Source: Rhizaria sp. SCN 62-66 (lineage: Eukaryota). Taken from it: 64,000 bases of DNA. The notes beneath the pieces are model-generated. The model saw only the letters and a list, made by a program, of their open reading frames with translations. It was not told the DNA's origin and did not search any database. Shown piece after piece: positions 1 through 64,000 of the stretch. A program made the position numbers and the translations under genes. How positions within the stretch are numbered: position 1 is the first letter of the stretch; each line of letters begins with the position of its first letter. The stretch lies in assembly GCA_001724265.1 (NCBI GenBank), contig MEDY01000039.1, positions 1-64,000 on the forward strand, read 5' to 3'.

Positions 1-3000
1 CAAATAAGACGTGTGTTGTCAATGGCGCCACTTCACCACCAGTGACAACATGTATTCAACGCTTGACATGTCTTGCCACCGGTTGGTCCGCGCCACCGCC
101 CACCTGCGAAGTATTTAACTGCGGCCCTGTGCCGGCGCGATACCCGATGTTTGGCACTGAACCTGTGCAAACGGAGTTTGCACCCGAAGGCAACGCAACG
201 TCGTTCGGCGCACGCTACACGTACGGCTGCGTTGACGGGTTTGTACTTGCAGGGTCTGCAGAAATCTCATGTACGGCCGGTGGATGGAGCTCGCAAACTG
301 CACCTACATGTGCCGCCATTGAATGCCCTATTTTGGTAACGGCCAACAATCTTGGCAACATCACCTATTCGGCGTTACCATATGGTGCGCGCAAATTTCA
401 GTCAGTTGCCACGCATGAGTGTCTTCCACTGCATGTTCGGACTGAAGGTGATGAGAAACGCGTTTGCCAGGCAGACCGGTCTTGGTCTGGCGCAGCCCCG
501 ATCTGCCGTTCGAACACGTGCGTGCGCATCTACCATGAGCCAACGTCAATGAAACCCATCGTGTTTTCTCGTTTCGGTAATGCTATCTCTTACGATCCCT
601 TGTCGCACACGTTTTTGATGGACACCATTGCCGCGTATTCGTGTGCCGAGGGATATATATGGGATAAAGACACAACTTTCACAGCACGTACGTGCGTCAT
701 GTCCGAAGGTTGGATACCTGTCGACGCTCCTCGCTGCGTTCCGCAGCCGTGCTCAACGCTGACAACTATTGATCTTGGTCTTGTTGTCCAGGAGCCGTCA
801 CACTTGATGAATATGTACGGCGTTACAGCAAAATTTTCTTGTGAGTACGGCGCAGTCATAAGCCACTCAGATCCTTATATTAGTTGCACGGCAGCTGGCA
901 AATGGTCTGATCCGCCTCGCGCTTGCTCTCCATACGACTGTGGGACGCCGGGTAGAGTTCAGTTCGCGCAAGTCAGCGTTGCTAATAGTGGTACACATGG
1001 CCGATTGGGGGAGTATCTCAACACATCGACAATTGAATACCGCTGTAATGTTGGCTATAATCTGCGCTTTCCTGGCTATAACCTAACGGACGGAACGGGA
1101 TATGTCGTTAAATTGTCTCAGCAGAGCGCTAGAGTGCTAGCTGCACGCCGCGAGTGTACACCGCGCGGATGGATTCCGTCAACTCTCCCCATCTGCGACG
1201 TAAACCAGTGTGAGCTTTTGCAGCTCCCAATGAATGGTTCAAGTATTGTTTTTGAGGATGCGTTTAGCACAAGCAACAATGGTCTTGTCGCTCGCTCATA
1301 TGGTACGATAGCAACATACGTCTGCAAGCCCGGTTATGAGCCACGAGATCCGCTTTCTGACACCGTCACGTCCGCGCGGCGCCGATGTGGAACTCTTGCC
1401 GAGGACTGGATCCCTGCTATTGCACCAATCTGCGGGGCTATTGACTGTGGTAATCCTGAAAAGGACAGTACAGTGGCTTACAGCAAGCCGATTGAGTTTG
1501 AGTTCAATAATCTTGTGGTTGCCGGCCCAACACGTTATCAGGCAACTGCAGTGTATCGCTGCCAATCTGGATTTACATTCTCCGGGGGTCACGATCGTTA
1601 TGAACGCAACTGTATGGAGACAGCTCAATGGCTGCCCGCAACTCCGTCTTGCATTGATATTGACGAGTGTGATCCGGCTGCGTTTAATGGCAAGTATTTT
1701 GTTGACTGCGCCGCACTTTATGGCAGGTTTTCGCGCTGTATCAACATGTTTGGCTCGTACGTCTGCACACCCCACATCACGATTGATATTCCACCTAAGT
1801 CCGTTGCCTCACCCGAAGGAAGTGTTATCTTTGATGTTGAAACGCGTGAGATCATTCCAAATAATGCCCGTGGAAGCCAGATTGTTGCATTTACACTCAA
1901 TGCCGGCGTAAACATTGTTACACCGTACATTACCCGTGTTCAATATCTGAACACAAACACCACATTGTACCCAGACTCAGGGATTATGACGTATGATTGC
2001 GCAGACGTTATTGTGACGCCTGTTGCGACTCAAGCTCTAACACAATATTTCCTGGTGCAATGTACTCTTGGTGCAGGCCAGGGTGCTGATCTCTACGTGC
2101 GCATGCAGTACTGTATCCAACCGGATGCCGTCACAAATTACGCAAGTGATGTCGAATGCTCGCGCTGGAACTGGGCTTGGGACGGCACTTCGTCTCACGC
2201 CGAGCTGACTACGCGAGGATCAAACAATGATGTCCGTATTTCCTACCCGTTGCATTCGTTTGTCCCATCATCTTTGCACGCTATTACTCCCACGGGGCCT
2301 GGTCAACGAACGAACGATTACGTCAGTCTCACAAGTCTTGGCGAGGACATCGGCTTTGACATTGATAATCTGTTCCTTGACTACGCCGGTCTGGTCCGCA
2401 TTATGTACGGCGCAGGTAGTAACTCAAACGACTTTCCACACGAGTGCTTTTTTAATCAAGAGCTATCTCTTCTTAACAATCCAAACCAACGCACAATCAT
2501 ATGTCGAACCGAGGATGCAGTGAACGAGGTGAACCTTAAGTTTAAGCTTATTATAGCGCATCGTGCCGCATACTCCACCGATATGTATTCGTATCCGCAA
2601 GTTCCATCGGTCTCGTCTGTATTTGGCTGCCCGATTGATGATATTTTCACCGGCATTACCTCAGGCTGCCCAACGGACGGTGGAGCCGTGCGACTTACTA
2701 TCATTGGTACTGGTTTCCTAGAGCCGCTCCAAGCCATGGTGAGTGGGCGCCAATGCGTGTCGCTTATTCGCGAAAGTAATATCCAATTCACGTGTCTGCT
2801 GCCTGTTGGGTCTGGCTCTGAACTGTCACTTATTGTCAAAGCTGGTTCACAACGATTCGAGTCTCGCGGCCGCGTTAACTATGCAACTCCGACCATTACT
2901 GAAATTCTCGGCTGTCAGCCAAGTACGACAATGAGTGTCCGCGAATGCAATCGCGACGGTGGCGACAGAATCATGTTGCGTGGTAATAATTTTGGCGCGT

Positions 3001-6000
3001 CTGGGGCGACTGTTTCAATTGGTGGACTCACATGCATCGACGTCGTCCACACGACCTCAAATCCTCATCGTGAGCTTACGTGCACGACACCCGCTGACGC
3101 CTCTGTTGACCGCGCTGTCACAGTCTTGCAACGCTATGGCGAACTGTCAAAAGACGTTGCTTTGCTGTCTTTTGTCCAGTGTCCTCCAGGTCAACACAAC
3201 AAGGACGTCAAATGCGTCCCATGCGACCTGGGTTACTTCAACGATATGTGGTCTCAGGCGCTTTGTCGTCAGTGTCAACCAGGCTCGTACTCCGATCAAT
3301 ATGGAGCAACTTCATGCTCCACTTGTCCTGTCGGTACATACTCCGGTTTAGGACAGTCCAGCTGCATGCGTTGCCCTCGTGGCACGTTCTCTCAAGAGCG
3401 AGCCGAAAGTTGCCTTCAGTGTGCGCCGGGTACTTTTGCCGAAAACGAAGGCAGCTCTCAATGCGAGACATGCCCCCTCGGCGCTGAACACACCAGCGAT
3501 TACTCGTTCTGTCAATGCAAAGCAGGTTCTTATCTTGATATTACAGGCGTTTGCCAACCTTGTATGCTTGGTGGTGATTGTTCAATGCCAGGCATTTCAG
3601 TCTACAACATTCGTTCGGTGAATTCGTACGCGCCTTCAGTGACGCACCTTGATCCACCAAGTGTTGTTCGTATATACTTTCCTATTAACGTGGTCAGTAA
3701 TGCCTCGCTTACCGACGCTAGTCGCATTGCGCAAACTCTTGTCATTAAAGCTATCTTTGACTTTACGTCAAGGCCTCGCAGCCGATTTGTGTTTGCCTCT
3801 GTCTTGGACTCGATGCCCAGTTACGCTTTATCGGGTGTGACTGTAAATCCACAAGCTAATTTACTCACTCCTAATTATCCGCTTACGTTTTACGTAATGG
3901 TTGATGTAAACCCGTCAATCATAGACGGCGATCCGACTGCACAAGACCTTGCTGACGCCGCGGTGGCCGATTACAACGCTCAGAACAGTGTTCTCGCAAC
4001 AGAGATGGCATATGCCGGTGCGCCAATGATTGACCACAGCTACACGCGCCGTGCAGTTTTGTCTTTCCAGACGTGCTTAGACTCAACTTGCGTCAGTGGA
4101 AACGGCTGTATTGAAGGTCATAGTGGTCCGCTGTGCACTACCTGTCTTCCAGGCTACGGGAAGACATCCGTGTTCAAGTGTGGTCGTTGTAACGAGCCAG
4201 CTCTTGCGTGGTTTATCTTGATTGCTGGTGCGCTTGCCGCCATTATTGGCTGTGCTGTTTTGGCCTGGAAGCAGATTGTAGATGGACGTCAGTCCATGAA
4301 CGAGCTCCCTGCGCCTGCTGTTCCTCTTCTGTTCAAGATCGCAATGTCCGGTCTCCAAGTCATGGCCATTGCAAGCAAGTACGATCTTCAATGGCCTGGG
4401 TTTCTAGACGGACTTTTTACAGGTGCTGACACCGCCGCCGGTGTCGGCACTGCAGTAGTATCTATTGACTGCTTCTTAGGGGACAATCCGTCGATCAACC
4501 CATTTTGGGTGACGTCCATCGGCATCATGATTTTGCCCATTATGGGGCTCATTCTTCCACTGTTATTTTTCATGCCACGTTATTATTTGACAAAGCGTAA
4601 GTACAAAAAACATGTTCTCGCGGAGCTGGCTGAGCAGCGCCGACTAATGGTTGAGATCGTGACAGAGTTTGAAAGCTATGCGCGCCAGCGTGACCGCATT
4701 TCTGCCGCTAATCGCATCAACACTGCCGCTGATAGTGATGCATCTCTCTGGGACAGCGTTGACGATATGAACGATCTGGGGTTACTCTCAAATTCCTGGC
4801 GCACAACATCTATTGAGTTAACGAACAACGCCTACGCAGAGATCGACTTAAACGTCAAAGAAGATGCAAGTGTACCTGCTGTATATGCACACAAAACGGT
4901 TGGAAAACGTCGTCGGTTGATGCAGAAAAAACCGGCAAAACTGCCGAACAGTTTGCCAGATGGGACAGGTCCTCTCGCTCCTCCCGTACCACCAACAGCA
5001 CCGGACGTAGGAGCACAACACTCCGGCGCAAGTGTTGGAGCCTCTCATGAACCATCGCATCTTTGGCGGACAAGCTCACATCGCGCCATCAGCAACAATC
5101 GCGTTTCCAGGACCCCAGCGAAAAACGTAGTGCAACAGCTGCGCGTGAATACCATGAATACCAGCTCAGGACAAGATTTTTTCTCCTCCCCATCCGAATC
5201 GCCGATTCGCAGCAGTCTGTGTCAGGACAAGTCGTTATTGAGGATTGTGTACGGTGGTAGGAGCTCCGGTGCTACAACATCGTCTCCCGCACGCGCACGC
5301 GCAACGTTGCTCGAGGAGCGCGGAGCACACGCAGTCGAAAAGTATAACGCAGCCCGTTCTGACTGCTCCCCACGTTCATGTGACTTACCCAAATCGCCCG
5401 CCGCGTTTGCTCTTGTGAGCACTGGTGTAGATGGAACAAATAAGGGCACTAAACAGTATAAGCATCCTCCCGTGCCTTTGTTGTACCACGCGGTCACAGC
5501 ACAAGCTTTTTCATTTTTGACGGCAGAAAATGAGTTTGTGTCAGATGATAATGTTGTTCAATTGTTTAGCGACGGTGCAACTGTTGCTCAGCACAGCGCG
5601 CGGAAAAGCCAGGTGGTTTCCCGCATTGGTGAGCATTATCTGGGCTTGACTGGGGCCGCTGATTCTGACATTAACGACAGCAACATCAAGACTGAAGTAG
5701 TTAACAAATACGGCAAAGCTACGGAACTCCTGGTGTTTGAGCATAATGACCTTGTTGACAATGACAACGTTGATGACAACGCAAACGCATTCTTGAACAC
5801 CAGCCGCGACGCACTATTTGATCAAGTTGTCACAATTCCGTCACTTCTCTCCGTACAAGATGACGCCGTTGTATTACCTATTCCAAAGGCTCAGTCGGCG
5901 TCATTGACGCACAGCATTGCTAACAGTGAGTCAATTATGCATGACCTTCGTGACGACAATTCTAACGTCGCTTTATCTCGCAGGCCTGATGTTGCAAGCG

Positions 6001-7892
6001 ATGTACTTCTTGATGATACTGCATTTTTATTGCGCCGCACTCTCGTTGACAAAGTTCATGTGAGTGAGGCTGCTCTCTCACATGCATATGCATTGCTGCA
6101 TCAGAGTCGTACGTCACTTTCTGAGCGCGTGGCTCACGAAGTCAAAGTATACTCAACGATCGTCCGTGAAACATTGGAGTTCAATGCCAAAAAGACAAAG
6201 GAAGTTGAGAGGAAGGCGAAGTCTCCTGGGGAATTTGCACAAGTTGTACAGAGCGTCGACGACTTGGAAAATATGCGTTTCCTTTCAACACTGCCGTTTG
6301 ATGCACTCTACAGCGCTGAACTCCTCCGTGAGCGCGTACTCCGACGGGAACGTGCGATTCAGCGTGTGCGTGCAGAGCACCAGTATCAGTGGTACGTTGA
6401 AAACTATGGAGTTACGGAGGGTGAGGCAATGTTTGAGAAGGCGCGGGAGCAACGACTTAAGTCCGAACCACCAAAGCTAACTGCGTCGGAGATGCGTGTT
6501 CGTTTGGATGTGGCTGAGACACAGTATAACAACATTCGCTCAGAGTTCTCTGGCTACATTATTACCACAATCACTGTGGTTATGTTCATGATTCATCCGA
6601 ACATCACACGTCAGTTTTTCACAATTTTATCGTGCAAGAACGTCGGCGGAACTGATGACCCGTCAGCAAACGTTGTCTTGGGCAATATGCTTGAGAAATG
6701 CTACTCTCCACAGCATATCCTTTTCATCATTGCGCTTGCAATGCCAATGCTAATCATGTGGGTTCTTGGAATTCCCTTCTTTGCCTGGTTTGTGCTTTAC
6801 CGCAACCGCGACTTGGTGAAGATGTCTGCACGAGGTGCATCTACAAGCGCGCGGAACCAGAAGAAAGTGTTCGAGTCACAGATGGCTTTCTTGTATCGCG
6901 GATACAAGCCTACGCGCTACTATTGGTTCCTCAACGAGATGGCACGCAAAGCGATTCTTGTTGCTATTGCGGTCTTCTTCCCCGGTGCGCTTCACACACA
7001 ACTAATGCTTGCGTCACTATTAATTTTTATCTCGATTCTGCTGCAGATTGCTATGAAACCTTTTGAAAATAAGGTGCCTGAGTTAATTGAGCTTTTTTCA
7101 CTGCTCATGTCTTTCATGGTTTTCTTCCTGGCCAACTTCCTTTTTGTCGACACTGTAAGTGAGTCTGCAAAGACCGTCATTACTGTCTTGATCTGCACGT
7201 TGGTTTTTATTTTCATCGTAGCTGTTGTGCTCGCCTTTTTCGTGTTGCAGAAACAAGAAGCCAAACTGGTTCCACTCCGCAACGCACTGCGCGAGGCACA
7301 CGCTCAGGGTATGGAGTCAGAGCCTGTGATTCGCCAGTGGCGCATTGCAATGGAACAAAAGCGTCGCAATGCGCAAGTGGCAAATCATGAGGCAGCTCCA
7401 GTCGTTAACAGTAAGGGTTTAAGAAATTCATCAGCAAACAACTGTCCTCAAACTGACTCTAGTGCCGAATCACATATGTTTGTGACCTCGTCAACAAAAT
7501 CTGATCCCGCATCAACATCAGCCAAATATCTTGCAATGCTACGTGAGCACGCGCATGAAAGCATCGCTAATAACATTAATACCGGGCAACAACTAACCGA
7601 GCACGCTGAGACAAAGAGCGGTCCCAACACAGCACTCTCGCTGCATGTGTTGAACGACGCGCAGCGCGGCGCCACTCTCGCAAGCGCCGTTGATGCTGGT
7701 CGCGATATTACGACCGGTTTACTGCCCCCTTCTGCTGCTGCGCTTCAGCTAAGCCCGGAAGACGTGGCGCAGAGACTTATTAGTGCTGCGCAAAATCAAG
7801 TCAGCCAAGGTCATAAATATGTTGATAGCCGTAACTTGGATCTCGATCTGCAACCCGAATTGGTAGAATCACACCACACCGGCATGCGGTAA
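1..7892 (+). CDS. 5'-truncated large cell-surface multi-pass membrane protein (Sushi/CCP repeats, Ca-binding EGF, IPT/TIG, Cys-rich repeats, ~7 C-terminal TM segments)
   Basis: The frame is open from the window start and ends in TAA at 7890-7892. It has repeated C...Y.C..GY...C...G.W....P.C Sushi motifs (~1-1650), DIDEC EGF (~1656), IPT-like 'GGAVRLTIIGTGF' and 'GGDRIMLRGNNFG', CxxCxxGxY/F repeats (~3180-3590) and 'C.EGHSGPLCTTCLPGY'. Hydrophobic TM segments lie at ~4200-4570 and ~6550-7250, including 'FLYRGYKPTRYYW'. Confidence 0.85.
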   Translation, partial: NKTCVVNGATSPPVTTCIQRLTCLATGWSAPPPTCEVFNCGPVPARYPMFGTEPVQTEFAPEGNATSFGARYTYGCVDGFVLAGSAEISCTAGGWSSQTAPTCAAIECPILVTANNLGNITYSALPYGARKFQSVATHECLPLHVRTEGDEKRVCQADRSWSGAAPICRSNTCVRIYHEPTSMKPIVFSRFGNAISYDPLSHTFLMDTIAAYSCAEGYIWDKDTTFTARTCVMSEGWIPVDAPRCVPQPCSTLTTIDLGLVVQEPSHLMNMYGVTAKFSCEYGAVISHSDPYISCTAAGKWSDPPRACSPYDCGTPGRVQFAQVSVANSGTHGRLGEYLNTSTIEYRCNVGYNLRFPGYNLTDGTGYVVKLSQQSARVLAARRECTPRGWIPSTLPICDVNQCELLQLPMNGSSIVFEDAFSTSNNGLVARSYGTIATYVCKPGYEPRDPLSDTVTSARRRCGTLAEDWIPAIAPICGAIDCGNPEKDSTVAYSKPIEFEFNNLVVAGPTRYQATAVYRCQSGFTFSGGHDRYERNCMETAQWLPATPSCIDIDECDPAAFNGKYFVDCAALYGRFSRCINMFGSYVCTPHITIDIPPKSVASPEGSVIFDVETREIIPNNARGSQIVAFTLNAGVNIVTPYITRVQYLNTNTTLYPDSGIMTYDCADVIVTPVATQALTQYFLVQCTLGAGQGADLYVRMQYCIQPDAVTNYASDVECSRWNWAWDGTSSHAELTTRGSNNDVRISYPLHSFVPSSLHAITPTGPGQRTNDYVSLTSLGEDIGFDIDNLFLDYAGLVRIMYGAGSNSNDFPHECFFNQELSLLNNPNQRTIICRTEDAVNEVNLKFKLIIAHRAAYSTDMYSYPQVPSVSSVFGCPIDDIFTGITSGCPTDGGAVRLTIIGTGFLEPLQAMVSGRQCVSLIRESNIQFTCLLPVGSGSELSLIVKAGSQRFESRGRVNYATPTITEILGCQPSTTMSVRECNRDGGDRIMLRGNNFGASGATVSIGGLTCIDVVHTTSNPHRELTCTTPADASVDRAVTVLQRYGELSKDVALLSFVQCPPGQHNKDVKCVPCDLGYFNDMWSQALCRQCQPGSYSDQYGATSCSTCPVGTYSGLGQSSCMRCPRGTFSQERAESCLQCAPGTFAENEGSSQCETCPLGAEHTSDYSFCQCKAGSYLDITGVCQPCMLGGDCSMPGISVYNIRSVNSYAPSVTHLDPPSVVRIYFPINVVSNASLTDASRIAQTLVIKAIFDFTSRPRSRFVFASVLDSMPSYALSGVTVNPQANLLTPNYPLTFYVMVDVNPSIIDGDPTAQDLADAAVADYNAQNSVLATEMAYAGAPMIDHSYTRRAVLSFQTCLDSTCVSGNGCIEGHSGPLCTTCLPGYGKTSVFKCGRCNEPALAWFILIAGALAAIIGCAVLAWKQIVDGRQSMNELPAPAVPLLFKIAMSGLQVMAIASKYDLQWPGFLDGLFTGADTAAGVGTAVVSIDCFLGDNPSINPFWVTSIGIMILPIMGLILPLLFFMPRYYLTKRKYKKHVLAELAEQRRLMVEIVTEFESYARQRDRISAANRINTAADSDASLWDSVDDMNDLGLLSNSWRTTSIELTNNAYAEIDLNVKEDASVPAVYAHKTVGKRRRLMQKKPAKLPNSLPDGTGPLAPPVPPTAPDVGAQHSGASVGASHEPSHLWRTSSHRAISNNRVSRTPAKNVVQQLRVNTMNTSSGQDFFSSPSESPIRSSLCQDKSLLRIVYGGRSSGATTSSPARARATLLEERGAHAVEKYNAARSDCSPRSCDLPKSPAAFALVSTGVDGTNKGTKQYKHPPVPLLYHAVTAQAFSFLTAENEFVSDDNVVQLFSDGATVAQHSARKSQVVSRIGEHYLGLTGAADSDINDSNIKTEVVNKYGKATELLVFEHNDLVDNDNVDDNANAFLNTSRDALFDQVVTIPSLLSVQDDAVVLPIPKAQSASLTHSIANSESIMHDLRDDNSNVALSRRPDVASDVLLDDTAFLLRRTLVDKVHVSEAALSHAYALLHQSRTSLSERVAHEVKVYSTIVRETLEFNAKKTKEVERKAKSPGEFAQVVQSVDDLENMRFLSTLPFDALYSAELLRERVLRRERAIQRVRAEHQYQWYVENYGVTEGEAMFEKAREQRLKSEPPKLTASEMRVRLDVAETQYNNIRSEFSGYIITTITVVMFMIHPNITRQFFTILSCKNVGGTDDPSANVVLGNMLEKCYSPQHILFIIALAMPMLIMWVLGIPFFAWFVLYRNRDLVKMSARGASTSARNQKKVFESQMAFLYRGYKPTRYYWFLNEMARKAILVAIAVFFPGALHTQLMLASLLIFISILLQIAMKPFENKVPELIELFSLLMSFMVFFLANFLFVDTVSESAKTVITVLICTLVFIFIVAVVLAFFVLQKQEAKLVPLRNALREAHAQGMESEPVIRQWRIAMEQKRRNAQVANHEAAPVVNSKGLRNSSANNCPQTDSSAESHMFVTSSTKSDPASTSAKYLAMLREHAHESIANNINTGQQLTEHAETKSGPNTALSLHVLNDAQRGATLASAVDAGRDITTGLLPPSAAALQLSPEDVAQRLISAAQNQVSQGHKYVDSRNLDLDLQPELVESHHTGMR

Positions 7893-8008
7893 TCACCCTT
7901 CTTCATTTTATATTATTATTTGTGTATGCCCGACCTTATCATTAACGTTGGGCAGAACCTCTGTATAGATTTGTAAATATTATTATTTTACTTGAACGTA
8001 TCATTGCA

Positions 8009-8048
8009 ATGTTATCTTATGCTCAATCATGTTATCTTATGCTCAATC
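8009..8048. repeat. Perfect 20-bp tandem duplication (ATGTTATCTTATGCTCAATC x2)
   Basis: Identical units at 8009-8028 and 8029-8048, just downstream of the first gene. Confidence 0.95.
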
Positions 8049-9125
8049 AGAATTGGCTTGGCCACGTGGTTGAGACCGGGAATCAAAATAGGTTAACGTT
8101 TCCCACAAAAACAATATTATTAGAATTGAATGCATCTTCAGCCTATGTTTGTCGTATTTGATACGTACTTCGGACGGCTTGACATCATCGGAAGCTTCAA
8201 CATCACTGTCCTTTAGACAGGATAGAGTGGATAAGCTCCGCATGCATTCCATTTTCTTTGCTTTAAGTTTATTATTCATTGTCGCCCCAACAAAACTCGA
8301 GCATTTCACGTCTTATCAAATTTAGTTGAGAGTGCAGCTCGCTGGACGTGGGAAAATGCTGCGATTGAACATGTTTAAGCGTGTTTACTCGTGCATATAT
8401 GAATGAATGTGTAATATTGTATAGTTCAGAAATATGTTGATGTAAGTTTTGTCTCTGTTAGTCTTTGCTCTCTGCTTTCATTTTGCGTCTGTCCTGCATA
8501 AGATGTGTATAAGTTCATTTTTCTTCTCGGTAACGCAGGAATTTTAGTTTGGTTCCGCCGTTTTATTTGCTCTTATGGGACTTTCTTTCTATGAAAAACG
8601 ATGGCTCTTCCTTTGAATAGTAGTTGAAGGTGAGTTACTCGTATTGTCAATACAATTGCAATATCATCAAACTGTTATCCATACTGTACAATATCAGTTC
8701 AACAGTTGTACGTTTTGTTTTGAGCTTAAATTTTATGAGGTCATGATCTCTGTTATAAATTTATTTCCCAGTTTGCATTGTTACGTCTGTATCATCGATG
8801 TAATTCGTTTCGAGTCTTAGAACTCCCGAGGAAAACACGTGACCATGGTGACTGGAGTTGAGACTGAGGTGACGTGCATGGTGGTGGACTGGTGGGGACT
8901 GGCCAGGTTCGCGCCTTACTTTCGATGTTGGTATCTCGAAATGTTGATCGTGTAATCAAATTTAATTCTCAATTTTTCACTAAATTGTGTCATTCTTACA
9001 TTTCCTTTAATAATATTATCTAACCTGTTGTATAGACTTCCCACAAGACATTTTTCAAATAACCAACCCGGCACTCCACGACACACTCAACGCGACACTC
9101 GCAGGTGTCTCTGTGCATCCGCCTC

Positions 9126-12100
9126 ATGCCCCCAGTGACTACAATGCTCGACCTCTCATTCACCCGCGCTCTTGACCCGCTTTCTCGCGGTCTTGCGGCC
9201 GCACTCAGTGACAGGCTAGCTGACGGGAACGCGCCGCGCGTGGGCCCGCTGTCCCGCAGTGACCGCAGCAAAGCGTCGCTTTCGGCTCTGTCCCTACGCG
9301 CGCTCGAGATCCAGCTTGATCTCCTGCGCATCGACGCCGCCGCTGCGTCCCACTACGTGCTTCTTGCCTCTTTGCGGGCGCTCCCCGCCGCGGATCGCGC
9401 GGTGAAGGAGGTGAAGAGGCTCGCCGCGCAAGTGAAGGAGCGCATTGCAGAAGCAGAGACTGCGTCGGACGCCTTGCTCGAGGAACAAGATGGTGTAGAA
9501 CTCATGCTTAAGCTCAAGTTTAATATCAACAATGGCGGGCGGCTTGTGGTGGGAGATATCCAACCGATCTACGGCCCTCTTAACGCTACCGCGAACTCGA
9601 ACTTCAGCACCAGCAGCTCAAGTGCCAGCTCCAGTGTTAACGAGACTGATCGCAGCGGCTCTGTTGCCCCTGCTGTGCCGGTTGATCCCGCTTCGTTTGT
9701 AGCGGATCAGTGGGACGCTGCAACCATGCGTGCGCTCCGCAAGCAATATCACGTTCATTCGCGTCCTAAACAGCCTTCGCAGCACGTTGGTGAGTTAGCT
9801 GTGGCATCACGCTCCCAAGCGCCCCAGTCTCGCGGCGTGCGACGTCCCCAGAACGCGTTCGACGTTTAGGCTGGCGGCAGCGGCATCCGTGAGGACATGC
9901 GCGGCAGTGACAGCGCGGGCGCACGGTCTCTCTCGCAGTTGCAGTCGCGATCACCGTCGCAGCGCCCAACGAGCGCCCGCGCTGCCAGCACTGTGGAGAA
10001 AGAAAGGGCTGCCGCGCAGGCGGTGGCACTTGCGGCTGCGCTTGAGCGTCTTAACGACGGTGTCATTAGCACGTCTTCAGGCGCCGCCGCCTCGGCAGAC
10101 ACGGTGGCCAGTGCAAGCGCTGCGACGGGCGGGGCTACGGGTGGCAATGCGGGCAAGAAACAGCGTGAGCGGAAGGTTATTGCTCCGACGTTGATCTCCG
10201 CAACTCCTGTCACGAACACTACAACTGCAGCAACAACCGCAGCAGCATCGTTGCTTCCCGCTTCTACAGCAGCACCTGCTGCACGCTCTACTGTAAGTAC
10301 GATTGTGACGAAAGTTAAGTCGGACTCTCCCGCGCGCGCTGCCATCACCGCGCTTCTGCTCTCGTAGCCATCAAGTGCGCCCACTGCGACCGCTCGCAGC
10401 AATAGCGGCGCGAGCGCCGGGGTGAATGTGGGCGAACATCCAGTGACTGTGAGCAGCGGTGCGGTACTGGCCCTGCCGCCGTGGGGCGAGTGGGGGGTGC
10501 CCACGGTCACTGCTGAGATGACAAATAGCCGCGTCTTAACTAATGTCACCGGTAGTGGTACGACTAGCATTCTAGATGACGATGTTGACGTCGACGTTGT
10601 CATTGGTGATGATGATGAAGACGGCGAAGACGAGGACGATTACGACGACTATGAGGGGGATAAGAGCCAAGACACTGGCTATGTGTCTGATGTCGAGGGC
10701 GCCTGGGACAGTGCACTCACCGACAGCGACGTCGTTATCAGCGGCTCCGGCTCGGACTCTGCCACTGACTCTGACTCAAACGACAACATGCTCGCTCGCC
10801 CGGACGATATTCAGTCGAACTTTGCCTCCTCCTCCGAACTTAAAGCGCGCTACAGTACGCGGCGGCGCGTTAGCTCGAGTCGTGCCGCCGACAGCGAGGA
10901 TGAGGACGAAGACTGGTTACCGCCGCCCTCAAAGCCGACTGCTGGATCCAGTCAAACTGTGAGCCGCTCGTATAGTCACCGCCATAGCACGGTGATGGCG
11001 ACTGCGACTGGTGAGTTGACTAGTCTGCCTGAAACGAAAGACACCGGCGTTAATTCGGAGAGCTCTTTCAGCTCAGACTCTTACTCTGATTCGGGAGCTG
11101 ATTCTAGCTCGGATACTGACTCTGAATCTGGTCCCGACTATCGTGACGACGACCGTGGGCAACCGGCGAACGAGATCGCTGCCAACGGCGATAACTCCGA
11201 GTACTCAAGCGTGTCCGGCGACTCTGACTACGATAACAACAACAGCATGAGCGAAAACAGCGACGAAGTTGACACCAGCGACATTGACGCTTTGTACAGC
11301 GACTTCGACAGCGACGATATTGCTGTCAGTGACACAGATGCTCACCCGAACGAGACTGCGCAAGAGCGCGCTGCCCGCCGCCGCCGCGCCCACTACAAGT
11401 CCAAGGCCGCGATGGCCGTTGCGGACCGCATGGAGCGTGCGGGCGTGCGGGCTGATAAGGCCCGTGCTCTGCGCAAATCGACAATGAAAGACTCGGCGCT
11501 GGGTCGTGCGATGAAAAAAGCCGACGAGCTCCTCAGTGGTCGGAGCGAGCCTCGTCGTGAAAAGAAGCCGCATACGCCTGTGTCGAGGGCCAAACCGTCT
11601 GTTGTTGCAATGAATGACGAAATTGACAATGCGGATGAAGGCGCGGGCAGAGAGTCTGAGGTAGGGTCACAGGTACCCACGTCTCTCCTACGTCACGGTG
11701 GGTCCAAGGGCGTCTACGAGACCTCTGTGCCTGTGCCACTTACAACCGTGCTATTTCCAGCGCCGTTGCCATTTGGCATCGATCGCGCGTTTCTTTCGAT
11801 GCCGACTAACGCTGACAGAGATGTCTCGCAAGCGAATGTGACTGCTGCTGCTCAGTATACAAGCCTGCTCCCGCACCAGCACAGGAACCGCTACTTGTGG
11901 TCGCTGCTCTCACCAGCACAAGACCCTAACACTAATGCTGGAATGAACGCGAATCTTAGCGGTACAAACAGTGACGCTGTTTGTTGCTTTGAAGTTGCTG
12001 TTTCTGTGCCGTTCCGCGCTGTTTTACCGCCTTGTTTCACCGACTCCTGGATTGCTGACACACCCAAGACCGTTGATGGGACTGGATCCAAGTGGCTGCT

Positions 12101-15100
12101 CACACAGACCACAGCGATGTGCGCATCGCCTCTTAGTGCTTCCAGCAACAGCCATACTTGCTCCGTTGCGCTCGATGCAGCGGCTGCAAACTTTCACTCT
12201 GCTGCCGGAGCTACTGCTGTAGGTGCAAGCTCGCAGTCTATTGCTGTTGCAGCGACGCCATCGCAGCAACAGGAAGTGCAGTCGCACTATGTGTACTTGC
12301 CATACCCGAAATCTGTGACAACACCGCTCGCAACAGCTCTCGAGCCTCGCAACCCTACTCCAAGTTTAAGCTCTGCTCTTGGTTTGAGCTCTGAAGCTGG
12401 CATCACTAAGAATGATGTTATGACAATCATGACTGCAAAGAGTGTTGTTTCGACGCTGAACCCGTCGAACCCTGTCCCAGCCTTGAGCGCCATTGGCGAC
12501 CCCGCAGCTGCGGCGGGTGCCGGGGCTTGGGCCCTCTGCCAAAAGTCGCTGCTTGACAGCGCTTCGAAATACGCGGACTCCTCTGAGTACTTGGATGCCC
12601 TCGACCGTGCACTTGGCAGTGTTTCAGACGCCTTGCTGGAGAGTGTCGGCGTGGCGGCGTCGATCGTACCCCTATATAGGACAGGCCTAAGTACCCATGA
12701 TGGCGGTGTAAGTACTCCACTGCTCGTCTTGACGCCGATCTCTCCCGCTGCTTCTGCTGTCTCCAGTGCGCTGCTTGAGACTGGTGGTCACATCACGAAG
12801 AACAATTCGATCGTAGTTGATGACGATGTTGACGACTCCAACAGCGATACTGACCGTGACTCGCGCGCCCCAAAGGCTTCTGGTCGCAAGAACAATAGCG
12901 TGAGCTTTCGCTCTGACTTGCCATGGGCCAAGGGACAGTGTATTGTCAACACTCCACTGACAGCTGAACATCCCACAACACTCATGAATATTGCCAACGA
13001 TGACACGCCTGTATCCAGCAAGCGGGGTTTTCGTGCCAAAGGCTAGAAGCGCAACAACGTTATTGCTGACGAAGATGATGACGATGTCGTTGTTCTTGAC
13101 GATAGCGATAGCGGTGACGTTACAATCACTCACGTCGTCAATAATGCTAAGAGTAGGAGTAGCCAAAGCGAAAGCAAAGGCAGGCTTGCTTGGTTGGCCC
13201 AAGCAACGGCGCGCGCCACGGGCGTTGCAACAACAACAGCATCAGCCGTTGCGCTGTCGCCAAAGATTAGCAACGGTACTCCCGGCAGCGATGATAGCAA
13301 CTCAAACGTTATCGTGATGACGGATGACGTTAGCGCTGTGAGTACAGCTCCAGCTGCTGATGTTTGTGTCAGCGAGGCGTCAGTGGCAGCGGCGGCTCAG
13401 CAAGACCCAGTGAGCGCGACACCTGCACTTGTGACGGTGGTCTCAACTCGCTCACTGCGGCGCACTCTAGCTGCGATGCTGCCCGCCAGCACGCTTAATG
13501 CGATGTACGGTCTCGCATCATCTTCTGCGCTTCACAATATTCTGGACGCTAACGGTGCGCAATCAGCGACCTCCACTGCCTCGGGGACGACGTCATTGTC
13601 TGGAAGGACGCTACCGGCTGACTGCGCCTTTGGTCGTTGCGGCCGCGGCTGTGGCGCGTGCGGTGGCGGCCTGCTCTGGGCCGTTGGTCTGCCCGTAACA
13701 GCGGGCGCAAGTGAATCGCCGGCAGCCGTTGCGGCGACGGTTGTTGCTGCAAGGACGGCGGAACGTGCACGGAATGTGGCACTGCGCGGTCTGGGCAGTG
13801 ACGACGACGGCGACTTGAGCGAGTATGATAAAGACTGTGACAAAAACGATCACACTCAACTGGGCTCTGATGCGTCCGCGTCAGCGTATGCTGGTGCGCA
13901 TGGTAAGAAGACCTCGCTGAGCAAGGCGGCGCGTGCAAAATTGGCCCGTGAAATGCGGCTAAGCCGTGCGTATGATCCGCGGTACTACCAGTTTGATCAC
14001 CGTTGCCAGATCAACGACGTCCCCGATGCTTCGAAGATCGCGGTCGCGTTTGATGCGATCTTCGCTAGCTCCGAATTGTCCGCGTCAGCCACGACGTTGG
14101 CGCAGTCGCTACTGCCTCTGCAGACCTTGCTATCGTACTCGGGTGGTGTTACGCCACGGTTTCAAACTGCACTTGCTGTGAATAAGAGTGTTGCGATGTT
14201 GGCAGACACGGCTGCCGCGTCAGCGCGCCGTGACGCATCTGCGGCTGCTCTCGCCCCTGTGTCCGTACTGGCAGCGGCTGGTGCGATCGTTGCCGCACAT
14301 GCAGCTAATCTTGCTGAGGAGACAAATAACGGTGCTTACGCTATCTCGCTTGCAGCACACACCTCTCCTCGCCTTACAAGTGTTCAATCGGACGACGACT
14401 CTGACTTCTTTGCAACTATGCTATCCGCGCTTTCACAGCGTAAGACTCGCGACATGCTCAACTCTGCCTTCAGTGACGACTCCGCCGGTTTCGACGCAGC
14501 AGCCAGTGCGCGCACTGCGAGGGCTGGCGCTGTGGAAGCGCTGTCACTGTACCACGCTGCGTCGCTCCACGCTGACCTGGCGCGAGTCATGCCCGCAGTC
14601 ACTCAGCTCGCGCTGAACAACAATATCGACGACAACGCTATTTCTAACACGTGGGTGAGGCCAACCGTCGTGCCAGTTCCTCTTTCGGCAGCCACAACCA
14701 CAGTATCGCTCCCTCTGCGCGCTGCTGTAATTGGCGCGCTGCGCTTGCTCCGCTCTCACGTTACTGGTGACGTTTGCGCTAAGACACATGCGCTGCCTGT
14801 GCTCGCAGTTAATGTTGATGACTCCGAGCGGCTGCAGGATGAGGATATGTGGGGACGGTGGTTGCTCACAGTAATCTTGAACTCTGAGGCGTCTGTGAAA
14901 AGTCCATCGGCTAACGGGGCGCGTGATAACACCTACTCATCATCAGCCAGTGCGTCTGCTGTAACTCACAGAAATAAGGAGGCGGTTGTGTCACTATTGA
15001 CAGTGCCGACGGTAGTTTCTCTCCACTTACACTCATCACTGATTCCCAGCTCAAAATCGAGTCAGAGCTCTACCACCAACGCTATTGCGACTGTGAATGG

Positions 15101-18100
15101 CTCAACATCGGAAGGCGTAGGTAAGAAGCTACGGCTTCCGCTGTTTCCATCACTCGCAGACTCTTTGCGCCTCGCGACTGCGAACAGTGCCTCCGTGCAA
15201 GTCACTGTGGGCAAGCCCCCGCAGATCTCTGGCCGCACGGCGCAGTTGCTGCGCGCGGTGATGGCAGTGGTGAGTGCGGCGCAAATGCAGCGAGACCAAC
15301 AACAACAGCACAAGTTGCGCTGGTCGCGTCACACAGAGCAACCTGACGACTGTAACGCCAGTAGCTCAGGCGCATCTGCAAGCTCGAGTGCTGGTGGTGA
15401 AACCGGGAGCTCTGCGAAGTCAAGCTGGCGTGCGTACATTGAGTCGCTACCACCGCTTCCATTATCATTGCCTTCATCACATGCACCATTACCAGCGAAT
15501 AACGCCAATGTGAAGGATAGCAACAGCAACAACTCAGCGACTGTGAGCACAGCGCTGCAGGACTTAGATACTCTCTACGACTTGCTCTGCCCACGGTCAC
15601 AGTGGGCTACTCTTGCTCCACAGCCTCGCGGCTTAACCTCAACGCTGTATAATTACCAGAGGAAAGCACTCTCATGGATGGTGTACCGCGAGATGCGAGA
15701 TGTGGCGCCGACGTTGGCTCCACCGCTGTCTCACGCGACGAACATGAGCGCAAACCACTGCGCCAACAATGCAGATGCATCTTGCGTAGAAGGTCGTGGT
15801 GTGTTGCCGTTAAGCTTTGATGACACGCTCACACAAGCGCCGTCGGTCTGGGGTCGAGGATTTGGCTTAGACGACGTGTTGACAACGCGTGGCTCGCATT
15901 TCGCCTCCACCGCTGCATTTTCTGATGAGAGTAAAACTAATGGCATGACTGGGCGCAAGACAGCTGATCGCGAGATTGCTGCTGTGACGGCGGCCTCTGC
16001 GGCAGATGTTGCAGCTGCCGCTGCTAATGCTGCTGGGTATTGCTCAGCGCCACACTCGGACGACAAGTTGAGCGTAATTCCTAGTATGGCATCAAGTTCG
16101 AATGTAAGCGCTCGTGCCTCATCTGGAGCCCGCGGTAGCTACGTGCCCTCTGTGTTTCCTCTTGCGCGCGACTTGACGTGGGACAGTGTGAAGAGCCATA
16201 AGTGCACTTACACAGATTTAAGTGCATCTCACAGTCACGAGCTGGGTATGTTTGCAGGCGACGAAAATGCTCCTCAAATTTGCGCTGAGTGTGGCGCACT
16301 GTCGTCTGATCGTGAACAACGCGGCGACCGTGTGCCTGGAAATACTCGTGAGATCTCTGCTGCTCCTGACCGTGAACAAGGTCAGGGTGCACTGTGGATG
16401 CACGCTCTTTCGCCAACCCTCTCGCAGAAGCCTCCTCAGCCCTTGTTCGACGTTCGCGGCGGCATCCTCGCCGACGCCATGGGGCTTGGTAAGACTGTCG
16501 AAGTGATCGCGCTTATTCTCGCGAATCCTTCCCCGTTTCCCAAGCCACGGCTCCCGCCGAGGCCCGCCGTGCTGGCCGGCTCTGGCACGCCGCTGGCCGC
16601 GACGCGGGGGCCCAACGGCAACGGCAGCGGCAGCGGCAGCAGCGCCAGTGCGACGGGCAGCAGTACGGCTCCCGCAGGCAGTGTCGTCAGTGGAGTCAAG
16701 ACTGAGAGCGCAGTAAAGCGGGAAGAAAATTTGGGTGGCCCCTCTCATAACGCCGAAGACGACGGTGATAACGGTGACAACGATGAAAGCACGTCGTTAT
16801 CGTCGCTTGCTATCACTGAAGCGGAGGCTTTGTTGGCATCGCAGCGACAACTGTGGTTTGAGGATGATGAAGTGATGGCACGCGGGAGCTGGAGCGTCTC
16901 TCCTGACGCACAAGGTGCTGGCTCAACCAGCGGTTTGCCTCATGGCACCGTCGCAAGAAGCAGCAACAGCAGAGTCTTTGTGACGAGCGAAGTGGCGTCT
17001 TATCTGTCGCTATCGCCATTGTATCAAGACCAGCAAGGCCGCGTGATTGTTACCACTCAAAATAACGCAAACCCGTCCGTTTTATCGCTCCATGCGCAAC
17101 CAAAAGAGCCACAGAAGACAAAGGCGCAAGGACGAGGCCGTCGTGCTCCTGCATTGTCCGCACCAGCAACAGAAACATCGCAAACCTCAACCTCGTTGTC
17201 GCATGATATTTCAACTGCAATCACTGCGCTGACATCAGTCAGCGGTGGCATTCGGGCCGCTGCCCCAGGCTCTTCACCTAAGGCAGCTTCAGCATCAGCC
17301 GCAGCTTCGTCGAAGGAACTGCCTGCTTCTGTCCCGTACACGGCTCTGTCACTGCATCCATTTCTTGCCGGCACGCGTGCCTTCCGCCGCGCTCTGATGT
17401 TGATGTTGCACAGCAAGCCCCACTGCCACATGCCCGCCGTCAGCGCCGCGTCTGCCGCCAAGGCGTTTCTCGCCCAGCCCAGTCCGCACTCGTCCACTGG
17501 CGGCGCGATGAACGACACTCCGCCCGGGCGCCGTGGCGGTGCCCGCGGCGGCCGCGCCGGTCGCGGTAGCGCGCGCGGCGGCAGCGGCGGTAACAATAGT
17601 CGCGGGGGTACCGCGGCGCAGAGGCATATCAACCACCTAATTGAGTCTGGAGGCGGTGGCGCGGACTCAACGGGTGTGCTCCAAATGCTTGCGGCAAGTG
17701 GCAGTGCTGTTTCTGTCTCCGCAGCCAATGCGAACGCGGGGGGTCGCCGTGGCAGCGCTCGCGGGATCAACATCAATGACGCGCAAGCGGACGTTCGAGG
17801 AGGTGATGCCGGTCAAGAGCAGACGCTGGCGGAGAAGCTTGGCGGGGACAACCCGTTTGCTGGCATCACATCTGCGTCACTCTTGGCGTACGCGATCACG
17901 GAGGCTGCTAATGCGAGCGCAGCGGTAAGCGGAGAGGCGTGGGATCAAGCTGTGTTGTCGAGCATTTGCGGGGTGAGGCATAATCAATGGAGCCACTTGC
18001 CCACTGCCGCGACCACTGCGAACAAGAACAGCATCATTGATATAGGTACTGCTGCTGTTGCCAACAGTCATTGGCCTGCTGTTACGAGCCTGACATCACT

Positions 18101-21100
18101 CCCTTCCCCGTCATATCACAACGAAGCTCAGTCATCTTTGTCAATCACGACGGCGCTCGTAACCGGTGTTGGCGATAGCGCGTGCACTGTGCCCCATGGC
18201 TGGTTTGACCCTGTGTCATGGGGACCTCGCGACTACACTCTTATTGCACCGCCTCCGCCGCGCACTCTGCTGCGCTCGGTTACATTCAGAAGCCAATCTA
18301 ACGGTAATGCTGCGGGACAACTGCAACCGGTTTTGGTGCGTGCGAGTGCCGTTTTGCGTTCTGAAGACGCATTTCTGGAGCCTGTACCTAATCGCAATCA
18401 ATGCGATTTGGGGGTGCCATTTCCTGGTGGCTTGTTAGTTAGGCGCTCTCCTGCACTGCCGCAGCCGTGCCTGAAGGCCATGCCGCTGTATACTGCAAAC
18501 ACAGATTATACGCAGCATAACTCCACAGTGTCTCTGAGTATCGTCCCCGCTGTTGCTTCTCTCATTCCGTTTAGCGAAATGACAACAACGATGCGTCTTA
18601 GCACGCAGTCAAGTGTGCCAAGCTTGCGTAAAACTGTGCTTGCAACAGCGGCTGTCGCAGCAGCTAATGTGGCGGCACGTGCGTGGGACGCGCTTGACCG
18701 TGACAACGTTGCAGAGCTGCGCGCTCCCGCACTCACAGTCTCTCTGAACAGCTCTAACCTCGGCAGTTCTGCCAGTGGTGCACGGTCACAAACCTTGGCA
18801 TCCACCGCGAGTGCTTCATCGAGCGCCACTGAGTGTGAGCCTGTTACGGCAACGCTGCGGACTGCGTGGGCTGATGGGGTGCAAGTGCGTGGTGCTCCAG
18901 AGGTGAACTCAGTCGTTGCATACCCTTTGCAGGTTACTGTAAGCGACAATGCATCCGGCGCAGCAACTGTCGTCACTGCGCAGTCGACGATGCCGACTGT
19001 GCATGGCTTGTCTTTGGTTCAGTCCCTTGACTCTACAGTCACGACCGATAAAAGTGCCAATACCTCAAGCAGTGACGTTACAAAGAGCACAAACTCGTCG
19101 GATGTTGAGTTTTCTGGAAGCTCAAGATGTGGTTTCGTCTATGATGCCCCCTCAGCTGACGCCATTTCAGCGGCCGCCGCAGTCACTGCCCCCAACGGCG
19201 CCTCGCTGCAGCTCCCCGACGGCCCCACCCTCCGCTTCGTCGTGACCCCTGCGACACTGATTGTGTGCCCGCCCAGTCTCATGTACCAGTGGGCCAGCGA
19301 GTTTGCAACACACGCGCCTAAGCTCACGGTCTGTCTTTACCATGCTGTCACGTCACAGGAGGCCCGCGCAGCGGCGGAGACCGCAGCGACGGCTCTGTCG
19401 AGCGCGATTGCAGCGTTGTCCGAAGCTGAGCAGAAGCAGGCGTCCGCATTGGCCGCGGCTGAAATGGCCGAAGCTAACGCTGCTGCTGCTGCAACTGCCG
19501 CAGTGCAAAATGTGCGCCAACAAAGGGAAGCCATGGCTCTTGGTCCGCGGGCGACAGGGTGGGGGCGCTACGCTGCATCTCTCTTCAATAATGCATCTAG
19601 GATTAATGTGAACTCTGTTGGAGGCGCGAATATGCAACGGTCGAGCGGCCTTTCAAGCAGCGCTGCGTTATCAGCGATTAAGAATCACCATCATGACAAA
19701 AAGAAAGTACAGTCTCTGCTTTACGAGAGTGATTCAGACGGTGACGCGAACGATGACACAAAATATGAGCGGCGTGAGAGCGTATCTGGCGCTGCTGTCA
19801 CGACAGCGACTATCACGAGGCCAGCACATAGCTTCTGTCGTCGCTCGCGGCTGAACATCTCAGAGGCACTGCAACCCCTTGCGCAGTCTGTCTTGACCTC
19901 GCCATTGTTTGCGCCAAACGAGGCGGAAACCAACCCAGTGCCAGTGAGCACGATGGAGCTTGGTGACGGTGACGATGACTCAGACACTGGCGAAGTTACT
20001 GATAACGGCGTCTCGTCACTCACGGTAGCAGCGGAGACATCCCTTGCTTTCCCGCAAGATTCTGTAAACACGACCTCTCTTGTTCGCGCGCGCCGCCGTG
20101 TGTGTCTTGGCTGTGGCACTGTCTCTCTTGTCGAGGCAACTGACCGCGTTCCTCTTACACTCTCTCAGCAGTTACAACAACGAACCGGTTTTGCGCGAGC
20201 CAACTCGAACGGCGTTGTGTTGGTCGATGGTGCTATCGTGTTTCCGCTTGCGACGCCGCTGTTGACTGATATCAACGGTCCGTGCAGCACGTGCGCGGCT
20301 GTTGCCGCAACGTCCAGGGTTCAATCATCAATGTCCAACCGGAAACGCCCCTCGTCAGTTGCAGAGCTCGCAGATAACGCCTCGCCTGTGGCTGCAAGTG
20401 CTGGTGGAGATGAGAACAATGCTAAGGCGTGGGCCGCGATGCAACAGCAGTATGAGACTGAGGACAACTCGTGTCCCATCTACATCTCACTCTCAGACTC
20501 CGTTACTTCAGCCTCTTTTGACAGCAGTTTGTTCTATGCGACGACAGCCGCTACAGCAGCTGCGACGAGCTCTTCAGCTGCTGCGACCAAGGCTCGTGCC
20601 GCGGCTACCGCAGCGATCGCCGCGACCGCCGCTGCGTGTTCTGCTGTTGCGCGCGCTAAGGTGGAGCTTTCAGCACACTTGGAAGCAGCTGCAGTGTCCG
20701 AGTCCGCCTTGTCACCGTCATCTCAGTACTCTGCATCGCTGCGTGATCTCTTGGCCGCTGACGTTGTCATCACGACATACGATGTGCTGCAAGCTCAACT
20801 CCACTGCGCTCCCGGTGGCGCCGGCAAATACTCTTTCCGACAAGAGAAACGCTACGCGCTGCCTGCGTCGCCGCTGCTGCAGCTGCACTGGCACCGCGTG
20901 GTGCTCGACGAAGCGCAGTACGTTAAGTCCTCGACCTGCGGGCCCGCGCGCATGGCGGCGCGCGTGTCCGCCACGCACCGCTGGGCCGTGTCGGGCACGC
21001 CGATCGGCGACCGCGGGCTGCTGGACCTGTACGGACTGCTGTTGTTCCTGAGGTTGGAGCCGTTTACGGATGTGGGCGAACGCGTGACGAGGGACATGCT

Positions 21101-24100
21101 CGCGAGTGCGCTGGAGCGGGCGAAGCGGGCACACAAGGCGAGGGTCGAATGGACTAAGACGCAGATGCTGGGGCCGCATGCGCGCACGCAGGGCTCCGAA
21201 AAGCTAGAGCGTGACAGTACCAGCACAGGTTCCGGCAATGTAGGCAATAGTGGTTCTGTGATGTGCGATGACGATGGCACTGCTGTTGTGAAACAAGAAC
21301 ATGCGCTAATGGCAACTGCTGCAAGTAACTCTGGTATCCAGGATCACTCGCTGCAGCCAACGTCTCTATCTTATTCTGCTCGAGAAAAGCACGGTGTTGT
21401 CAACGGAGCAAGCGCGGCTTTAAATACACCCGGCCTTGGCACCGGGCGCTTAGCTCAGCAAAACTTGCGCTTTGCTGCGTATAAGCGCGAGTATACGTTA
21501 CTCCGTGCACGTGTGCTGGCGCTTGCGCGGTACAACTCGTGGCTCGCGCGAACCGCTGCCAACGAAAGCACGACTTACTATACCAGAGTTGATGGAGTCA
21601 ATGTGGGCCGATGCACAACTACAACCTTGTTGCCGGAGGAGACGAACTCATCCCCTAGCGTCCACCTCTCGTTGATGGGAAGTAGTGATGCTGATGCTCT
21701 ACTCAGTATTACTCCTCTCGTCGACACTGAGTTAGATAGTCTGGTAAGCAAGATCCCAGCTGTTCTTGCGGAAATTGACATCTTTCATCGCCAATTCCCT
21801 GGAGTCGCTGATATGTCTGTGCTGGCTTCTCACGTCACTCTCACTATCGACAACTTGTACCGTGGAGTTATGACTGCGTATGCGAACAACGCGTCTTCTA
21901 TGATCAGCTCGCTGCGTAATCACATTAACAACACTCCAGGTGACGTGAATGATGCACTGAGCTGTTTGTCTTCGTCGTGCATCAGCGGCTCTGTGGTGTC
22001 TGATGAGTTGCTGCACAGTGACTGCATTCTGTATTTCATCGGTCTGAAGCATCTGTGCTTTTTTGACTGGAAAAACTACTTCCAGCAACAGGCCTCAAAT
22101 GCTTCATCAAGCGCAAGTTCAAGCGCGGATGCAAGTTCAAGCGCGTATTCTGTCAATGGCGTTCCTAGTTTGTACCAGAACTACTCCACTGTTGCTGCTG
22201 TATGCGCGGACGGCGTTGGTTCTCGCCTCCGTGAGTGTGTTTCGTTCTGTCTCCCGCTGCTCTCACGCCCAAGCGCGAATACCGATGCGCCAGCTGTGAC
22301 TGCAGAGCCTGATGTCGCGTGCCTGTGGGCTGCTGGTGTGGACTCGCTTGCGCCCATCCCACGGTCACTGCGGCCACAATGGTCGATCGCTCTCACTCAA
22401 GCCACTGTCAAGCCTACCAGTGGACCTAACGCAAACATGATCACGAGCAGTCATCTGCCACTGCAGCGTGAAGCCAGCCCGTCGCAGTCATGTGCCGCTA
22501 CTGGTGTTGTATCCTGGGGGCTGACACCCGCGGTCGACAGTCCCGCGCCACCGACACTGTCTTCGTTGTCACGGCTCTCGGTAGAGCGGTACGTGCGCGC
22601 GCACCAATTTCCCCGCCGCTGCCCGCAGTCACTGACTCCCGTTGGCGATCGCTGTGATGGCAGTGATCTAAGTGGCGACTGGGACTCTGTTGGATGCACG
22701 CTGATTACAGTAGATGTGCCCTTGGCAACTAACGCGAGCGGTGAGGCCGCTGATGCAGTGCTGGATGTAGAAGCATCCACACCTGCATCGTGGGGCGCAT
22801 TTCAAGCCCTCGTCGGCATGGCCACAACCTCAACAACACCTGTGGCAGCAGCATCGTCCAAAAGCAGCAAGGACAAAGACGATATCAACAGCGTTGCGAG
22901 CGCAATAGGCTCCCACTTTGCGCCTCTGTCGTCTGCATCTGCGTTGGTTGCAGCGGGTGAATGGGCTGCGACGCCTCAACATGGTGCCATGATCATCTTC
23001 AAATACTTAAAGCGCCTTCTCTGGCGTCATGCTAAATCGCACGTTGTCGATGAGATCCGCTTGCCGCCTCTGCATTTCCAGGCTGTGTTCTTGCGCTTCA
23101 CGCCCGTCGAGCATGAGTACTATCGCAAGTGTTTGCGTGAAGTCAAAGAGGCCGTTATCCGTGCGTACGGTGAGCAAGCTGTGCGCGGTGTGCGCGCGCG
23201 GATTGATGCCGCTAAAGCAGCTGCTGCAGCTGCTGCGACTGCTGCTGCAGCTGCAGCTGCGGTTGAAAAGCAGCGGCGCGTGTCTGCAATGGTTGCAGAA
23301 GGCCGCATCTCGGTTAATTACGATGAAGAAGAAGAGGAAGAGGAGGATGTGCAGAGCGCGAGAAACGTCTCGAACAAACTTGTTGTGAGCACTGCAAAGT
23401 CCGCAGCTGCTGCGGCCGCCGCTGCCGCTACTAACGCCGCTGCTCTTGCAGCCGCCTTGACTAGTGCAGGCACTGACAGCAATAATGTGAACGTGAATGT
23501 CAGTACTCGCCTTGACTCACTCCGCATGGCGTGCTGCCACCCGCAAATCTCCATCAATGGGCTCAACTTACTCCTGGACACCGTCGGTGGCGGCGGCGCC
23601 CCAGGCTCTGCCGCCGCACTTGCTGCCGCGGCCACGGCGGCGTCTGACTCCGGAGGCGGCTCCCGCGTGCGCACGATGCGCGAGATCGCCAGTCTTCTCC
23701 AGTCATCTGCACAGCAAGCGACCGCCGACGCGGAGCGTCACTTGGCACGCGCTCTGTCAACTCTCGGTCAATTCTACCTGAGCTTCCCTGGTGTGTACAA
23801 GACTGCAGCGATCGAGCGCGCGCTCGCCAAGGCGTGGGTGGTGTGCGACGCCGGTGTCACCGCTGGCGCCAAAATCCCGCTGCTCATGAAGCACGACGCC
23901 GTCAAGAACCGCAGCGGTCTCCACGGGCCTGCGCACGGCCGCGACGACGACGACGATGACGGCGACGACGAGGGCGATGTTGCCGCCGTGCAAGCTGTGC
24001 TCGAGCGCAGCTCGTTGAGCTTTCTGCCCACGCAAGGCATGGGGACGGACTCTGGCGTGCTGCGTCACTGGCGTATCATCGAGTTCGCAACGACCTTCCA

Positions 24101-27100
24101 CGCGTGCAATCTGCTCCGTTCGCGGTTGCAAGGAAAGCACAGTGCGTACTACTACACCACGCTGCTGCCACAGGCATTTGACCCGCCCCCGATGTCTGAC
24201 TCAGTGCTTAACTTCATGGAAACTTCCCCTGACTACGATCCCTCGCGTGCTCGTGCGGCGCAGAACGCGAGCAATCGCAACCGCGCTCGGAATAACGCCA
24301 ACAACAACGCCAACGCCAACAACAGGCGTCGTGGTGGTGGGGCAAATGCGCGGAACAACGCTGACTACGATGAGGAAGATGCAGTCATTGACCCAGCAGC
24401 GCTGGATGTGTACGGGAACGGCAATCAGTGGGATGCAAGTACCCTGGCGCGCGCACTGGCTTCAGGTCTCCACGATCAGGTACGAATCATTATCTTATGA
24501 GAATTGAGCATTTTTCTACTATTATCCAAACTAAGCCTCGAATTTTTCGATTGATTTACTGTGATTTTGATGAATATTTGATGTGCATGAACGCTAATAC
24601 TATTTGCTCGAATGCTGTTCTGTGTATATCTTTCTCTTTGTAACAGGGCTTTGGAGCTGGAGGTTTGGCTGGCGGCTCGGTCCTTGTGCGTCAGGGCTTA
24701 GCGGCCGCTGGCGTCACTCCATCAACCGCTGAGGATGCGACTCGCGCTGCCGAAGCCGCCGCCTGGCGCGGCTACAGTGGGATGAGCCCGCTTGCGCAGA
24801 CGCTCACGTACGGCGTTGACGAGAGTGGCGCTATGGTCACGACTGCGGCGCTGACGGACAAGCTGCAGACTGAGATTGTTGCGGCGACGTCCTCTTCGTT
24901 ACACGATCATTCACTCTTAACGTCCCCGCTGTACTACACGTTTACTCCAGGCACCGGTCTCTATTCGCCCTTTTTATCGGATATTCTGGACGCTGGCAAC
25001 ACGAACGACTCATTCCGTGATTATCCTGGTGACGAAACTAGCGAAGACGACGATGATAACGGCAGCGATGCTGATCTTGATACGGTGCATAACAACGATG
25101 GCAATAACGCACGCCGCTCTCGCCGCCGCAAAGAGCCTTCTGCTGGAGATATGCAGCTGGGTAGCGTCTATCTGTTTGCTCTCTCTGCCGCACGCCCTCG
25201 CCATGCGTCGACCATTGCGCCCTATGCAAGCCCACTTTCCTTCAGCAACAACGTCAACAGTGAAAATGAGTCCAAGGATGGTTTCGTGTCTACTCCAGCC
25301 GCTTTCGCTGCCGCTGCAGCCAAGACTGATATGATTCCGGCGACTGTGCCCGTGCCCGTGACAGTACCACACGGACTCACCGCGCCGTACGCACCTCGTG
25401 GATGCTTGCTATACCCGCGCAGTCGCAGAGGGACGCGCGCGGTGAAGCGTGCATTGCGGAAGTTTACGCGACTGCGGACACAGATGCCGTACGATGAGGC
25501 GGAGACGAGCGTCAACAGGGCTGCGAATAGCACCAGCAGCAGCGCAAGCGCTGCGTCTGCTTTAACTGTGAGCTCTATCGCTGGTTCCCTCGAGCAATCA
25601 GTGCGGTTTGCAGCTGACAGTGCTCGGTGTGCGGTTGGCCTCGATATGTTCATGATTGATTACTGGGACCTGATGCACGACCGTGCGACAACGCTCGACA
25701 GTATTGAGCGGACGCACGCTGAATCGCTTGTGCAGCGGATTGATGAAGATCATTTTGGCCCTGCACTTGTGATGCTTACGCGCATGATGGCCGACGCTAA
25801 TCAAAACAATGGTGTTGTCACAATCACAAATAACGACTCTAGAAGCTCTGCGAGTAGTGCTACTCACGAGACTGGACATAGAAACACAAGTGGTGATGTG
25901 GCGATCCCGGGCTTTTTGCTAATGTACAATAGCGGCACGTACGGTGCTACTGGAACCGGCGCGCTAACAGTAACCAGCTCAGCCGCCAAGGCCACTGGAG
26001 CCTCTCTTGAGAGCGACAACGCTGGCCTCTCGATCAACAGCAATGTTACTGCTGGGAATGATCTTGAGGTTGTTCGCGTTGACGATCACAGCAACAGCAT
26101 TAATGTGTTTAAAAACACGAAACCCAGCGACATCAAGAGTGCCAAGGAAGCGACTATGAAAGCAGCTTCAAGCAAAGACGCAGGCAAGAGCTCAGCTGCA
26201 GCAGCAGCAGCAGCATCGTCTGACTCGGATGCGGCTGCGGCCGAGGCTGCTGCTGCACCGGCCGTGGACCCTTCCGCTCATTACCCTGCTTTACCGTTCC
26301 CACTCACGGCATCTCAGGCATCTTCACTGGCGCGCTACCGCCGCGCGCGCTCGCACTACCGTGCCTCGCTGATTGATCTGACTTCTGACAACTATTGGCG
26401 CGTGAATGAGTTGCGTGCGCACATCCAAGCTTGGCGCATGTGGTTTCGTCGCGAGACCGTCAATGTTGCGGCTCACCTGCGTTGCCCTAACTCACGGTCT
26501 GCCGGTACCACTGCGCCGCCTGCGGGGGGGAAAGCATGGGCGCCGCCGCTGATGACGGAAGCAGTGCAGTTACTTTCGCGCTGGGAAGAGCTTTCAACTC
26601 CAGTCATCCCGCCGCCGGAGCTCATCGAGGCTGCGAACGCTGCAAGTGCAACTGCAGCGAGTGACGCAACGAAGGGCAAGGGTGACTCAAGTAGCAGGAG
26701 CAGCAAGAAGCGCGCTGCCACAGGGAGCACGGGCAAGGAGTTGGAGAGCGTAAATGCCAAGAAAGAAGCCACCGTCGCGATCGACCTAACTCCTGAACTC
26801 GTCAAGGATTTTGACCGCGACCGCCAGCACATTTTGGCACTACGCGCGCTCACATACGCGGCCATGCGCGCTCGCAACCAGTTGGAACGCTCAGTCGCGT
26901 TTGCACAAGCCATTCACCGCGACGTCTCCTTCGCCGAAGACGAGATCAAGCGTGGTATGCTCGGTAGTGCAACCTTCCACCGCTCTCGTAGCGCCGGCGT
27001 CACTGAATGCGCGACAACTGCCGCATTTGACCGCGCAGTGGACGCATGTGTGGACGCGCTCGAGCAGCGCTTAACGGCACGGCCGTGGCAGTTGCCGCAC

Positions 27101-30100
27101 ACTGCAACAGTCAAGCTCCAGGCGCTGTATCAACGCTCTGGCAAGGACCGTGTGCTCGACCGGACGCAGATGTACGGCGACCCCGTTGCGTCGCTGCCCG
27201 CGCTGCCGCAAGAGGCGCTTTATACGGCGGCGCGTACTTCCGGTAGCTTGCGCGCTGTGGGGCAGCACTCCGGTGCGAGTGCGTTTGAAGTGCAACGCAC
27301 TCTCGCGATAGACGGTGCCTGGGTGAAGCGTGATCTCGGGGCGACTGCTGCTGGTGAGACGAGCTCGCGGTGGGTTTTCACACCCCCATTGCCGCTTCAG
27401 CCACCGGATGATTGGTCTTTGTCTCGTCGTGCGACTGCAACAGGGTTTTGGGATGCTCCCGCTGTCGAAACACTTCTCTTCGACCCCGAGGCAAACTCTA
27501 GCTCTGCTTCAGCAGGACTAAGTGCGAGCGCAAGCTCTTCCGGCAGTGCTGCGGGTGGCGCCTCCGCTGCGAGCGTGAGCGGACCAGATATGGTCGCCGC
27601 ATCGTCAGCTGCGCGCGGCGTCGATATTCGCGAGGGAGTTTAGCGCTTGACAACGCTGCGCCGCCTGCTGAAACACCAGGACTCCACGCTCGCTGCATAT
27701 GCAACGCAACCCCAGCGAAATGGCTCTAGTAGTGCCGATGTTTGGAATGCCGTCGATGCTGTGACAGCGCAGCCTTTGACTGTTGCCGCAGCGCATCGTG
27801 CAGCAAGCACCCCGATGCATGTACCGCTTGTCCTCGCTTACGCAAAGCAGGTCGTTTTGTGCGAACTTCTTGCGTGTATTGAATACCGCAGCAATGTTGC
27901 GGGCAGTGCATCAAGCAACACAGCCAGTGCTACGAGCTCTAGCGCAGAGAGCAGTGACATTGTCATGATGCGCGATCCCATAGCAGCGCAGCAGCGCCTT
28001 GTTACACTTCTGCGCAAGCACGGCGCCCGCGTTCACGGCGTTGTTTCCCGTGCCCGCGGAAATGTGCTTGCTATCAACAGTTCGATCCAGCCCCCAAGCA
28101 ACGCCGACACACTCGCAGCCAGTGCCTTTGTAGCTGGTGCGGGTATTACTGTCAACGTTCCGCAATGCATGCACCCACTGGTACTGAGTCAGTTCACACA
28201 ACAAGAAGACGCCGTGCGCGCTGCGGCTGCAAATCTGGTTGATGCGGAGTCGCGTGCGACAGCACTTGCGCAGGCACGTGCAATCAACACAACACAGCGC
28301 ACCGTTGGCACTCACGCGCCGGCAACTGCGCTCTCTGGAGCCGCAATTGCCGCTGGTGAGGCCGCCGCAACCGCGGAGCGCGCGCGCCTTTGGGGCCCGG
28401 ATGCGGCTCGGTCTGCTGACGGCACGCTCATCGTCTCAGGCGGTGGTAAGCAGATGGCTGAAGAGGAAGTGCGGCTTAACTTCGCGCCCATTTTTGACTG
28501 GAACGTCAATGTTGGTGGCAACAACGCCAATGGTAACAATGATGCTGGTGTAGCCATTGCGAGTACATTGCGTGTTCCGGCTGTCGGCAACTACTTCTTC
28601 ACGTCGTCTTCACAACCATTCATCCCAGGTGTCTCCGGCGCCGGTCTGTCTGTCTCTGCGGACTCAGCGGAGGCGCAGTATGGCGGCTGCACTGCGCTGA
28701 TCCCACCGTCTCCGCATGCCGCTGCAGCAACGCAGCCTTTGGTGGCGGCCGCACTGGCTGCGCCATTTGATCTTTGCACAGCGTCCTTTGTCGCCGCAGC
28801 GTCAACCGCGCCGTTTATGCACACGAACACTCTCTTGCGCGATGGCACAAGTGCAAAGTGTGACTATCTTGACACGTTGTTTGCGCAGCGCGGCGCTGAC
28901 AACAGTATTATCAGCGTGATGCCGTGGCACAACACGCTCCTGTTGCCGCGTCTCCGTGCACTGCTACACAGCGCACGGTTCGTCCTATTTATTGCGCTTG
29001 CGCTACAGCAGGTGCGCCGTGTGCGCCTTAACATTGACACGCAGGCTCACGCACTCAGCGAGGAACTCATGACGCTTCATAACCCGCTGTTCATTCCTGT
29101 GGTGCTTCCCCAACACGCGGCCTGCGATGCCAATCCGGACGCTGTCTGGCTCGATGCTGTTGCGACTGAGTCAGCGCGCGCACACAAGGCATGTAGCTCG
29201 CTCGTTGGCCCGCGAAACAAACGCGAGACAGCATTGCAGCTTTTGCCCGACGCGGACTCTGACAAGAGTAAGCGTATGACCGACCATGATGACGACGGCG
29301 ACGATGTGACGATCGTCAATGCGATCATTCCCGCTCCTCGTCCCGCACGTTCTCTCGACGCTACTCCAAGTGTTGACTCGACGTATCTTGATCCCGTGCG
29401 CTTCTACGGTATCCACCGTCGTCTCCGCGCCAATGCTCTGCTTCTGTCGCATTTAGCACCGCCTCCAACCGCGGATAGTAATCCCTCCCCCGCTAACGTG
29501 CTTGCATTAGCCGAATCTCTGCTGCAAACGTTGCTGCAACGGTCTGGCACGGCGCGCGCCAACGCGCCGACCGAGGCTGCGCGGCGTATCGCGCTCGCGC
29601 GTGAAGCGGCGGGATTGCCAGAGCCGCTTACTGTGGCTGTAGTGAATAACATGGGGCTTGCGCATCTCTCGTGCGGTGGCGGTCCTGCTGATGACGATGA
29701 TGACGATAACAGTGCTAGTTCTGCGCACAATGACAATGCGACGTGCCGGGCGTTAAAGCTTGGTCGCTACGTAACCGACACAGTCAACACGCTCAAAACG
29801 ATGTCTTCACTCATTACGGGGCCGTCTTTCCTGGCCCGTCTAAACGCAGCCCAGCAGGCCAACAACGTGCAAGAGTGGACGCGCACGGAGCAAGAGCTGC
29901 AGGCTCGCACGCGCGCTGCGGCGGCGATGAGAGACATCTCTCCTGTCACGATGCTGCTCGCGTTGCACCGTGAGGGCGAGCGGGCGCGGCTGGAGCAACT
30001 CGTGCTGGCCGCGGAAGCCAAGGCGCTGACGTGTGTGCGACACGAGAGGTATCTCAAAACGCAGTTCGTCGGCATTAGTCAACAAGAGATGTCGGTAGCG

Positions 30101-32930
30101 GCTACCGCGGCGGCTGCGGCTGACGCTGCAGCTGAAACGGCAGCGGCAAGGGCTACAGTAGAGGACGTGACGGCAGCTACTGCATCGACCGTGACGACTG
30201 AAGCTACAGCTCTTGCGCATGCCAGTATAAGCTCAAGTGGAAGTGTCATCTCAGACGCGTCGTCCAGTGGCTCTAGCGGCTCTTTAACCGCGCCACAGAG
30301 CTTGGATGGAGCATCTCCGTTGTCGTCCCTGAGTTTGGCACAGGGTGACCCAAGCGCGTCCTTAGCCACTGCATCCGCCGTGACGCGCGTCGAAGACTGC
30401 GTGATTTGCCATGACCGTCTAAACTCGCCGCTTGTCACCTGGTGCGGACACATCTTCTGTGCGCGTTGCGTGCGCCAGTGGCTGCGCACGCGTCGTGCGT
30501 GTCCGGTGTGCCGGCAACCGCTGAAGAATGACGCGGATAACCTGTTCCCGACTGTCATCGACACTGAAGTCACCGCTGTAAATGGTGTGAGTGCTCACAG
30601 TCATTCTAGAGTGACTGAAGGACAGCCGCAAGGGTATGTTCCAGGCTCTATCATGGTTCTCGCCCCTAAGAACAGTCCGAGCGAGACTAATAACAACGTT
30701 CGCATTGATCCACATGTGAAGCGCGTGCGGAACGCTGAGACTTCGACTAGCGGCAACGCGACGATGTCCGAAGATGACGTGGCGCTGCCCGTGACAGCAA
30801 CCACAGTAACATCATCAGCGTCTGACCCCAGTGTGACAGCTGCTGGCTCTAATCAGAGGAACGCTAAACGTGGCCGTGATGCAAACATTGACAGCGTTAT
30901 CACCGACGTATTCGGACACGTTGCCGACTCTGCAAGCAGCCCTACAGCCGCGGCCCCTGCAAACTCTGCTGGGACGAACGCCGGCACTAAACCGAAGCCG
31001 CGGATGACTATGATCGAGGAGGAAGAGGTCGCTGAGGCTGAGGCTGCTGCGGCAGCATCTGCGGCTGCTGCGGCGGCAAAGGTCGCCGCTGCAGCGGCTG
31101 CGGCTGCGGCAGTAAAAGAGTTTGAGAATCGTGTGAGCAGCGTCGCGCTTTCCGAGTTATCTGATTGCGAGATTCTCGCTCTTGTCAACACTGTCGCATC
31201 TCCAACTGTTGCAGCGACCCTCAACCTAAACACTCTCAACAACTCCAGCGACAGCTCATCTTCATCAGCTTCCGCGTCTGCAGGTTTTAACCTCGAGAAC
31301 GTGGGGTCAATCGGCTTTACTCACCCTGGCGCTGTCTCTCTGCGCCTCCCACACCCACAACACATCCTCAACGCCACCTCAATGGTCGGCGACAGCGACT
31401 ACGGCACAAAGGTCGAAGCTATCTGCAAGTACATCTTGCACTTGGCTGCTGAGCAGCACCGCATTGTTGCCGCGGCAAGGGCGCGCAGGGCCGCAGTCAC
31501 CGCTCAAGTTACCGACTGGCTACGCAGGAGCACCACCGACAGCAGCACTAGCTCCAGTAGTAGTGCAACCTCAGACCAGCAGCAGGAGCAGGCAATTGCT
31601 GCGCTTGCAGCCAGCGCTGCTGAGCGTTACTGCGGCCCGTTGCCGCCCTCACAAGTCAAGTCCCTTGTATTCTCCCAGTTCGGCCGCATGCTCGACGTCG
31701 TCTCCGCCGCGCTCAATGTCAACAACGTCAGCCACTTGAACCTGAGCGGTTCCGCAAGGCAGAGGGCGGCGCTTATTCAGCAGTTCAAGACTGATCCTGA
31801 AGTACAGGTACGTAACAACTGCAAACTTTATAGTGAAGTGTAACTGAGTTTAGACACCCCGCTAGAGGTAGTGGCAACGAGTTCCTGGGCAAGCACTGTC
31901 AGAAGGCTGGCATTGATGACAAGTGGTTGGTTAAGAACCTCACACTTTATTACCACGATTTTTCCTCGTTGTATTCGAATCTACTCTTATAATTTCACAT
32001 CTACTTTATCTCTTCCCTCCGTATTCAAACATTCACTCTCGTAGGTATTGCTGCTTTCGCTGCGGTCTGACAACTCCGGCCTCACTCTCCATTGCGCTCA
32101 CCACATCTTCCTCTGCGAGCCGTCGCTGGCGCGGGCGCAAGAGGCACAGGCTGTGAACCGTGCACACCGCATTGGCCAGCGCCACGCCTGCTACGGTAAG
32201 TTAGACTTTCGACTCTCATAAGACTATCACTGTTGCGCTGTTCGAATTCTCTCAACATGTACATAATGCAAGCGTAATTGAATTATATTCTCGCTCAAAT
32301 AATATCTTCATATTAATTCTCGCTCATGTTTCGCTCTTGTATTGAATCGCCACTTTTGTTTCACCAGTGCACAAATTCTTGATCCATGGCAGCGTAGAAG
32401 AGCGCATCGTGGCCCTCCAAGCGCGCCAGCAAGCCCGAGACAACGCCCGTTCCACGTTCTTCTCTGCCCCGGCCGACGGGAGCGACCCTGGCACCAGCAG
32501 CGGCAGCGGCGACACCGAGCAGTCCCAGCAGCAGCAGAGCGGCGCTTCAAGTCTCAACGTTGGAGGGTACTCTGAAGTGGACGTGCTGACCATGGACGAG
32601 CTTTTCCAGGGAGATTTCTTCACAAACCAACACGCCGCGCTCTCCGCACGCGCTGGCGGGCACGTTCTCGGCGACGGTGATCCAGATTCGGAGCTGTCAC
32701 AACAGCAGCAGCAACGGCAGCAGCAAGTGGCTGTGGGGCGGGCGTTTGTTGGCCCGGTGGCCGCGAGTGACATCACGAGCGGATCCGTCGGTGTGCAGTC
32801 GCGCAAGGAAGTCATGTCGCTGCAGGATCTAGTCGAGGCGTTGGGGCAGGATCCCGGGGCAGCGGTGGGAGCGGGCGCTGGATCGGGCGCGGGCGCGGGT
32901 GCGGGGTCGAGGCAGCGACAGCAGCAGTGA
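9126..32930 (+). CDS. SHPRH: Giant SHPRH-like SNF2 ATPase / RING E3 ubiquitin ligase (~7,742 aa, 4 exons, 4 in-frame TAG codons)
   Basis: Exons 9126-24479, 24647-31807, 32045-32195 and 32368-32930 (TGA); the phases are consistent. Motifs in order: LYNYQRKALSWM (~15645), GGILADAMGLGKT (16458), TLIVCPPSLMYQW (19254), DVVITTYDVL, WHRVVLDEAQ (20889), RWAVSGTP, SHPRH-like LLWRHAKSHVVDEIRLPP..FTPVEHEYY (~23016), LRMACCHPQ (~23520), C3HC4 RING (30398-30511), YGTKVEA, KSLVFSQF, GLTLHCAHHIFLCEP, QAVNRAHRIGQ, VHKFLIHGSVEERI. In-frame TAG at 9867, 10365, 13044 and 27641. The start codon and the inclusion of 9126-13046 are less certain than the core. Confidence 0.85.
9867..9869 (+). other. In-frame TAG, candidate sense codon (NAFDV*AGGSG)
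   Basis: ORFs 9105-9869 and 9897-10367 share a frame, and no other stop separates them. Confidence 0.7.
10365..10367 (+). other. In-frame TAG, candidate sense codon (ALLLS*PSSAP)
   Basis: The same frame continues through 18 sense codons into ORF 10422-13046, with no AT-rich spacer. Confidence 0.75.
13044..13046 (+). other. In-frame TAG, candidate sense codon (FRAKG*KRNNV)
   Basis: The same frame continues through 49 protein-like codons (KRNNVIADEDDDDVVVLDDSDS...) into ORF 13194. Confidence 0.8.
24480..24646 (+). other. Spliceosomal intron 1 of SHPRH-like gene (GTACGA...TAACAG)
   Basis: AT-rich, 167 nt, phase 0; joins ...HDQ to GFGAGG and corrects the frame change. Confidence 0.9.
27641..27643 (+). 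other. In-frame TAG between the SNF2 N-lobe and the RING/C-lobe, candidate sense codon (IREGV*RLTTL)
   Basis: ORFs 24665-27643 and 27647-31843 share a frame and are separated only by TAG plus one codon. Confidence 0.85.
31808..32044 (+). other. Spliceosomal intron 2 of SHPRH-like gene (GTACGT...TCGTAG)
   Basis: Splicing gives DPEVQ|VLLLSLRSDNSGLTL, the helicase motif V region. Confidence 0.92.
32196..32367 (+). other. Spliceosomal intron 3 of SHPRH-like gene (GTAAGT...CACCAG)
   Basis: Phase 1; splicing gives RIGQRHACY-V-HKFLIHGSVEERI. Confidence 0.92.
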
Positions 32931-33274
32931 AGAAGTGTTACGCATGGTTTAATTATGTAATTATATGATGATATATAGAATTAACGCGCGCCAAGACGTG
33001 TGTATGTAGATAGCAATATGTTGAACTAGTATTTTAATACAATTTTAACTCTCATCATTCGTGTCTTAGACTTAAAAACCTATTATAATGCGAATTTGTC
33101 AGTCAAAAATGAATTTGTGGTGGTTGGGTCCCAGTCTGCCGACGGCATCTGACTGATGGTGCGGACATGTCCTCGCAGCAGACCGCATGATCGTCATAAT
33201 AGCGTTTATTCGAACAAGGTATATTTTCTTATTAAAATCTCTTCAAATACTATTTTCACATTGTTCCAGCAGTG

Positions 33275-34048
33275 ATGTCTGACGTCCCCGCTTCATCCGA
33301 AGCTCGGGACCGAGACACCCCTCACAGTCCGCTCGCTGCGCCGGACAACATGGACGCGTTCCTCCCCACAGCCGCAGTGCGCAACCCGCGCCCTCCTGCG
33401 ACGCGTGTGGCCGAGGACTCTGACAGCGATATCGGCGTCATCGAGACAATCATTCCTTCCTCGACGCGCGCCACTGCTTCGAGCGCGCGCAAGTCTGCCC
33501 AGGCGCAGTCGACCGACAACTAGCCCATCGCGCTCTCCGACTCAGACAACAACACCTACACCGGAGATGACAGCGATGGCGTGCAGATTGCCTCCGTCAA
33601 CGCCCGTGTGGCCGCCCGCGCCGCTACTGCAAGCAACAACAGCACCACGGACGCTGCCATCGAGCTGAGTTCCGACTCCGACTCCGACGCACGCTCCAAC
33701 ACTCACAGCTCTAAAGCCAACGCCTCGCGCTCCGCCGCGGCCCAGAAGCCTTCCCTGGCCGCCGCTGCCGCCGGCTCTGCCGCCGCGATTGCCGCGGGCG
33801 CCAAGAGCGCGATCCAGCGCGCCGCCGCAGCCCGCGCGGCCTCTCGCGGCGTCGACACCGATTCTGACTCGGACAACGACTTCGCAACCGCAGCCGCCTC
33901 GTCGACCTCTTCTCCGGAGCTGCGAAGCCGTGACGGCGTGACGTACCGATCGCGCATCTTGAACCCGTACGACGACCCCGTGGCGCCTGCCACGGGCCAC
34001 GGTGCTGTGCCGTCGCGCCGCACTGCGCAGCGCGCAGCCTCCACAGTC

Positions 34049-34125
<77 letters not shown>

Positions 34126-36638
34126 CAGCAATAGCTCGAAAACTGGCGCGGGTGCCACAGGTTCCTCTGGCGGCGACATCGCTGAGCAGCATCAGTACCA
34201 GTTCAATCTCAAGTCCCCTCTAGCAGTGACCGTTAGCACCAACGCCGCCGGGGAAACCACGTCGTCGTCGGTCACCACGCGTTACGCGCCCGCGCCAGTC
34301 ATGGGTTCCTCGGCCTCGGCGGCCGCGCTGGCCAAGGCCGCGGCGCCGCCGACGGGGCCCGACCGCAGCCGGCTCTACGGCGACGGCGACGATGAAGATG
34401 ACGACAACGCGGGGCCGGCGGTCAAGTACCGCAGTACGCTGCCGGAGGTGAAACGGAAGAGTCTCACCACGCGCTATTTCAACACGCCGGTGTGCGCGCA
34501 AGATGTCGCAGATATGCTCGCTGCGTTTGCGTCTGCTAACCCTAACATTAACAGCAACTCCACTGACCAGCAGTCCCAGCAGCAACAGCAGCAGCAGGAC
34601 AACGATCAAGACTCCGCGAATGCGGGCGCGAGTGGCAGTAATCAGTCGGCGCAAGCGTTGAGGCTTGCGTTGGGCTCTGCCGACAGTGAGTCACCTTTCC
34701 TCGCGATGAACGATGATGACGACGGTCATTTCAACGGTAATGCTGGCAAGCGGTCTGCGACTGCTGGCGCTGGCACTAAGCGTCCCTTCAGCGATGTCAA
34801 CAGCAACGGCGACACTAACCATGTCGACACGACCGCAGACTCTGCCCTTGACGCTGCCGACGCCGCTGCAGCGAGCTACTACGACGTGAACTACGACGAC
34901 TTCGAGCTCGAGTACCCGAACTCCGACTCGAGTACGGCGGCTAAGAAGCCGCACCGCCGCCGCGTCAACAGCGACGGCGAGAGCGACTACGAGTACCTCA
35001 ACGACGGCGACGACGAGGACGAGGATGACGACGACGGCAACGGTGATGATCTGAACGCGACGATGACACACGGCCGCGCGTACAGTCGCCAGAATCCAGC
35101 TTCCCCGTTCTCGCCCTACCGCGCGACTGACGGCACTACCACGGGCCACTTGCTGTCCAAGCCCGGGGCCGTTGCTGGTGCCAGTGTGAGCGCGAGTGCG
35201 AGTGGGGCTACGGCGAGTGGCGATGACTCAGCGTCCGCGTCAGCTGCCGCGCGCCGCCGCCAGTCGCTGCTGTCTGCCGCCTCCTCCGCGCCCACAGTTG
35301 TCACCGCCGCCGCCAATGCGACTGCGGCGGCGTACACGTACACTGCCGTGGCCCCGCTGGCAGCGACGACGGAGGAAGACATGCTGATGTATTATCGCCG
35401 GCTGTGCCACGGCCGCGACGACTACGCGCACTTAACTGAATCATCATCATCTTCTTCTTCGTCGAGTGCGTCGAGCGCGTCGCTGTCTGCGGTGTCGGCG
35501 CTCGTCCCCATGCCCGCGCCGACTCTGACCCCCGCCGAGACGACCGCCGCCGCGGCCCGCCTCGCGCGCACAGTCACAGTCCCCGCGGCGCTGCTCGCGC
35601 GCATCAGGGCCGACGCCGCGCCGGCCGCGCTCGCCGCCGCCGCCGCCACCGCCGCCACCGCGGCCGCCGCCGAGGTCGCCGCCGCCGCCGCGCCGCTCCC
35701 GGCCGGCCCCACCGCCGCCGCGGCCGCGCTGCCCCCGTCGCTGCGGCCTGCGACCCTGCCGCCGCTGCTGTCGACGGCCGTGCCGACCGCACCGTGCTTC
35801 CTCTGCCACAGCGGCGGCCACCACTCGCGCGACTGCCCCGCGCCGCCGTTCCCCGTCCTCGTCTGCGGGCTCTGCGGCCACACGGGACACGACACGGGCA
35901 CGTGCACGAGCGAGCCCTGTGCGCAATGCCTCTGCGTCGGCCACCACAAGGCGCAGTGCCGCTCGCTGCAGGCCGGCAGCAGGGACGAGTTCGACCGGCT
36001 CGTCATGCAGTTCTCCGCCATCTCCGCCTTCGCCAGCGCCAGCAGCAGCAGCGGCCACAAGGGCGCCGCCGCCGGGGGGAGCAGTACTGGCAGCAACGCG
36101 GCCCGGACGAGCGCGGTCATCTTGCGCGGCGCCGCTGCGTCCGCTGCCGTCGCCGCCACCGTGGCCGCGAATGACAGCGCAACCGGGCTCGACAGCTCCT
36201 TCACGGCCCCTCGCCACAGCCACGCCCACGGCCATAGTGATGGTGAGATTGCGGCTGCGATCGCGCTGCCCCCGCCCGGCAGCGGCGTCATCACCCCGGC
36301 GCCCGCCGCCGCGGCCGCCGCGACCCGGGCCGCCGAGCAGATCGCCGCCGCGATCGAGACGGCGTGGGCGCTGGCGGCCGGCATGGTCGGCAAGAAGATG
36401 GTGCCTCTGCCCACGGTCATCGCCCCGGGCGCGGCGAACACGATCCCCGGTGGCGCCAGTGGCGCCGTTGACCACAGCGGCAGCAGTTCTAACGCCGCCA
36501 ATGATAGAGCGAGCTCGGAGTCGAAGAAGCAGTCGAAGAAGCACGTGTCTGGCGAGTCGCTTGTGTGTGCCGGCCCGCCCCGCGTTCTCAGCTCGATCGC
36601 CCCCCACAACAATGCAGAGCACAGCGAGAACACCAACG

Positions 36639-36669
<31 letters not shown>

Positions 36670-39271
36670 ACAGTCAAAGTCTCAGTCAGCGTCGCCGCTG
36701 TTATACTACTACCCCTGGCCGTTGAGCACCGGCCGCGTTGGCTACGGCGCTGGCGACAAGCCCCCTCAAAGCGCCGCCGCGAGCGCCCGCGCCGCGAACG
36801 CCGGCTCTGACGGCGAGAAGCTGCCGAGCTCGATGTACAGCTTTGAGGCCGCTGCGAAGGAAGCGCGTGGGAAGAACGCCGCTGGCAAGCACCGCAACGG
36901 CAAAACGCAAGTCAACGCGCATGGCCGATTTGATGACGACGATGACATCGCGCCGACAAGTAGCAACAGCAACAGCAGCAGCAGCAGCAACAACAGCCAC
37001 GCGAATGTCAAGGCTCCGGAGCGTGCTTTCCCCCCTGGCGTCCCCACCATTGTTGACCCCGTCACAGGCGTCAAATTCCAGCTTTACCGCGATTTCTCCT
37101 CGTTACTGGACTCGATCTCGCTCTCAGATGCGCCCGACCCCAACCAGTCCCCGCGCGCTGCTTTACTGTACCTAATCAAGGCCATCCACGTGCTCTCGGC
37201 CTCTGCGCAGCTGCGACTGGCCGTGTTCCCCGGCGGCGTCCGCGGCGTGCTCAAGGCCGGCACTGGCCCGGGACCGTGCGGCCGCTGCGGGTCGCCGCTG
37301 CACCTGCAGAACATGTGCACGTGGCTGCTCACGGCGGAGTCCGCCAAGGCGCGCGTCGCCGTCAACGCGGCCGCGGACGCCGCCGCTCGCGCCGCCTTGA
37401 GCAACAACGGCAGCAGCAACGCCAACGCAGGCTCTAACGTCAACAACAGTGCGAGTGCGAGAGCAGTTGGTGGCTACAGGAGCAGTACTGAGGTGACGAA
37501 CGCGATCGCGACACTGCTGCACGTTGTCTCTGGCCCCGGCGGCGGCTCCCGCGCCGTCGACTCCGTGGTTTCCCGTTTGCGCTGCATGGTGTGTTACCAG
37601 TACGGGCACTTGACGTGCGACGGCGACCGCGGTATGGCCCAGGGACTCGCGGTCATGGGTACCGCGATGACGGCCAACATTAACCACTCGATCTACCGCG
37701 CCATCGCCCCCCAGAACCAGAACAACAACAGTAACAATAAGGCGAGCAATGACAGCAAGGGCAAGAAAAACGCGGCCAGCGCTGCGACCACAGCTGCGAA
37801 CAGCGAGGCCTTCGCCGCGGCGGACGCCACAGTCACTGAACCGGCGACGGGAGTGCGCGTGCGGTACGCCAAGATCACGGCGGGTCAGCGTGGCCGCCTC
37901 CAGTGGCTGCCGCCGAGCCTCTCGCAGCCGCTGCTGCTGCCGGCCAACACTGACAGCAACGCGCACGTGCGCGCGCAGCAGGCGTCGAAGCGCAAGACGC
38001 TCGAACCGCCGGCGCGCGCGACGGAGGCGCTGGCGTTGATCGCGGACGCTATGCAGGCCAAGGCCGCCGCCGCCATCGCCGCCGCCGCCGCCGCGAGCGG
38101 CCTGCCTCAAAGCAGCGGCGGCAACGGCGCCAGCGGCGCGAGTCTGGCCTCGCTGAAGCTCTCCGCGGGCGTCGCGGGCAGCAACAGCGCCAAGGCCAAA
38201 GCCGGCAACGCCGCCGCCTTCGGCCCCGGGTCCCCCGTCGCGGCCACGGTCGCAGTGAAGCATCTCCCGGTCACCGGCGCCGGGCTGCGCGCGCGCAGCC
38301 GCGGCGGCAGCGGCGGGAACAAGTACAGCGACCTCTCCGAGACCGACCCCGACGTGGACTCCGACAGCGACTACGACTACACCGCTGCGGCGGCTGCGGC
38401 GGCGATCTCCGCGAACGCCAACGCCGGCAAGGGCGCGACCGACGCGAGCGGCGCGATCACAGTGCGCTCGAGCACCCTCGAGGTGCCCGCGCTCCTGCTC
38501 GCCGCCGCGCTGCAGACCGACTCCGGCGGCGCCGTGGCACTTGTACGCGGCTGCGTCAACTGCGGCTCGACGGCGCACAACGTCACGGAGTGCCAGTTCC
38601 AGCGGTTTGACTCGCTCGCGCCCGAGAACCTCGAGTGCTCCAACACGGGCGTCGGAAACCAACAGAAGTGTTTCCGCTGCAACCAGCTGGGACACATCGC
38701 CGCCGCGTGCCCTAACCTCGGCAGCAACAGCGCGCACCACAGCAACCGCGGCGGCAGTGGCGGCGCGGGCGGGCGCGGGCACCATATGCAAGGCCACCAG
38801 CAGCAGCGCGGCGGCAGCGGCGGCGGCGGCGGTGACCGGCGCCGGCAGTACGACGACGACAGCGACGACGACGACGATGACGACGAGCCGCGGCACAAGG
38901 GCAAGCGCTCTCGCATGGACAACAGCAGCAGCAGCAGCAGCAGCAGCGGCCGTAGTGGGAGTGACCGCGATCGCCGGAACAGCTCTGGTGGTGGAGGCGG
39001 CGACCGGCAGTACAACAGCAGTGGCGGTGGCTCGGGCAGCAACAGCGGGCTGAGCCACATTCAGTGCCACAAGTGCAACCAGTTTGGCCACTACGTGCGC
39101 GATTGCCCGCGCGGCAGCGTGCTGATGCAGTACCAGGGCCAGGCGCGCCGCGGCGCAAACGGACCGCGGATCAATCCAGGGCAGCTCTACGCACAGCACG
39201 CCGACGACAGCAGGCGGCTCGAGGGGTACAGGCGCTCGGGCGGGCAGCACCATGGTGGGAACCACTACTGA
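33275..39271 (+). CDS. AIR1/2 / ZCCHC7-like multi zinc-knuckle protein (~1,998 aa, single exon, one in-frame TAG)
   Basis: ATG at 33275 sits at the AT-to-GC boundary, TAG at 33521-33523, and the frame continues to TGA at 39269-39271. There are seven CX2CX4HX4C knuckles plus a shortened one (CMVCYQYGHLTC), an arrangement resembling plant AIR1-like proteins. Confidence 0.75.
33521..33523 (+). other. In-frame TAG, candidate sense codon (QSTDN*PIALSDSD)
   Basis: ORFs 33272-33523 and 33581-39271 share a frame. The next in-frame ATG is about 780 nt downstream. Confidence 0.8.
34049..34123 (+). repeat. Compound microsatellite (AAC)14(AAT)11 encoding poly-Asn25
   Basis: Directly visible and in frame within the zinc-knuckle gene. 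Confidence 0.95.
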
Positions 39272-39530
39272 GTGGTGTGCCGGCGTGTATAATAACCTTG
39301 GTGGTGTCAGCTCTACGGTCACTCTTGGCCAGCTGTCTGCATGGTCCAATCGGAGATATTGAAAAATGTTTATACCGAGCGACGATGTCCGTCCTGGTCA
39401 ATTTATTTGTCATTTAAGCTATTTAGTCAACATAAACTATACTTTCCTATTTTAATCAATCTTAAAATTTCTGATTTGCTATTGAACTGCACTGTTTTTT
39501 GCAGCGCGCGTGGCTGGCTGGGACTACACC

Positions 39531-41082
39531 ATGATCCCAATCTCCAAAGCGCTCTTCAACGACGATATCGCCGATGCGTATCGCGATATCCACAAGAAGT
39601 CGTCCGACACGCGTACGTCTATCTGAACTCGCACTTTTTAGTTTCTATGACGTCCTCTGTCTCTCTGTATATCGTATCTTACGACGTGACACTCTTTCAC
39701 AACCTCGTCACTATGATCTGTCTGCTCTCTCACCTCGCCAGCGATCTACAATGCCGCCGCGATATCCCCCGCCGCCCTGGGCGCCGTCCTCACCGAACGC
39801 GGCGTTTACTCCCTTAACCGCGCCGAAGGCTGCCCCGACCGTCCTCCTCTCTGCATCGCGGCCGACCGATCCAACTTGCTCGCTCTGACAACGCTGTTGG
39901 AAGCGGGCGCCGACGTCAACGCCGTCCCCGCCTCCGCCGGGCTCCCCGCGCTCTACTACGCCGCACGCGCGCACTGCATTCCCGCTGTCCGCTCGTTACT
40001 CGCCGCGCCCGGTGTCGAAGTCAACATGCGCAACTTCAACAACGAGTCACCGCTGCACGGCTTGTTCGCAACGCCGGATCACCCGCGCCCGCGCCCGCGC
40101 CGCAACCCCTACAGCGGCGGCCGCAGCGGCAGCAGCAGCCGCAAGCGCAGCAACCGCCGCCGGGGCCGCCGCGCGCGCGCCGGGGCCAGTGGTTTTGCGT
40201 CTGCGTCGGCCGGCGGCACGGACGACGACGACGATACCTACGAGGGTGACGGCGACTGCAGCAACTACAGCAACTATGAGTCGGCTGATGAGCGCCCACA
40301 GTCGCTCTCGCAGTCAAAGTCAAAGTTTCCCAACTCTTTCCTCCAAAGCGCCACGATCGCCAACGCGGGCGAGGACGCGAGCAGTGCGACGAATACGGAT
40401 GTTTACGGCGGCGACAGTAACATGAGTCCGATGATCGGCTTTTGTGGGATGATGTTTAATTCAAGCAACGGCACTCGCACACAACAACCATCAACATCCT
40501 CAACAGTTTCATCTTCCTCAGCATCACACCGCAGTCCTAGCGCCACCACCGCCGCCGCCGCCGCCGACTGCACCGACACGGACACCGACGGCGACGGCGA
40601 CGACGTCGCATGCTTCCCCGCTCTCAAGCTCTTGCTCGAGGCCCGCGCAGACCCGAACCACCGCGACAGCTGGTTCAACCGCTCCGCGCTGCACCTCGCC
40701 GCGCTCTCCCCAGCCTGGCGCGGCGCGCTGCCGCTGCTCGCGCTGCACGGCGCCGACCCCACCGTGCCCAGCGGGTCCCGCGGGCGGGAGGGCACGCCCG
40801 CGGTCGCGGCCGCGCAGCGGGGCGACCTGGTGACGCTGGCGATGCTTGCGATCAGCTACCCCAACATCGACTTCGCGCCGGAGCCCGCGGCTGCTGCGAA
40901 GAAAGACGCGAGCGATCACCCTGATAACAGCGCGCGCGCGAATGCGATTGCGCATAGTAGTGTGAACAATAGTGCGGACAGTTGCGCGAACATCAAAGAC
41001 AGCGCTGCTGCGAAGCACGTGGTTGCGAGGGAGAAACAGCTCACTGCGGGCAATCCTGAAGACGGCAACGGCAGCTGCGGCG

Positions 41083-41114
<32 letters not shown>

Positions 41115-41675
41115 GGTGGGATTGGTAGGAGCGGCAAGGCCAAGGCTATTGTCGAGCGCCGCAAGCTGTCTCCAAAGCGTGGCTCTGAGAGCATTGACGC
41201 CTCCGCCAGCTCCAACGCTGACAAGGGCAAGGACGCTCAGCCCAGCAGTCGCAATGGCGCTGATGTGCCCGGTGTGGCCGACCCCAAGGGCGTGGTGCGC
41301 ATGTTCCTGGACTCGCTGGGCAAGGAAGAGTGGGCGACCGCGCTGCTGCAGGCTCTGGCCGAGGCAGCGGAGGCCGCCAAAGAGACGTGCGCTGAGCCCG
41401 CAGCGATCCGTGTCCCGCTGACCAAGAGCCATGTGATGAACCAAGCGAACGCGAGCACACAGTCGCAGTCGCCGTCGCCCGTACACTCCCATTCGTCACA
41501 GCCTGCGCAGTCTTCGCAGTCGCCTTGCGGCGGCGGTGGCGCTGCAGCTGCTGCGAGCGCGGGGAAGAGCGGCAGCAAGAGCGAGGCGGAGGAGCACCGG
41601 CGCGCGGTGGCCGTGCTGCGGGAGGCGCTGCTGGCCGCAGTGGCGACCAAGGTGCACGCGGTTGACAGCAAGTGA
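39531..41675 (+). CDS. Ankyrin-repeat protein (~671 aa, at least 2 exons)
   Basis: Exons 39531-39612 and 39742-41675 (TGA); intron GTACGT...CGCCAG, phase 1. Ankyrin motifs: TPIYNAA, PPLCIAADRSNLLALTTLLEAGADVN, ALYYAARAHCIPAVRSLL, ESPLH, SALHLAA. An additional upstream exon is possible (acceptor-like TTTTTGCAG at ~39504). Confidence 0.85.
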
Positions 41676-42289
41676 GTCACTTCTCACAGAAAGTGAGTCA
41701 ATTCCCATCAAGTCGTATGTGTTACGCGAGATGTTGAGTTGCGTCACCATGCTGCCTTTTTATTTAGCCTGTACTTTTATTTAAATCAATTACTCCGTGA
41801 GATGGACGTGTACGAGTCCAAAAAGTCGGATTTCATAACTCTGTTCGCATGCTTACGTGCGCACTGCAGCGTGGCCGTTGAGATGTGTGAAAGTATGAGT
41901 CAGTGTTTTGCGTAACTACGCAACTTTGTGTATATTCTAACTGATTTATAAACATAATAAAGCCTAGTACATTTCTTGAAACGACAAAAACCAAACCCGC
42001 ATAGTACTGTAGCCGAAAATCATAACTACTCCGACAATATCGAAAATATAGTTCAAAATAAAACTTGAAAGAGCAGTGCGCTTCATATATTGCCTCCCAT
42101 AACTCTTTACTGCTTTCATTATATCTTTAACATCCCCTTGCAATATGTAGTCTAAACACGAAAGCAAACTGCGACAATTGCGACCTCGCGGCAATTGGAG
42201 CAGCGACTAAATACGCATCATATCCACCCGCATCTTCTGCATAGCGCATAGAATAGCGGCGGTCGAGCTCCTAAGCAAGACCAGGTGTC

Positions 42290-45025
42290 TTAAGGCTTGA
42301 AAAGCTCACGCACGCATCCGCACTGAGTGCACGAGTTGTTGAGCAAGTAACGCTGCGTTGCACCCTCCTCAAACGCCTTCTTAAGGTCCCTCTTGTCCTT
42401 GTCATCATAGGTGTCGAACACTGGTGAGGTGAAGTAGTCGGGCTGCGACTGTGTGCCCGCGTTTGCACCGAGCTGGAGCATGCGCTTCAAAGCCCACATG
42501 CATGTCTTGTTCGCTTGTGCAGTGCTCCAAACAGTGTCGAGAGTGACAAGCTTTGCGACCTGACCGCTCTGAGATTTGGGTTGTTCCATCGACTGGAATA
42601 CGCGACGCAACGAGCGCAAATACTCGGCGCAGATGGACGTCTGCTTAAAGTCTGACATTGCGTGAAATACGGCGGAAATCATCTCAGCTGCTGAGTCACT
42701 ATGGGCCGTACTTGTGCTACTCACAATCTTGTGAAGGGCGATGGTATATGGATCTTCGGAGCAATTCCCAGTGTTGCTCATGTTGCTTGTGTAGTAGGAT
42801 AATGGGCTAAAAATATTGACGCCACTAGCCATGAGAAAGCGAAAAATCGGGACGTTTCCGTGAAACAAACTCTGCGAAACAAACTCATCAGGTGACCCGT
42901 AGTTGCCGAGAAAGCGATACTGATCGTTACCACAAAACGAACGGTAGAACTTGCGCGAATCAAGCTCAACAGCAGCTAAACATGCTGCGTTTAAGCCATC
43001 AGGAGCCTGAATTGCGTTGCGTTCAATGTTCGACGTGAACTTAATGGTGTAGTTGTAGGATCCGTGCTGGCTGAAGTTAGCTGTGTAACCAAACATGCGA
43101 CCAATCGCGCTGCCTTGGTATAAACCCTTGCCTCCATGCAGCAAATATAGTGGCATCATCGCAGCAATGCAGCCAGGTAACTTCGCACTGATCAACGCCT
43201 CGATTGCGGAGCGTACAGAAGGCAGCGTTTTCTTTGTGTCCTCGTTGCATTCGTCACTGTCAATGGGTGCAAAGCGGCGCCGCAGAACGAATGCAATCGA
43301 TGAGTCCATCGGAGTCGCGAGTGCGCTGCACTGCTTATCGCACATGAATTCGAACGTTGGCAGCGCAAAGCAACGCGTGCACGAGCCATCAGTTGCCTTG
43401 TCTGACACTGCAACGCTAGCAGCATCGCGCGTAACCACGAAGTCACCAACACCATAAACAGTGCCGCCGTTTGAATTCAGGCGTTGTGGATCTGCCATGG
43501 ACACTACGAGCCGTCCCAGAGCTGCGATTGTGTCGAACACATCATTGCTCTGTCGCGGGAGCACGGAAATGCGGAACAGTGCCACAGCTAGTGGGGGCAA
43601 ACTTGCGGCAGTGCGGGGTTGCACCACCGGGGCGGAGTGCTCGACGTCACTGCGAATCTCATCATCGCTGCACATTGCGTCAATCGTTGTTTCGAAACCC
43701 GTCTCAAGAAGCAAGTCAAACACGTCGAGAATGTACGGCGCATGCGCTGCGGCAATGTTGAGGTTCTCAGGCATCGTTGTGTGCGCGTGCATAAGCGCAG
43801 AGATAAGCGTGCGAGACGTTGTGATCTTGTTCAAGTGAGAAAGCGCGAGTGTGATGAGGTCAATATCGCCGTAGATAACGCTGTAAAGCAAAGTACCTGT
43901 TTTAGCGACGTCAAAAAATGCGCGGACGTCGCCAAAGCACGCTGCAGCAGTCTTTTTTGGCAGCTTCTGGAGCAGCTTGGAATAGAGCGTGACCGTCACA
44001 GAGCGCTCAGCACCGCAACTTTGTGCAGCGCTCGTGATGATGGCGCGAGCCACATTATGTTTAGCAGTAACATTTGCATCGTCTGTGAGTTCAGAAAGAA
44101 GCTGATCCTCGAACGTTAATAGAAAGAGATTTACAGCAGCGCTTTTGACACTCGGGTCTGTGCAGATTGAAAGAAACGCCTCCGAAGCAGTCGCAGGCGC
44201 ACCTGAGTTGGTAACTAAAGGCTTCAAAAATACGAACGCGTCGCTGTCAAACGATATCTCAGCGGCCGGTGTAACCGATGCGGTGTGTGCAGCGGTTGGA
44301 TTACTCGGAACTGGTGCATAGCGAGGTTGCGGAAGAGCGGAGAATAATGCCTTGATGAACGGCACGTGCCCTGTGTTTAGCGCAGCGTGCGCGAGGCGAG
44401 ACACTTGTTCCGCTGTGGCCTTTGCAAGCACGTTAGCGCATGTCTCTGCGTCTCCACATGATAACGCGTGCGCTGTCTTGTATTGCCCAGAAGCAATGGC
44501 GCAGAAGAGTGGGTTCGACCTCTCGTTGCTGCGGTCTGTGGCGCTCACTGAAGGAAGTGCGGTGAGCTTGAGCCACTCATCTGCAGTCGCGTTGGCCTTG
44601 ATAAGCGCGATCGCGGCAGACTGATCGCGCTTAGATTTACTGAGCTCAAGAGCAATGTTTGTAAACGTGCTTGCAGTGGTGATGATGTGTTTGAGAGACT
44701 TCGTGTAGTTGCGCGCGATGACTTCAATCATGATTTGATTGCGATTTGACTCGGAGTGAGAGGGGACCTTCGGAGGGTTGCTCGTCTCATAAGCGTTGTA
44801 AAACGTCTTCAACGCAGTAAGTACATGAACATCAGATGAAAGGTCAACAGTGATGGGTTGACAAGTTGATGGTTGCGTCAGAATGAGAGAAGCGAAGGCT
44901 GTATAGGGGGGCGTGAATACTGTCAGCTCGGGCTTCGCAGCAGCTGAACGAGACAAAGACACTGCCGCAGAAACCGATGCGGTAGCTGCTGCGGCAATGT
45001 GTGCACGCGTTGGCTTTGATGTCAT
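42290..45025 (-). CDS. Hypothetical protein with divergent ankyrin-like repeats (~911 aa)
   Basis: Long ORF ending in TAA. Ankyrin-like segments: NPLFCAIASGQYKTAHAL, AHAALNTGHVPFIKALF, SLFHGNVPIFRFLMASGVNI, ALKRMLQLGANA. The first in-frame ATG is at 45025; the true start is uncertain. Confidence 0.7.
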   Translation of the reverse strand: MTSKPTRAHIAAAATASVSAAVSLSRSAAAKPELTVFTPPYTAFASLILTQPSTCQPITVDLSSDVHVLTALKTFYNAYETSNPPKVPSHSESNRNQIMIEVIARNYTKSLKHIITTASTFTNIALELSKSKRDQSAAIALIKANATADEWLKLTALPSVSATDRSNERSNPLFCAIASGQYKTAHALSCGDAETCANVLAKATAEQVSRLAHAALNTGHVPFIKALFSALPQPRYAPVPSNPTAAHTASVTPAAEISFDSDAFVFLKPLVTNSGAPATASEAFLSICTDPSVKSAAVNLFLLTFEDQLLSELTDDANVTAKHNVARAIITSAAQSCGAERSVTVTLYSKLLQKLPKKTAAACFGDVRAFFDVAKTGTLLYSVIYGDIDLITLALSHLNKITTSRTLISALMHAHTTMPENLNIAAAHAPYILDVFDLLLETGFETTIDAMCSDDEIRSDVEHSAPVVQPRTAASLPPLAVALFRISVLPRQSNDVFDTIAALGRLVVSMADPQRLNSNGGTVYGVGDFVVTRDAASVAVSDKATDGSCTRCFALPTFEFMCDKQCSALATPMDSSIAFVLRRRFAPIDSDECNEDTKKTLPSVRSAIEALISAKLPGCIAAMMPLYLLHGGKGLYQGSAIGRMFGYTANFSQHGSYNYTIKFTSNIERNAIQAPDGLNAACLAAVELDSRKFYRSFCGNDQYRFLGNYGSPDEFVSQSLFHGNVPIFRFLMASGVNIFSPLSYYTSNMSNTGNCSEDPYTIALHKIVSSTSTAHSDSAAEMISAVFHAMSDFKQTSICAEYLRSLRRVFQSMEQPKSQSGQVAKLVTLDTVWSTAQANKTCMWALKRMLQLGANAGTQSQPDYFTSPVFDTYDDKDKRDLKKAFEEGATQRYLLNNSCTQCGCVRELFKP

Positions 45026-46102
45026 TAAGCGTGTTTGTTTCTTAAGACGAAGCAGGCTATTGCAAGCAAAAGTAGCAAAAGGAGCAAGTGTTGAGAGATG
45101 ACGTTGCGCCCGCAAATATCGAAGGTCTGAAAGACGTGAAATATGTCAAATGATAGGAAAATAAAAACAACAAAATACACATTTATATGTTTTAGTTGTG
45201 GAACAGGAGTGATCATATCACATTAACTTAAATTCACGGATATCATCTTGATCTCACTACGACAACTTCCAGTTGCGAGCTGGGCCGATTCCGTGGATTG
45301 GTAGCTGATCAATGCCCTCCAGAATGCATTTTGAGCAATTATTCGTGATAGAGGCTTGGAAAAGCTGCAAATCTTTTAAATCATGACTTTTCACTAAATA
45401 TTAGACTTGGATTCGTTGAATTCCTTCCACAATTAAGTAAATTTACACTGACATTTGACGAAGTAATTGCGCAGGCGTAGTAAGTCATCCATAAGAGAGA
45501 TGCAACAGCAATATAGATTTCATCGATATTAGCATCAAATTGAACGCATATGAAGTACTGAATCGTGAAAATCACGCGTTTTATTTCGTATACTTCAGTG
45601 ATACTTGAAATAATTGGAACATGTGATTTTGTCGCAAGATTCGCAGATGGACTCTTGACTAGTGAAGTAATATCGCAGATGCGATCGACGTGAGAAAAAG
45701 ATCAAGATCAGGAGCATCACCGCAAATCTCAGTTACAAAGAGTTGATGTGATGCCCATGATCTTATTTTGATTGACACGTTGAATGCATCTGCAATATCA
45801 GAAACAGCGCAGAAAAACATCGCAAGATTAGAGGCCGTAGAGAGTTTACAATGTCTCTAGTCTTGCAATGCGCAGGTTGAGAAAAATCTGCAGTAAGACT
45901 AAAACTGAGCTGTAAACATATGAGTTGAACAGTAAAGAAAGAAGAAGTGGAAGGACAGGGGAAAAAGCAGCCTCAAAAAGCTACAAATTTGATTGATTTT
46001 GCTTGTTTTGACATGATTTTTGTTTGTTTTTCCTAAGGCTTTTAAAATAACAGAACATGTGATAAATGAACATCATTGTGATTTACGAACGAGCGTACAG
46101 CG

Positions 46103-47986
46103 TTACTGCGACTTCAGATAAGACAAGCGAGTGATGAAAGCTTGCAGTGCCGCCGCTGCAGCATTGCTTCGGCTCTCCTTGTTGCTGTCCTCCCCTGCGT
46201 CGGAAGCAACCACCTGCGGTTTAACACGTGCGGAACGCTGAGGAGAGCTGTCAGAGCTGATGCTGCTGTTGTTGTTGTCATTGCGATCGCTCGTTGCGGC
46301 GGCTGCTTCAGCCGACATCTCGCTCAGATACCGCCGCATTGCGTCGTCGCCGTGGTCGCGCGCAGTGATCTCCAGGTCAGCAAGCTCGTCTGCACTCAGC
46401 ACTGTGAACGCCTCAGTGACGCTGACAAACGCGCTGGGGTCGCCGCTCTTAAGGTTCTCGCGGCAGTGCGTGAGAGCAGCGCGCGAGACCGCAATCATGA
46501 TGCGCAGTGTGAGAGCGCATGCGCCGCGGACCGGGTCAATGCAATCGGTGTCGTTGGTGTCGCAGGCGTTGCTGACCTCGCCCTCGTTGTCGTAGTCGTT
46601 GTTGTTGTTGTTCTTGGACTCGTTCATAATGTCAGCGTTTGCGCGGAGGTTAGCTGCGGTGTAATCAAGGCTAGAACCGTGGTTACCTGCGATATTATCG
46701 CCACTATCCCTCGAAAGGTCTGACGCGAGGCTCGTGCAGCCGACACAGTTACTGTGACTGTCGGAAGAGTCACAGAGACTCTCGGAGTCGCTGTGACAGT
46801 CACGGCCGGAGTCACGGGCGCTGTCGAGGTCACCGGTGCGGCCGCAACCACTCTCTTTGACGCTCGCGCTGGAACAGAAGTTACGCTCAGTGTGACTGCT
46901 CCGCGCCGACATAACGGGGTGTCGCTCATCGCTGTCGCCGTTGTCGTCGCGATTGTTGTTGTTGTCGTCGTGGTTGCTCGTGCTGAAGAAGCTGCTGTCG
47001 TTCTCTTCTTCATCATCCTCGTTGTCTTCATTGTCCTCGACCTGCTCGGAATCGAGTCCGTGCAGCACGTACAGCAACTTTGACAGCGACGGCACGAGGC
47101 TGCGCAGACGCGCAATCGCGCACGCGCGCGAATGTTGCGTCAGCATGTCGTCGGTGGCGCGAGTTAAGAGCACGGTGACGCACTGAGGCAGGTTAAGCGA
47201 GACTGCTTCAGAGAGGGCCTCCTAGAGAAGGGTCCTGTCGCAGCTGCAGTCCTCCTCGCTGAAGGTGCAGATCTCGCCGCCATTACAGCAGCTATAGGTG
47301 CTGTTGTTGGCGTTGGCGTCAGGCAGGCTAGCGCAATCAGCGCCATCAGCATCAGCGGGAGCAGCCGTTCGGCTTTGTTGTTGCTGCTGTTGCTGCTGCT
47401 GCTGCAGCGCAGAGGTGATGTCAAGATAGCGAAGCAGGATCGCGGCCGCAATCGAATCGCCTGACCGTGCAGCAACTGCGCAGTAGTGCACGGTGCACCC
47501 GCCGCTGCTCTCGGAGAAGGGGGCGAAACACAGCTCGCAAGACTGCTGCTGTGGGTGCGGCCCGGATCGCTTGGCAGTTGGCATGCAGTCATTCTGCTCG
47601 ATTTCAGCCAAACCGTGGCCAAGAGTGCTGCCGCTGTTGTCTTCGTCAACGTTGTTGTTGAGGGAGTAGCTCGCTGCAAGCCGGAGAAGGTCCAACATGA
47701 TGGAGATGCTCAAGGGACTGCCGAAATCATGGCAGTAGAGCTTAAGCTCGGTGAGGACCAGAGAACCGTGGCCAGTACGCTGGACAGATGTCGCATCAGT
47801 GGATAACAGCGTCCGGATGGCACAATGAACGCGATAGAAGATCGCGTGGCGCTGCTCAATCAAGAGAGCAGCGAACCCGGCTAAGCTCAGGTTGAACTCC
47901 TTACTGAGCACATCCAGCACGAAACTGTACATCCGGGCCTCGAAAGAGCTGAGGAATGACGTATTTGATTTATAGTCCTGAGACAT
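46103..47986 (-). CDS. Hypothetical protein with ankyrin-like segments (~627 aa, one in-frame TAG)
   Basis: ORFs 47222-48067 and 46103-47173 share a frame, join across TAG at 47224-47222 and end in TAA. Ankyrin-like YCAVAARSGDSIAAAILL precedes the TAG and EALSEAVSLNLPQCVTVLL follows it. An acceptor-like signal near 48042 suggests an upstream exon. Confidence 0.65.
47222..47224 (-). other. In-frame TAG, candidate sense codon (CDRTLL*EALSEAV)
   Basis: The minus-strand frame continues through 16 sense codons into ORF 46103-47173. Confidence 0.8.
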
Positions 47987-49147
47987 CGTTGTGCGGGACT
48001 GGGGCCCCGTACTCGCCGTCGTGTGACTCGACGACGAAAATCTGTGTGCGCAGAAGAACGAAACCAAAAAAACGCAGGTAAAGTGTGATGTCAGTGATAT
48101 TGAGATAGATTCATGGATGACGCGCGGTGGTTATATTCCAGTTGCTTGAGAGGTTTTCGTCTTTCAATTCGTATAGACGTGTTTTATGTGAATGGCAGTG
48201 CAGAAGGAAGTTCACCAAGCTTGATCCAACCTACAACCTTGGAACACTTCCTCAGCAACTTCAACGAAGCTGAGAAGAGTGGTTCAAATTAATTCGCAGA
48301 GTTAACCCCTGAAACAGTGCTTGCAGGACAAAATTATGTGTGGACGCTGGATAGCTACCTCACTTTAAGGTCAGCTAGTCAAGCGACGCTCAATCAATGT
48401 TAACCCGACGAGGGCGCCATACCGACTGCGAAGTCAAGCCGTCAAGCTTAAATGACGAAACATAGCTCAGTTAACTTAAAGAGCTGCATTAAGATTACTT
48501 CTTTACCTTTTCTTTAAGTGGTTTTACCAGAAAATAATGTTATAAATACAAATGAGGCTTGCATAGTGTGTGAATCTGATAAAACGTAGTGTGCACTGGG
48601 GTGGTCGGATGCTCACAGTCACTCTCACTATGAGTCTTTAAGTTCATTTATAACATCTACATGCTTTATAATAAGTTCACCCTATAGTAAAACTTAGATC
48701 CAACATGCATCTATGCGTTTTAATGGAGTAAGCAACTTGAAGGTGGCTCTATCGAGCGCGATTGTTGGTCTGCCGTCCTAGCCATAAATGCTCTGATGCT
48801 ATCCCACTTGATGAAAAAGCTTTTCTAAAAAGATACACAACACACTCATGTAATTTTCTTTATATTATAGAATACTTATGCTTTAGGTAGTGCGTGTATT
48901 GAAATACTTTGCTGAACATGCAGATGATACTAACTTGAAACATCATAGTCGTTAACATACACGATAAAACACAAGGATATAGTCCGTATATAGCGCGTGT
49001 TATAAACTGAAAACAAACATGTTATGTATTAATGTGTCAGATCCAAGACTCAGTCAATTATAAATTTGATTTCACAAAAAATAGATACTCAAAGAATGGC
49101 CTTTGAGTTCGGAAAGCTGTGACTGTGAGCCAAGACACACAGCGGCT

Positions 49148-50565
49148 TCAAGTCTTCGTCAAAACATAGCAAAAGTGCTCCGTACTATCAGCCGCAGAGT
49201 TCGCAGTTACAGGCTGGCCGTCGTAGCGAATCTTGGGCACTATATCAATGCGCAACACAAGTGCGCATGTTGCGGCATGACACACAAATCCAAACAATTA
49301 CTTATTCATGTGAGCTATATGACATTAACCCAAACATATTAGCACCAACCAAACAAATTTCATATTAGTCACAAATACTGTAGATAACAATCATGTTTAA
49401 GCTTCATCGGCGCTTATTTGGGCGACATATGAAGATCTTAAAAAAGTCAGCATCAAATGACTGTGAGCACATAAGCAACGTACCTGTCACAACCGGAGCA
49501 ACACGCCAGTTATACCACTCACCAGCCGGGTTAATCCCCATTCCAGCAGCTCCAGGTCCATTGAGCCCAGCCGCAGTCGCAACAATTGCACTCGGAGGCG
49601 CAAAGAGATCCGTGCGGGCATCAGGGGCAGCGCACGACACAACGATCATCGTACCCGAAGGCTTTAAAACGCTACACAATGTTGACACATTAGGGATTTG
49701 AACAAGAAACATGTGATTTAAAAATAAAATATAAGCTTTTAAATGTGATATTTAAAATCTGGCTTCGTAATCGCTCTTTTGGTTAAGATATACGTGGTTT
49801 AAGTCAGGGAACGTACCGATACGCCTCACGGAGGGTCTGACGCGAGAGCAGCTCGCCGGTGTCAGCGCACAACAACGAGTCCAAGGTAGCCTTGTCAATG
49901 ACAACGTCAAAGGGGCCCATCGTGGCGGGAAGCTGTGTGCAGTCAGCAGTGACATCTGTGGTGTGTGGAAGTCGACATATTGGGTGAGATGTGAAAATGA
50001 ATGAGGGTGTAGGCTTAATTTTTGAATTTAGACAGCAGGTAATTATGTTGAAATCTCCACTAAAACCGCGTTCATCAACGATTTAACGTGTGTACGTACA
50101 CGTGAGCCCCGCAATACCTGCGTGGCGCTGTGACATTTGCCCCACAACAACCGGGGAGATGTCGACGCTGGTTACACTGGCGGAGAGGTGTTGGTGGATG
50201 TCATGACTCAGCTCTGCTCCGCACGACGAGACAATGTGCATAGGAAGAAAAAACAAGATAGATCATATCAATGGTAAGATAAATCAATGAACATCGAGCT
50301 AGACCTCTCACACGCGACATTCTATAGCACTAGCAAAGATATAGTATGACAAGGTGATAACGGTTGCGGTGCTGGAGGGAGCGAAAGTGGAAAACAAGAC
50401 TGACGTACGAGAGTTTCCGCTTCCGATGACAAGCACGGAGTAGCCCGGCTTAATATGCTTGCTTAAAAAGCCTGCAAGGCCCTCGTAGCTCTGATACCAC
50501 TCAAAAGTGGTGTCTTCCTCGGTGTATCGATCGTTCCAGTAGCTTGCGCCCTGACCGTACTCCAT
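49148..50565 (-). CDS. Class I SAM-dependent methyltransferase, EEF1AKMT4 / METTL13 N-terminal-domain family (~229 aa, 5 exons)
   Basis: Exons 50565-50409, 50213-50100, 49955-49817, 49671-49484 and 49239-49148 (TGA). All four donors are GTACGT and the phases match. Spliced motifs: YWNDRY..FEWYQSY, VLVIGSGNSQLS, VDISPVVV, FDVVIDKATLDSLLC, YRVLKPSG, HFCYVLTKT. Confidence 0.9.
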
Positions 50566-51151
50566 CCTTCCTAAATCACAAGCGGCAGACGCTTAAGACA
50601 AGCTTATCGGGGGTTATAAATAACAAAAAAGAGTTGCATATCGGTTTTGTTAACAAAAAGTTGTGTCAAAATTTACCGCACGATTTCACTGGTGAGATCT
50701 CTCGTCAGCAAGTCAAGCAGGTTCAAGAGCAAGTAGACGAGTTGACAGCACCTCAAGCTGGGAAAGTGATTCGAACGATGGAAGTATGTATTCTATATCA
50801 AGAGCCAAACCGGGCGCGAACTCAGTGGCACACAAATAAAAGTCGCAGTATCAGTGTCGCGAGAGTGAGAGTCTGCCTGATGCTTGATGACAGCACAATT
50901 GAACGAGATGCATGGCCATCGAAAGAGCACCAAAGCAACTGTGGGACAAAAGCGCGCGATATGACATCATAAACAGCGCTTTTAGAAAGAAAAAGAGGGC
51001 AACTAAGTAAAAAAGCTCGTGCATCACACGACCATGTCACTCTGCATCCGGATCCTAAACAGTGACAAGCAGGAAGGAGTGCGGGAGTGACGACTGCGAA
51101 GAGATGGGTGTGAAGCGTCGAACGGAGAAAGAGAGAGAGTGGCTGAAGCGC

Positions 51152-51277
51152 TTACTCCGACTTGGAGGAAGAAACCTTCGCCATAGACTGTACAAGATGG
51201 AAGATGATGATGGCCATGAACATCACAACGCCGAAGTAGTTGCAAAAGGTCATGAGACGCTCCTCGAGGCTCTGCAT
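51152..51277 (-). CDS. OST4: Oligosaccharyltransferase subunit 4 (OST4)-like small membrane protein (~41 aa)
   Basis: MQSLEERLMTFCNYFGVVMFMAIIIFHLVQSMAKVSSSKSE matches the OST4 pattern L..F.N..G...F......H. The C-terminus may instead be spliced (donor GTAAGC at 51155, acceptor at 51055) and end in TGA. Confidence 0.75.
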   Translation of the reverse strand: MQSLEERLMTFCNYFGVVMFMAIIIFHLVQSMAKVSSSKSE

Positions 51278-51771
51278 TGTGAACGGTCTGGAGTACGAGG
51301 ACGAGAAGGAGAATAAGAGGGTGAGATACGGCACAGCGGAGGCATTTCCAAGAAAAATCCAAATTGGATATAAGCAGTTCAGAGACATATCATATGCATA
51401 CAATCGCGCGCAGTCGAGATTTATGATCGATAAGGGCGTTATCTCTAGTGCAATATGTACTGGCGTGGCCTTCCTTTGCGACAGCGGCGATCGGGTCGCC
51501 GCGATGTCGGTTTGTGGCGGCAACCTCATCGTCGTCCAAATCTTTCGACTAGTGCAACGCGAACCTTGATTCGCGAGATATTTCTTTTACGATATGATAT
51601 CTCCTTCTTTTTTTTGAAATCTCACATTTGATTTTTTCTCGTTGACGATCAAAAACGCGCGTTCTTCAAAAAGTTCCCTACTCTTCGCAAAAGTCTCCTC
51701 CTAGTCTCTCCAGCACCCGCACGGTCCCGCCCAACGCTCTCTCCTTGGCCAGGCGCCCTCCCGCCCACCCC

Positions 51772-54700
51772 ATGTCGCAATACACACAAGGCTCCTCCGT
51801 CCCCGGCAGCGGCGGCGGGGGCGGCAGCGGCGACACCTCCCGCGAGGCGTCGCTCTTCACGCGCGCTTCGTTCGCGTCGTTGTCCGTGGTCGAGCGCAAC
51901 GACCGGCTCTTGATCGCCATTCGCGCCTCCGCCGCGTCCTTTGACCACTTTGCGGGCGCCCAGTTTGCGCTCCGCCACGGCGCGAGCCCGAACGCGACTT
52001 CCGAGGACGGCAACTCGGCGCTGCACTGGGCGTGCTGGTCCGACTTCCCCCACATCGTCCGCATGCTGGTTCACGCCGGCGCGGATATCAACCGCCGCAA
52101 CCGCGACGGACAGACGCCCGCCATGTGGGCCGCCATCGCCGGCTCTGTCACCTGTCTCTCCATGCTCGCCGAGGCCGATAACGCGCAGCGCTGTGAGGCT
52201 GTGGCCGCCGCGGTTGATGCAACGCGCGAGTCGCACTCCCGCACAGTCAACGCACTCATCTCCGCTGCTTCTGCGTCTGCCTCTGCGGGGGCTCTGATTG
52301 GCCCCGCCAAGCCGCCCACGGGGGCCGCGGGCGCCCACTCTTCTTCTCTGACTCTTGCCAGTCATGACTCCGCTAATGTTGACGCCGAGTCCGCTGCCGC
52401 CGCGAGCGCCGCCAACGTCTCGATCGCGACCGCTGCCGGTCCAGAGCCCTCGGTGGTGAACGCGCTCATCTCCCCTACCGTCGCCGTGGCCACCGCCGCA
52501 GCACGCGCGCGGTCCGTCGGCGCCAATCCAGCGCTGCCCCAGCCCACCACGGGAGGCGCCGGCGCCGCAATGTCATCGTCCCTCACCTCTTTCCTCGACG
52601 ACGATAACGCCCACGACACTAGCTCTGGCTCTAGCGCTGGCTCTGGTGTTGGTGCAAGTGTCGGTGTCGCGTCGAGCAGCGGCTGGTTGTCGGCCGCGTT
52701 TGCCTGGGACTCCAACGCGTCCCTCGCCGACTCCCGCGGCAGCGGCAGCGAGTCTTTCGTCACAGCCCGCTGCAACTCCGGCTTCACCTGCCTCCACTTG
52801 GCCACGCGCTACGTCAAGCGCGCCGCCGTCGACTTCCTCCTGTCGCTGGGCAGCGATATTGACGCCCGCGACGCCCGCGGCCGCACGCCATTACACCACG
52901 CGCTCGAGTTCAACCACATCCCCGTCGCCGAACTGCTTATCACACGCGGCGCCGATGCCGCAGCGCGCGATGTCGACGGGAACACACCGCTGCACGCACT
53001 CACCGCGGCGGGGGACTTCCGCGAACTCGCCACGCTGCTGATGCGGTTTTACAACTTTGCACCGCTGGCGCCGCTGCGCAACGACGCCGGGGAGACGGCG
53101 GCGGACGTGGCGCGGAAGATGAACTACGGCAAGCTCGCCTCGATCATCAGCAAGCGCGATCCCAGCCGCAAGGGGCGGCTTGACTTACTCTACGCGCGTG
53201 TGTGCACGTTTACGGAGAGCGGGAAAGACGCGAGCATGATGTGGATCGGTTTCTGGCTCTTTGCGTGGATCACGCTGTGGCTGTTCCACCACATCATCTT
53301 CATGTTCCCCGTCTTCCAAGAGCAATCCGTCGCCGACGCCGCCGCGGTTGCTGCGGCTGACGCGGCGACACGCGCCATCACAGCGCCCGGCGTGTCGGTC
53401 ACGGCCGCAAACGAGGCCGCCGTCGCCGCCGCAGCTGCAGCAGCAGCGGCGGTGCGCGCCTCGGCGTCGTCTTTGCCGCCGGTCACCACCGTGCTGTTCT
53501 GGATCGGCGGCTTCGCGACGATCGCGGCGTGGCTTATCTGCCACTACGCGGACCCGGGGTATATGCTGCCGGCGCCGCAGCTCGTCCGCGGTATCCGTGT
53601 TCCTGTGCTCGACTCCAACACAAACAGCCACAGCAACAGCAACAGTAATGCCAACCCACGCGCAGGGAATCGCGCGCAACACCATAACCAAGCCCTCGCG
53701 AATCCCAACTCTCCTGTGGGCGACAATAGCAACAGCAACAACAACGGGATCAAGACCCGGTACGCGCTAGTCGCTGACCCAGTGTACTTATCTCTGCTTG
53801 CCCCGCCGAGCCCGCTGCCAACCACGACCGGCGCGAGCTCTGCTGACGGGAGCAGCCGTTGCGCGCACGGCCTCTCCGCCTGCTCTGCCAGCGGGAGCCG
53901 CAGCGGCGGTAGCAACGGGTTCGGCGCGCTAGCGTCTGGCCCGCCGCCGCTGTGGCCGCTGCCGCTGCGCTCCCTCGCGCGCGCGCTGCTGCGCGTGCCG
54001 CTGCTCCCGCCCTCCGCCGTCGGCCGGCTGATGGCGCTCTACCGGTCCGGACTCGTCAGTAGCAACGAGCTCTTGCCTGCAACGGCTGCGGCAGCCACGG
54101 CGCCCGCAGTCGCTGACCTCAGCAACGGCTCTGTGGGCGCCCATAACAACGGCAGCGCGAAGGCTGCCAGTTTAGAGACTGTGCCGCTGTTGCCGTTGCA
54201 GCGCGTGCCGGCGTCATCGCTGCACTCGCTCTCAGCCGCGCCTGTGCTGCTGGGCAGTGTAAGTACCTCGCAGTGCACATCTAAGGGTGGCAAGTGCAAG
54301 TCTGGAGACGGCGCGCTACCTAAGACGACGCGTTTGAGCACTCCGCACCCACTGGCACTCATGATGACCGCGTACTGCCACAGTCTCTCCCAAGACGAGT
54401 CCTCCTCTCTGACCGCGACCGTGACCGCGACCGGGAGCACGGGTGAAGTGAAGCCGCCCTCCGCGCAGGGCCCGCCAACCGGTGCCCTGGCGCTGCCGGC
54501 GACGTCCCCGCTGGCGCTCGCGGCCGCGCTCACGGTCACTCTGCTCTCTCACCCGGCGCGGCTGCGCGTGCTGGCTGTGGAGAGCCCCGCGAAGGCGCGC
54601 GCTGCGCTGGCGGCGGCGGCCACGGTCGCGGCGGCGTTGCGCGCTGTGGCGGCAAGCCCCGCTGCCCGCAAAGCGCTCTGTACACCTAGCAACAGCAACT

Positions 54701-57700
54701 CTGTCAACACAGGCAACGTCAAAGAAATGATGGGACACAAGAGCGCGGGCGGCTTGCCTTCTGGTCACACCAATGATGTCGAGACAGGCTCACAGTCGCA
54801 GTTGCAGTCGCCCAGTGGCTCGGGCTCGAACGCCCAATACTACGACACTGCTGCGGTGTCTGCCGCAACCAGCGCCCTCGAAGCTGCGCTCTCGGTCAAC
54901 ACCAACGGCGGCGCGGACTCGCTGCTGGTGTCGGTCTGGCGCGCACTGCGTGATCCCTCGCTGTTACCATACCATGACGACGTCACTTTGTCGCTCTCGC
55001 TCTGTCCTGGCCTCACTCTTTGCAGCACGAACAATAGCAACAACAACAAACGGGGCTCCAACAGTGCGGCCCACGGTCTCTTGCCGCGTCCCATCGTCTC
55101 TAAGCTCGCGGATCCCGTGGGCGCGCGCACCGCGGGGGGCGGCCTAACTTCCGGCTTATTCTCCGGCGCACCTGTCAACTCGTTCGCGTCTCGCTTCACG
55201 TCCCTCGTCTTCTCTGCATCTGCTTCAGCACCCGCTGCTGCATTCGGTTCGAACAGTGCGGCGGCGAATGCGCACGGCTTCCCCAGTCTGCTGCGCACGC
55301 CGCACTACCCGTTCGCGTCTCTGCTGCCGCGCATCTGGGCCACTCCTATCTTGCCGCTCGCCGTCCCTCGCCAGTGGGCCGTCTTCGCCCTCGCACTCTG
55401 CCCACAGTCGCTCGCGCTCGACAATCCCGCGCGCGCGTTCATCACAGGCGCCGCCGTCTCGGCCAACAGCGCCGACGCCGACGCTGACATTGACAGCGAC
55501 AGCAACTTCGGCCTTCCAAGCGCGCGCCGCCGTGCCGGGATCGTCGCGCGCACCGCGGCGCTGGCCAAAGAGCGCGCGCGCGTTGTCAGCGGCTGGTGTG
55601 AGGCGCTGTGGGTCGGCACTGCGCGGCGGCTGTTGCAAGCCGCGAAACGGGCCACGGGCGGCGCGAAACGCAAGGACAGCGCGGGCGAAGACGAGTCGGG
55701 CGCCGAACGCGTGGCGCTCGCTGCGCTGTCCACAGTCAGCGGCGCGATGGGCGGGAGCAATGGCAAGAGTGCGAAGTGCCGTGGGGGTGACGGCGATGGT
55801 GGCGCGTTGATGGAGGATGATACTGACTGTGAGACGACTGATGTTGAGGTCGGCGCAGCGGCCTCCCTTTCCTCTTCGCAATCAGCTGCAAATGCGGCTC
55901 ATTCTGCGTCGGCTGGGAGTGAGTCTGCGCCGTCACTCGGCCGCAGCCTCCGCTCACAGTCTCAGTCGTCCCAATCGCGCAGTCCGGTCAGCCCGATTCC
56001 GAGCGCCGGAACTGCGAGCGTCGCTGAGTCAGCGCTCGCCAGTGTGTTTTCCACCGGTGACGTCACCACTGACCGGTTGCTCCACAGCCTCATGGCCGCG
56101 ATCCTCTCTGCCGGCAGCGCCCCGGCTGACCGGGAGCAGCAAGATCTCGACGATGACCGTGAGTCAGCTGACCGTGAGCAGCAGCAGCAGCAGCAGTCGG
56201 GGCACGTGCAGTGGGGCACTGCGTGCCGCTCGTCGCTGCCGCTGCGGGGGTCTTGGCTCACCCAGCCGCAGCCGCTGTCACACCGCCAGGAGGGTTTCCT
56301 GCCCCCGCTCGCGCCCTTTTCGCTCGCTGGCTCCGCTATCGGGCCCTGGGCCAGCGGTGACAGCAGTCGCGCTCACGCGAACAACTCAGACGACGAAGAC
56401 GACAACGACAGCTACGGCGGCGACGACGACTACGACGATGACAACTCCTACGGCGACGATAACGGCGACGCCGACATCGAGTTTAAGAACGGTCAAGTCA
56501 TCACCCAGCAGTCCCGCCGTGCCCACGCCGCTTCCCTGGCCGCCGCCGCCCGCTTGCGCGCGCGCCGCCACTGCCCCGGCCCCGTGGCCTCGGCCGCGCT
56601 CGCTGCGCTCGCCGTCCCTGCGGACACAGCGGCGGTGCTTGTGCTCTTAACCGAGCTCGAGCGCGCGCTGACGCACTTGCTCACCCCGCTTACCACCGCG
56701 GCGCTCGCACCGACTCACAACTCAAGCGGCGCCGCCCTCGCAGCACCGAATCTGAGCGTCGCCCCGCTGCGGCCCGCGCGCGCTCTCCGCGCGTTCCTGT
56801 GTCCCGCCTTCACCGTCGGCTCGCAGTGGCTGCCCTCGCACCCGTACTTGGCCCCAGTGGCGAAGCTCCACCGCGTGCGCAACGCCGCCAGCGTGAGGAT
56901 CCTCGGCGCCGGCATGGCGGGCCCGCTCCCGCTGCTGCCCTTTACGCGCCGCACCCGCGTGGCGACGATCGCGGCCGAGGTCAACACGGGCGCAGACGCG
57001 CCGCTCACCGCGCCCACGGTCACCGCCACGGCCACGGTCACCGCCGCGACGGGCGCCGTGCTGACCGGCGGCGCGGCGGGGGTTCCGGTGCTCACTGTCG
57101 CTGACTCACTGCGGCCCGCGGCACTCGAGGGCGATGCGGTGGAGCCGCCGCCGCCGACGGGCCCCGCCTCGTCACTATGGGCGCTGCTCGTCGCCGCCGT
57201 TGCCGACGCGTCGCACCGCGCAGTCGCGCGCACTCGCGCCGCCGTGCTCCCGCGCTTTGCCGCGGCGCCCGCGCCGTCGGCCACCGTCGCCCCAGCCGCC
57301 GGCGCCGCGCTGTGGGCTGGCTCCGCGTCGCAGGCGCGCTTGGACGCGTCTGCAGTGGCGCTGCGCAGTCTGACTGCCGCGCTCGCGCTCACGGTCACCA
57401 CGCGGGTCGCAGTGCAGTGCGGCGGGGCGCTCACCACGCCGTTGCCGCCCGCGCTCGCCGCCGCCGTCGCCGCCACTGCCGAGGCCGACGCGGCCGGCGC
57501 CAGCGCGAGCCCGAGCGCAGCGAACACGCCGGCCTCGGCCTCGGCTTCAGGCTCAGCGCCGAGCGCTGTCGCTGTGGCGGCCGCGGTCGGCGCCGCGAGC
57601 GTCGGCCTGCCCGGCACCGTCGCGGCCGCCTTCGCCGCGGTCAGCAGCGACAGCACCGTGGCGCACGCCCCGCGCGGCGTCGCCCTGGGCTGGGGTGACC

Positions 57701-60285
57701 GCGGCGCGACAGCGGCGGCGGTGCGCACGACGCTGCTCACGGTCGCTGCGGCTGTGCGCGAACAGCGCAGGCGCGCCGCGGCCGCGGTCGGCGTGCGGTG
57801 GAGTCGCCGCCATAATGGCGAGGCGGAGGCCGGGGCGCTGGCTGGCGACTGGGAAACTCCCGTTCGTCTCCAGATCAACCGCAAGGCCTCCAAGCCCGTC
57901 AAGACTGGCAACGACAATGACAATGATGAGAACAGCGACGACGATAGCGACGACGACGGTGGGTTCGAGAGCGACCAAGAGGCCGACGCCTTCACGGCTC
58001 TTTCTCCAAGCTCAGCCTGCCCCTCAGCCGCCGCGACCCGGGTCGGCGCCGGCCTTGGTACTCTCTCCGCCTCTCAGTATCAGTCAAACGCCGACGCCGA
58101 CGCCGACGCCCACTCAGGCTCTGGCTTCGGCGCTGCGGCGAGCATTTCTGCGGCGCACGCCGCCACATCGCCCGTGGCCGCTGCGGACGCGCCGCGGCAG
58201 CGCTGGCTGGACACGCTCAACGACGCGCTGCGCGAGATGGCGGTGGGCATTTCCGCGCCCGCGCGCAGTGTTGCGGCTGCGACTGCGCTCGGCGTGGTGT
58301 TCACGGCCGCAAACACAAGCGGTCGCACGCACGGCGAGTCGGAGGTTGTGGATGCGGTGAACGTGATCTCGACGCACGCGTACAACGGCGGCGCTCAGAA
58401 CAACGCTAACACCAAGGACGGCTATGCGCAGCTGTCCGTGACCGACAAGAGCGGCTCTGCCAGCGGCGGCGACGCTGGCGGTGACGATGATGATGGGGAG
58501 TGCGAGCAGTTGTTCGATGACAACGCGACGCACTCGTACATGAGCGGTGACCCTTTCCACCCCGCGTCGTGGTACAACCCCAACAACGACAACACAAACG
58601 CCAACAGCAACAATAACACGCACTCCGCCACTAGCGCTTTGCTCCACTCACACTCGCAGTTACACTCGCAGTCACAGAGGAGTTACGTGCCGTTCGTTCT
58701 CGCGCCCCCGACTCTGGCGCCTGAGTTGTCGCCGCTTGCCTCGCCCTGGGAAGCCGCGTCGCGCTTCCTTGCGCTCCAGTCCCTCGGTGTGCACCACCCC
58801 AACCTCGTCTGTCTGACGTGCCGCGTGGCCAAACCCGCGCGCGCGAAGCACTGCCGCCGGTGCGACCGCTGCGTGTACCGCCACGACCACCACTGTCCGT
58901 GGGTCGACACCTGCGTGGGCGCGCACAACTACCGCGCCTTCATGTCGTTCGTCACGCTCGGCACGGTGCTGTCATGGGCGTACGTCTTCCTCGCCGTGAT
59001 GTACGTGCTCACGACGGGGCTGCTCGGCAGCGGCGGCATGCAGCGCACGCCGCTCAAGCCGCCCCGCGTTCTCCCGCTCGCGCTCGGTTCTGCGCTTTCT
59101 GCCTCTGCTGCTTCGAGTGGTGCAAGCGCTGGTATGACGACGCAAGCGCTGGCGGACGCCGTGGAGCTGGCCGTCACCGCGATCGTCGCCGCGACGCCCG
59201 GCACACTCGCGCACCCGCCGCGGTGGGCCGTTATGTGGGGCTGGAGCGGCGCCGTCACACTGTGCAGTCTCGCGCACGCCGTGTTCATGGCGCTGTTTGT
59301 CACCGTGCTCTGGGTGTCGCACCTTTACCTCATCTCCGGGAATAACACCACGCAGGAGCAGATTGCGCCGGCATCGTATCTGCACCACTATGACAAGGGC
59401 TTCTGGCGCAACTGGTGGGCGTTCTTCAAGGGCCCCGCCACAGAGCCGCTGCTTTTCCCCATGCCCGTGCTCTCCCGCCCCGTGCGCATGCTGCTCGACG
59501 GCGCCGTGCCTCCGCGCTCTGCGAACGCAAACAGCAAAAACAAGGCGAGCGCAAAGTCAAGCCGTCGACAGTCTGCACGCACTAGTGCTGGCGCCGGTGT
59601 AAGTACCCCCTTAGCCACCGCGGGCGAGTTCTCTGACGACGACAGCGCTGACGCCCCCTCACCGGTCGCGGTCCGGCTTGACCCTGCAGTGCGCGTGCCT
59701 GGGCTCTACACGCCGCACCAGGGCGCCGCGGCCGGTGTGGTGGCCCCGCTGCAGCCGTACGGCGCGGTGAACACGCCGCACACGCCGCACGTGATGAGTT
59801 ATGAGCAGCTGGCGGTGATGCAGCGGAATAATAACGCGCGCGCGCAACAGGCAGCCGCTGCGTACAACACGAACCCCAACGCTGGCGTATCTAATTTGAG
59901 TGCGAATGCGAATGCGAACGCGGGTGCGTTGGGCCATAATATGACGCCGGGGGCGATGAGCTTTGCGGAGCGGTATCTGGCCATGGGCGGCACTGTTGAG
60001 GGCCTCCGTGAAGCCACCAACGCAAACAACGCCAATAACATTAATAGCACCAATCATACCGCCAACAGGAGCGCTGGAATGGTGTCCGCTGCGCCGGCGA
60101 CTGTACCTGTTGGTGGCGCGGCCACGGTCGGCCTTGCTCCGAGCGAGATGGACCGCGGCGGACTGACGCGGATGCCCGGCCCGGCGCTGGGGCCCGGGGG
60201 AGCAATGCCGGTGTTTGCGCCGTTGGGACAGATCGTCGGTCTTAATAACAACGTTAACCCTAAGAACAGCGCGCAACAAAAGTAA
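51772..60285 (+). CDS. Ankyrin-repeat DHHC palmitoyltransferase (Akr1/ZDHHC13/17/TIP1 type), ~2,837 aa, single exon
   Basis: N-terminal ankyrins ([36 protein letters not shown]), TM segments, DPG (53551), [47 protein letters not shown] (from 58810), TTQE and YDKGFWRNW. Ends in TAA. Confidence 0.92.
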
Positions 60286-60968
60286 TTATGATGCGGGTGT
60301 GAGATCTAATATGTAGTTAATAATTTGATATATTTATTGATAATTTTTTTGTGAAAAAAAATACAGTATTCCTTTGCCTGTCACTTTTGCCCGTGCTGAC
60401 CAATCTTACGACTTACCTTGGTTCCCATATTTTCATGAAAACGAATCAGGAGAAGTAGCTAAGATACGATTTATTGGAGTCATACATCAAGCTCTATAAA
60501 AAGCTCAATTAATTCTCGATTTTTTCGCATCTGTTCCTTTTTATGATGATCATTCAAGAGGTTTTCTCGTCATTGCACATGGCTTAGATTAACTTTTTCC
60601 AATTTTTTACGAAATATGATGTGTCAATTGATACAAAACTTATACCAAGCAACCTATCCTTAATTTTACCTGTGAAATTATTGTTTATATCTCAAGTGGC
60701 ACTTATTATTACGTATAAATCTTCAAAAATGTCAACAAAAATGAGGCGAGCTGGCGAAATTTTTTGTATACCTGGAGCCTTAAAATTAATATTTTTCTAA
60801 AAGTGTATGAAAGGTGTCATTTTTGTTCAAGCTCAAAATAAAAAAATACAACAATTCTTTAAAAAGTTTAATTCTCGTTTATTTCCGCTTATGTTTTCTT
60901 AGCGACGTGATAAACGCAGCTACATGTAAGCAGCACTTGGAAACCCACACGGAACATGAGACAATGGA

Positions 60969-60999
60969 TAGAATAGATTAGATTAGAATAGATTAGATT
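60969..60999. repeat. Short pentanucleotide microsatellite (TAGAA/TAGAT)n
   Basis: tagaatagattagattagaatagattagatt in the spacer between two convergent genes. Confidence 0.7.
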
Positions 61000-61658
61000 G
61001 TATTTTTTGTCGTCCCTTGCCTTGGTTGCAGGGCCAAGAAGACGTTTAGAGGACACAGTCAAGTTGTTAGATCAAGCCAGCAACTTATCACGTGCTAAGT
61101 AACAAGAGATGCTGACTGCGTTATTATTTTGTGGTGTTATTTAGATAAGACACAAGCGCGGGGTCAAAAGGACTTCGCACGCGCTTGTGTGAAGGGACTG
61201 CGCACCACACGTGAAAATAGAGTTAGGGCCAGTTGCGTTAATATAAGAAAACACAACCAAAACCTGACTACGAAAAAAGAAAATAAGGAGGAAAGAGAGT
61301 GATGAAATAACGAAGAAAAAAAGAAAAAGTGTTGTTGTTGCTAAAAAACCTTTGAAGCGTTGTGAAACGAAAAACGAAAAACATTGACAACACAATTCAC
61401 ACTCTCATTCACAGGAGAGCAAACCCAAGTGTGTGGGTACATGATGTGTGGCATGTGTGATCGTGGTTGTAGGTAAATAAAACCAACTCGGCCGCGCGTG
61501 AGAACACCCAAGCCTAGCCGAGCGGTCAGGTGACGCAGCAAACACGATGAGAGAAGAAATACATCATCATGTCACGCTGCATCCCCTTGATGTTGGTGTT
61601 GTGGCGGTGGATTGCTAACTCACCGTCACACTGGGAGAGACCGCTTTCTGCCGCTTGC

Positions 61659-61889
61659 TTAGTGGAGGTCGAGCACAGGGGTGGGCTTGCCAGCGTTGAA
61701 GTCCTTGATACGCTGTTCAATGTGGGGGCGGAAGTTGCGGATCAGGCCCTGAACAGGCCACGCGGCGGCGTCACCGAGCGCGCAGATGGTGTGGCCCTCG
61801 ATCTGCTTTGTCAGCTCCCAGAGCATGTCAATCTCAGCCTCCTTGAAGTCACCGCGCACCATGCGCTTCATCATCTTGTCGACCCACGT

Positions 61890-61922
<33 letters not shown>

Positions 61923-63568
61923 CGACTCGTGCTTGTAGAAGTGCGACAGACGCGCAATCGCCTTGATCATGTCGGTGCTCTTGTCCATGACGATGACGGC
62001 GGCGGTGCCGAGACCGGACTGGACGTCCTTGAGCGCGTCGAAGTCCATCAGCACCGTGTCACAGACGGACTTGGGCAGCACGGGGACGGAGGAGCCGCCG
62101 GGGATGATGCCCAGGAGGTTGTCCCAGCCGCCGCGGACGCCGCCGCAGTGCTTCTCGATGAGGTCCTTGAGCGGGATGGACATCTCCTCCTCGACGACGA
62201 TAGGGTTGTTGACGTGGCCAGAGATGGCGAAGAGCTTGGTGCCGGCGTTGTTCTTGCGGCCGAGACCAGCGAACCAGGAGCCGCCACGGCGGAGGATGGT
62301 CGGGGACACGGCGACGGTCTCGACGTTGGTGACCGTGGTGGGGCACCCGTAGAGGCCCATGTTTGCCGGGAACGGGGGCTTCAGACGGGGCTTGCCCTGC
62401 TTGCCCTCGAGCGACTCGATCATGGCAGTCTCCTCACCGCAGATGTACGCACCGGCACCGCGGCAGACGTAGACGTCGAAGTCGTAGCCGGAGCCAGAGG
62501 CGTTCTTGCCGATGAAGCCCTTGGCGTAGGCCTCCTCGACGGCGCGGTCGAGGCAGTTGGCCTCGTACCAGAACTCACCACGGATGTAGATGTACGCGGC
62601 CTTAGCGCCCATGGCGAAGCCAGCGAGGAGAGCACCTTCGATAAGCTTGTGCGGGTCGTGACGCATGATCTCACGGTCCTTGCACGTGCCGGGCTCGGAC
62701 TCGTCGGCGTTGATGACGAGGTACTGGGGGCGGCCGTCGGACACCTTGGGCATGAAGGACCACTTCAGGCCAGAAGGGAAACCGGCACCACCGCGGCCAC
62801 GCAGGCCGGACTAAGCAAGAGAAGGACAAAGAAGGGGGTCATAGACAGGAGTGAAAGAGCGTGAGTGAACGAAGCAGAAGCAGAGCGCAACAGAAACTCT
62901 CCGACGGAAGCAAAGACGTTGCGGTGTTATGAAGGACGTACGGCCTTGACCTCGTTGACGATCCAGTCACGACCAAGGTGAATGAAGTCCTTGGTGCGGT
63001 GCCAGTCACCCTGTGCGTAACAAAGAGCGCGGCAGAAGGGGCGTGCAGTGGGGAAGAGGCGAGAGAAGAACGCCAGAGGCCAGAGCGGACAGGAGCGGGA
63101 AGATGAGAGAGGAAAAAAAAGAGGTGAGTTGAAGGACAAAACAAAGCTGAATAAGAATACGGAAGAAATATGAAAGATGGAACAGGGCGGATGTTGAAGA
63201 AAGACGTACTCGCTTGAGAGCGCCATCGATGAAGGCGTCCTGCTTGTTGTAAAGGTTGGTGAAGATGCGGTCCTCATCCTTGAGGCCACCGTGAACGCGC
63301 GCGGGGGCAGCGGGGGCGGCAGCCGCAGCAGTGGAGAGAAGACGAGCACCTATAGACAAAGAAGGCAACAAGACACAATATCGTGAGATTCACTGCCTTA
63401 AACACGAGCGCTGACACCCTACACAGGGTCAAAGTGGGCGCTGATGACCGAGAGCACTGGGCTCACCCTCGACTGGCGACAGTCTTCGGGATATTGTGCG
63501 GGCAAATCAACGTAGTACGTACCGATAGTGCTCGTCCGCGAAACTCCCTTCGCAACGTTACCGAGCAT
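61659..63568 (-). CDS. NDUFV1: NADH:ubiquinone oxidoreductase 51-kDa flavoprotein subunit, mitochondrial precursor (~468 aa, 4 exons)
   Basis: Exons 63568-63523, 63349-63210, 63010-62942 and 62810-61659 (TAA); all donors are GTACGT. Motifs: [85 protein letters not shown]. The N-terminus resembles a transit peptide. Confidence 0.98.
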
Positions 63569-64000
63569 TTTGGTTTAAAGCTCGCCGAACAAACGAATGC
63601 GAAGAGCTTGAACAATTCGTGATTCCTCATCACCGTTCGGCGGCTTTACTTCGGGGGGACGGACTCGTTTTTTGCGAACCGATCAACAGCTGAGCCGTGT
63701 GAACACTCGATTTTTTTTTCGTCAACTTGATTATCTCTATATATACTCACCGGTCACTATTTGTCTTTTGGCCAAATTTTATAATTGAGAAACAATTTAT
63801 TGTATATTGTATATTATATTCAATTTTTGTGTTCAAATGTCACTATTTTAGCTGTTATAAATACATTCTTCGTTCTAGATAACGCACTCGAGCAAACCAT
63901 TTGTTACTCTCAAGACCGACTGACTTTAGCTTTACAAGAGGTAGGTCCAAAGGAAGTGATGCACACGATTCACAAACTCTTCCACCAAGTCCCTCTCATC

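Follow-up and report, generated by a model that had tools for sequence, protein, structure and literature searches.

The window, by which we mean the whole stretch of 64,000 nt analysed here, carries eight gene models containing 17,761 codons, and these are interrupted in frame by six TAG codons, zero TAA and zero TGA (Table 1). The TAGs lie in three genes: g2, encoding a SHPRH/RAD5-like protein; g3, encoding a zinc-knuckle protein; and gene D, encoding an orphan protein. The NDUFV1 gene and a giant surface-protein gene contain no in-frame TAG, the former over its entire 468 codons. An earlier note made from the sequence had located all six TAGs correctly, assigned them to three broken genes, and recorded the absence of internal TAA and TGA, all of which we confirmed. 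The same note had treated 9063-24500 and 24644-31843 as separate genes, and these, along with 32346-32930, proved to be exons of g2, with introns between them.

Table 1. Positions of the genes, introns, open reading frames (ORFs), in-frame TAG codons and gene ends in the window
Feature	Position	Strand	Description
g2, SNF2-RING-helicase C (SHPRH/RAD5-like)	9126..32930	+	Pfam SNF2-rel_dom and RING matches; 7,742 codons; TGA end; four in-frame TAGs
g2 exons	9126-24479, 24647-31807, 32045-32195, 32368-32930	+	
g2 intron 1	24480..24646	+	167 nt, GC 0.32, GTACGA...CAG
g2 intron 2	31808..32044	+	237 nt, GC ~0.42, GTACGT...TAG
g2 intron 3	32196..32367	+	172 nt, GC 0.36, GTAAGT...CAG
g3, zinc-knuckle (zf-CCHC) protein	33275..39271	+	1,998 codons; TGA end; one in-frame TAG
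Gene D, orphan protein	46103..47986	-	627 codons; TAA end; one in-frame TAG
NDUFV1	61659..63568	-	468 codons in 4 exons, separated by 3 introns with GTACGT donors; TAA end
TAG 1	9867..9869	+	Codon 248 of g2
TAG 2	10365..10367	+	Codon 414 of g2
TAG 3	13044..13046	+	Codon 1307 of g2
TAG 4	27641..27643	+	Codon 6117 of g2
TAG 5	33521..33523	+	Codon 83 of g3
TAG 6	47222..47224	-	Codon 255 of gene D
ORFs split by TAGs 1-3	9063-9869, 9870-10367, 10368-13046, 13047-24500	+	
ORFs split by TAG 4	24644-27643, 27644-31843	+	
ORFs split by TAG 5	33236-33523, 33524-39271	+	
ORFs split by TAG 6	47222-48130, 46103-47221	-	
Re-derived gene ends, TAA	7890, 42290, 46103, 60283, 61659		
Re-derived gene ends, TGA	32928, 39269, 41673		

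Each TAG separates two contiguous ORFs of the same frame, and the ORFs joined in this way contain 165 to 3,817 codons each, with no gap between them. The spliced coding sequence of g2 is a multiple of three and, besides its four TAGs, contains no internal stop. To follow the coding signal across the TAGs, stretches free of TAG were used to train a codon-usage score, which was then computed for windows of 90 nt extending to 540 nt on either side of the six sites. The TAG frame scored best in 70 of the 78 windows, and three of the eight windows in which it lost lie upstream of the g3 start codon. For the pair of windows that meet at each site, namely the last one upstream and the one that begins with the TAG, the TAG frame was best in 11 of 12 cases, and the preceding window scored positively in this frame at all six sites. 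At TAG 9867, frame f0 won both upstream and downstream, and at TAG 33521 the score strongly favoured f0 from the ATG (33275) onward and across the TAG. The coding frame and its statistics thus continue past each TAG, with the signal undiminished downstream.

To determine how far the TAGs depart from chance, we combined the window with L001, a related metagenome contig that carries a homologue of g1 approximately 80% identical in DNA. Together, the two sequences hold 24,301 codons in gene models, with nine in-frame TAGs and no in-frame TAA or TGA. One rival reading is that the TAGs are true premature stops under the standard code, in decaying pseudogenes or as segregating nonsense alleles. As a null model for this reading, we took single-base nonsense hits on the codons of these genes themselves, among which TAG is the commonest outcome (share 0.50-0.54), so that a set composed only of TAG is not astronomically unlikely. 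Under this null, the probability of TAG at six of six sites was 0.016-0.025, and at nine of nine it was 0.0014-0.004. The argument against chance in the earlier note is therefore real, albeit weaker for the window than was implied. The presence of nine such codons in four genes of two genomes also far exceeds a normal load of nonsense mutations. In addition, 23.2 kb of g2, with three correctly spliced introns, contains no frameshift, and the coding statistics are as strong after each TAG as before it.

The eight window genes end in TAA (five) or TGA (three), and with L001 the nine ends comprise six TAA, three TGA and no TAG. The earlier note had listed ten gene ends, of which we re-derived eight; the other two, 49148 and 51152, lie outside the eight models. 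Its statement that TAG never terminates a gene agrees with this count, although at nine ends the observation is weak when taken alone (P = 0.13-0.23, the lower value applying if 20% of ends were TAG).

TAG codons would also be expected in the genomic sequence of standard-code genes if they were removed from the mRNA, either as the ends of short in-frame introns or by editing of the U. For comparison, six real introns were examined: these are 131-237 nt in length and have a GC content of 0.32-0.52, and in no frame does their coding score per codon exceed 0.075. Three of the six end in TAG; the NDUFV1 ORF contains such an acceptor as an in-frame TAG (62811-62813), and the TAG at 20336 in L001 is another. 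The sequence before the in-frame TAGs has an exon-like GC content, and the candidate intron segments have values of 0.57-0.64. Donor-like motifs that the earlier note had missed are present before TAGs 9867 and 10365. The motif GGTGAGT lies 80 nt upstream of TAG 9867, a distance that is not a multiple of three, and over the 270-540 nt upstream the TAG frame has a strong coding score. The motif GTAAGT lies 75 nt upstream of TAG 10365, and here alone among the six sites a candidate intron (10293-10367, GTAAGT...TAG) would preserve the frame. Its acceptor is 73% pyrimidine, but the segment has a GC content of 0.57 and a coding score of 0.277 per codon, above the exon mean of 0.206, and at 75 nt it is shorter than any of the real introns, all of which are at least 131 nt. 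At TAGs 13044, 27641 and 33521 the donor-like motifs match weakly and the acceptors are purine-rich, with no pyrimidine tract ahead of TAG 13044. Short introns ending in TAG are not supported at 9867, where the donor is out of frame, at 10365, where the segment is coding-like, and at the other four sites, where good donors or acceptors are absent. None of the eight RNA-library contigs listed bridges a TAG, as removal from the mRNA would allow. One of these contigs (24241-24537) extends 58 nt into a well-supported g2 intron, suggesting that this library may hold DNA or unspliced RNA. Taken with the position of a TAG within a protein motif of L001, described below, these results make removal of the TAGs from the mRNA quite improbable.

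Since the window is part of a metagenome assembly, sequencing or assembly artefacts were considered as a source of the TAGs. All four of the TAGs that were compared (9867, 10365, 13044 and 27641) are present in independently assembled DNA contigs of X3, a run from a different study and year than the window assembly, with no differences. The X3 contigs 9610-10890, 12512-14774 and 26161-28353 span TAGs 9867, 13044 and 27641, respectively; the last of these is also covered by the X4 contig 26597-28798, and at TAG 10365 both X3 and X4 contigs match with no differences. The database ORFs P0123, P0124 and P0125 all start or stop at TAGs, and P0125, which derives from a further assembly, stops at the residue right before TAG 27641. 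The TAGs are real DNA, and an artefactual origin is extremely unlikely.

In-frame TAGs are gained by point mutation within this species. At position 22410 (+), the window, X3 and X6 have A, but an X4 contig has T, which turns an AAG (Lys) codon of g2 into an additional in-frame TAG in one strain. The T was found at a depth of 7 of 7 in X4, 0 of 5.97 in X3 and 0 of 3.7 in X6. This is the sole change that creates a stop-type codon among the 24 listed single-base differences in g2, and the only listed indel belonging to the depth of this species is 3 nt in length and thus in frame. As regards the amino acid, the AAG/TAG pair is a single case. Synonymous changes account for nine of the 24 differences, compared with an expected share of 0.25 (P = 0.13), an excess too small to demonstrate purifying selection on g2. 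This excess, being non-significant, leaves room for premature stops, as does the fast evolution of every TAG-bearing gene; relatives of gene D and of the region of TAG 27641 were sought in 5.8 or 1.8 billion proteins and none was found. On the other side, the TAGs are fixed in assemblies of different studies and years. In conjunction with the nonsense-mutation null and the intact frame of g2, we regard decaying genes or segregating nonsense alleles as very unlikely.

The related contig L001 provides a second view of the same phenomenon. In its B-box gene, positions 20441, 20573 and 21257 each carry a TAG in frame, the coding frame being the same before and after them, and the L001 gene models contain no in-frame TAA or TGA. 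TAG 20441 falls within the zinc-finger motif of the B-box, flanked by the last two histidines of that motif, a position that argues against its removal from the mRNA. The residue at this position in TRIM proteins is E or G, that is, the position is variable. The TAGs are in frame and in exon-like coding sequence, and they recur in this relative.

In-frame TAG is nevertheless rare. The rate is 0.37 per 1,000 codons, and the nine TAGs observed, compared with 259 expected, make the codon approximately 29 times rarer than base composition predicts. Its distribution is also uneven: UAG is concentrated in long, low-complexity regulatory genes, and six genes with 13,347 codons, NDUFV1 included, have none (P = 0.007 under a uniform rate). 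These features are as expected of a dual or leaky UAG that still terminates some genes, only inefficiently, whether through a weak suppressor tRNA or through near-cognate readthrough; long and weakly expressed genes would then tolerate in-frame TAGs, as mildly deleterious leaky stops, without full reassignment. The polymorphism of one in-frame TAG within the species fits such a leaky stop, and nine gene ends are too few to show that TAG never terminates. Opposed to this is the complete absence of TAG from those nine ends. Moreover, with four TAGs in the 7,742 codons of g2, even moderate termination at each would compound to very little full-length protein. The base following the TAG varies in the window (G, C, A, C, C and G), as the earlier note had claimed, and over all nine sites it is C in four, G in two, A in two and T in one, so no readthrough context is shared. 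We therefore consider a leaky UAG unlikely, if less so than the other alternatives. Programmed readthrough under the standard code normally occurs at the annotated gene end, in a favourable context and with low efficiency. It resembles the present case in that translation goes beyond UAG; in contrast, the TAGs described here lie far inside ORFs of great length, a single gene holding as many as four, and their contexts have nothing in common.

The presence of TAGs inside intact genes that end only in TAA or TGA suggests that UAG is probably read as an amino acid. In our view the likely state of this lineage is that UAG has become a rare sense codon, with termination left to UAA and UGA. This proposal of the earlier note held in the analyses of frame, coding statistics, introns, assemblies, L001 and polymorphism; its mechanistic part lies outside them. 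That the TAGs are translated, and in what manner, we infer. The ribosome would pass UAG without stopping, the codon being decoded as an amino acid. By analogy with the UAG-only codes already described, the simplest mechanism would be a cytoplasmic tRNA with a CUA anticodon, which would pair with UAG but not with UAA; a second contributor may be an eRF1 that recognises UAG less well. A search for tRNA genes across the window and L001 (86.1 kb) found none, and the eRF1 gene is absent from both.

To place the organism, an NDUFV1 tree was examined, which is a single-gene tree with no sainouroid sequence included. The window falls in a clade of 21 rows (SH-aLRT 91), whose named members are Lotharella, Plasmodiophora, Lapot gusevi and two Paulinella, together with two rows from Euplotes focardii and Ploeotia data sets. 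The organism was seen in wastewater and bioreactor runs, recurring across studies and years, and judging from this tree it is probably an uncultured rhizarian protist from wastewater reactors.

Reassignment of UAG alone is already known, as the earlier note had pointed out, in a rhizarian and elsewhere (PMC5304391, PMC11687900), including exLh, Iotanema and some ciliates. In exLh, a sainouroid rhizarian from Lygus hesperus, UAG is reported to encode Leu, with UAA and UGA as stops (Panek et al. 2017, PMC5304391); the figures given there are 384 UAG in 71 transcripts, which end in 56 UAA and 15 UGA. The window lineage resembles exLh in having UAG alone in frame and only UAA or UGA at gene ends (56 + 15 of 71 compared with 6 + 3 of 9). 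The present organism, too, probably belongs to Rhizaria. The avoidance of UAG in highly expressed genes described for exLh is also paralleled here by a UAG-free NDUFV1. However, UAG is abundant in exLh and occurs at conserved leucines, whereas the nine in 24,301 codons found here include none at an alignable conserved position. Frequent use of UAG at conserved leucines, as in exLh, was accordingly not observed at the present rate and with zero TAG in NDUFV1. In addition, exLh dwells in an insect, and the present organism comes from wastewater and bioreactor runs.

Similar comparisons can be made with other lineages. Iotanema spirale (Fornicata) is reported to read UAG as Gln, with UAA as the main stop and UAG making up approximately 8% of Gln codons (PMC5304391). 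It likewise shows a UAG-only reassignment with modest codon usage, but it belongs to an unrelated supergroup and a change in the GTS motif of eRF1 is reported there. UAG-only reassignment is also described in phyllopharyngean ciliates, Protocruzia tuzeti and the green alga Scotinosphaera; in these separate lineages UAG, uncoupled from UAA, has come to encode Leu, Gln or Ser, indicating that this change arises repeatedly (PMC11687900). Unlike the ciliate cases, the window is without ciliate genome features, having long genes, few introns and GC-rich exons. In Blastocrithidia nonstop and Condylostoma, which have ambiguous or context-dependent stop codons, stop-type codons likewise occur inside genes, with termination by the remaining signal; these codes also involve UAA and/or UGA, frequently in frame, but here only UAG is involved, and rarely.

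The rarity of UAG, its location in low-complexity genes and its absence from NDUFV1 are compatible with a recent reassignment and also with inefficient decoding of the codon. Tentatively, and with more doubt than attaches to the decoding of UAG itself, this may be a previously unreported UAG reassignment at an early stage, in a free-living wastewater rhizarian and independent of exLh. This possibility draws on the TAG-free gene ends, the approximately 29-fold rarity, the confinement of UAG to weakly constrained genes and the AAG-to-TAG change at 22410.

Changes of the nuclear code are rare, and those in which UAG is altered with UAA still a stop are described in a handful of lineages. If true, the present case would be an independent data point on the decoupling of UAG from UAA, and its source is an uncultured protist found repeatedly in wastewater reactors, in different studies and years. 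Since UAG is so rare in frame, the lineage might show an early stage of reassignment, and in that event the order of terminator loss, gain of tRNA(CUA), change of eRF1 and spread of the codon would be readable from populations over years. Gene callers using the standard code cut the genes of this organism at every TAG, so the annotation of eukaryotic metagenome-assembled genomes (MAGs) of the lineage would come out wrong unless the right code is chosen.

The six in-frame TAG codons lie at 9867, 10365, 13044, 27641 and 33521 on the forward strand and at 47224-47222 on the reverse strand, where the earlier note had placed them, each separating two adjoining ORFs that share a frame. They fall in three genes, namely, g2 (the SNF2-RING-helicase gene, four TAGs), g3 (one) and gene D (one). 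The number of affected genes thus agrees with the earlier note, but its gene limits had to be revised, as 9063-24500 and 24644-31843 are not separate genes. Because the SNF2 domain, RING finger and helicase C motifs follow one another across three introns (24480-24646, 31808-32044 and 32196-32367), these two ORFs and the ORF 32346-32930 were joined into one gene, g2. Its spliced coding sequence of 23,229 nt carries the four TAGs and is otherwise stop-free until the terminal TGA. The further claims that TAA and TGA are absent in frame and that no gene ends in TAG hold for the eight gene models of the window, which contained 6 TAG, 0 TAA and 0 TGA in 17,761 codons and ended in TAA (five) or TGA (three). 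We consider it likely that UAG is translated as a rare sense codon in this lineage, translation being deduced here from the DNA.

Gene models of the window, with the domains or architecture assigned to each
Gene	Position	Strand	Features
g1	3-7892	+	Open at 5' end; Sushi, IPT/TIG, ephrin-receptor-like and TRP(-channel-like) domains; giant surface-type protein
g2	9126-32930	+	SNF2-RING-helicase C, SHPRH/RAD5-like architecture; 7,742 codons; three introns only
g3	33275-39271	+	Zinc knuckles
g4	40026-41675		Ankyrin repeats
g5	42290-45025	-	Gene model
gene D	46103-47986	-	Gene model
g7	51772-60285		Ankyrin + DHHC
NDUFV1	61659-63568	-	Four exons

The genes of this 64-kb window are eukaryotic, long and GC-rich, with few introns. 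The same DNA was found again in runs from bioreactors, wastewater and activated sludge, covering several studies and years, indicating that the window belongs to an uncultured eukaryote and was assembled from a metagenome. Its NDUFV1 has a relative of 94-95% identity. When 41 NDUFV1 rows were placed in a maximum-likelihood tree by a quick method, the window fell in a 21-row clade (SH-aLRT 91), of which the named members, Lotharella globosa, Plasmodiophora brassicae, Lapot gusevi, Paulinella micropora and P. chromatophora, are all Rhizaria. The same clade included two rows from the Euplotes focardii and Ploeotia vitrea data sets, apart from the true Euplotes branch. This placement, from one conserved gene and a quick method, suggests that the organism is probably rhizarian. 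A trypanosomatid, suspected from the long, intron-poor and GC-rich genes, was rejected in view of the spliceosomal introns, the Sushi, TIG and TRP domains and the NDUFV1 tree.

Several features of gene composition were also recorded. Low-complexity sequence between conserved domains makes up most of g2, and GC3 differed greatly between neighbouring genes (g1, 0.49; g2, 0.59; g5, 0.57; gene D, 0.71; g3, g4 and g7, 0.79-0.82). In g3, which has an overall GC of 0.68, approximately 25 successive Asn codons form a 90-nt patch of GC 0.28 at 34060-34150 (+). A multi-exon methyltransferase-like gene lies at approximately 49400-50600 (-), its ORF pieces including the SAM-binding-type motif 'SVLVIGSGNS'; two gene ends listed in the earlier note, 49148 and 51152, fall in the poorly resolved, AT-richer region of this gene.

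One related contig, L001, came from a single metagenome scan. A g1 homologue with approximately 80% DNA identity over 4.7 kb occupies the first 17.9 kb of this contig (2-17863); this homologue comprises at least 5,953 codons, is open at the 5' end, lacks introns and in-frame stops of any kind, and ends in TAA. At 17864-19700, the place that g2 holds in the window is taken by a small gene on the minus strand and a B-box gene. The zinc-finger pattern of the B-box protein, encoded by the gene following the g1 homologue, aligned weakly with TRIM and PML B-boxes (E 0.03-2.5). The last exon of the B-box gene (587 codons, open at the end of the locus) contained in-frame TAGs at 20441, 20573 and 21257; TAA and TGA were absent, and coding continued in frame on either side of the TAGs. 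Another TAG at 20336, which looks like an intron acceptor, was left out of the count. Since synteny differs after g1, L001 is not the same locus as the window; it is either a related genome or rearranged orthologous region, or a paralogous locus. The g1 homologue is the only gene in common, and the TAG sites of the window have no counterpart in L001. For the window and L001 together, the tally was 9 TAG, 0 TAA and 0 TGA in 24,301 codons, and all nine gene ends were TAA or TGA. The observation of in-frame TAGs is confirmed, and is extended by L001 and by a polymorphism at 22410.

To what extent could such a tally arise from true nonsense alleles? Random damage, as the earlier note argued, should give mixed stop types. 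However, CAG, GAG, AAG and TCG are common in these genes, so that single-base nonsense hits on their own codons would yield TAG with a share of 0.50-0.54. The argument is thus weaker than claimed, but the probability of obtaining only TAG under damage was still low, at 0.016-0.025 for six of six in the window and 0.0014-0.004 for nine of nine with L001. Three observations were also counted against decay: g2 keeps its frame through 23 kb and three splice junctions, the coding signal does not weaken beyond any of the TAGs, and the only indel assigned to the species in the strain comparison measures 3 nt. Nonsense alleles are accordingly regarded as very improbable. Among the strain differences in g2, 9 of 24 were synonymous against an expected 0.25 (P = 0.13), and selection on g2 was not demonstrated. 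One of these 24 listed single-base differences, an A to T change at 22410 found in the contig of DNA run X4 only, converts AAG to a further in-frame TAG, while runs X3 and X6 keep A. This difference indicates that new TAGs are still arising inside g2 and reaching consensus level in a population.

The sequence at the TAG sites was compared with contigs of four runs over 8801-28800, a stretch that holds four of the six sites, 33521 and 47224 lying outside it. Contigs of X3, from another study, at 9610-10890, 12512-14774 and 26161-28353 showed 0 differences and cover all four TAGs. X4 contigs cover two of them, at 10192-12363 (0 differences) and 26597-28798 (two differences, neither at the TAG). 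P0125, a database ORF that stems from yet another assembly, has its last residue immediately before TAG 27641. With the same TAGs recovered in this way, an artefact appears scarcely credible. In the polyA metatranscriptome run X5, none of the eight contigs listed on 8801-28800, all short, bridged a TAG. One of them, 24241-24537, crosses the boundary of g2 exon 1 and intron 1 and extends 58 nt into the intron, which may represent intron retention, pre-mRNA or unspliced RNA, or DNA carry-over in the library. With no TAG bridged and one contig running into an intron, X5 speaks neither for nor against splicing or editing.

Of the rival readings, the one in which the TAGs are intron ends was taken most seriously. 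Three of the six real introns of the window end in TAG; in the NDUFV1 ORF, one apparent 'in-frame TAG' is indeed an intron acceptor. These six introns range from 131 to 237 nt, with a GC of 0.32-0.52 and a per-codon coding score of at most 0.075 in every frame, and their donors are GTACGT (four), GTACGA (one) and GTAAGT (one). Candidate donors were found upstream of two TAGs, GGTGAGT at 80 nt before 9867 and GTAAGT at 75 nt before 10365. The 80-nt candidate has a length that is no multiple of three, and the 270-540 nt upstream of it scored 8.4-12.3 in the downstream frame versus -6.5 to -21.3 in the frame that an 80-nt intron needs; an intron joining the flanking exons is therefore excluded here. 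The 75-nt candidate would preserve the frame and its acceptor is good, but its GC is 0.57 and its coding score of 0.277 exceeds the exon mean of 0.206; an intron is possible at that site alone. No convincing donor precedes any of the remaining four TAGs, and three of these are preceded by purine-rich sequence. Around the six sites, the frame of the TAG scored best in 70 of 78 90-nt windows, three of the eight exceptions lying upstream of the g3 start codon. Removal or editing of the TAGs in mRNA thus seems improbable, and applies mostly to site 10365. As a separate observation, the GTACGT/GTACGA donors (window 63522-62811 (-), 24480 and 31808; L001 19800), together with pyrimidine-rich introns, represent an unusual donor consensus, which may help to recognize contigs of this lineage in metagenomes.

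Within the tally of 24,301 codons, the nine TAGs compare with approximately 259 expected from position-specific base frequencies. TAG was absent from the 13,347 codons of six genes, including NDUFV1 and both giant g1 copies (P = 0.007 at a uniform rate), and was present only in long, low-complexity regulatory proteins. This rare and uneven usage is consistent with a recent reassignment or with a codon that is decoded poorly, and it also keeps alive the alternative that UAG is a leaky stop or has a dual meaning, which we regard as rather unlikely. With respect to the amino acid, searches with gene D returned no relatives: its one match in a word-indexed set of 5.8 billion proteins, and both of its two matches in an exhaustive search of 1.8 billion, were ORF fragments of the window itself. 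The single match of a 701-residue region around TAG 27641 was a fragment of the same sequence. The B-box TAG lies between the last two histidines, at a position that varies among three structures (E in TRIM3, G in TRIM5 and TRIM72), and the AAG/TAG polymorphism is a single event in a weakly constrained region of g2. Neither a tRNA gene (ARAGORN) nor an Rfam family match was detected in the window and L001, and a scan of a prokaryote genome collection for mis-binned contigs of the organism gave 10 pattern matches, of which none was confirmed.

The first descriptions of a code in which UAG alone is reassigned, while UAA and UGA remain stops, concern the sainouroid rhizarian exLh (Leu) and Iotanema spirale (Gln) (Panek et al. 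2017, PMC5304391); later cases are Scotinosphaera (Ser), Protocruzia and phyllopharyngean ciliates (PMC11687900). All of these share their UAG-only signature with the window. In contrast to exLh, where UAG is abundant at conserved leucines, the window lacks this feature. In exLh, UAG is likewise avoided in some genes, those of ribosomal proteins, but is used abundantly elsewhere (PMC5304391). Amoeboaphelidium, considered as a UAG-only precedent, was set aside, being given as UAR = Gln in PMC11687900. Beyond Panek et al. 2017, a literature search, limited to one library, returned no report of a code variant in Cercozoa, Sainouroidea, Rhogostoma or wastewater eukaryote MAGs. On the best reading, translation of UAG in this lineage would add a further case to the small number of UAG-only reassignments already known elsewhere, possibly one caught early in the change.

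Follow-up and report, generated by a model that had tools for sequence, protein, structure and literature searches.

The window, i.e., the whole 64-kb stretch of DNA analyzed here, comes from an uncultured wastewater eukaryote. On its forward strand it encodes a giant RAD5-like SNF2-RING gene, which comprises 7742 codons if TAG is counted as sense (Table 1). Upstream of the TAG at 27641, Pfam detects an SNF2-rel_dom (E 6.6e-43), and for the piece carrying motifs II and III the sole PDB sequence match at E <= 0.001 was RAD5 (6l8n, E 1.2e-4). Downstream of this TAG, several Pfam models match the RING finger at residues 919-956 of the ORF 27644-31843 (best E 1.1e-10), 5' of motif IV, and exon 3 alone yields a partial Helicase_C match whose score of 20.9 bits falls below the cut-off of 23.5, since the domain is divided among three exons. 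The preliminary description had likewise placed motifs I-III upstream of a TAG at 27641-27643 and the RING and motifs IV-VI downstream of it, and its coordinates agree with the recomputed ones. It had also described the motifs and three introns as intact, and indeed the GT..AG introns, the motifs and the RING all read through.

Table 1. Coordinates of the genes, motifs, introns and TAG codons discussed in the text
Feature	Position	Strand	Remarks
RAD5-like SNF2-RING gene	9126..32930	+	ATG 9126, 4 exons, TGA 32928-32930
In-frame TAG, SNF2-RING gene	9867..9869	+	codon 248
In-frame TAG, SNF2-RING gene	10365..10367	+	codon 414
In-frame TAG, SNF2-RING gene	13044..13046	+	codon 1307
SNF2 N-lobe motifs I (GKT), II (DEAQ), III	16461..21008	+	Pfam, PDB search, motif reading
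Motif I (GKT)	16461-16496	+	
Motif II (DEAQ)	20898-20927	+	
Motif III	20982-21008	+	
Codon 4429, SNF2-RING gene	22410..22412	+	AAG (Lys) in the window, TAG in the X2 strain
Intron 1	24480..24646	+	167 nt, GTACGA..CAG, GC 0.32
In-frame TAG under study, SNF2-RING gene	27641..27643	+	codon 6117, in the ~3000-residue linker from motif III to the RING
C3HC4 RING finger	30398..30517	+	Pfam, motif reading
Helicase motif IV, end of exon 2	31658..31702	+	
Intron 2	31808..32044	+	237 nt, GTACGT..TAG, GC 0.42
Exon 3 with helicase motifs V and VI	32045..32195	+	motifs V/VI at 32048-32179
Intron 3	32196..32367	+	172 nt, GTAAGT..CAG, GC 0.36
Zinc-knuckle protein gene	33275..39271	+	next downstream; ATG 33275, TGA stop
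In-frame TAG, zinc-knuckle gene	33521-33523	+	codon 83
675-codon ORF	46103..48130	-	no family, TAA stop; in-frame TAG 47222-47224
NDUFV1 (complex I 51-kDa subunit) gene	61659..63356	-	used for placement and as intron reference

The gene thus presents the traits of the RAD5/HLTF type, namely an SNF2 N-lobe with motifs I-III, a RING ahead of the C-lobe, and motifs IV-VI, in keeping with RAD5, HLTF and RAD16, in which the SNF2 N-lobe, RING and Helicase_C follow in that order. Unlike these proteins, its product spans 7,742 residues, in which a long insertion sets motifs I and II ~1,400 residues apart and a spacer of ~3,000 residues separates motif III from the RING. RAD5 and HLTF proper are characterized by a HIRAN domain N-terminal to the ATPase; since neither HIRAN nor any other Pfam family except SNF2-rel_dom was found in 9126-13043 and 13047-24479, we refer to the gene as RAD5-like only. 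It also differs from the RAD5, HLTF and RAD16 type in having a linker without homologues. When the 1000 residues centered on TAG 27641 were compared with 5.8 billion proteins in a word-indexed search, the single match was the window's own sequence, and phmmer, run exhaustively on 1.84 billion representative proteins, returned two matches, both being the window's own fragments flanking the TAG; a search for paralogues within the 64-kb window gave no match. To those studying chromatin and DNA repair, an SNF2-RING protein of this size with orphan linkers is a curiosity in itself.

TAG 27641 divides two stop-to-stop ORFs that share one frame, 24644-27643 (999 aa) and 27644-31843 (1399 aa). As the gene carries three further TAGs upstream, none of its domains would be made under the standard code, and its product would be a 247-residue peptide; yet the motifs, the RING and the three introns are intact across 23.8 kb. 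Altogether, six in-frame TAGs were found in the window, of which the SNF2-RING gene has four and two other genes have one apiece. The frame is the same on both sides of all six, and no frameshifts were found in ~53 kb of coding sequence. In-frame stops are confined to TAG: in the coding frame, the 17,546 inferred codons (10 coding pieces) include 6 TAG, 0 TAA and 0 TGA, whereas frames +1 and +2 of the same codons contain, respectively, 65 and 112 TAG, 78 and 240 TAA, and 289 and 558 TGA. As off-frame stops are this frequent and the coding frame is nearly free of them, the open frame is not due to chance. In-frame UAG amounts to 0.34 per 1000 codons and is ~10-20 times rarer than UAG out of frame, and is therefore still strongly avoided. 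Codon usage supports the same frame: in each TAG-flanking segment, including the 600 nt on either side of 27641, the log-ratio is positive in frame 0 (+0.21 to +0.66) and negative in the other two frames, and it is negative for the intergenic region and for intron 1. In-frame TAG is probably a feature of this organism's code rather than of the single site, something that the preliminary description could not have seen.

We examined contigs of X2 and X4, which are runs from two other studies. TAG 27641 is kept in both, with no differences over 2193 nt in X4 record 13 and three differences, none of them at the TAG, in X2 record 7. The TAG region of the zinc-knuckle gene (33521-33523) is unchanged in X4 record 16. 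TAG 27641 is thus present in several strains. That it is an assembly or sequencing error, for which nothing was found to speak, is hardly credible unless a systematic error were common to all assemblies, since the same codon appears in the contigs of two other studies; moreover, gene calls on an ENA assembly break at the same place, with predicted protein P0002 ending exactly at 27640 and P0127 beginning right after the TAG. The polyA metatranscriptome X6, the sole RNA run, yielded no contigs over 27641, and its contigs in records 30 and 32 retain introns (24241-24537 and 32077-32439); it therefore demonstrates neither expression nor splicing.

The strain comparison also bears on whether these genes might be recent pseudogenes, or carry nonsense alleles, under the standard code. 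The 15 listed differences between X2 and the window in the SNF2-RING gene (30 more lie beyond these) comprise 6 synonymous and 8 non-synonymous changes plus one that gives rise to a TAG; those listed 3' of TAG 27641 include 1 synonymous versus 3 non-synonymous. Amino-acid differences between the strains are thus frequent and purifying selection is not demonstrated, which, together with the huge, mostly low-complexity proteins and a linker lacking homologues, is what decaying genes could look like. However, random nonsense mutations should produce TAG about half of the time (expected share 0.50 from codon usage), while all six in-frame stops are TAG (P = 0.015), or seven of seven when the X2 allele is included (P = 0.008). 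Furthermore, nonsense changes make up 2.8% of possible substitutions, so that six of them imply ~200 substitutions; at usual indel-to-substitution ratios many frameshifts would be expected alongside, and none were seen. Given also that the motifs, RING cysteines and splice sites are intact and that three different genes are affected, we consider decay or nonsense alleles very improbable.

An explanation at the RNA level would be that the mRNA lacks UAG, the TAGs being either edited or spliced out within in-frame introns that are very short or non-canonical. The five verified introns of the window are 131-237 nt long, with a GC content of 0.32-0.50 and a GTA[AC]G donor in every case; those of NDUFV1 start with GTACGT, and the three of the SNF2-RING gene have lengths that leave remainders of 2, 0 and 1 on division by three. 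The TAG flanks are not intron-like: over 60 nt to the left and right of each of the six, GC content is 0.45-0.73, and of 27 in-frame GT..AG candidates spanning 27641 (GC 0.50-0.65) none has a GTA[AC]G donor. One of these candidates does end right at the TAG (27575-27643, 69 nt, GTGAGC..TTTAG), and NDUFV1 offers a precedent, in that its TAG at 62811-62813 is not a codon but forms the last three bases of an intron. Against such removal, the coding signal continues up to the TAGs, the frame is kept at every site, and the additional TAG of X2 is a point change within what is plain coding sequence in the window strain. As for editing, we know of no nuclear U-to-C editing of this kind. Loss or alteration of the TAGs in RNA appears quite unlikely to us, if marginally less so than gene decay.

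A further possibility is that UAG is still a normal stop, and that near-cognate tRNAs allow a few long, weakly expressed genes to be finished through leaky or programmed readthrough. Against this, one gene with every domain preserved contains four UAGs in succession, and ordinary readthrough efficiencies multiplied over four UAGs would be expected to leave a negligible protein yield; the gain of a further TAG in the same gene by one strain also speaks against it. The gene ends point the same way: five of the nine are TAA, four are TGA and none is TAG, though with ends defined by TAA and TGA as the only stops this lack of TAG terminators is to some extent built into the definition, and among the nine genes NDUFV1 is the sole one whose end was checked by homology (it is consistent with those of its homologues). 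What readthrough would account for is the rarity of in-frame UAG (6 of 17,546 codons) and its surroundings, as all six TAGs are located in non-conserved, low-complexity sequence, Pfam searches across every TAG-containing stretch placing none of them inside a domain or at a conserved position. It would also fit the C that follows TAG at three of the six sites, UAG followed by C being a leaky stop context in eukaryotes, and the outcome of an ARAGORN search, which found no tRNA genes in the 64 kb and hence no CUA-anticodon suppressor tRNA there. On balance we regard readthrough as unlikely, if less so than the other alternatives.

Taken together, these results make it highly probable that UAG specifies an amino acid in this eukaryote, with UAA and UGA remaining as stops. 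That TAG 27641 is translated, as originally proposed, is supported by all the indirect tests run (TAG-only in-frame stops, coding signal, non-intron flanks and other assemblies). TAG 27641 would then be an ordinary, if rare, sense codon in a non-conserved linker, and the gene would encode a single RAD5-like SNF2-RING protein of 7,742 residues with both RecA lobes in one chain. Decoding would presumably rely on a CUA-anticodon suppressor tRNA, and eRF1 may recognize UAG poorly or no longer. The very low frequency of UAG suggests that the reassignment is young or inefficiently decoded.

To place the organism, we used NDUFV1. In a FastTree phylogeny, the window falls in an 8-row metagenome clade within a 64-row clade, where Rhizaria account for six of the eight named rows. 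In an IQ-TREE analysis of 62 rows, the 8-row clade groups with Andalucia plus Euplotes, weakly (87), and Rhizaria are not monophyletic. The two trees disagree, and on this protein's sequence we place the organism only outside the tree's Amoebozoa and Opisthokonta rows. A metagenome scan for NDUFV1 recovered at least 80 loci, with identities of at most 85% among the matches listed; relatives at 95% and 87-88% identity are known as proteins and are not among the metagenome loci listed. Among relatives' NDUFV1 fragments, sought for inferring the residue encoded by UAG, the best had 84% identity and the close clade was not represented, and a scan of prokaryotic genome contigs for more of the organism's DNA found none. 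One locus (L072) has an in-frame TAG at a conserved Glu, which could suggest a second code variant; as the gene is a bacterial nuoF without introns and its contig has low coverage, an error or pseudogene is more likely. For an orphan 951-residue protein, an atlas look-up gave ankyrin-like leads only and no taxon. The window itself has a GC content of ~0.57, multi-gene DNA, 131-237 nt introns with GTA[AC]G donors and TGA stops, a combination that does not look ciliate-like.

Reassignment of UAG alone is described for only a handful of eukaryotic lineages (PMC5304391, PMC11687900). In the rhizarian exLh (Sainouroidea), UAG encodes Leu and the stops are UAA and UGA; 384 in-frame UAGs occur in 71 genes, UAG is rarer in presumed highly expressed genes, and conserved positions served to infer which residue it encodes (PMC5304391). 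As is probably the case for the organism studied here, exLh is a non-ciliate in which UAG alone is sense and UAA and UGA are the terminators, although its heavy use of UAG contrasts with 6 of 17,546 codons in the window; as to kinship, FastTree sets the window's NDUFV1 among rhizarian sequences and IQ-TREE does not. Iotanema spirale (Fornicata) reads UAG as Gln, at ~8% of its Gln codons, and uses UAA as its main stop (PMC5304391). It resembles the present case, as interpreted here, in its UAG-only reassignment and modest usage; yet Iotanema is an anaerobic metamonad, whereas NDUFV1, a subunit of mitochondrial complex I, is among the window's genes, and if UAG were Gln here it would account for just 6 of 594 Gln codons. 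Phyllopharyngean ciliates read UAG as Leu or Gln, Protocruzia as Gln and Scotinosphaera as Ser (PMC11687900); these, too, combine a sense UAG with a UAA stop, and some were found in metagenome-assembled genomes. Our literature search from 2017 onward found no UAG reassignment in Cercozoa, and literature on the genetic codes of activated-sludge eukaryotes, covered by title and the start of the abstract, contained none on such an organism.

How a stop codon is converted to sense without wrecking the proteome is still debated, with codon capture, an ambiguous intermediate and tRNA loss as the proposed routes. If UAG is decoded in this organism, and yet is very rare and polymorphic among strains, such a transition would be open to direct study. 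A practical consequence is that standard gene callers cut its genes at every TAG, as with P0002 and P0127, so that public metagenome resources carry a faulty annotation of its proteome. More tentatively, and as a possibility that we would not favor at present, a lineage with no reported code change may be in an early, incomplete shift of UAG from stop to sense, the codon being near-absent, restricted to long genes of low complexity and still arising in living strains through point mutation, as with AAG to TAG in one wastewater strain. Were this so, the organism would show codon capture, or else an ambiguous intermediate, under way in nature, and the process could be followed in ordinary wastewater samples.

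The motif coordinates proposed in the preliminary description of the RAD5-like SNF2-RING gene (9126-32930, + strand; hereafter the SNF2 gene) were borne out when the motifs were re-located and searched against Pfam, as was its placing of the TAG at 27641-27643 between the two lobes of the motor. SNF2-rel_dom (E 6.6e-43) and motifs I-III lie 5' of this TAG, while the RING (several models match residues 919-956 of the ORF after the TAG) and motifs IV-VI lie 3' of it, with a partial Helicase_C in exon 3; motif continuity likewise verified the three introns that had been described as intact. At E <= 0.001, the only PDB sequence match of the motif II-III piece was RAD5 (6l8n, E 1.2e-4), and the RING piece matched many RING E3 ligases. 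If TAA and TGA alone are taken as stops, the first-exon frame is open from 9063, and an in-frame ATG at 9126 stands immediately 3' of an AT-rich intergenic region; the gene then runs to 7,742 codons from this ATG, and TAG occurs in frame four times (codons 248, 414, 1307 and 6117). Its product, of 7,742 residues, is extraordinarily long, with ~1,400 residues from motif I to II and ~3,000 from motif III to the RING.

Coordinates of features in the window (TAG 27641 denotes the TAG at 27641-27643)
Feature	Position	Strand	Remark
ORF of 3,817 codons	13047-24500	+	5' of the TAG 27641 ORF pair
SNF2 motif I	16461-16496	+
SNF2 motif II	20898-20927	+
SNF2 motif III	20982-21008	+
Intron 1, 167 nt, GT..AG	24480-24646	+	links the 3,817-codon ORF to the next exon
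TAG 27641	27641-27643	+	sole break between same-frame stop-to-stop ORFs 24644-27643 and 27644-31843
RING	30398-30517	+
Helicase motif IV	31658-31702	+
Introns 2 and 3	31808-32044 and 32196-32367	+	3' of TAG 27641, lead to gene end
Helicase motifs V and VI	32048-32179	+
SNF2 gene stop TGA	32928-32930	+
Zinc-knuckle gene	ATG 33275, TGA 39269-39271	+	in-frame TAG at codon 83
Orphan ORF, 951 codons	42290-45145	-	no Pfam family
675-codon ORF	46103-48130	-	orphan, no Pfam family; in-frame TAG 47222-47224
NDUFV1 (complex I 51-kDa subunit), spliced	61659-63356	-	two introns, 199 and 131 nt, both start GTACGT

Over ten coding pieces of the window (17,546 codons), the coding frame contains six TAGs and no TAA or TGA; frames +1 and +2 of the same pieces hold 65 and 112 TAG, 78 and 240 TAA, and 289 and 558 TGA, respectively. 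All nine gene ends that could be defined are TAA (5) or TGA (4). UAG is used at 0.34 per 1000 codons, versus 21.2 for CAG and 13.5 for TTG. We scored the surroundings of each TAG by a codon log-ratio trained on five TAG-free stretches (the Sushi, ankyrin, DHHC and 951-codon genes and SNF2 13047-24479). Every segment flanking a TAG was positive in frame 0 (+0.22 for 27044-27640 and +0.24 for 27644-28243) and negative in frames 1 and 2, and intron 1 and the intergenic stretch 7893-9062 were negative.

As for the neighboring genes, the zinc-knuckle protein (~2,000 residues) contains 25 Asn in a row as well as acidic, SIM-like stretches, and its 5' leader may contain a GT..AG intron (~33219-33269) just before the ATG. 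An Atlas look-up suggests that the 951-codon orphan is a very divergent ankyrin-repeat protein. By eye, a small spliced gene (49404-50592, - strand), with TGA at the end of its last ORF, resembles a class I SAM-dependent methyltransferase in its exon translations.

An in-frame TAG could instead be part of an intron. The five verified introns of the window (three in SNF2, and two in NDUFV1 by homology with a Plasmodiophora protein) measure 131-237 nt, have a GC content of 0.32-0.50 and all begin with the donor GTA[AC]G, whereas the GC content is 0.45-0.73 in the 60-nt flanks of the six TAGs, and this donor is absent from all 27 in-frame GT..AG candidates across 27641. The least bad candidate there, 27575-27643 (69 nt, GTGAGC..TTTAG), has a GC content of 0.62. 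Moreover, the frame is kept at all six TAGs, which introns would not be expected to do, since the three SNF2 introns are 2, 0 and 1 modulo 3 in length. The TAG at 62811-62813 in NDUFV1 is an intron acceptor, not a codon.

The stretch is present in bioreactor and wastewater metagenome runs of several studies. In contigs from two such runs, X2 and X4, of studies other than the window's likely source, TAG 27641 is kept, with no differences in X4 record 13 (26161-28353) and three, all elsewhere, in X2 record 7 (26597-28887); X4 record 16 keeps the TAG at 33521. In addition, one ENA-assembly database protein stops exactly at 27640 and another starts just past the TAG. The same TAG in two other studies and database proteins broken there establish it as real DNA, ruling out an assembly or sequencing error.

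Real TAGs could also be nonsense mutations in decayed genes, SNF2 among them. TAG represents 0.50 of the single-base routes to a stop, given the window's codon usage, so that an all-TAG outcome has P = 0.015 (six of six), or P = 0.008 (seven of seven) including an X2 allele. Since nonsense makes up just 2.8% of substitution routes, six hits would imply numerous changes of other kinds. Many substitutions in a decaying gene are normally accompanied by frameshifts, yet none was seen, and the catalytic motifs of SNF2 are intact. The X2 allele lies at 22410-22412 (codon 4429), which reads TAG in X2 (contig depth about 7) and AAG (Lys) in the window, X4 and a further run, X5. The living X2 strain has thus gained a further in-frame TAG in SNF2, and two wild-population strains differ in their in-frame TAG sets. 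The 15 X2 differences listed in this gene (6 synonymous, 8 non-synonymous and 1 TAG-creating, with 30 more outside the listing) are too few for dN/dS; those listed 3' of 27641 are 1 synonymous versus 3 non-synonymous.

The same-frame coding signal on both sides, flanks that do not resemble introns and the restriction of in-frame stops to TAG support the earlier proposal that TAG 27641 is translated. To complete the SNF2 protein, ordinary leaky readthrough would require four successes on one mRNA. For a eukaryote, a SNF2 motor split over two polypeptides is not credible; no in-frame ATG occurs until ~57 codons 3' of TAG 27641, and the N-lobe would already be blocked by three TAGs 5' of it. The simplest account is that in this organism UAG encodes an amino acid and UAA and UGA are stops. 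In a polyA metatranscriptome run, X6, contigs over exon-intron borders (24241-24537 and 32077-32439) are unspliced, so this library holds the organism's DNA or pre-mRNA.

UAG-only reassignment is described for the rhizarian exLh (Leu) and the fornicate Iotanema (Gln) in PMC5304391, and for phyllopharyngean ciliates (as Leu, and twice as Gln) in PMC11687900, whose list also includes Protocruzia (Gln) and Scotinosphaera (Ser). As in these codes, UAG occurs in frame in the window, whereas UAA and UGA do not and serve as terminators; however, the window's UAG usage is very low compared with exLh, and its genome style differs from that of the ciliates. Judged by sequence, its case appears to work like these. 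By analogy with the cases treated in PMC5304391, UAG would be decoded by a suppressor tRNA with a CUA anticodon, alongside an altered eRF1; the 64-kb window has no tRNA genes. No organism of this kind, whether from wastewater or within the Cercozoa, turned up in the literature searched, supplementary files excluded.

The spliced NDUFV1 marks the organism as a eukaryote with complex I. Its exon is 95% identical to the closest database protein, from a JGI metagenome, and together with this relative and six metagenome proteins (82-88%) forms a well-supported eight-row clade with no named member. FastTree placed the clade inside a 64-row group in which six of the eight named rows are Rhizaria (two Plasmodiophora, two Paulinella, Lotharella and Lapot) and the remaining two are from a euglenid and a ciliate data set. 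The Rhizaria grouping was absent from the IQ-TREE result for 62 rows, where the clade was weakly joined to Andalucia and Euplotes; both trees kept it apart from Amoebozoa and Opisthokonta rows. In a groundwater metagenome contig (L072, 951-953), the NADESEPG motif of NuoF has an in-frame TAG where its conserved Glu would stand, which we rejected as a code variant. This TAG is more likely an error or pseudogene, because the gene is intronless, its context is bacterial (AraC-like gene 5', triple TGA end) and coverage is 3 per the contig name.

As to which amino acid UAG encodes, none of the six in-frame TAGs falls in a Pfam domain, the window contains no paralogues, and their local contexts are uninformative. 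The 1000 residues around 27641 had no homologue but their own fragments among 1.84 billion representative proteins. By precedent, Gln and Leu would be the leading candidates, as a prior rather than a result.

Taken together, TAG 27641 is best seen as one visible case of UAG serving as a sense codon throughout the genome of an undescribed wastewater eukaryote, and the strong under-use of UAG suggests that the reassignment is young or that UAG decoding is inefficient.
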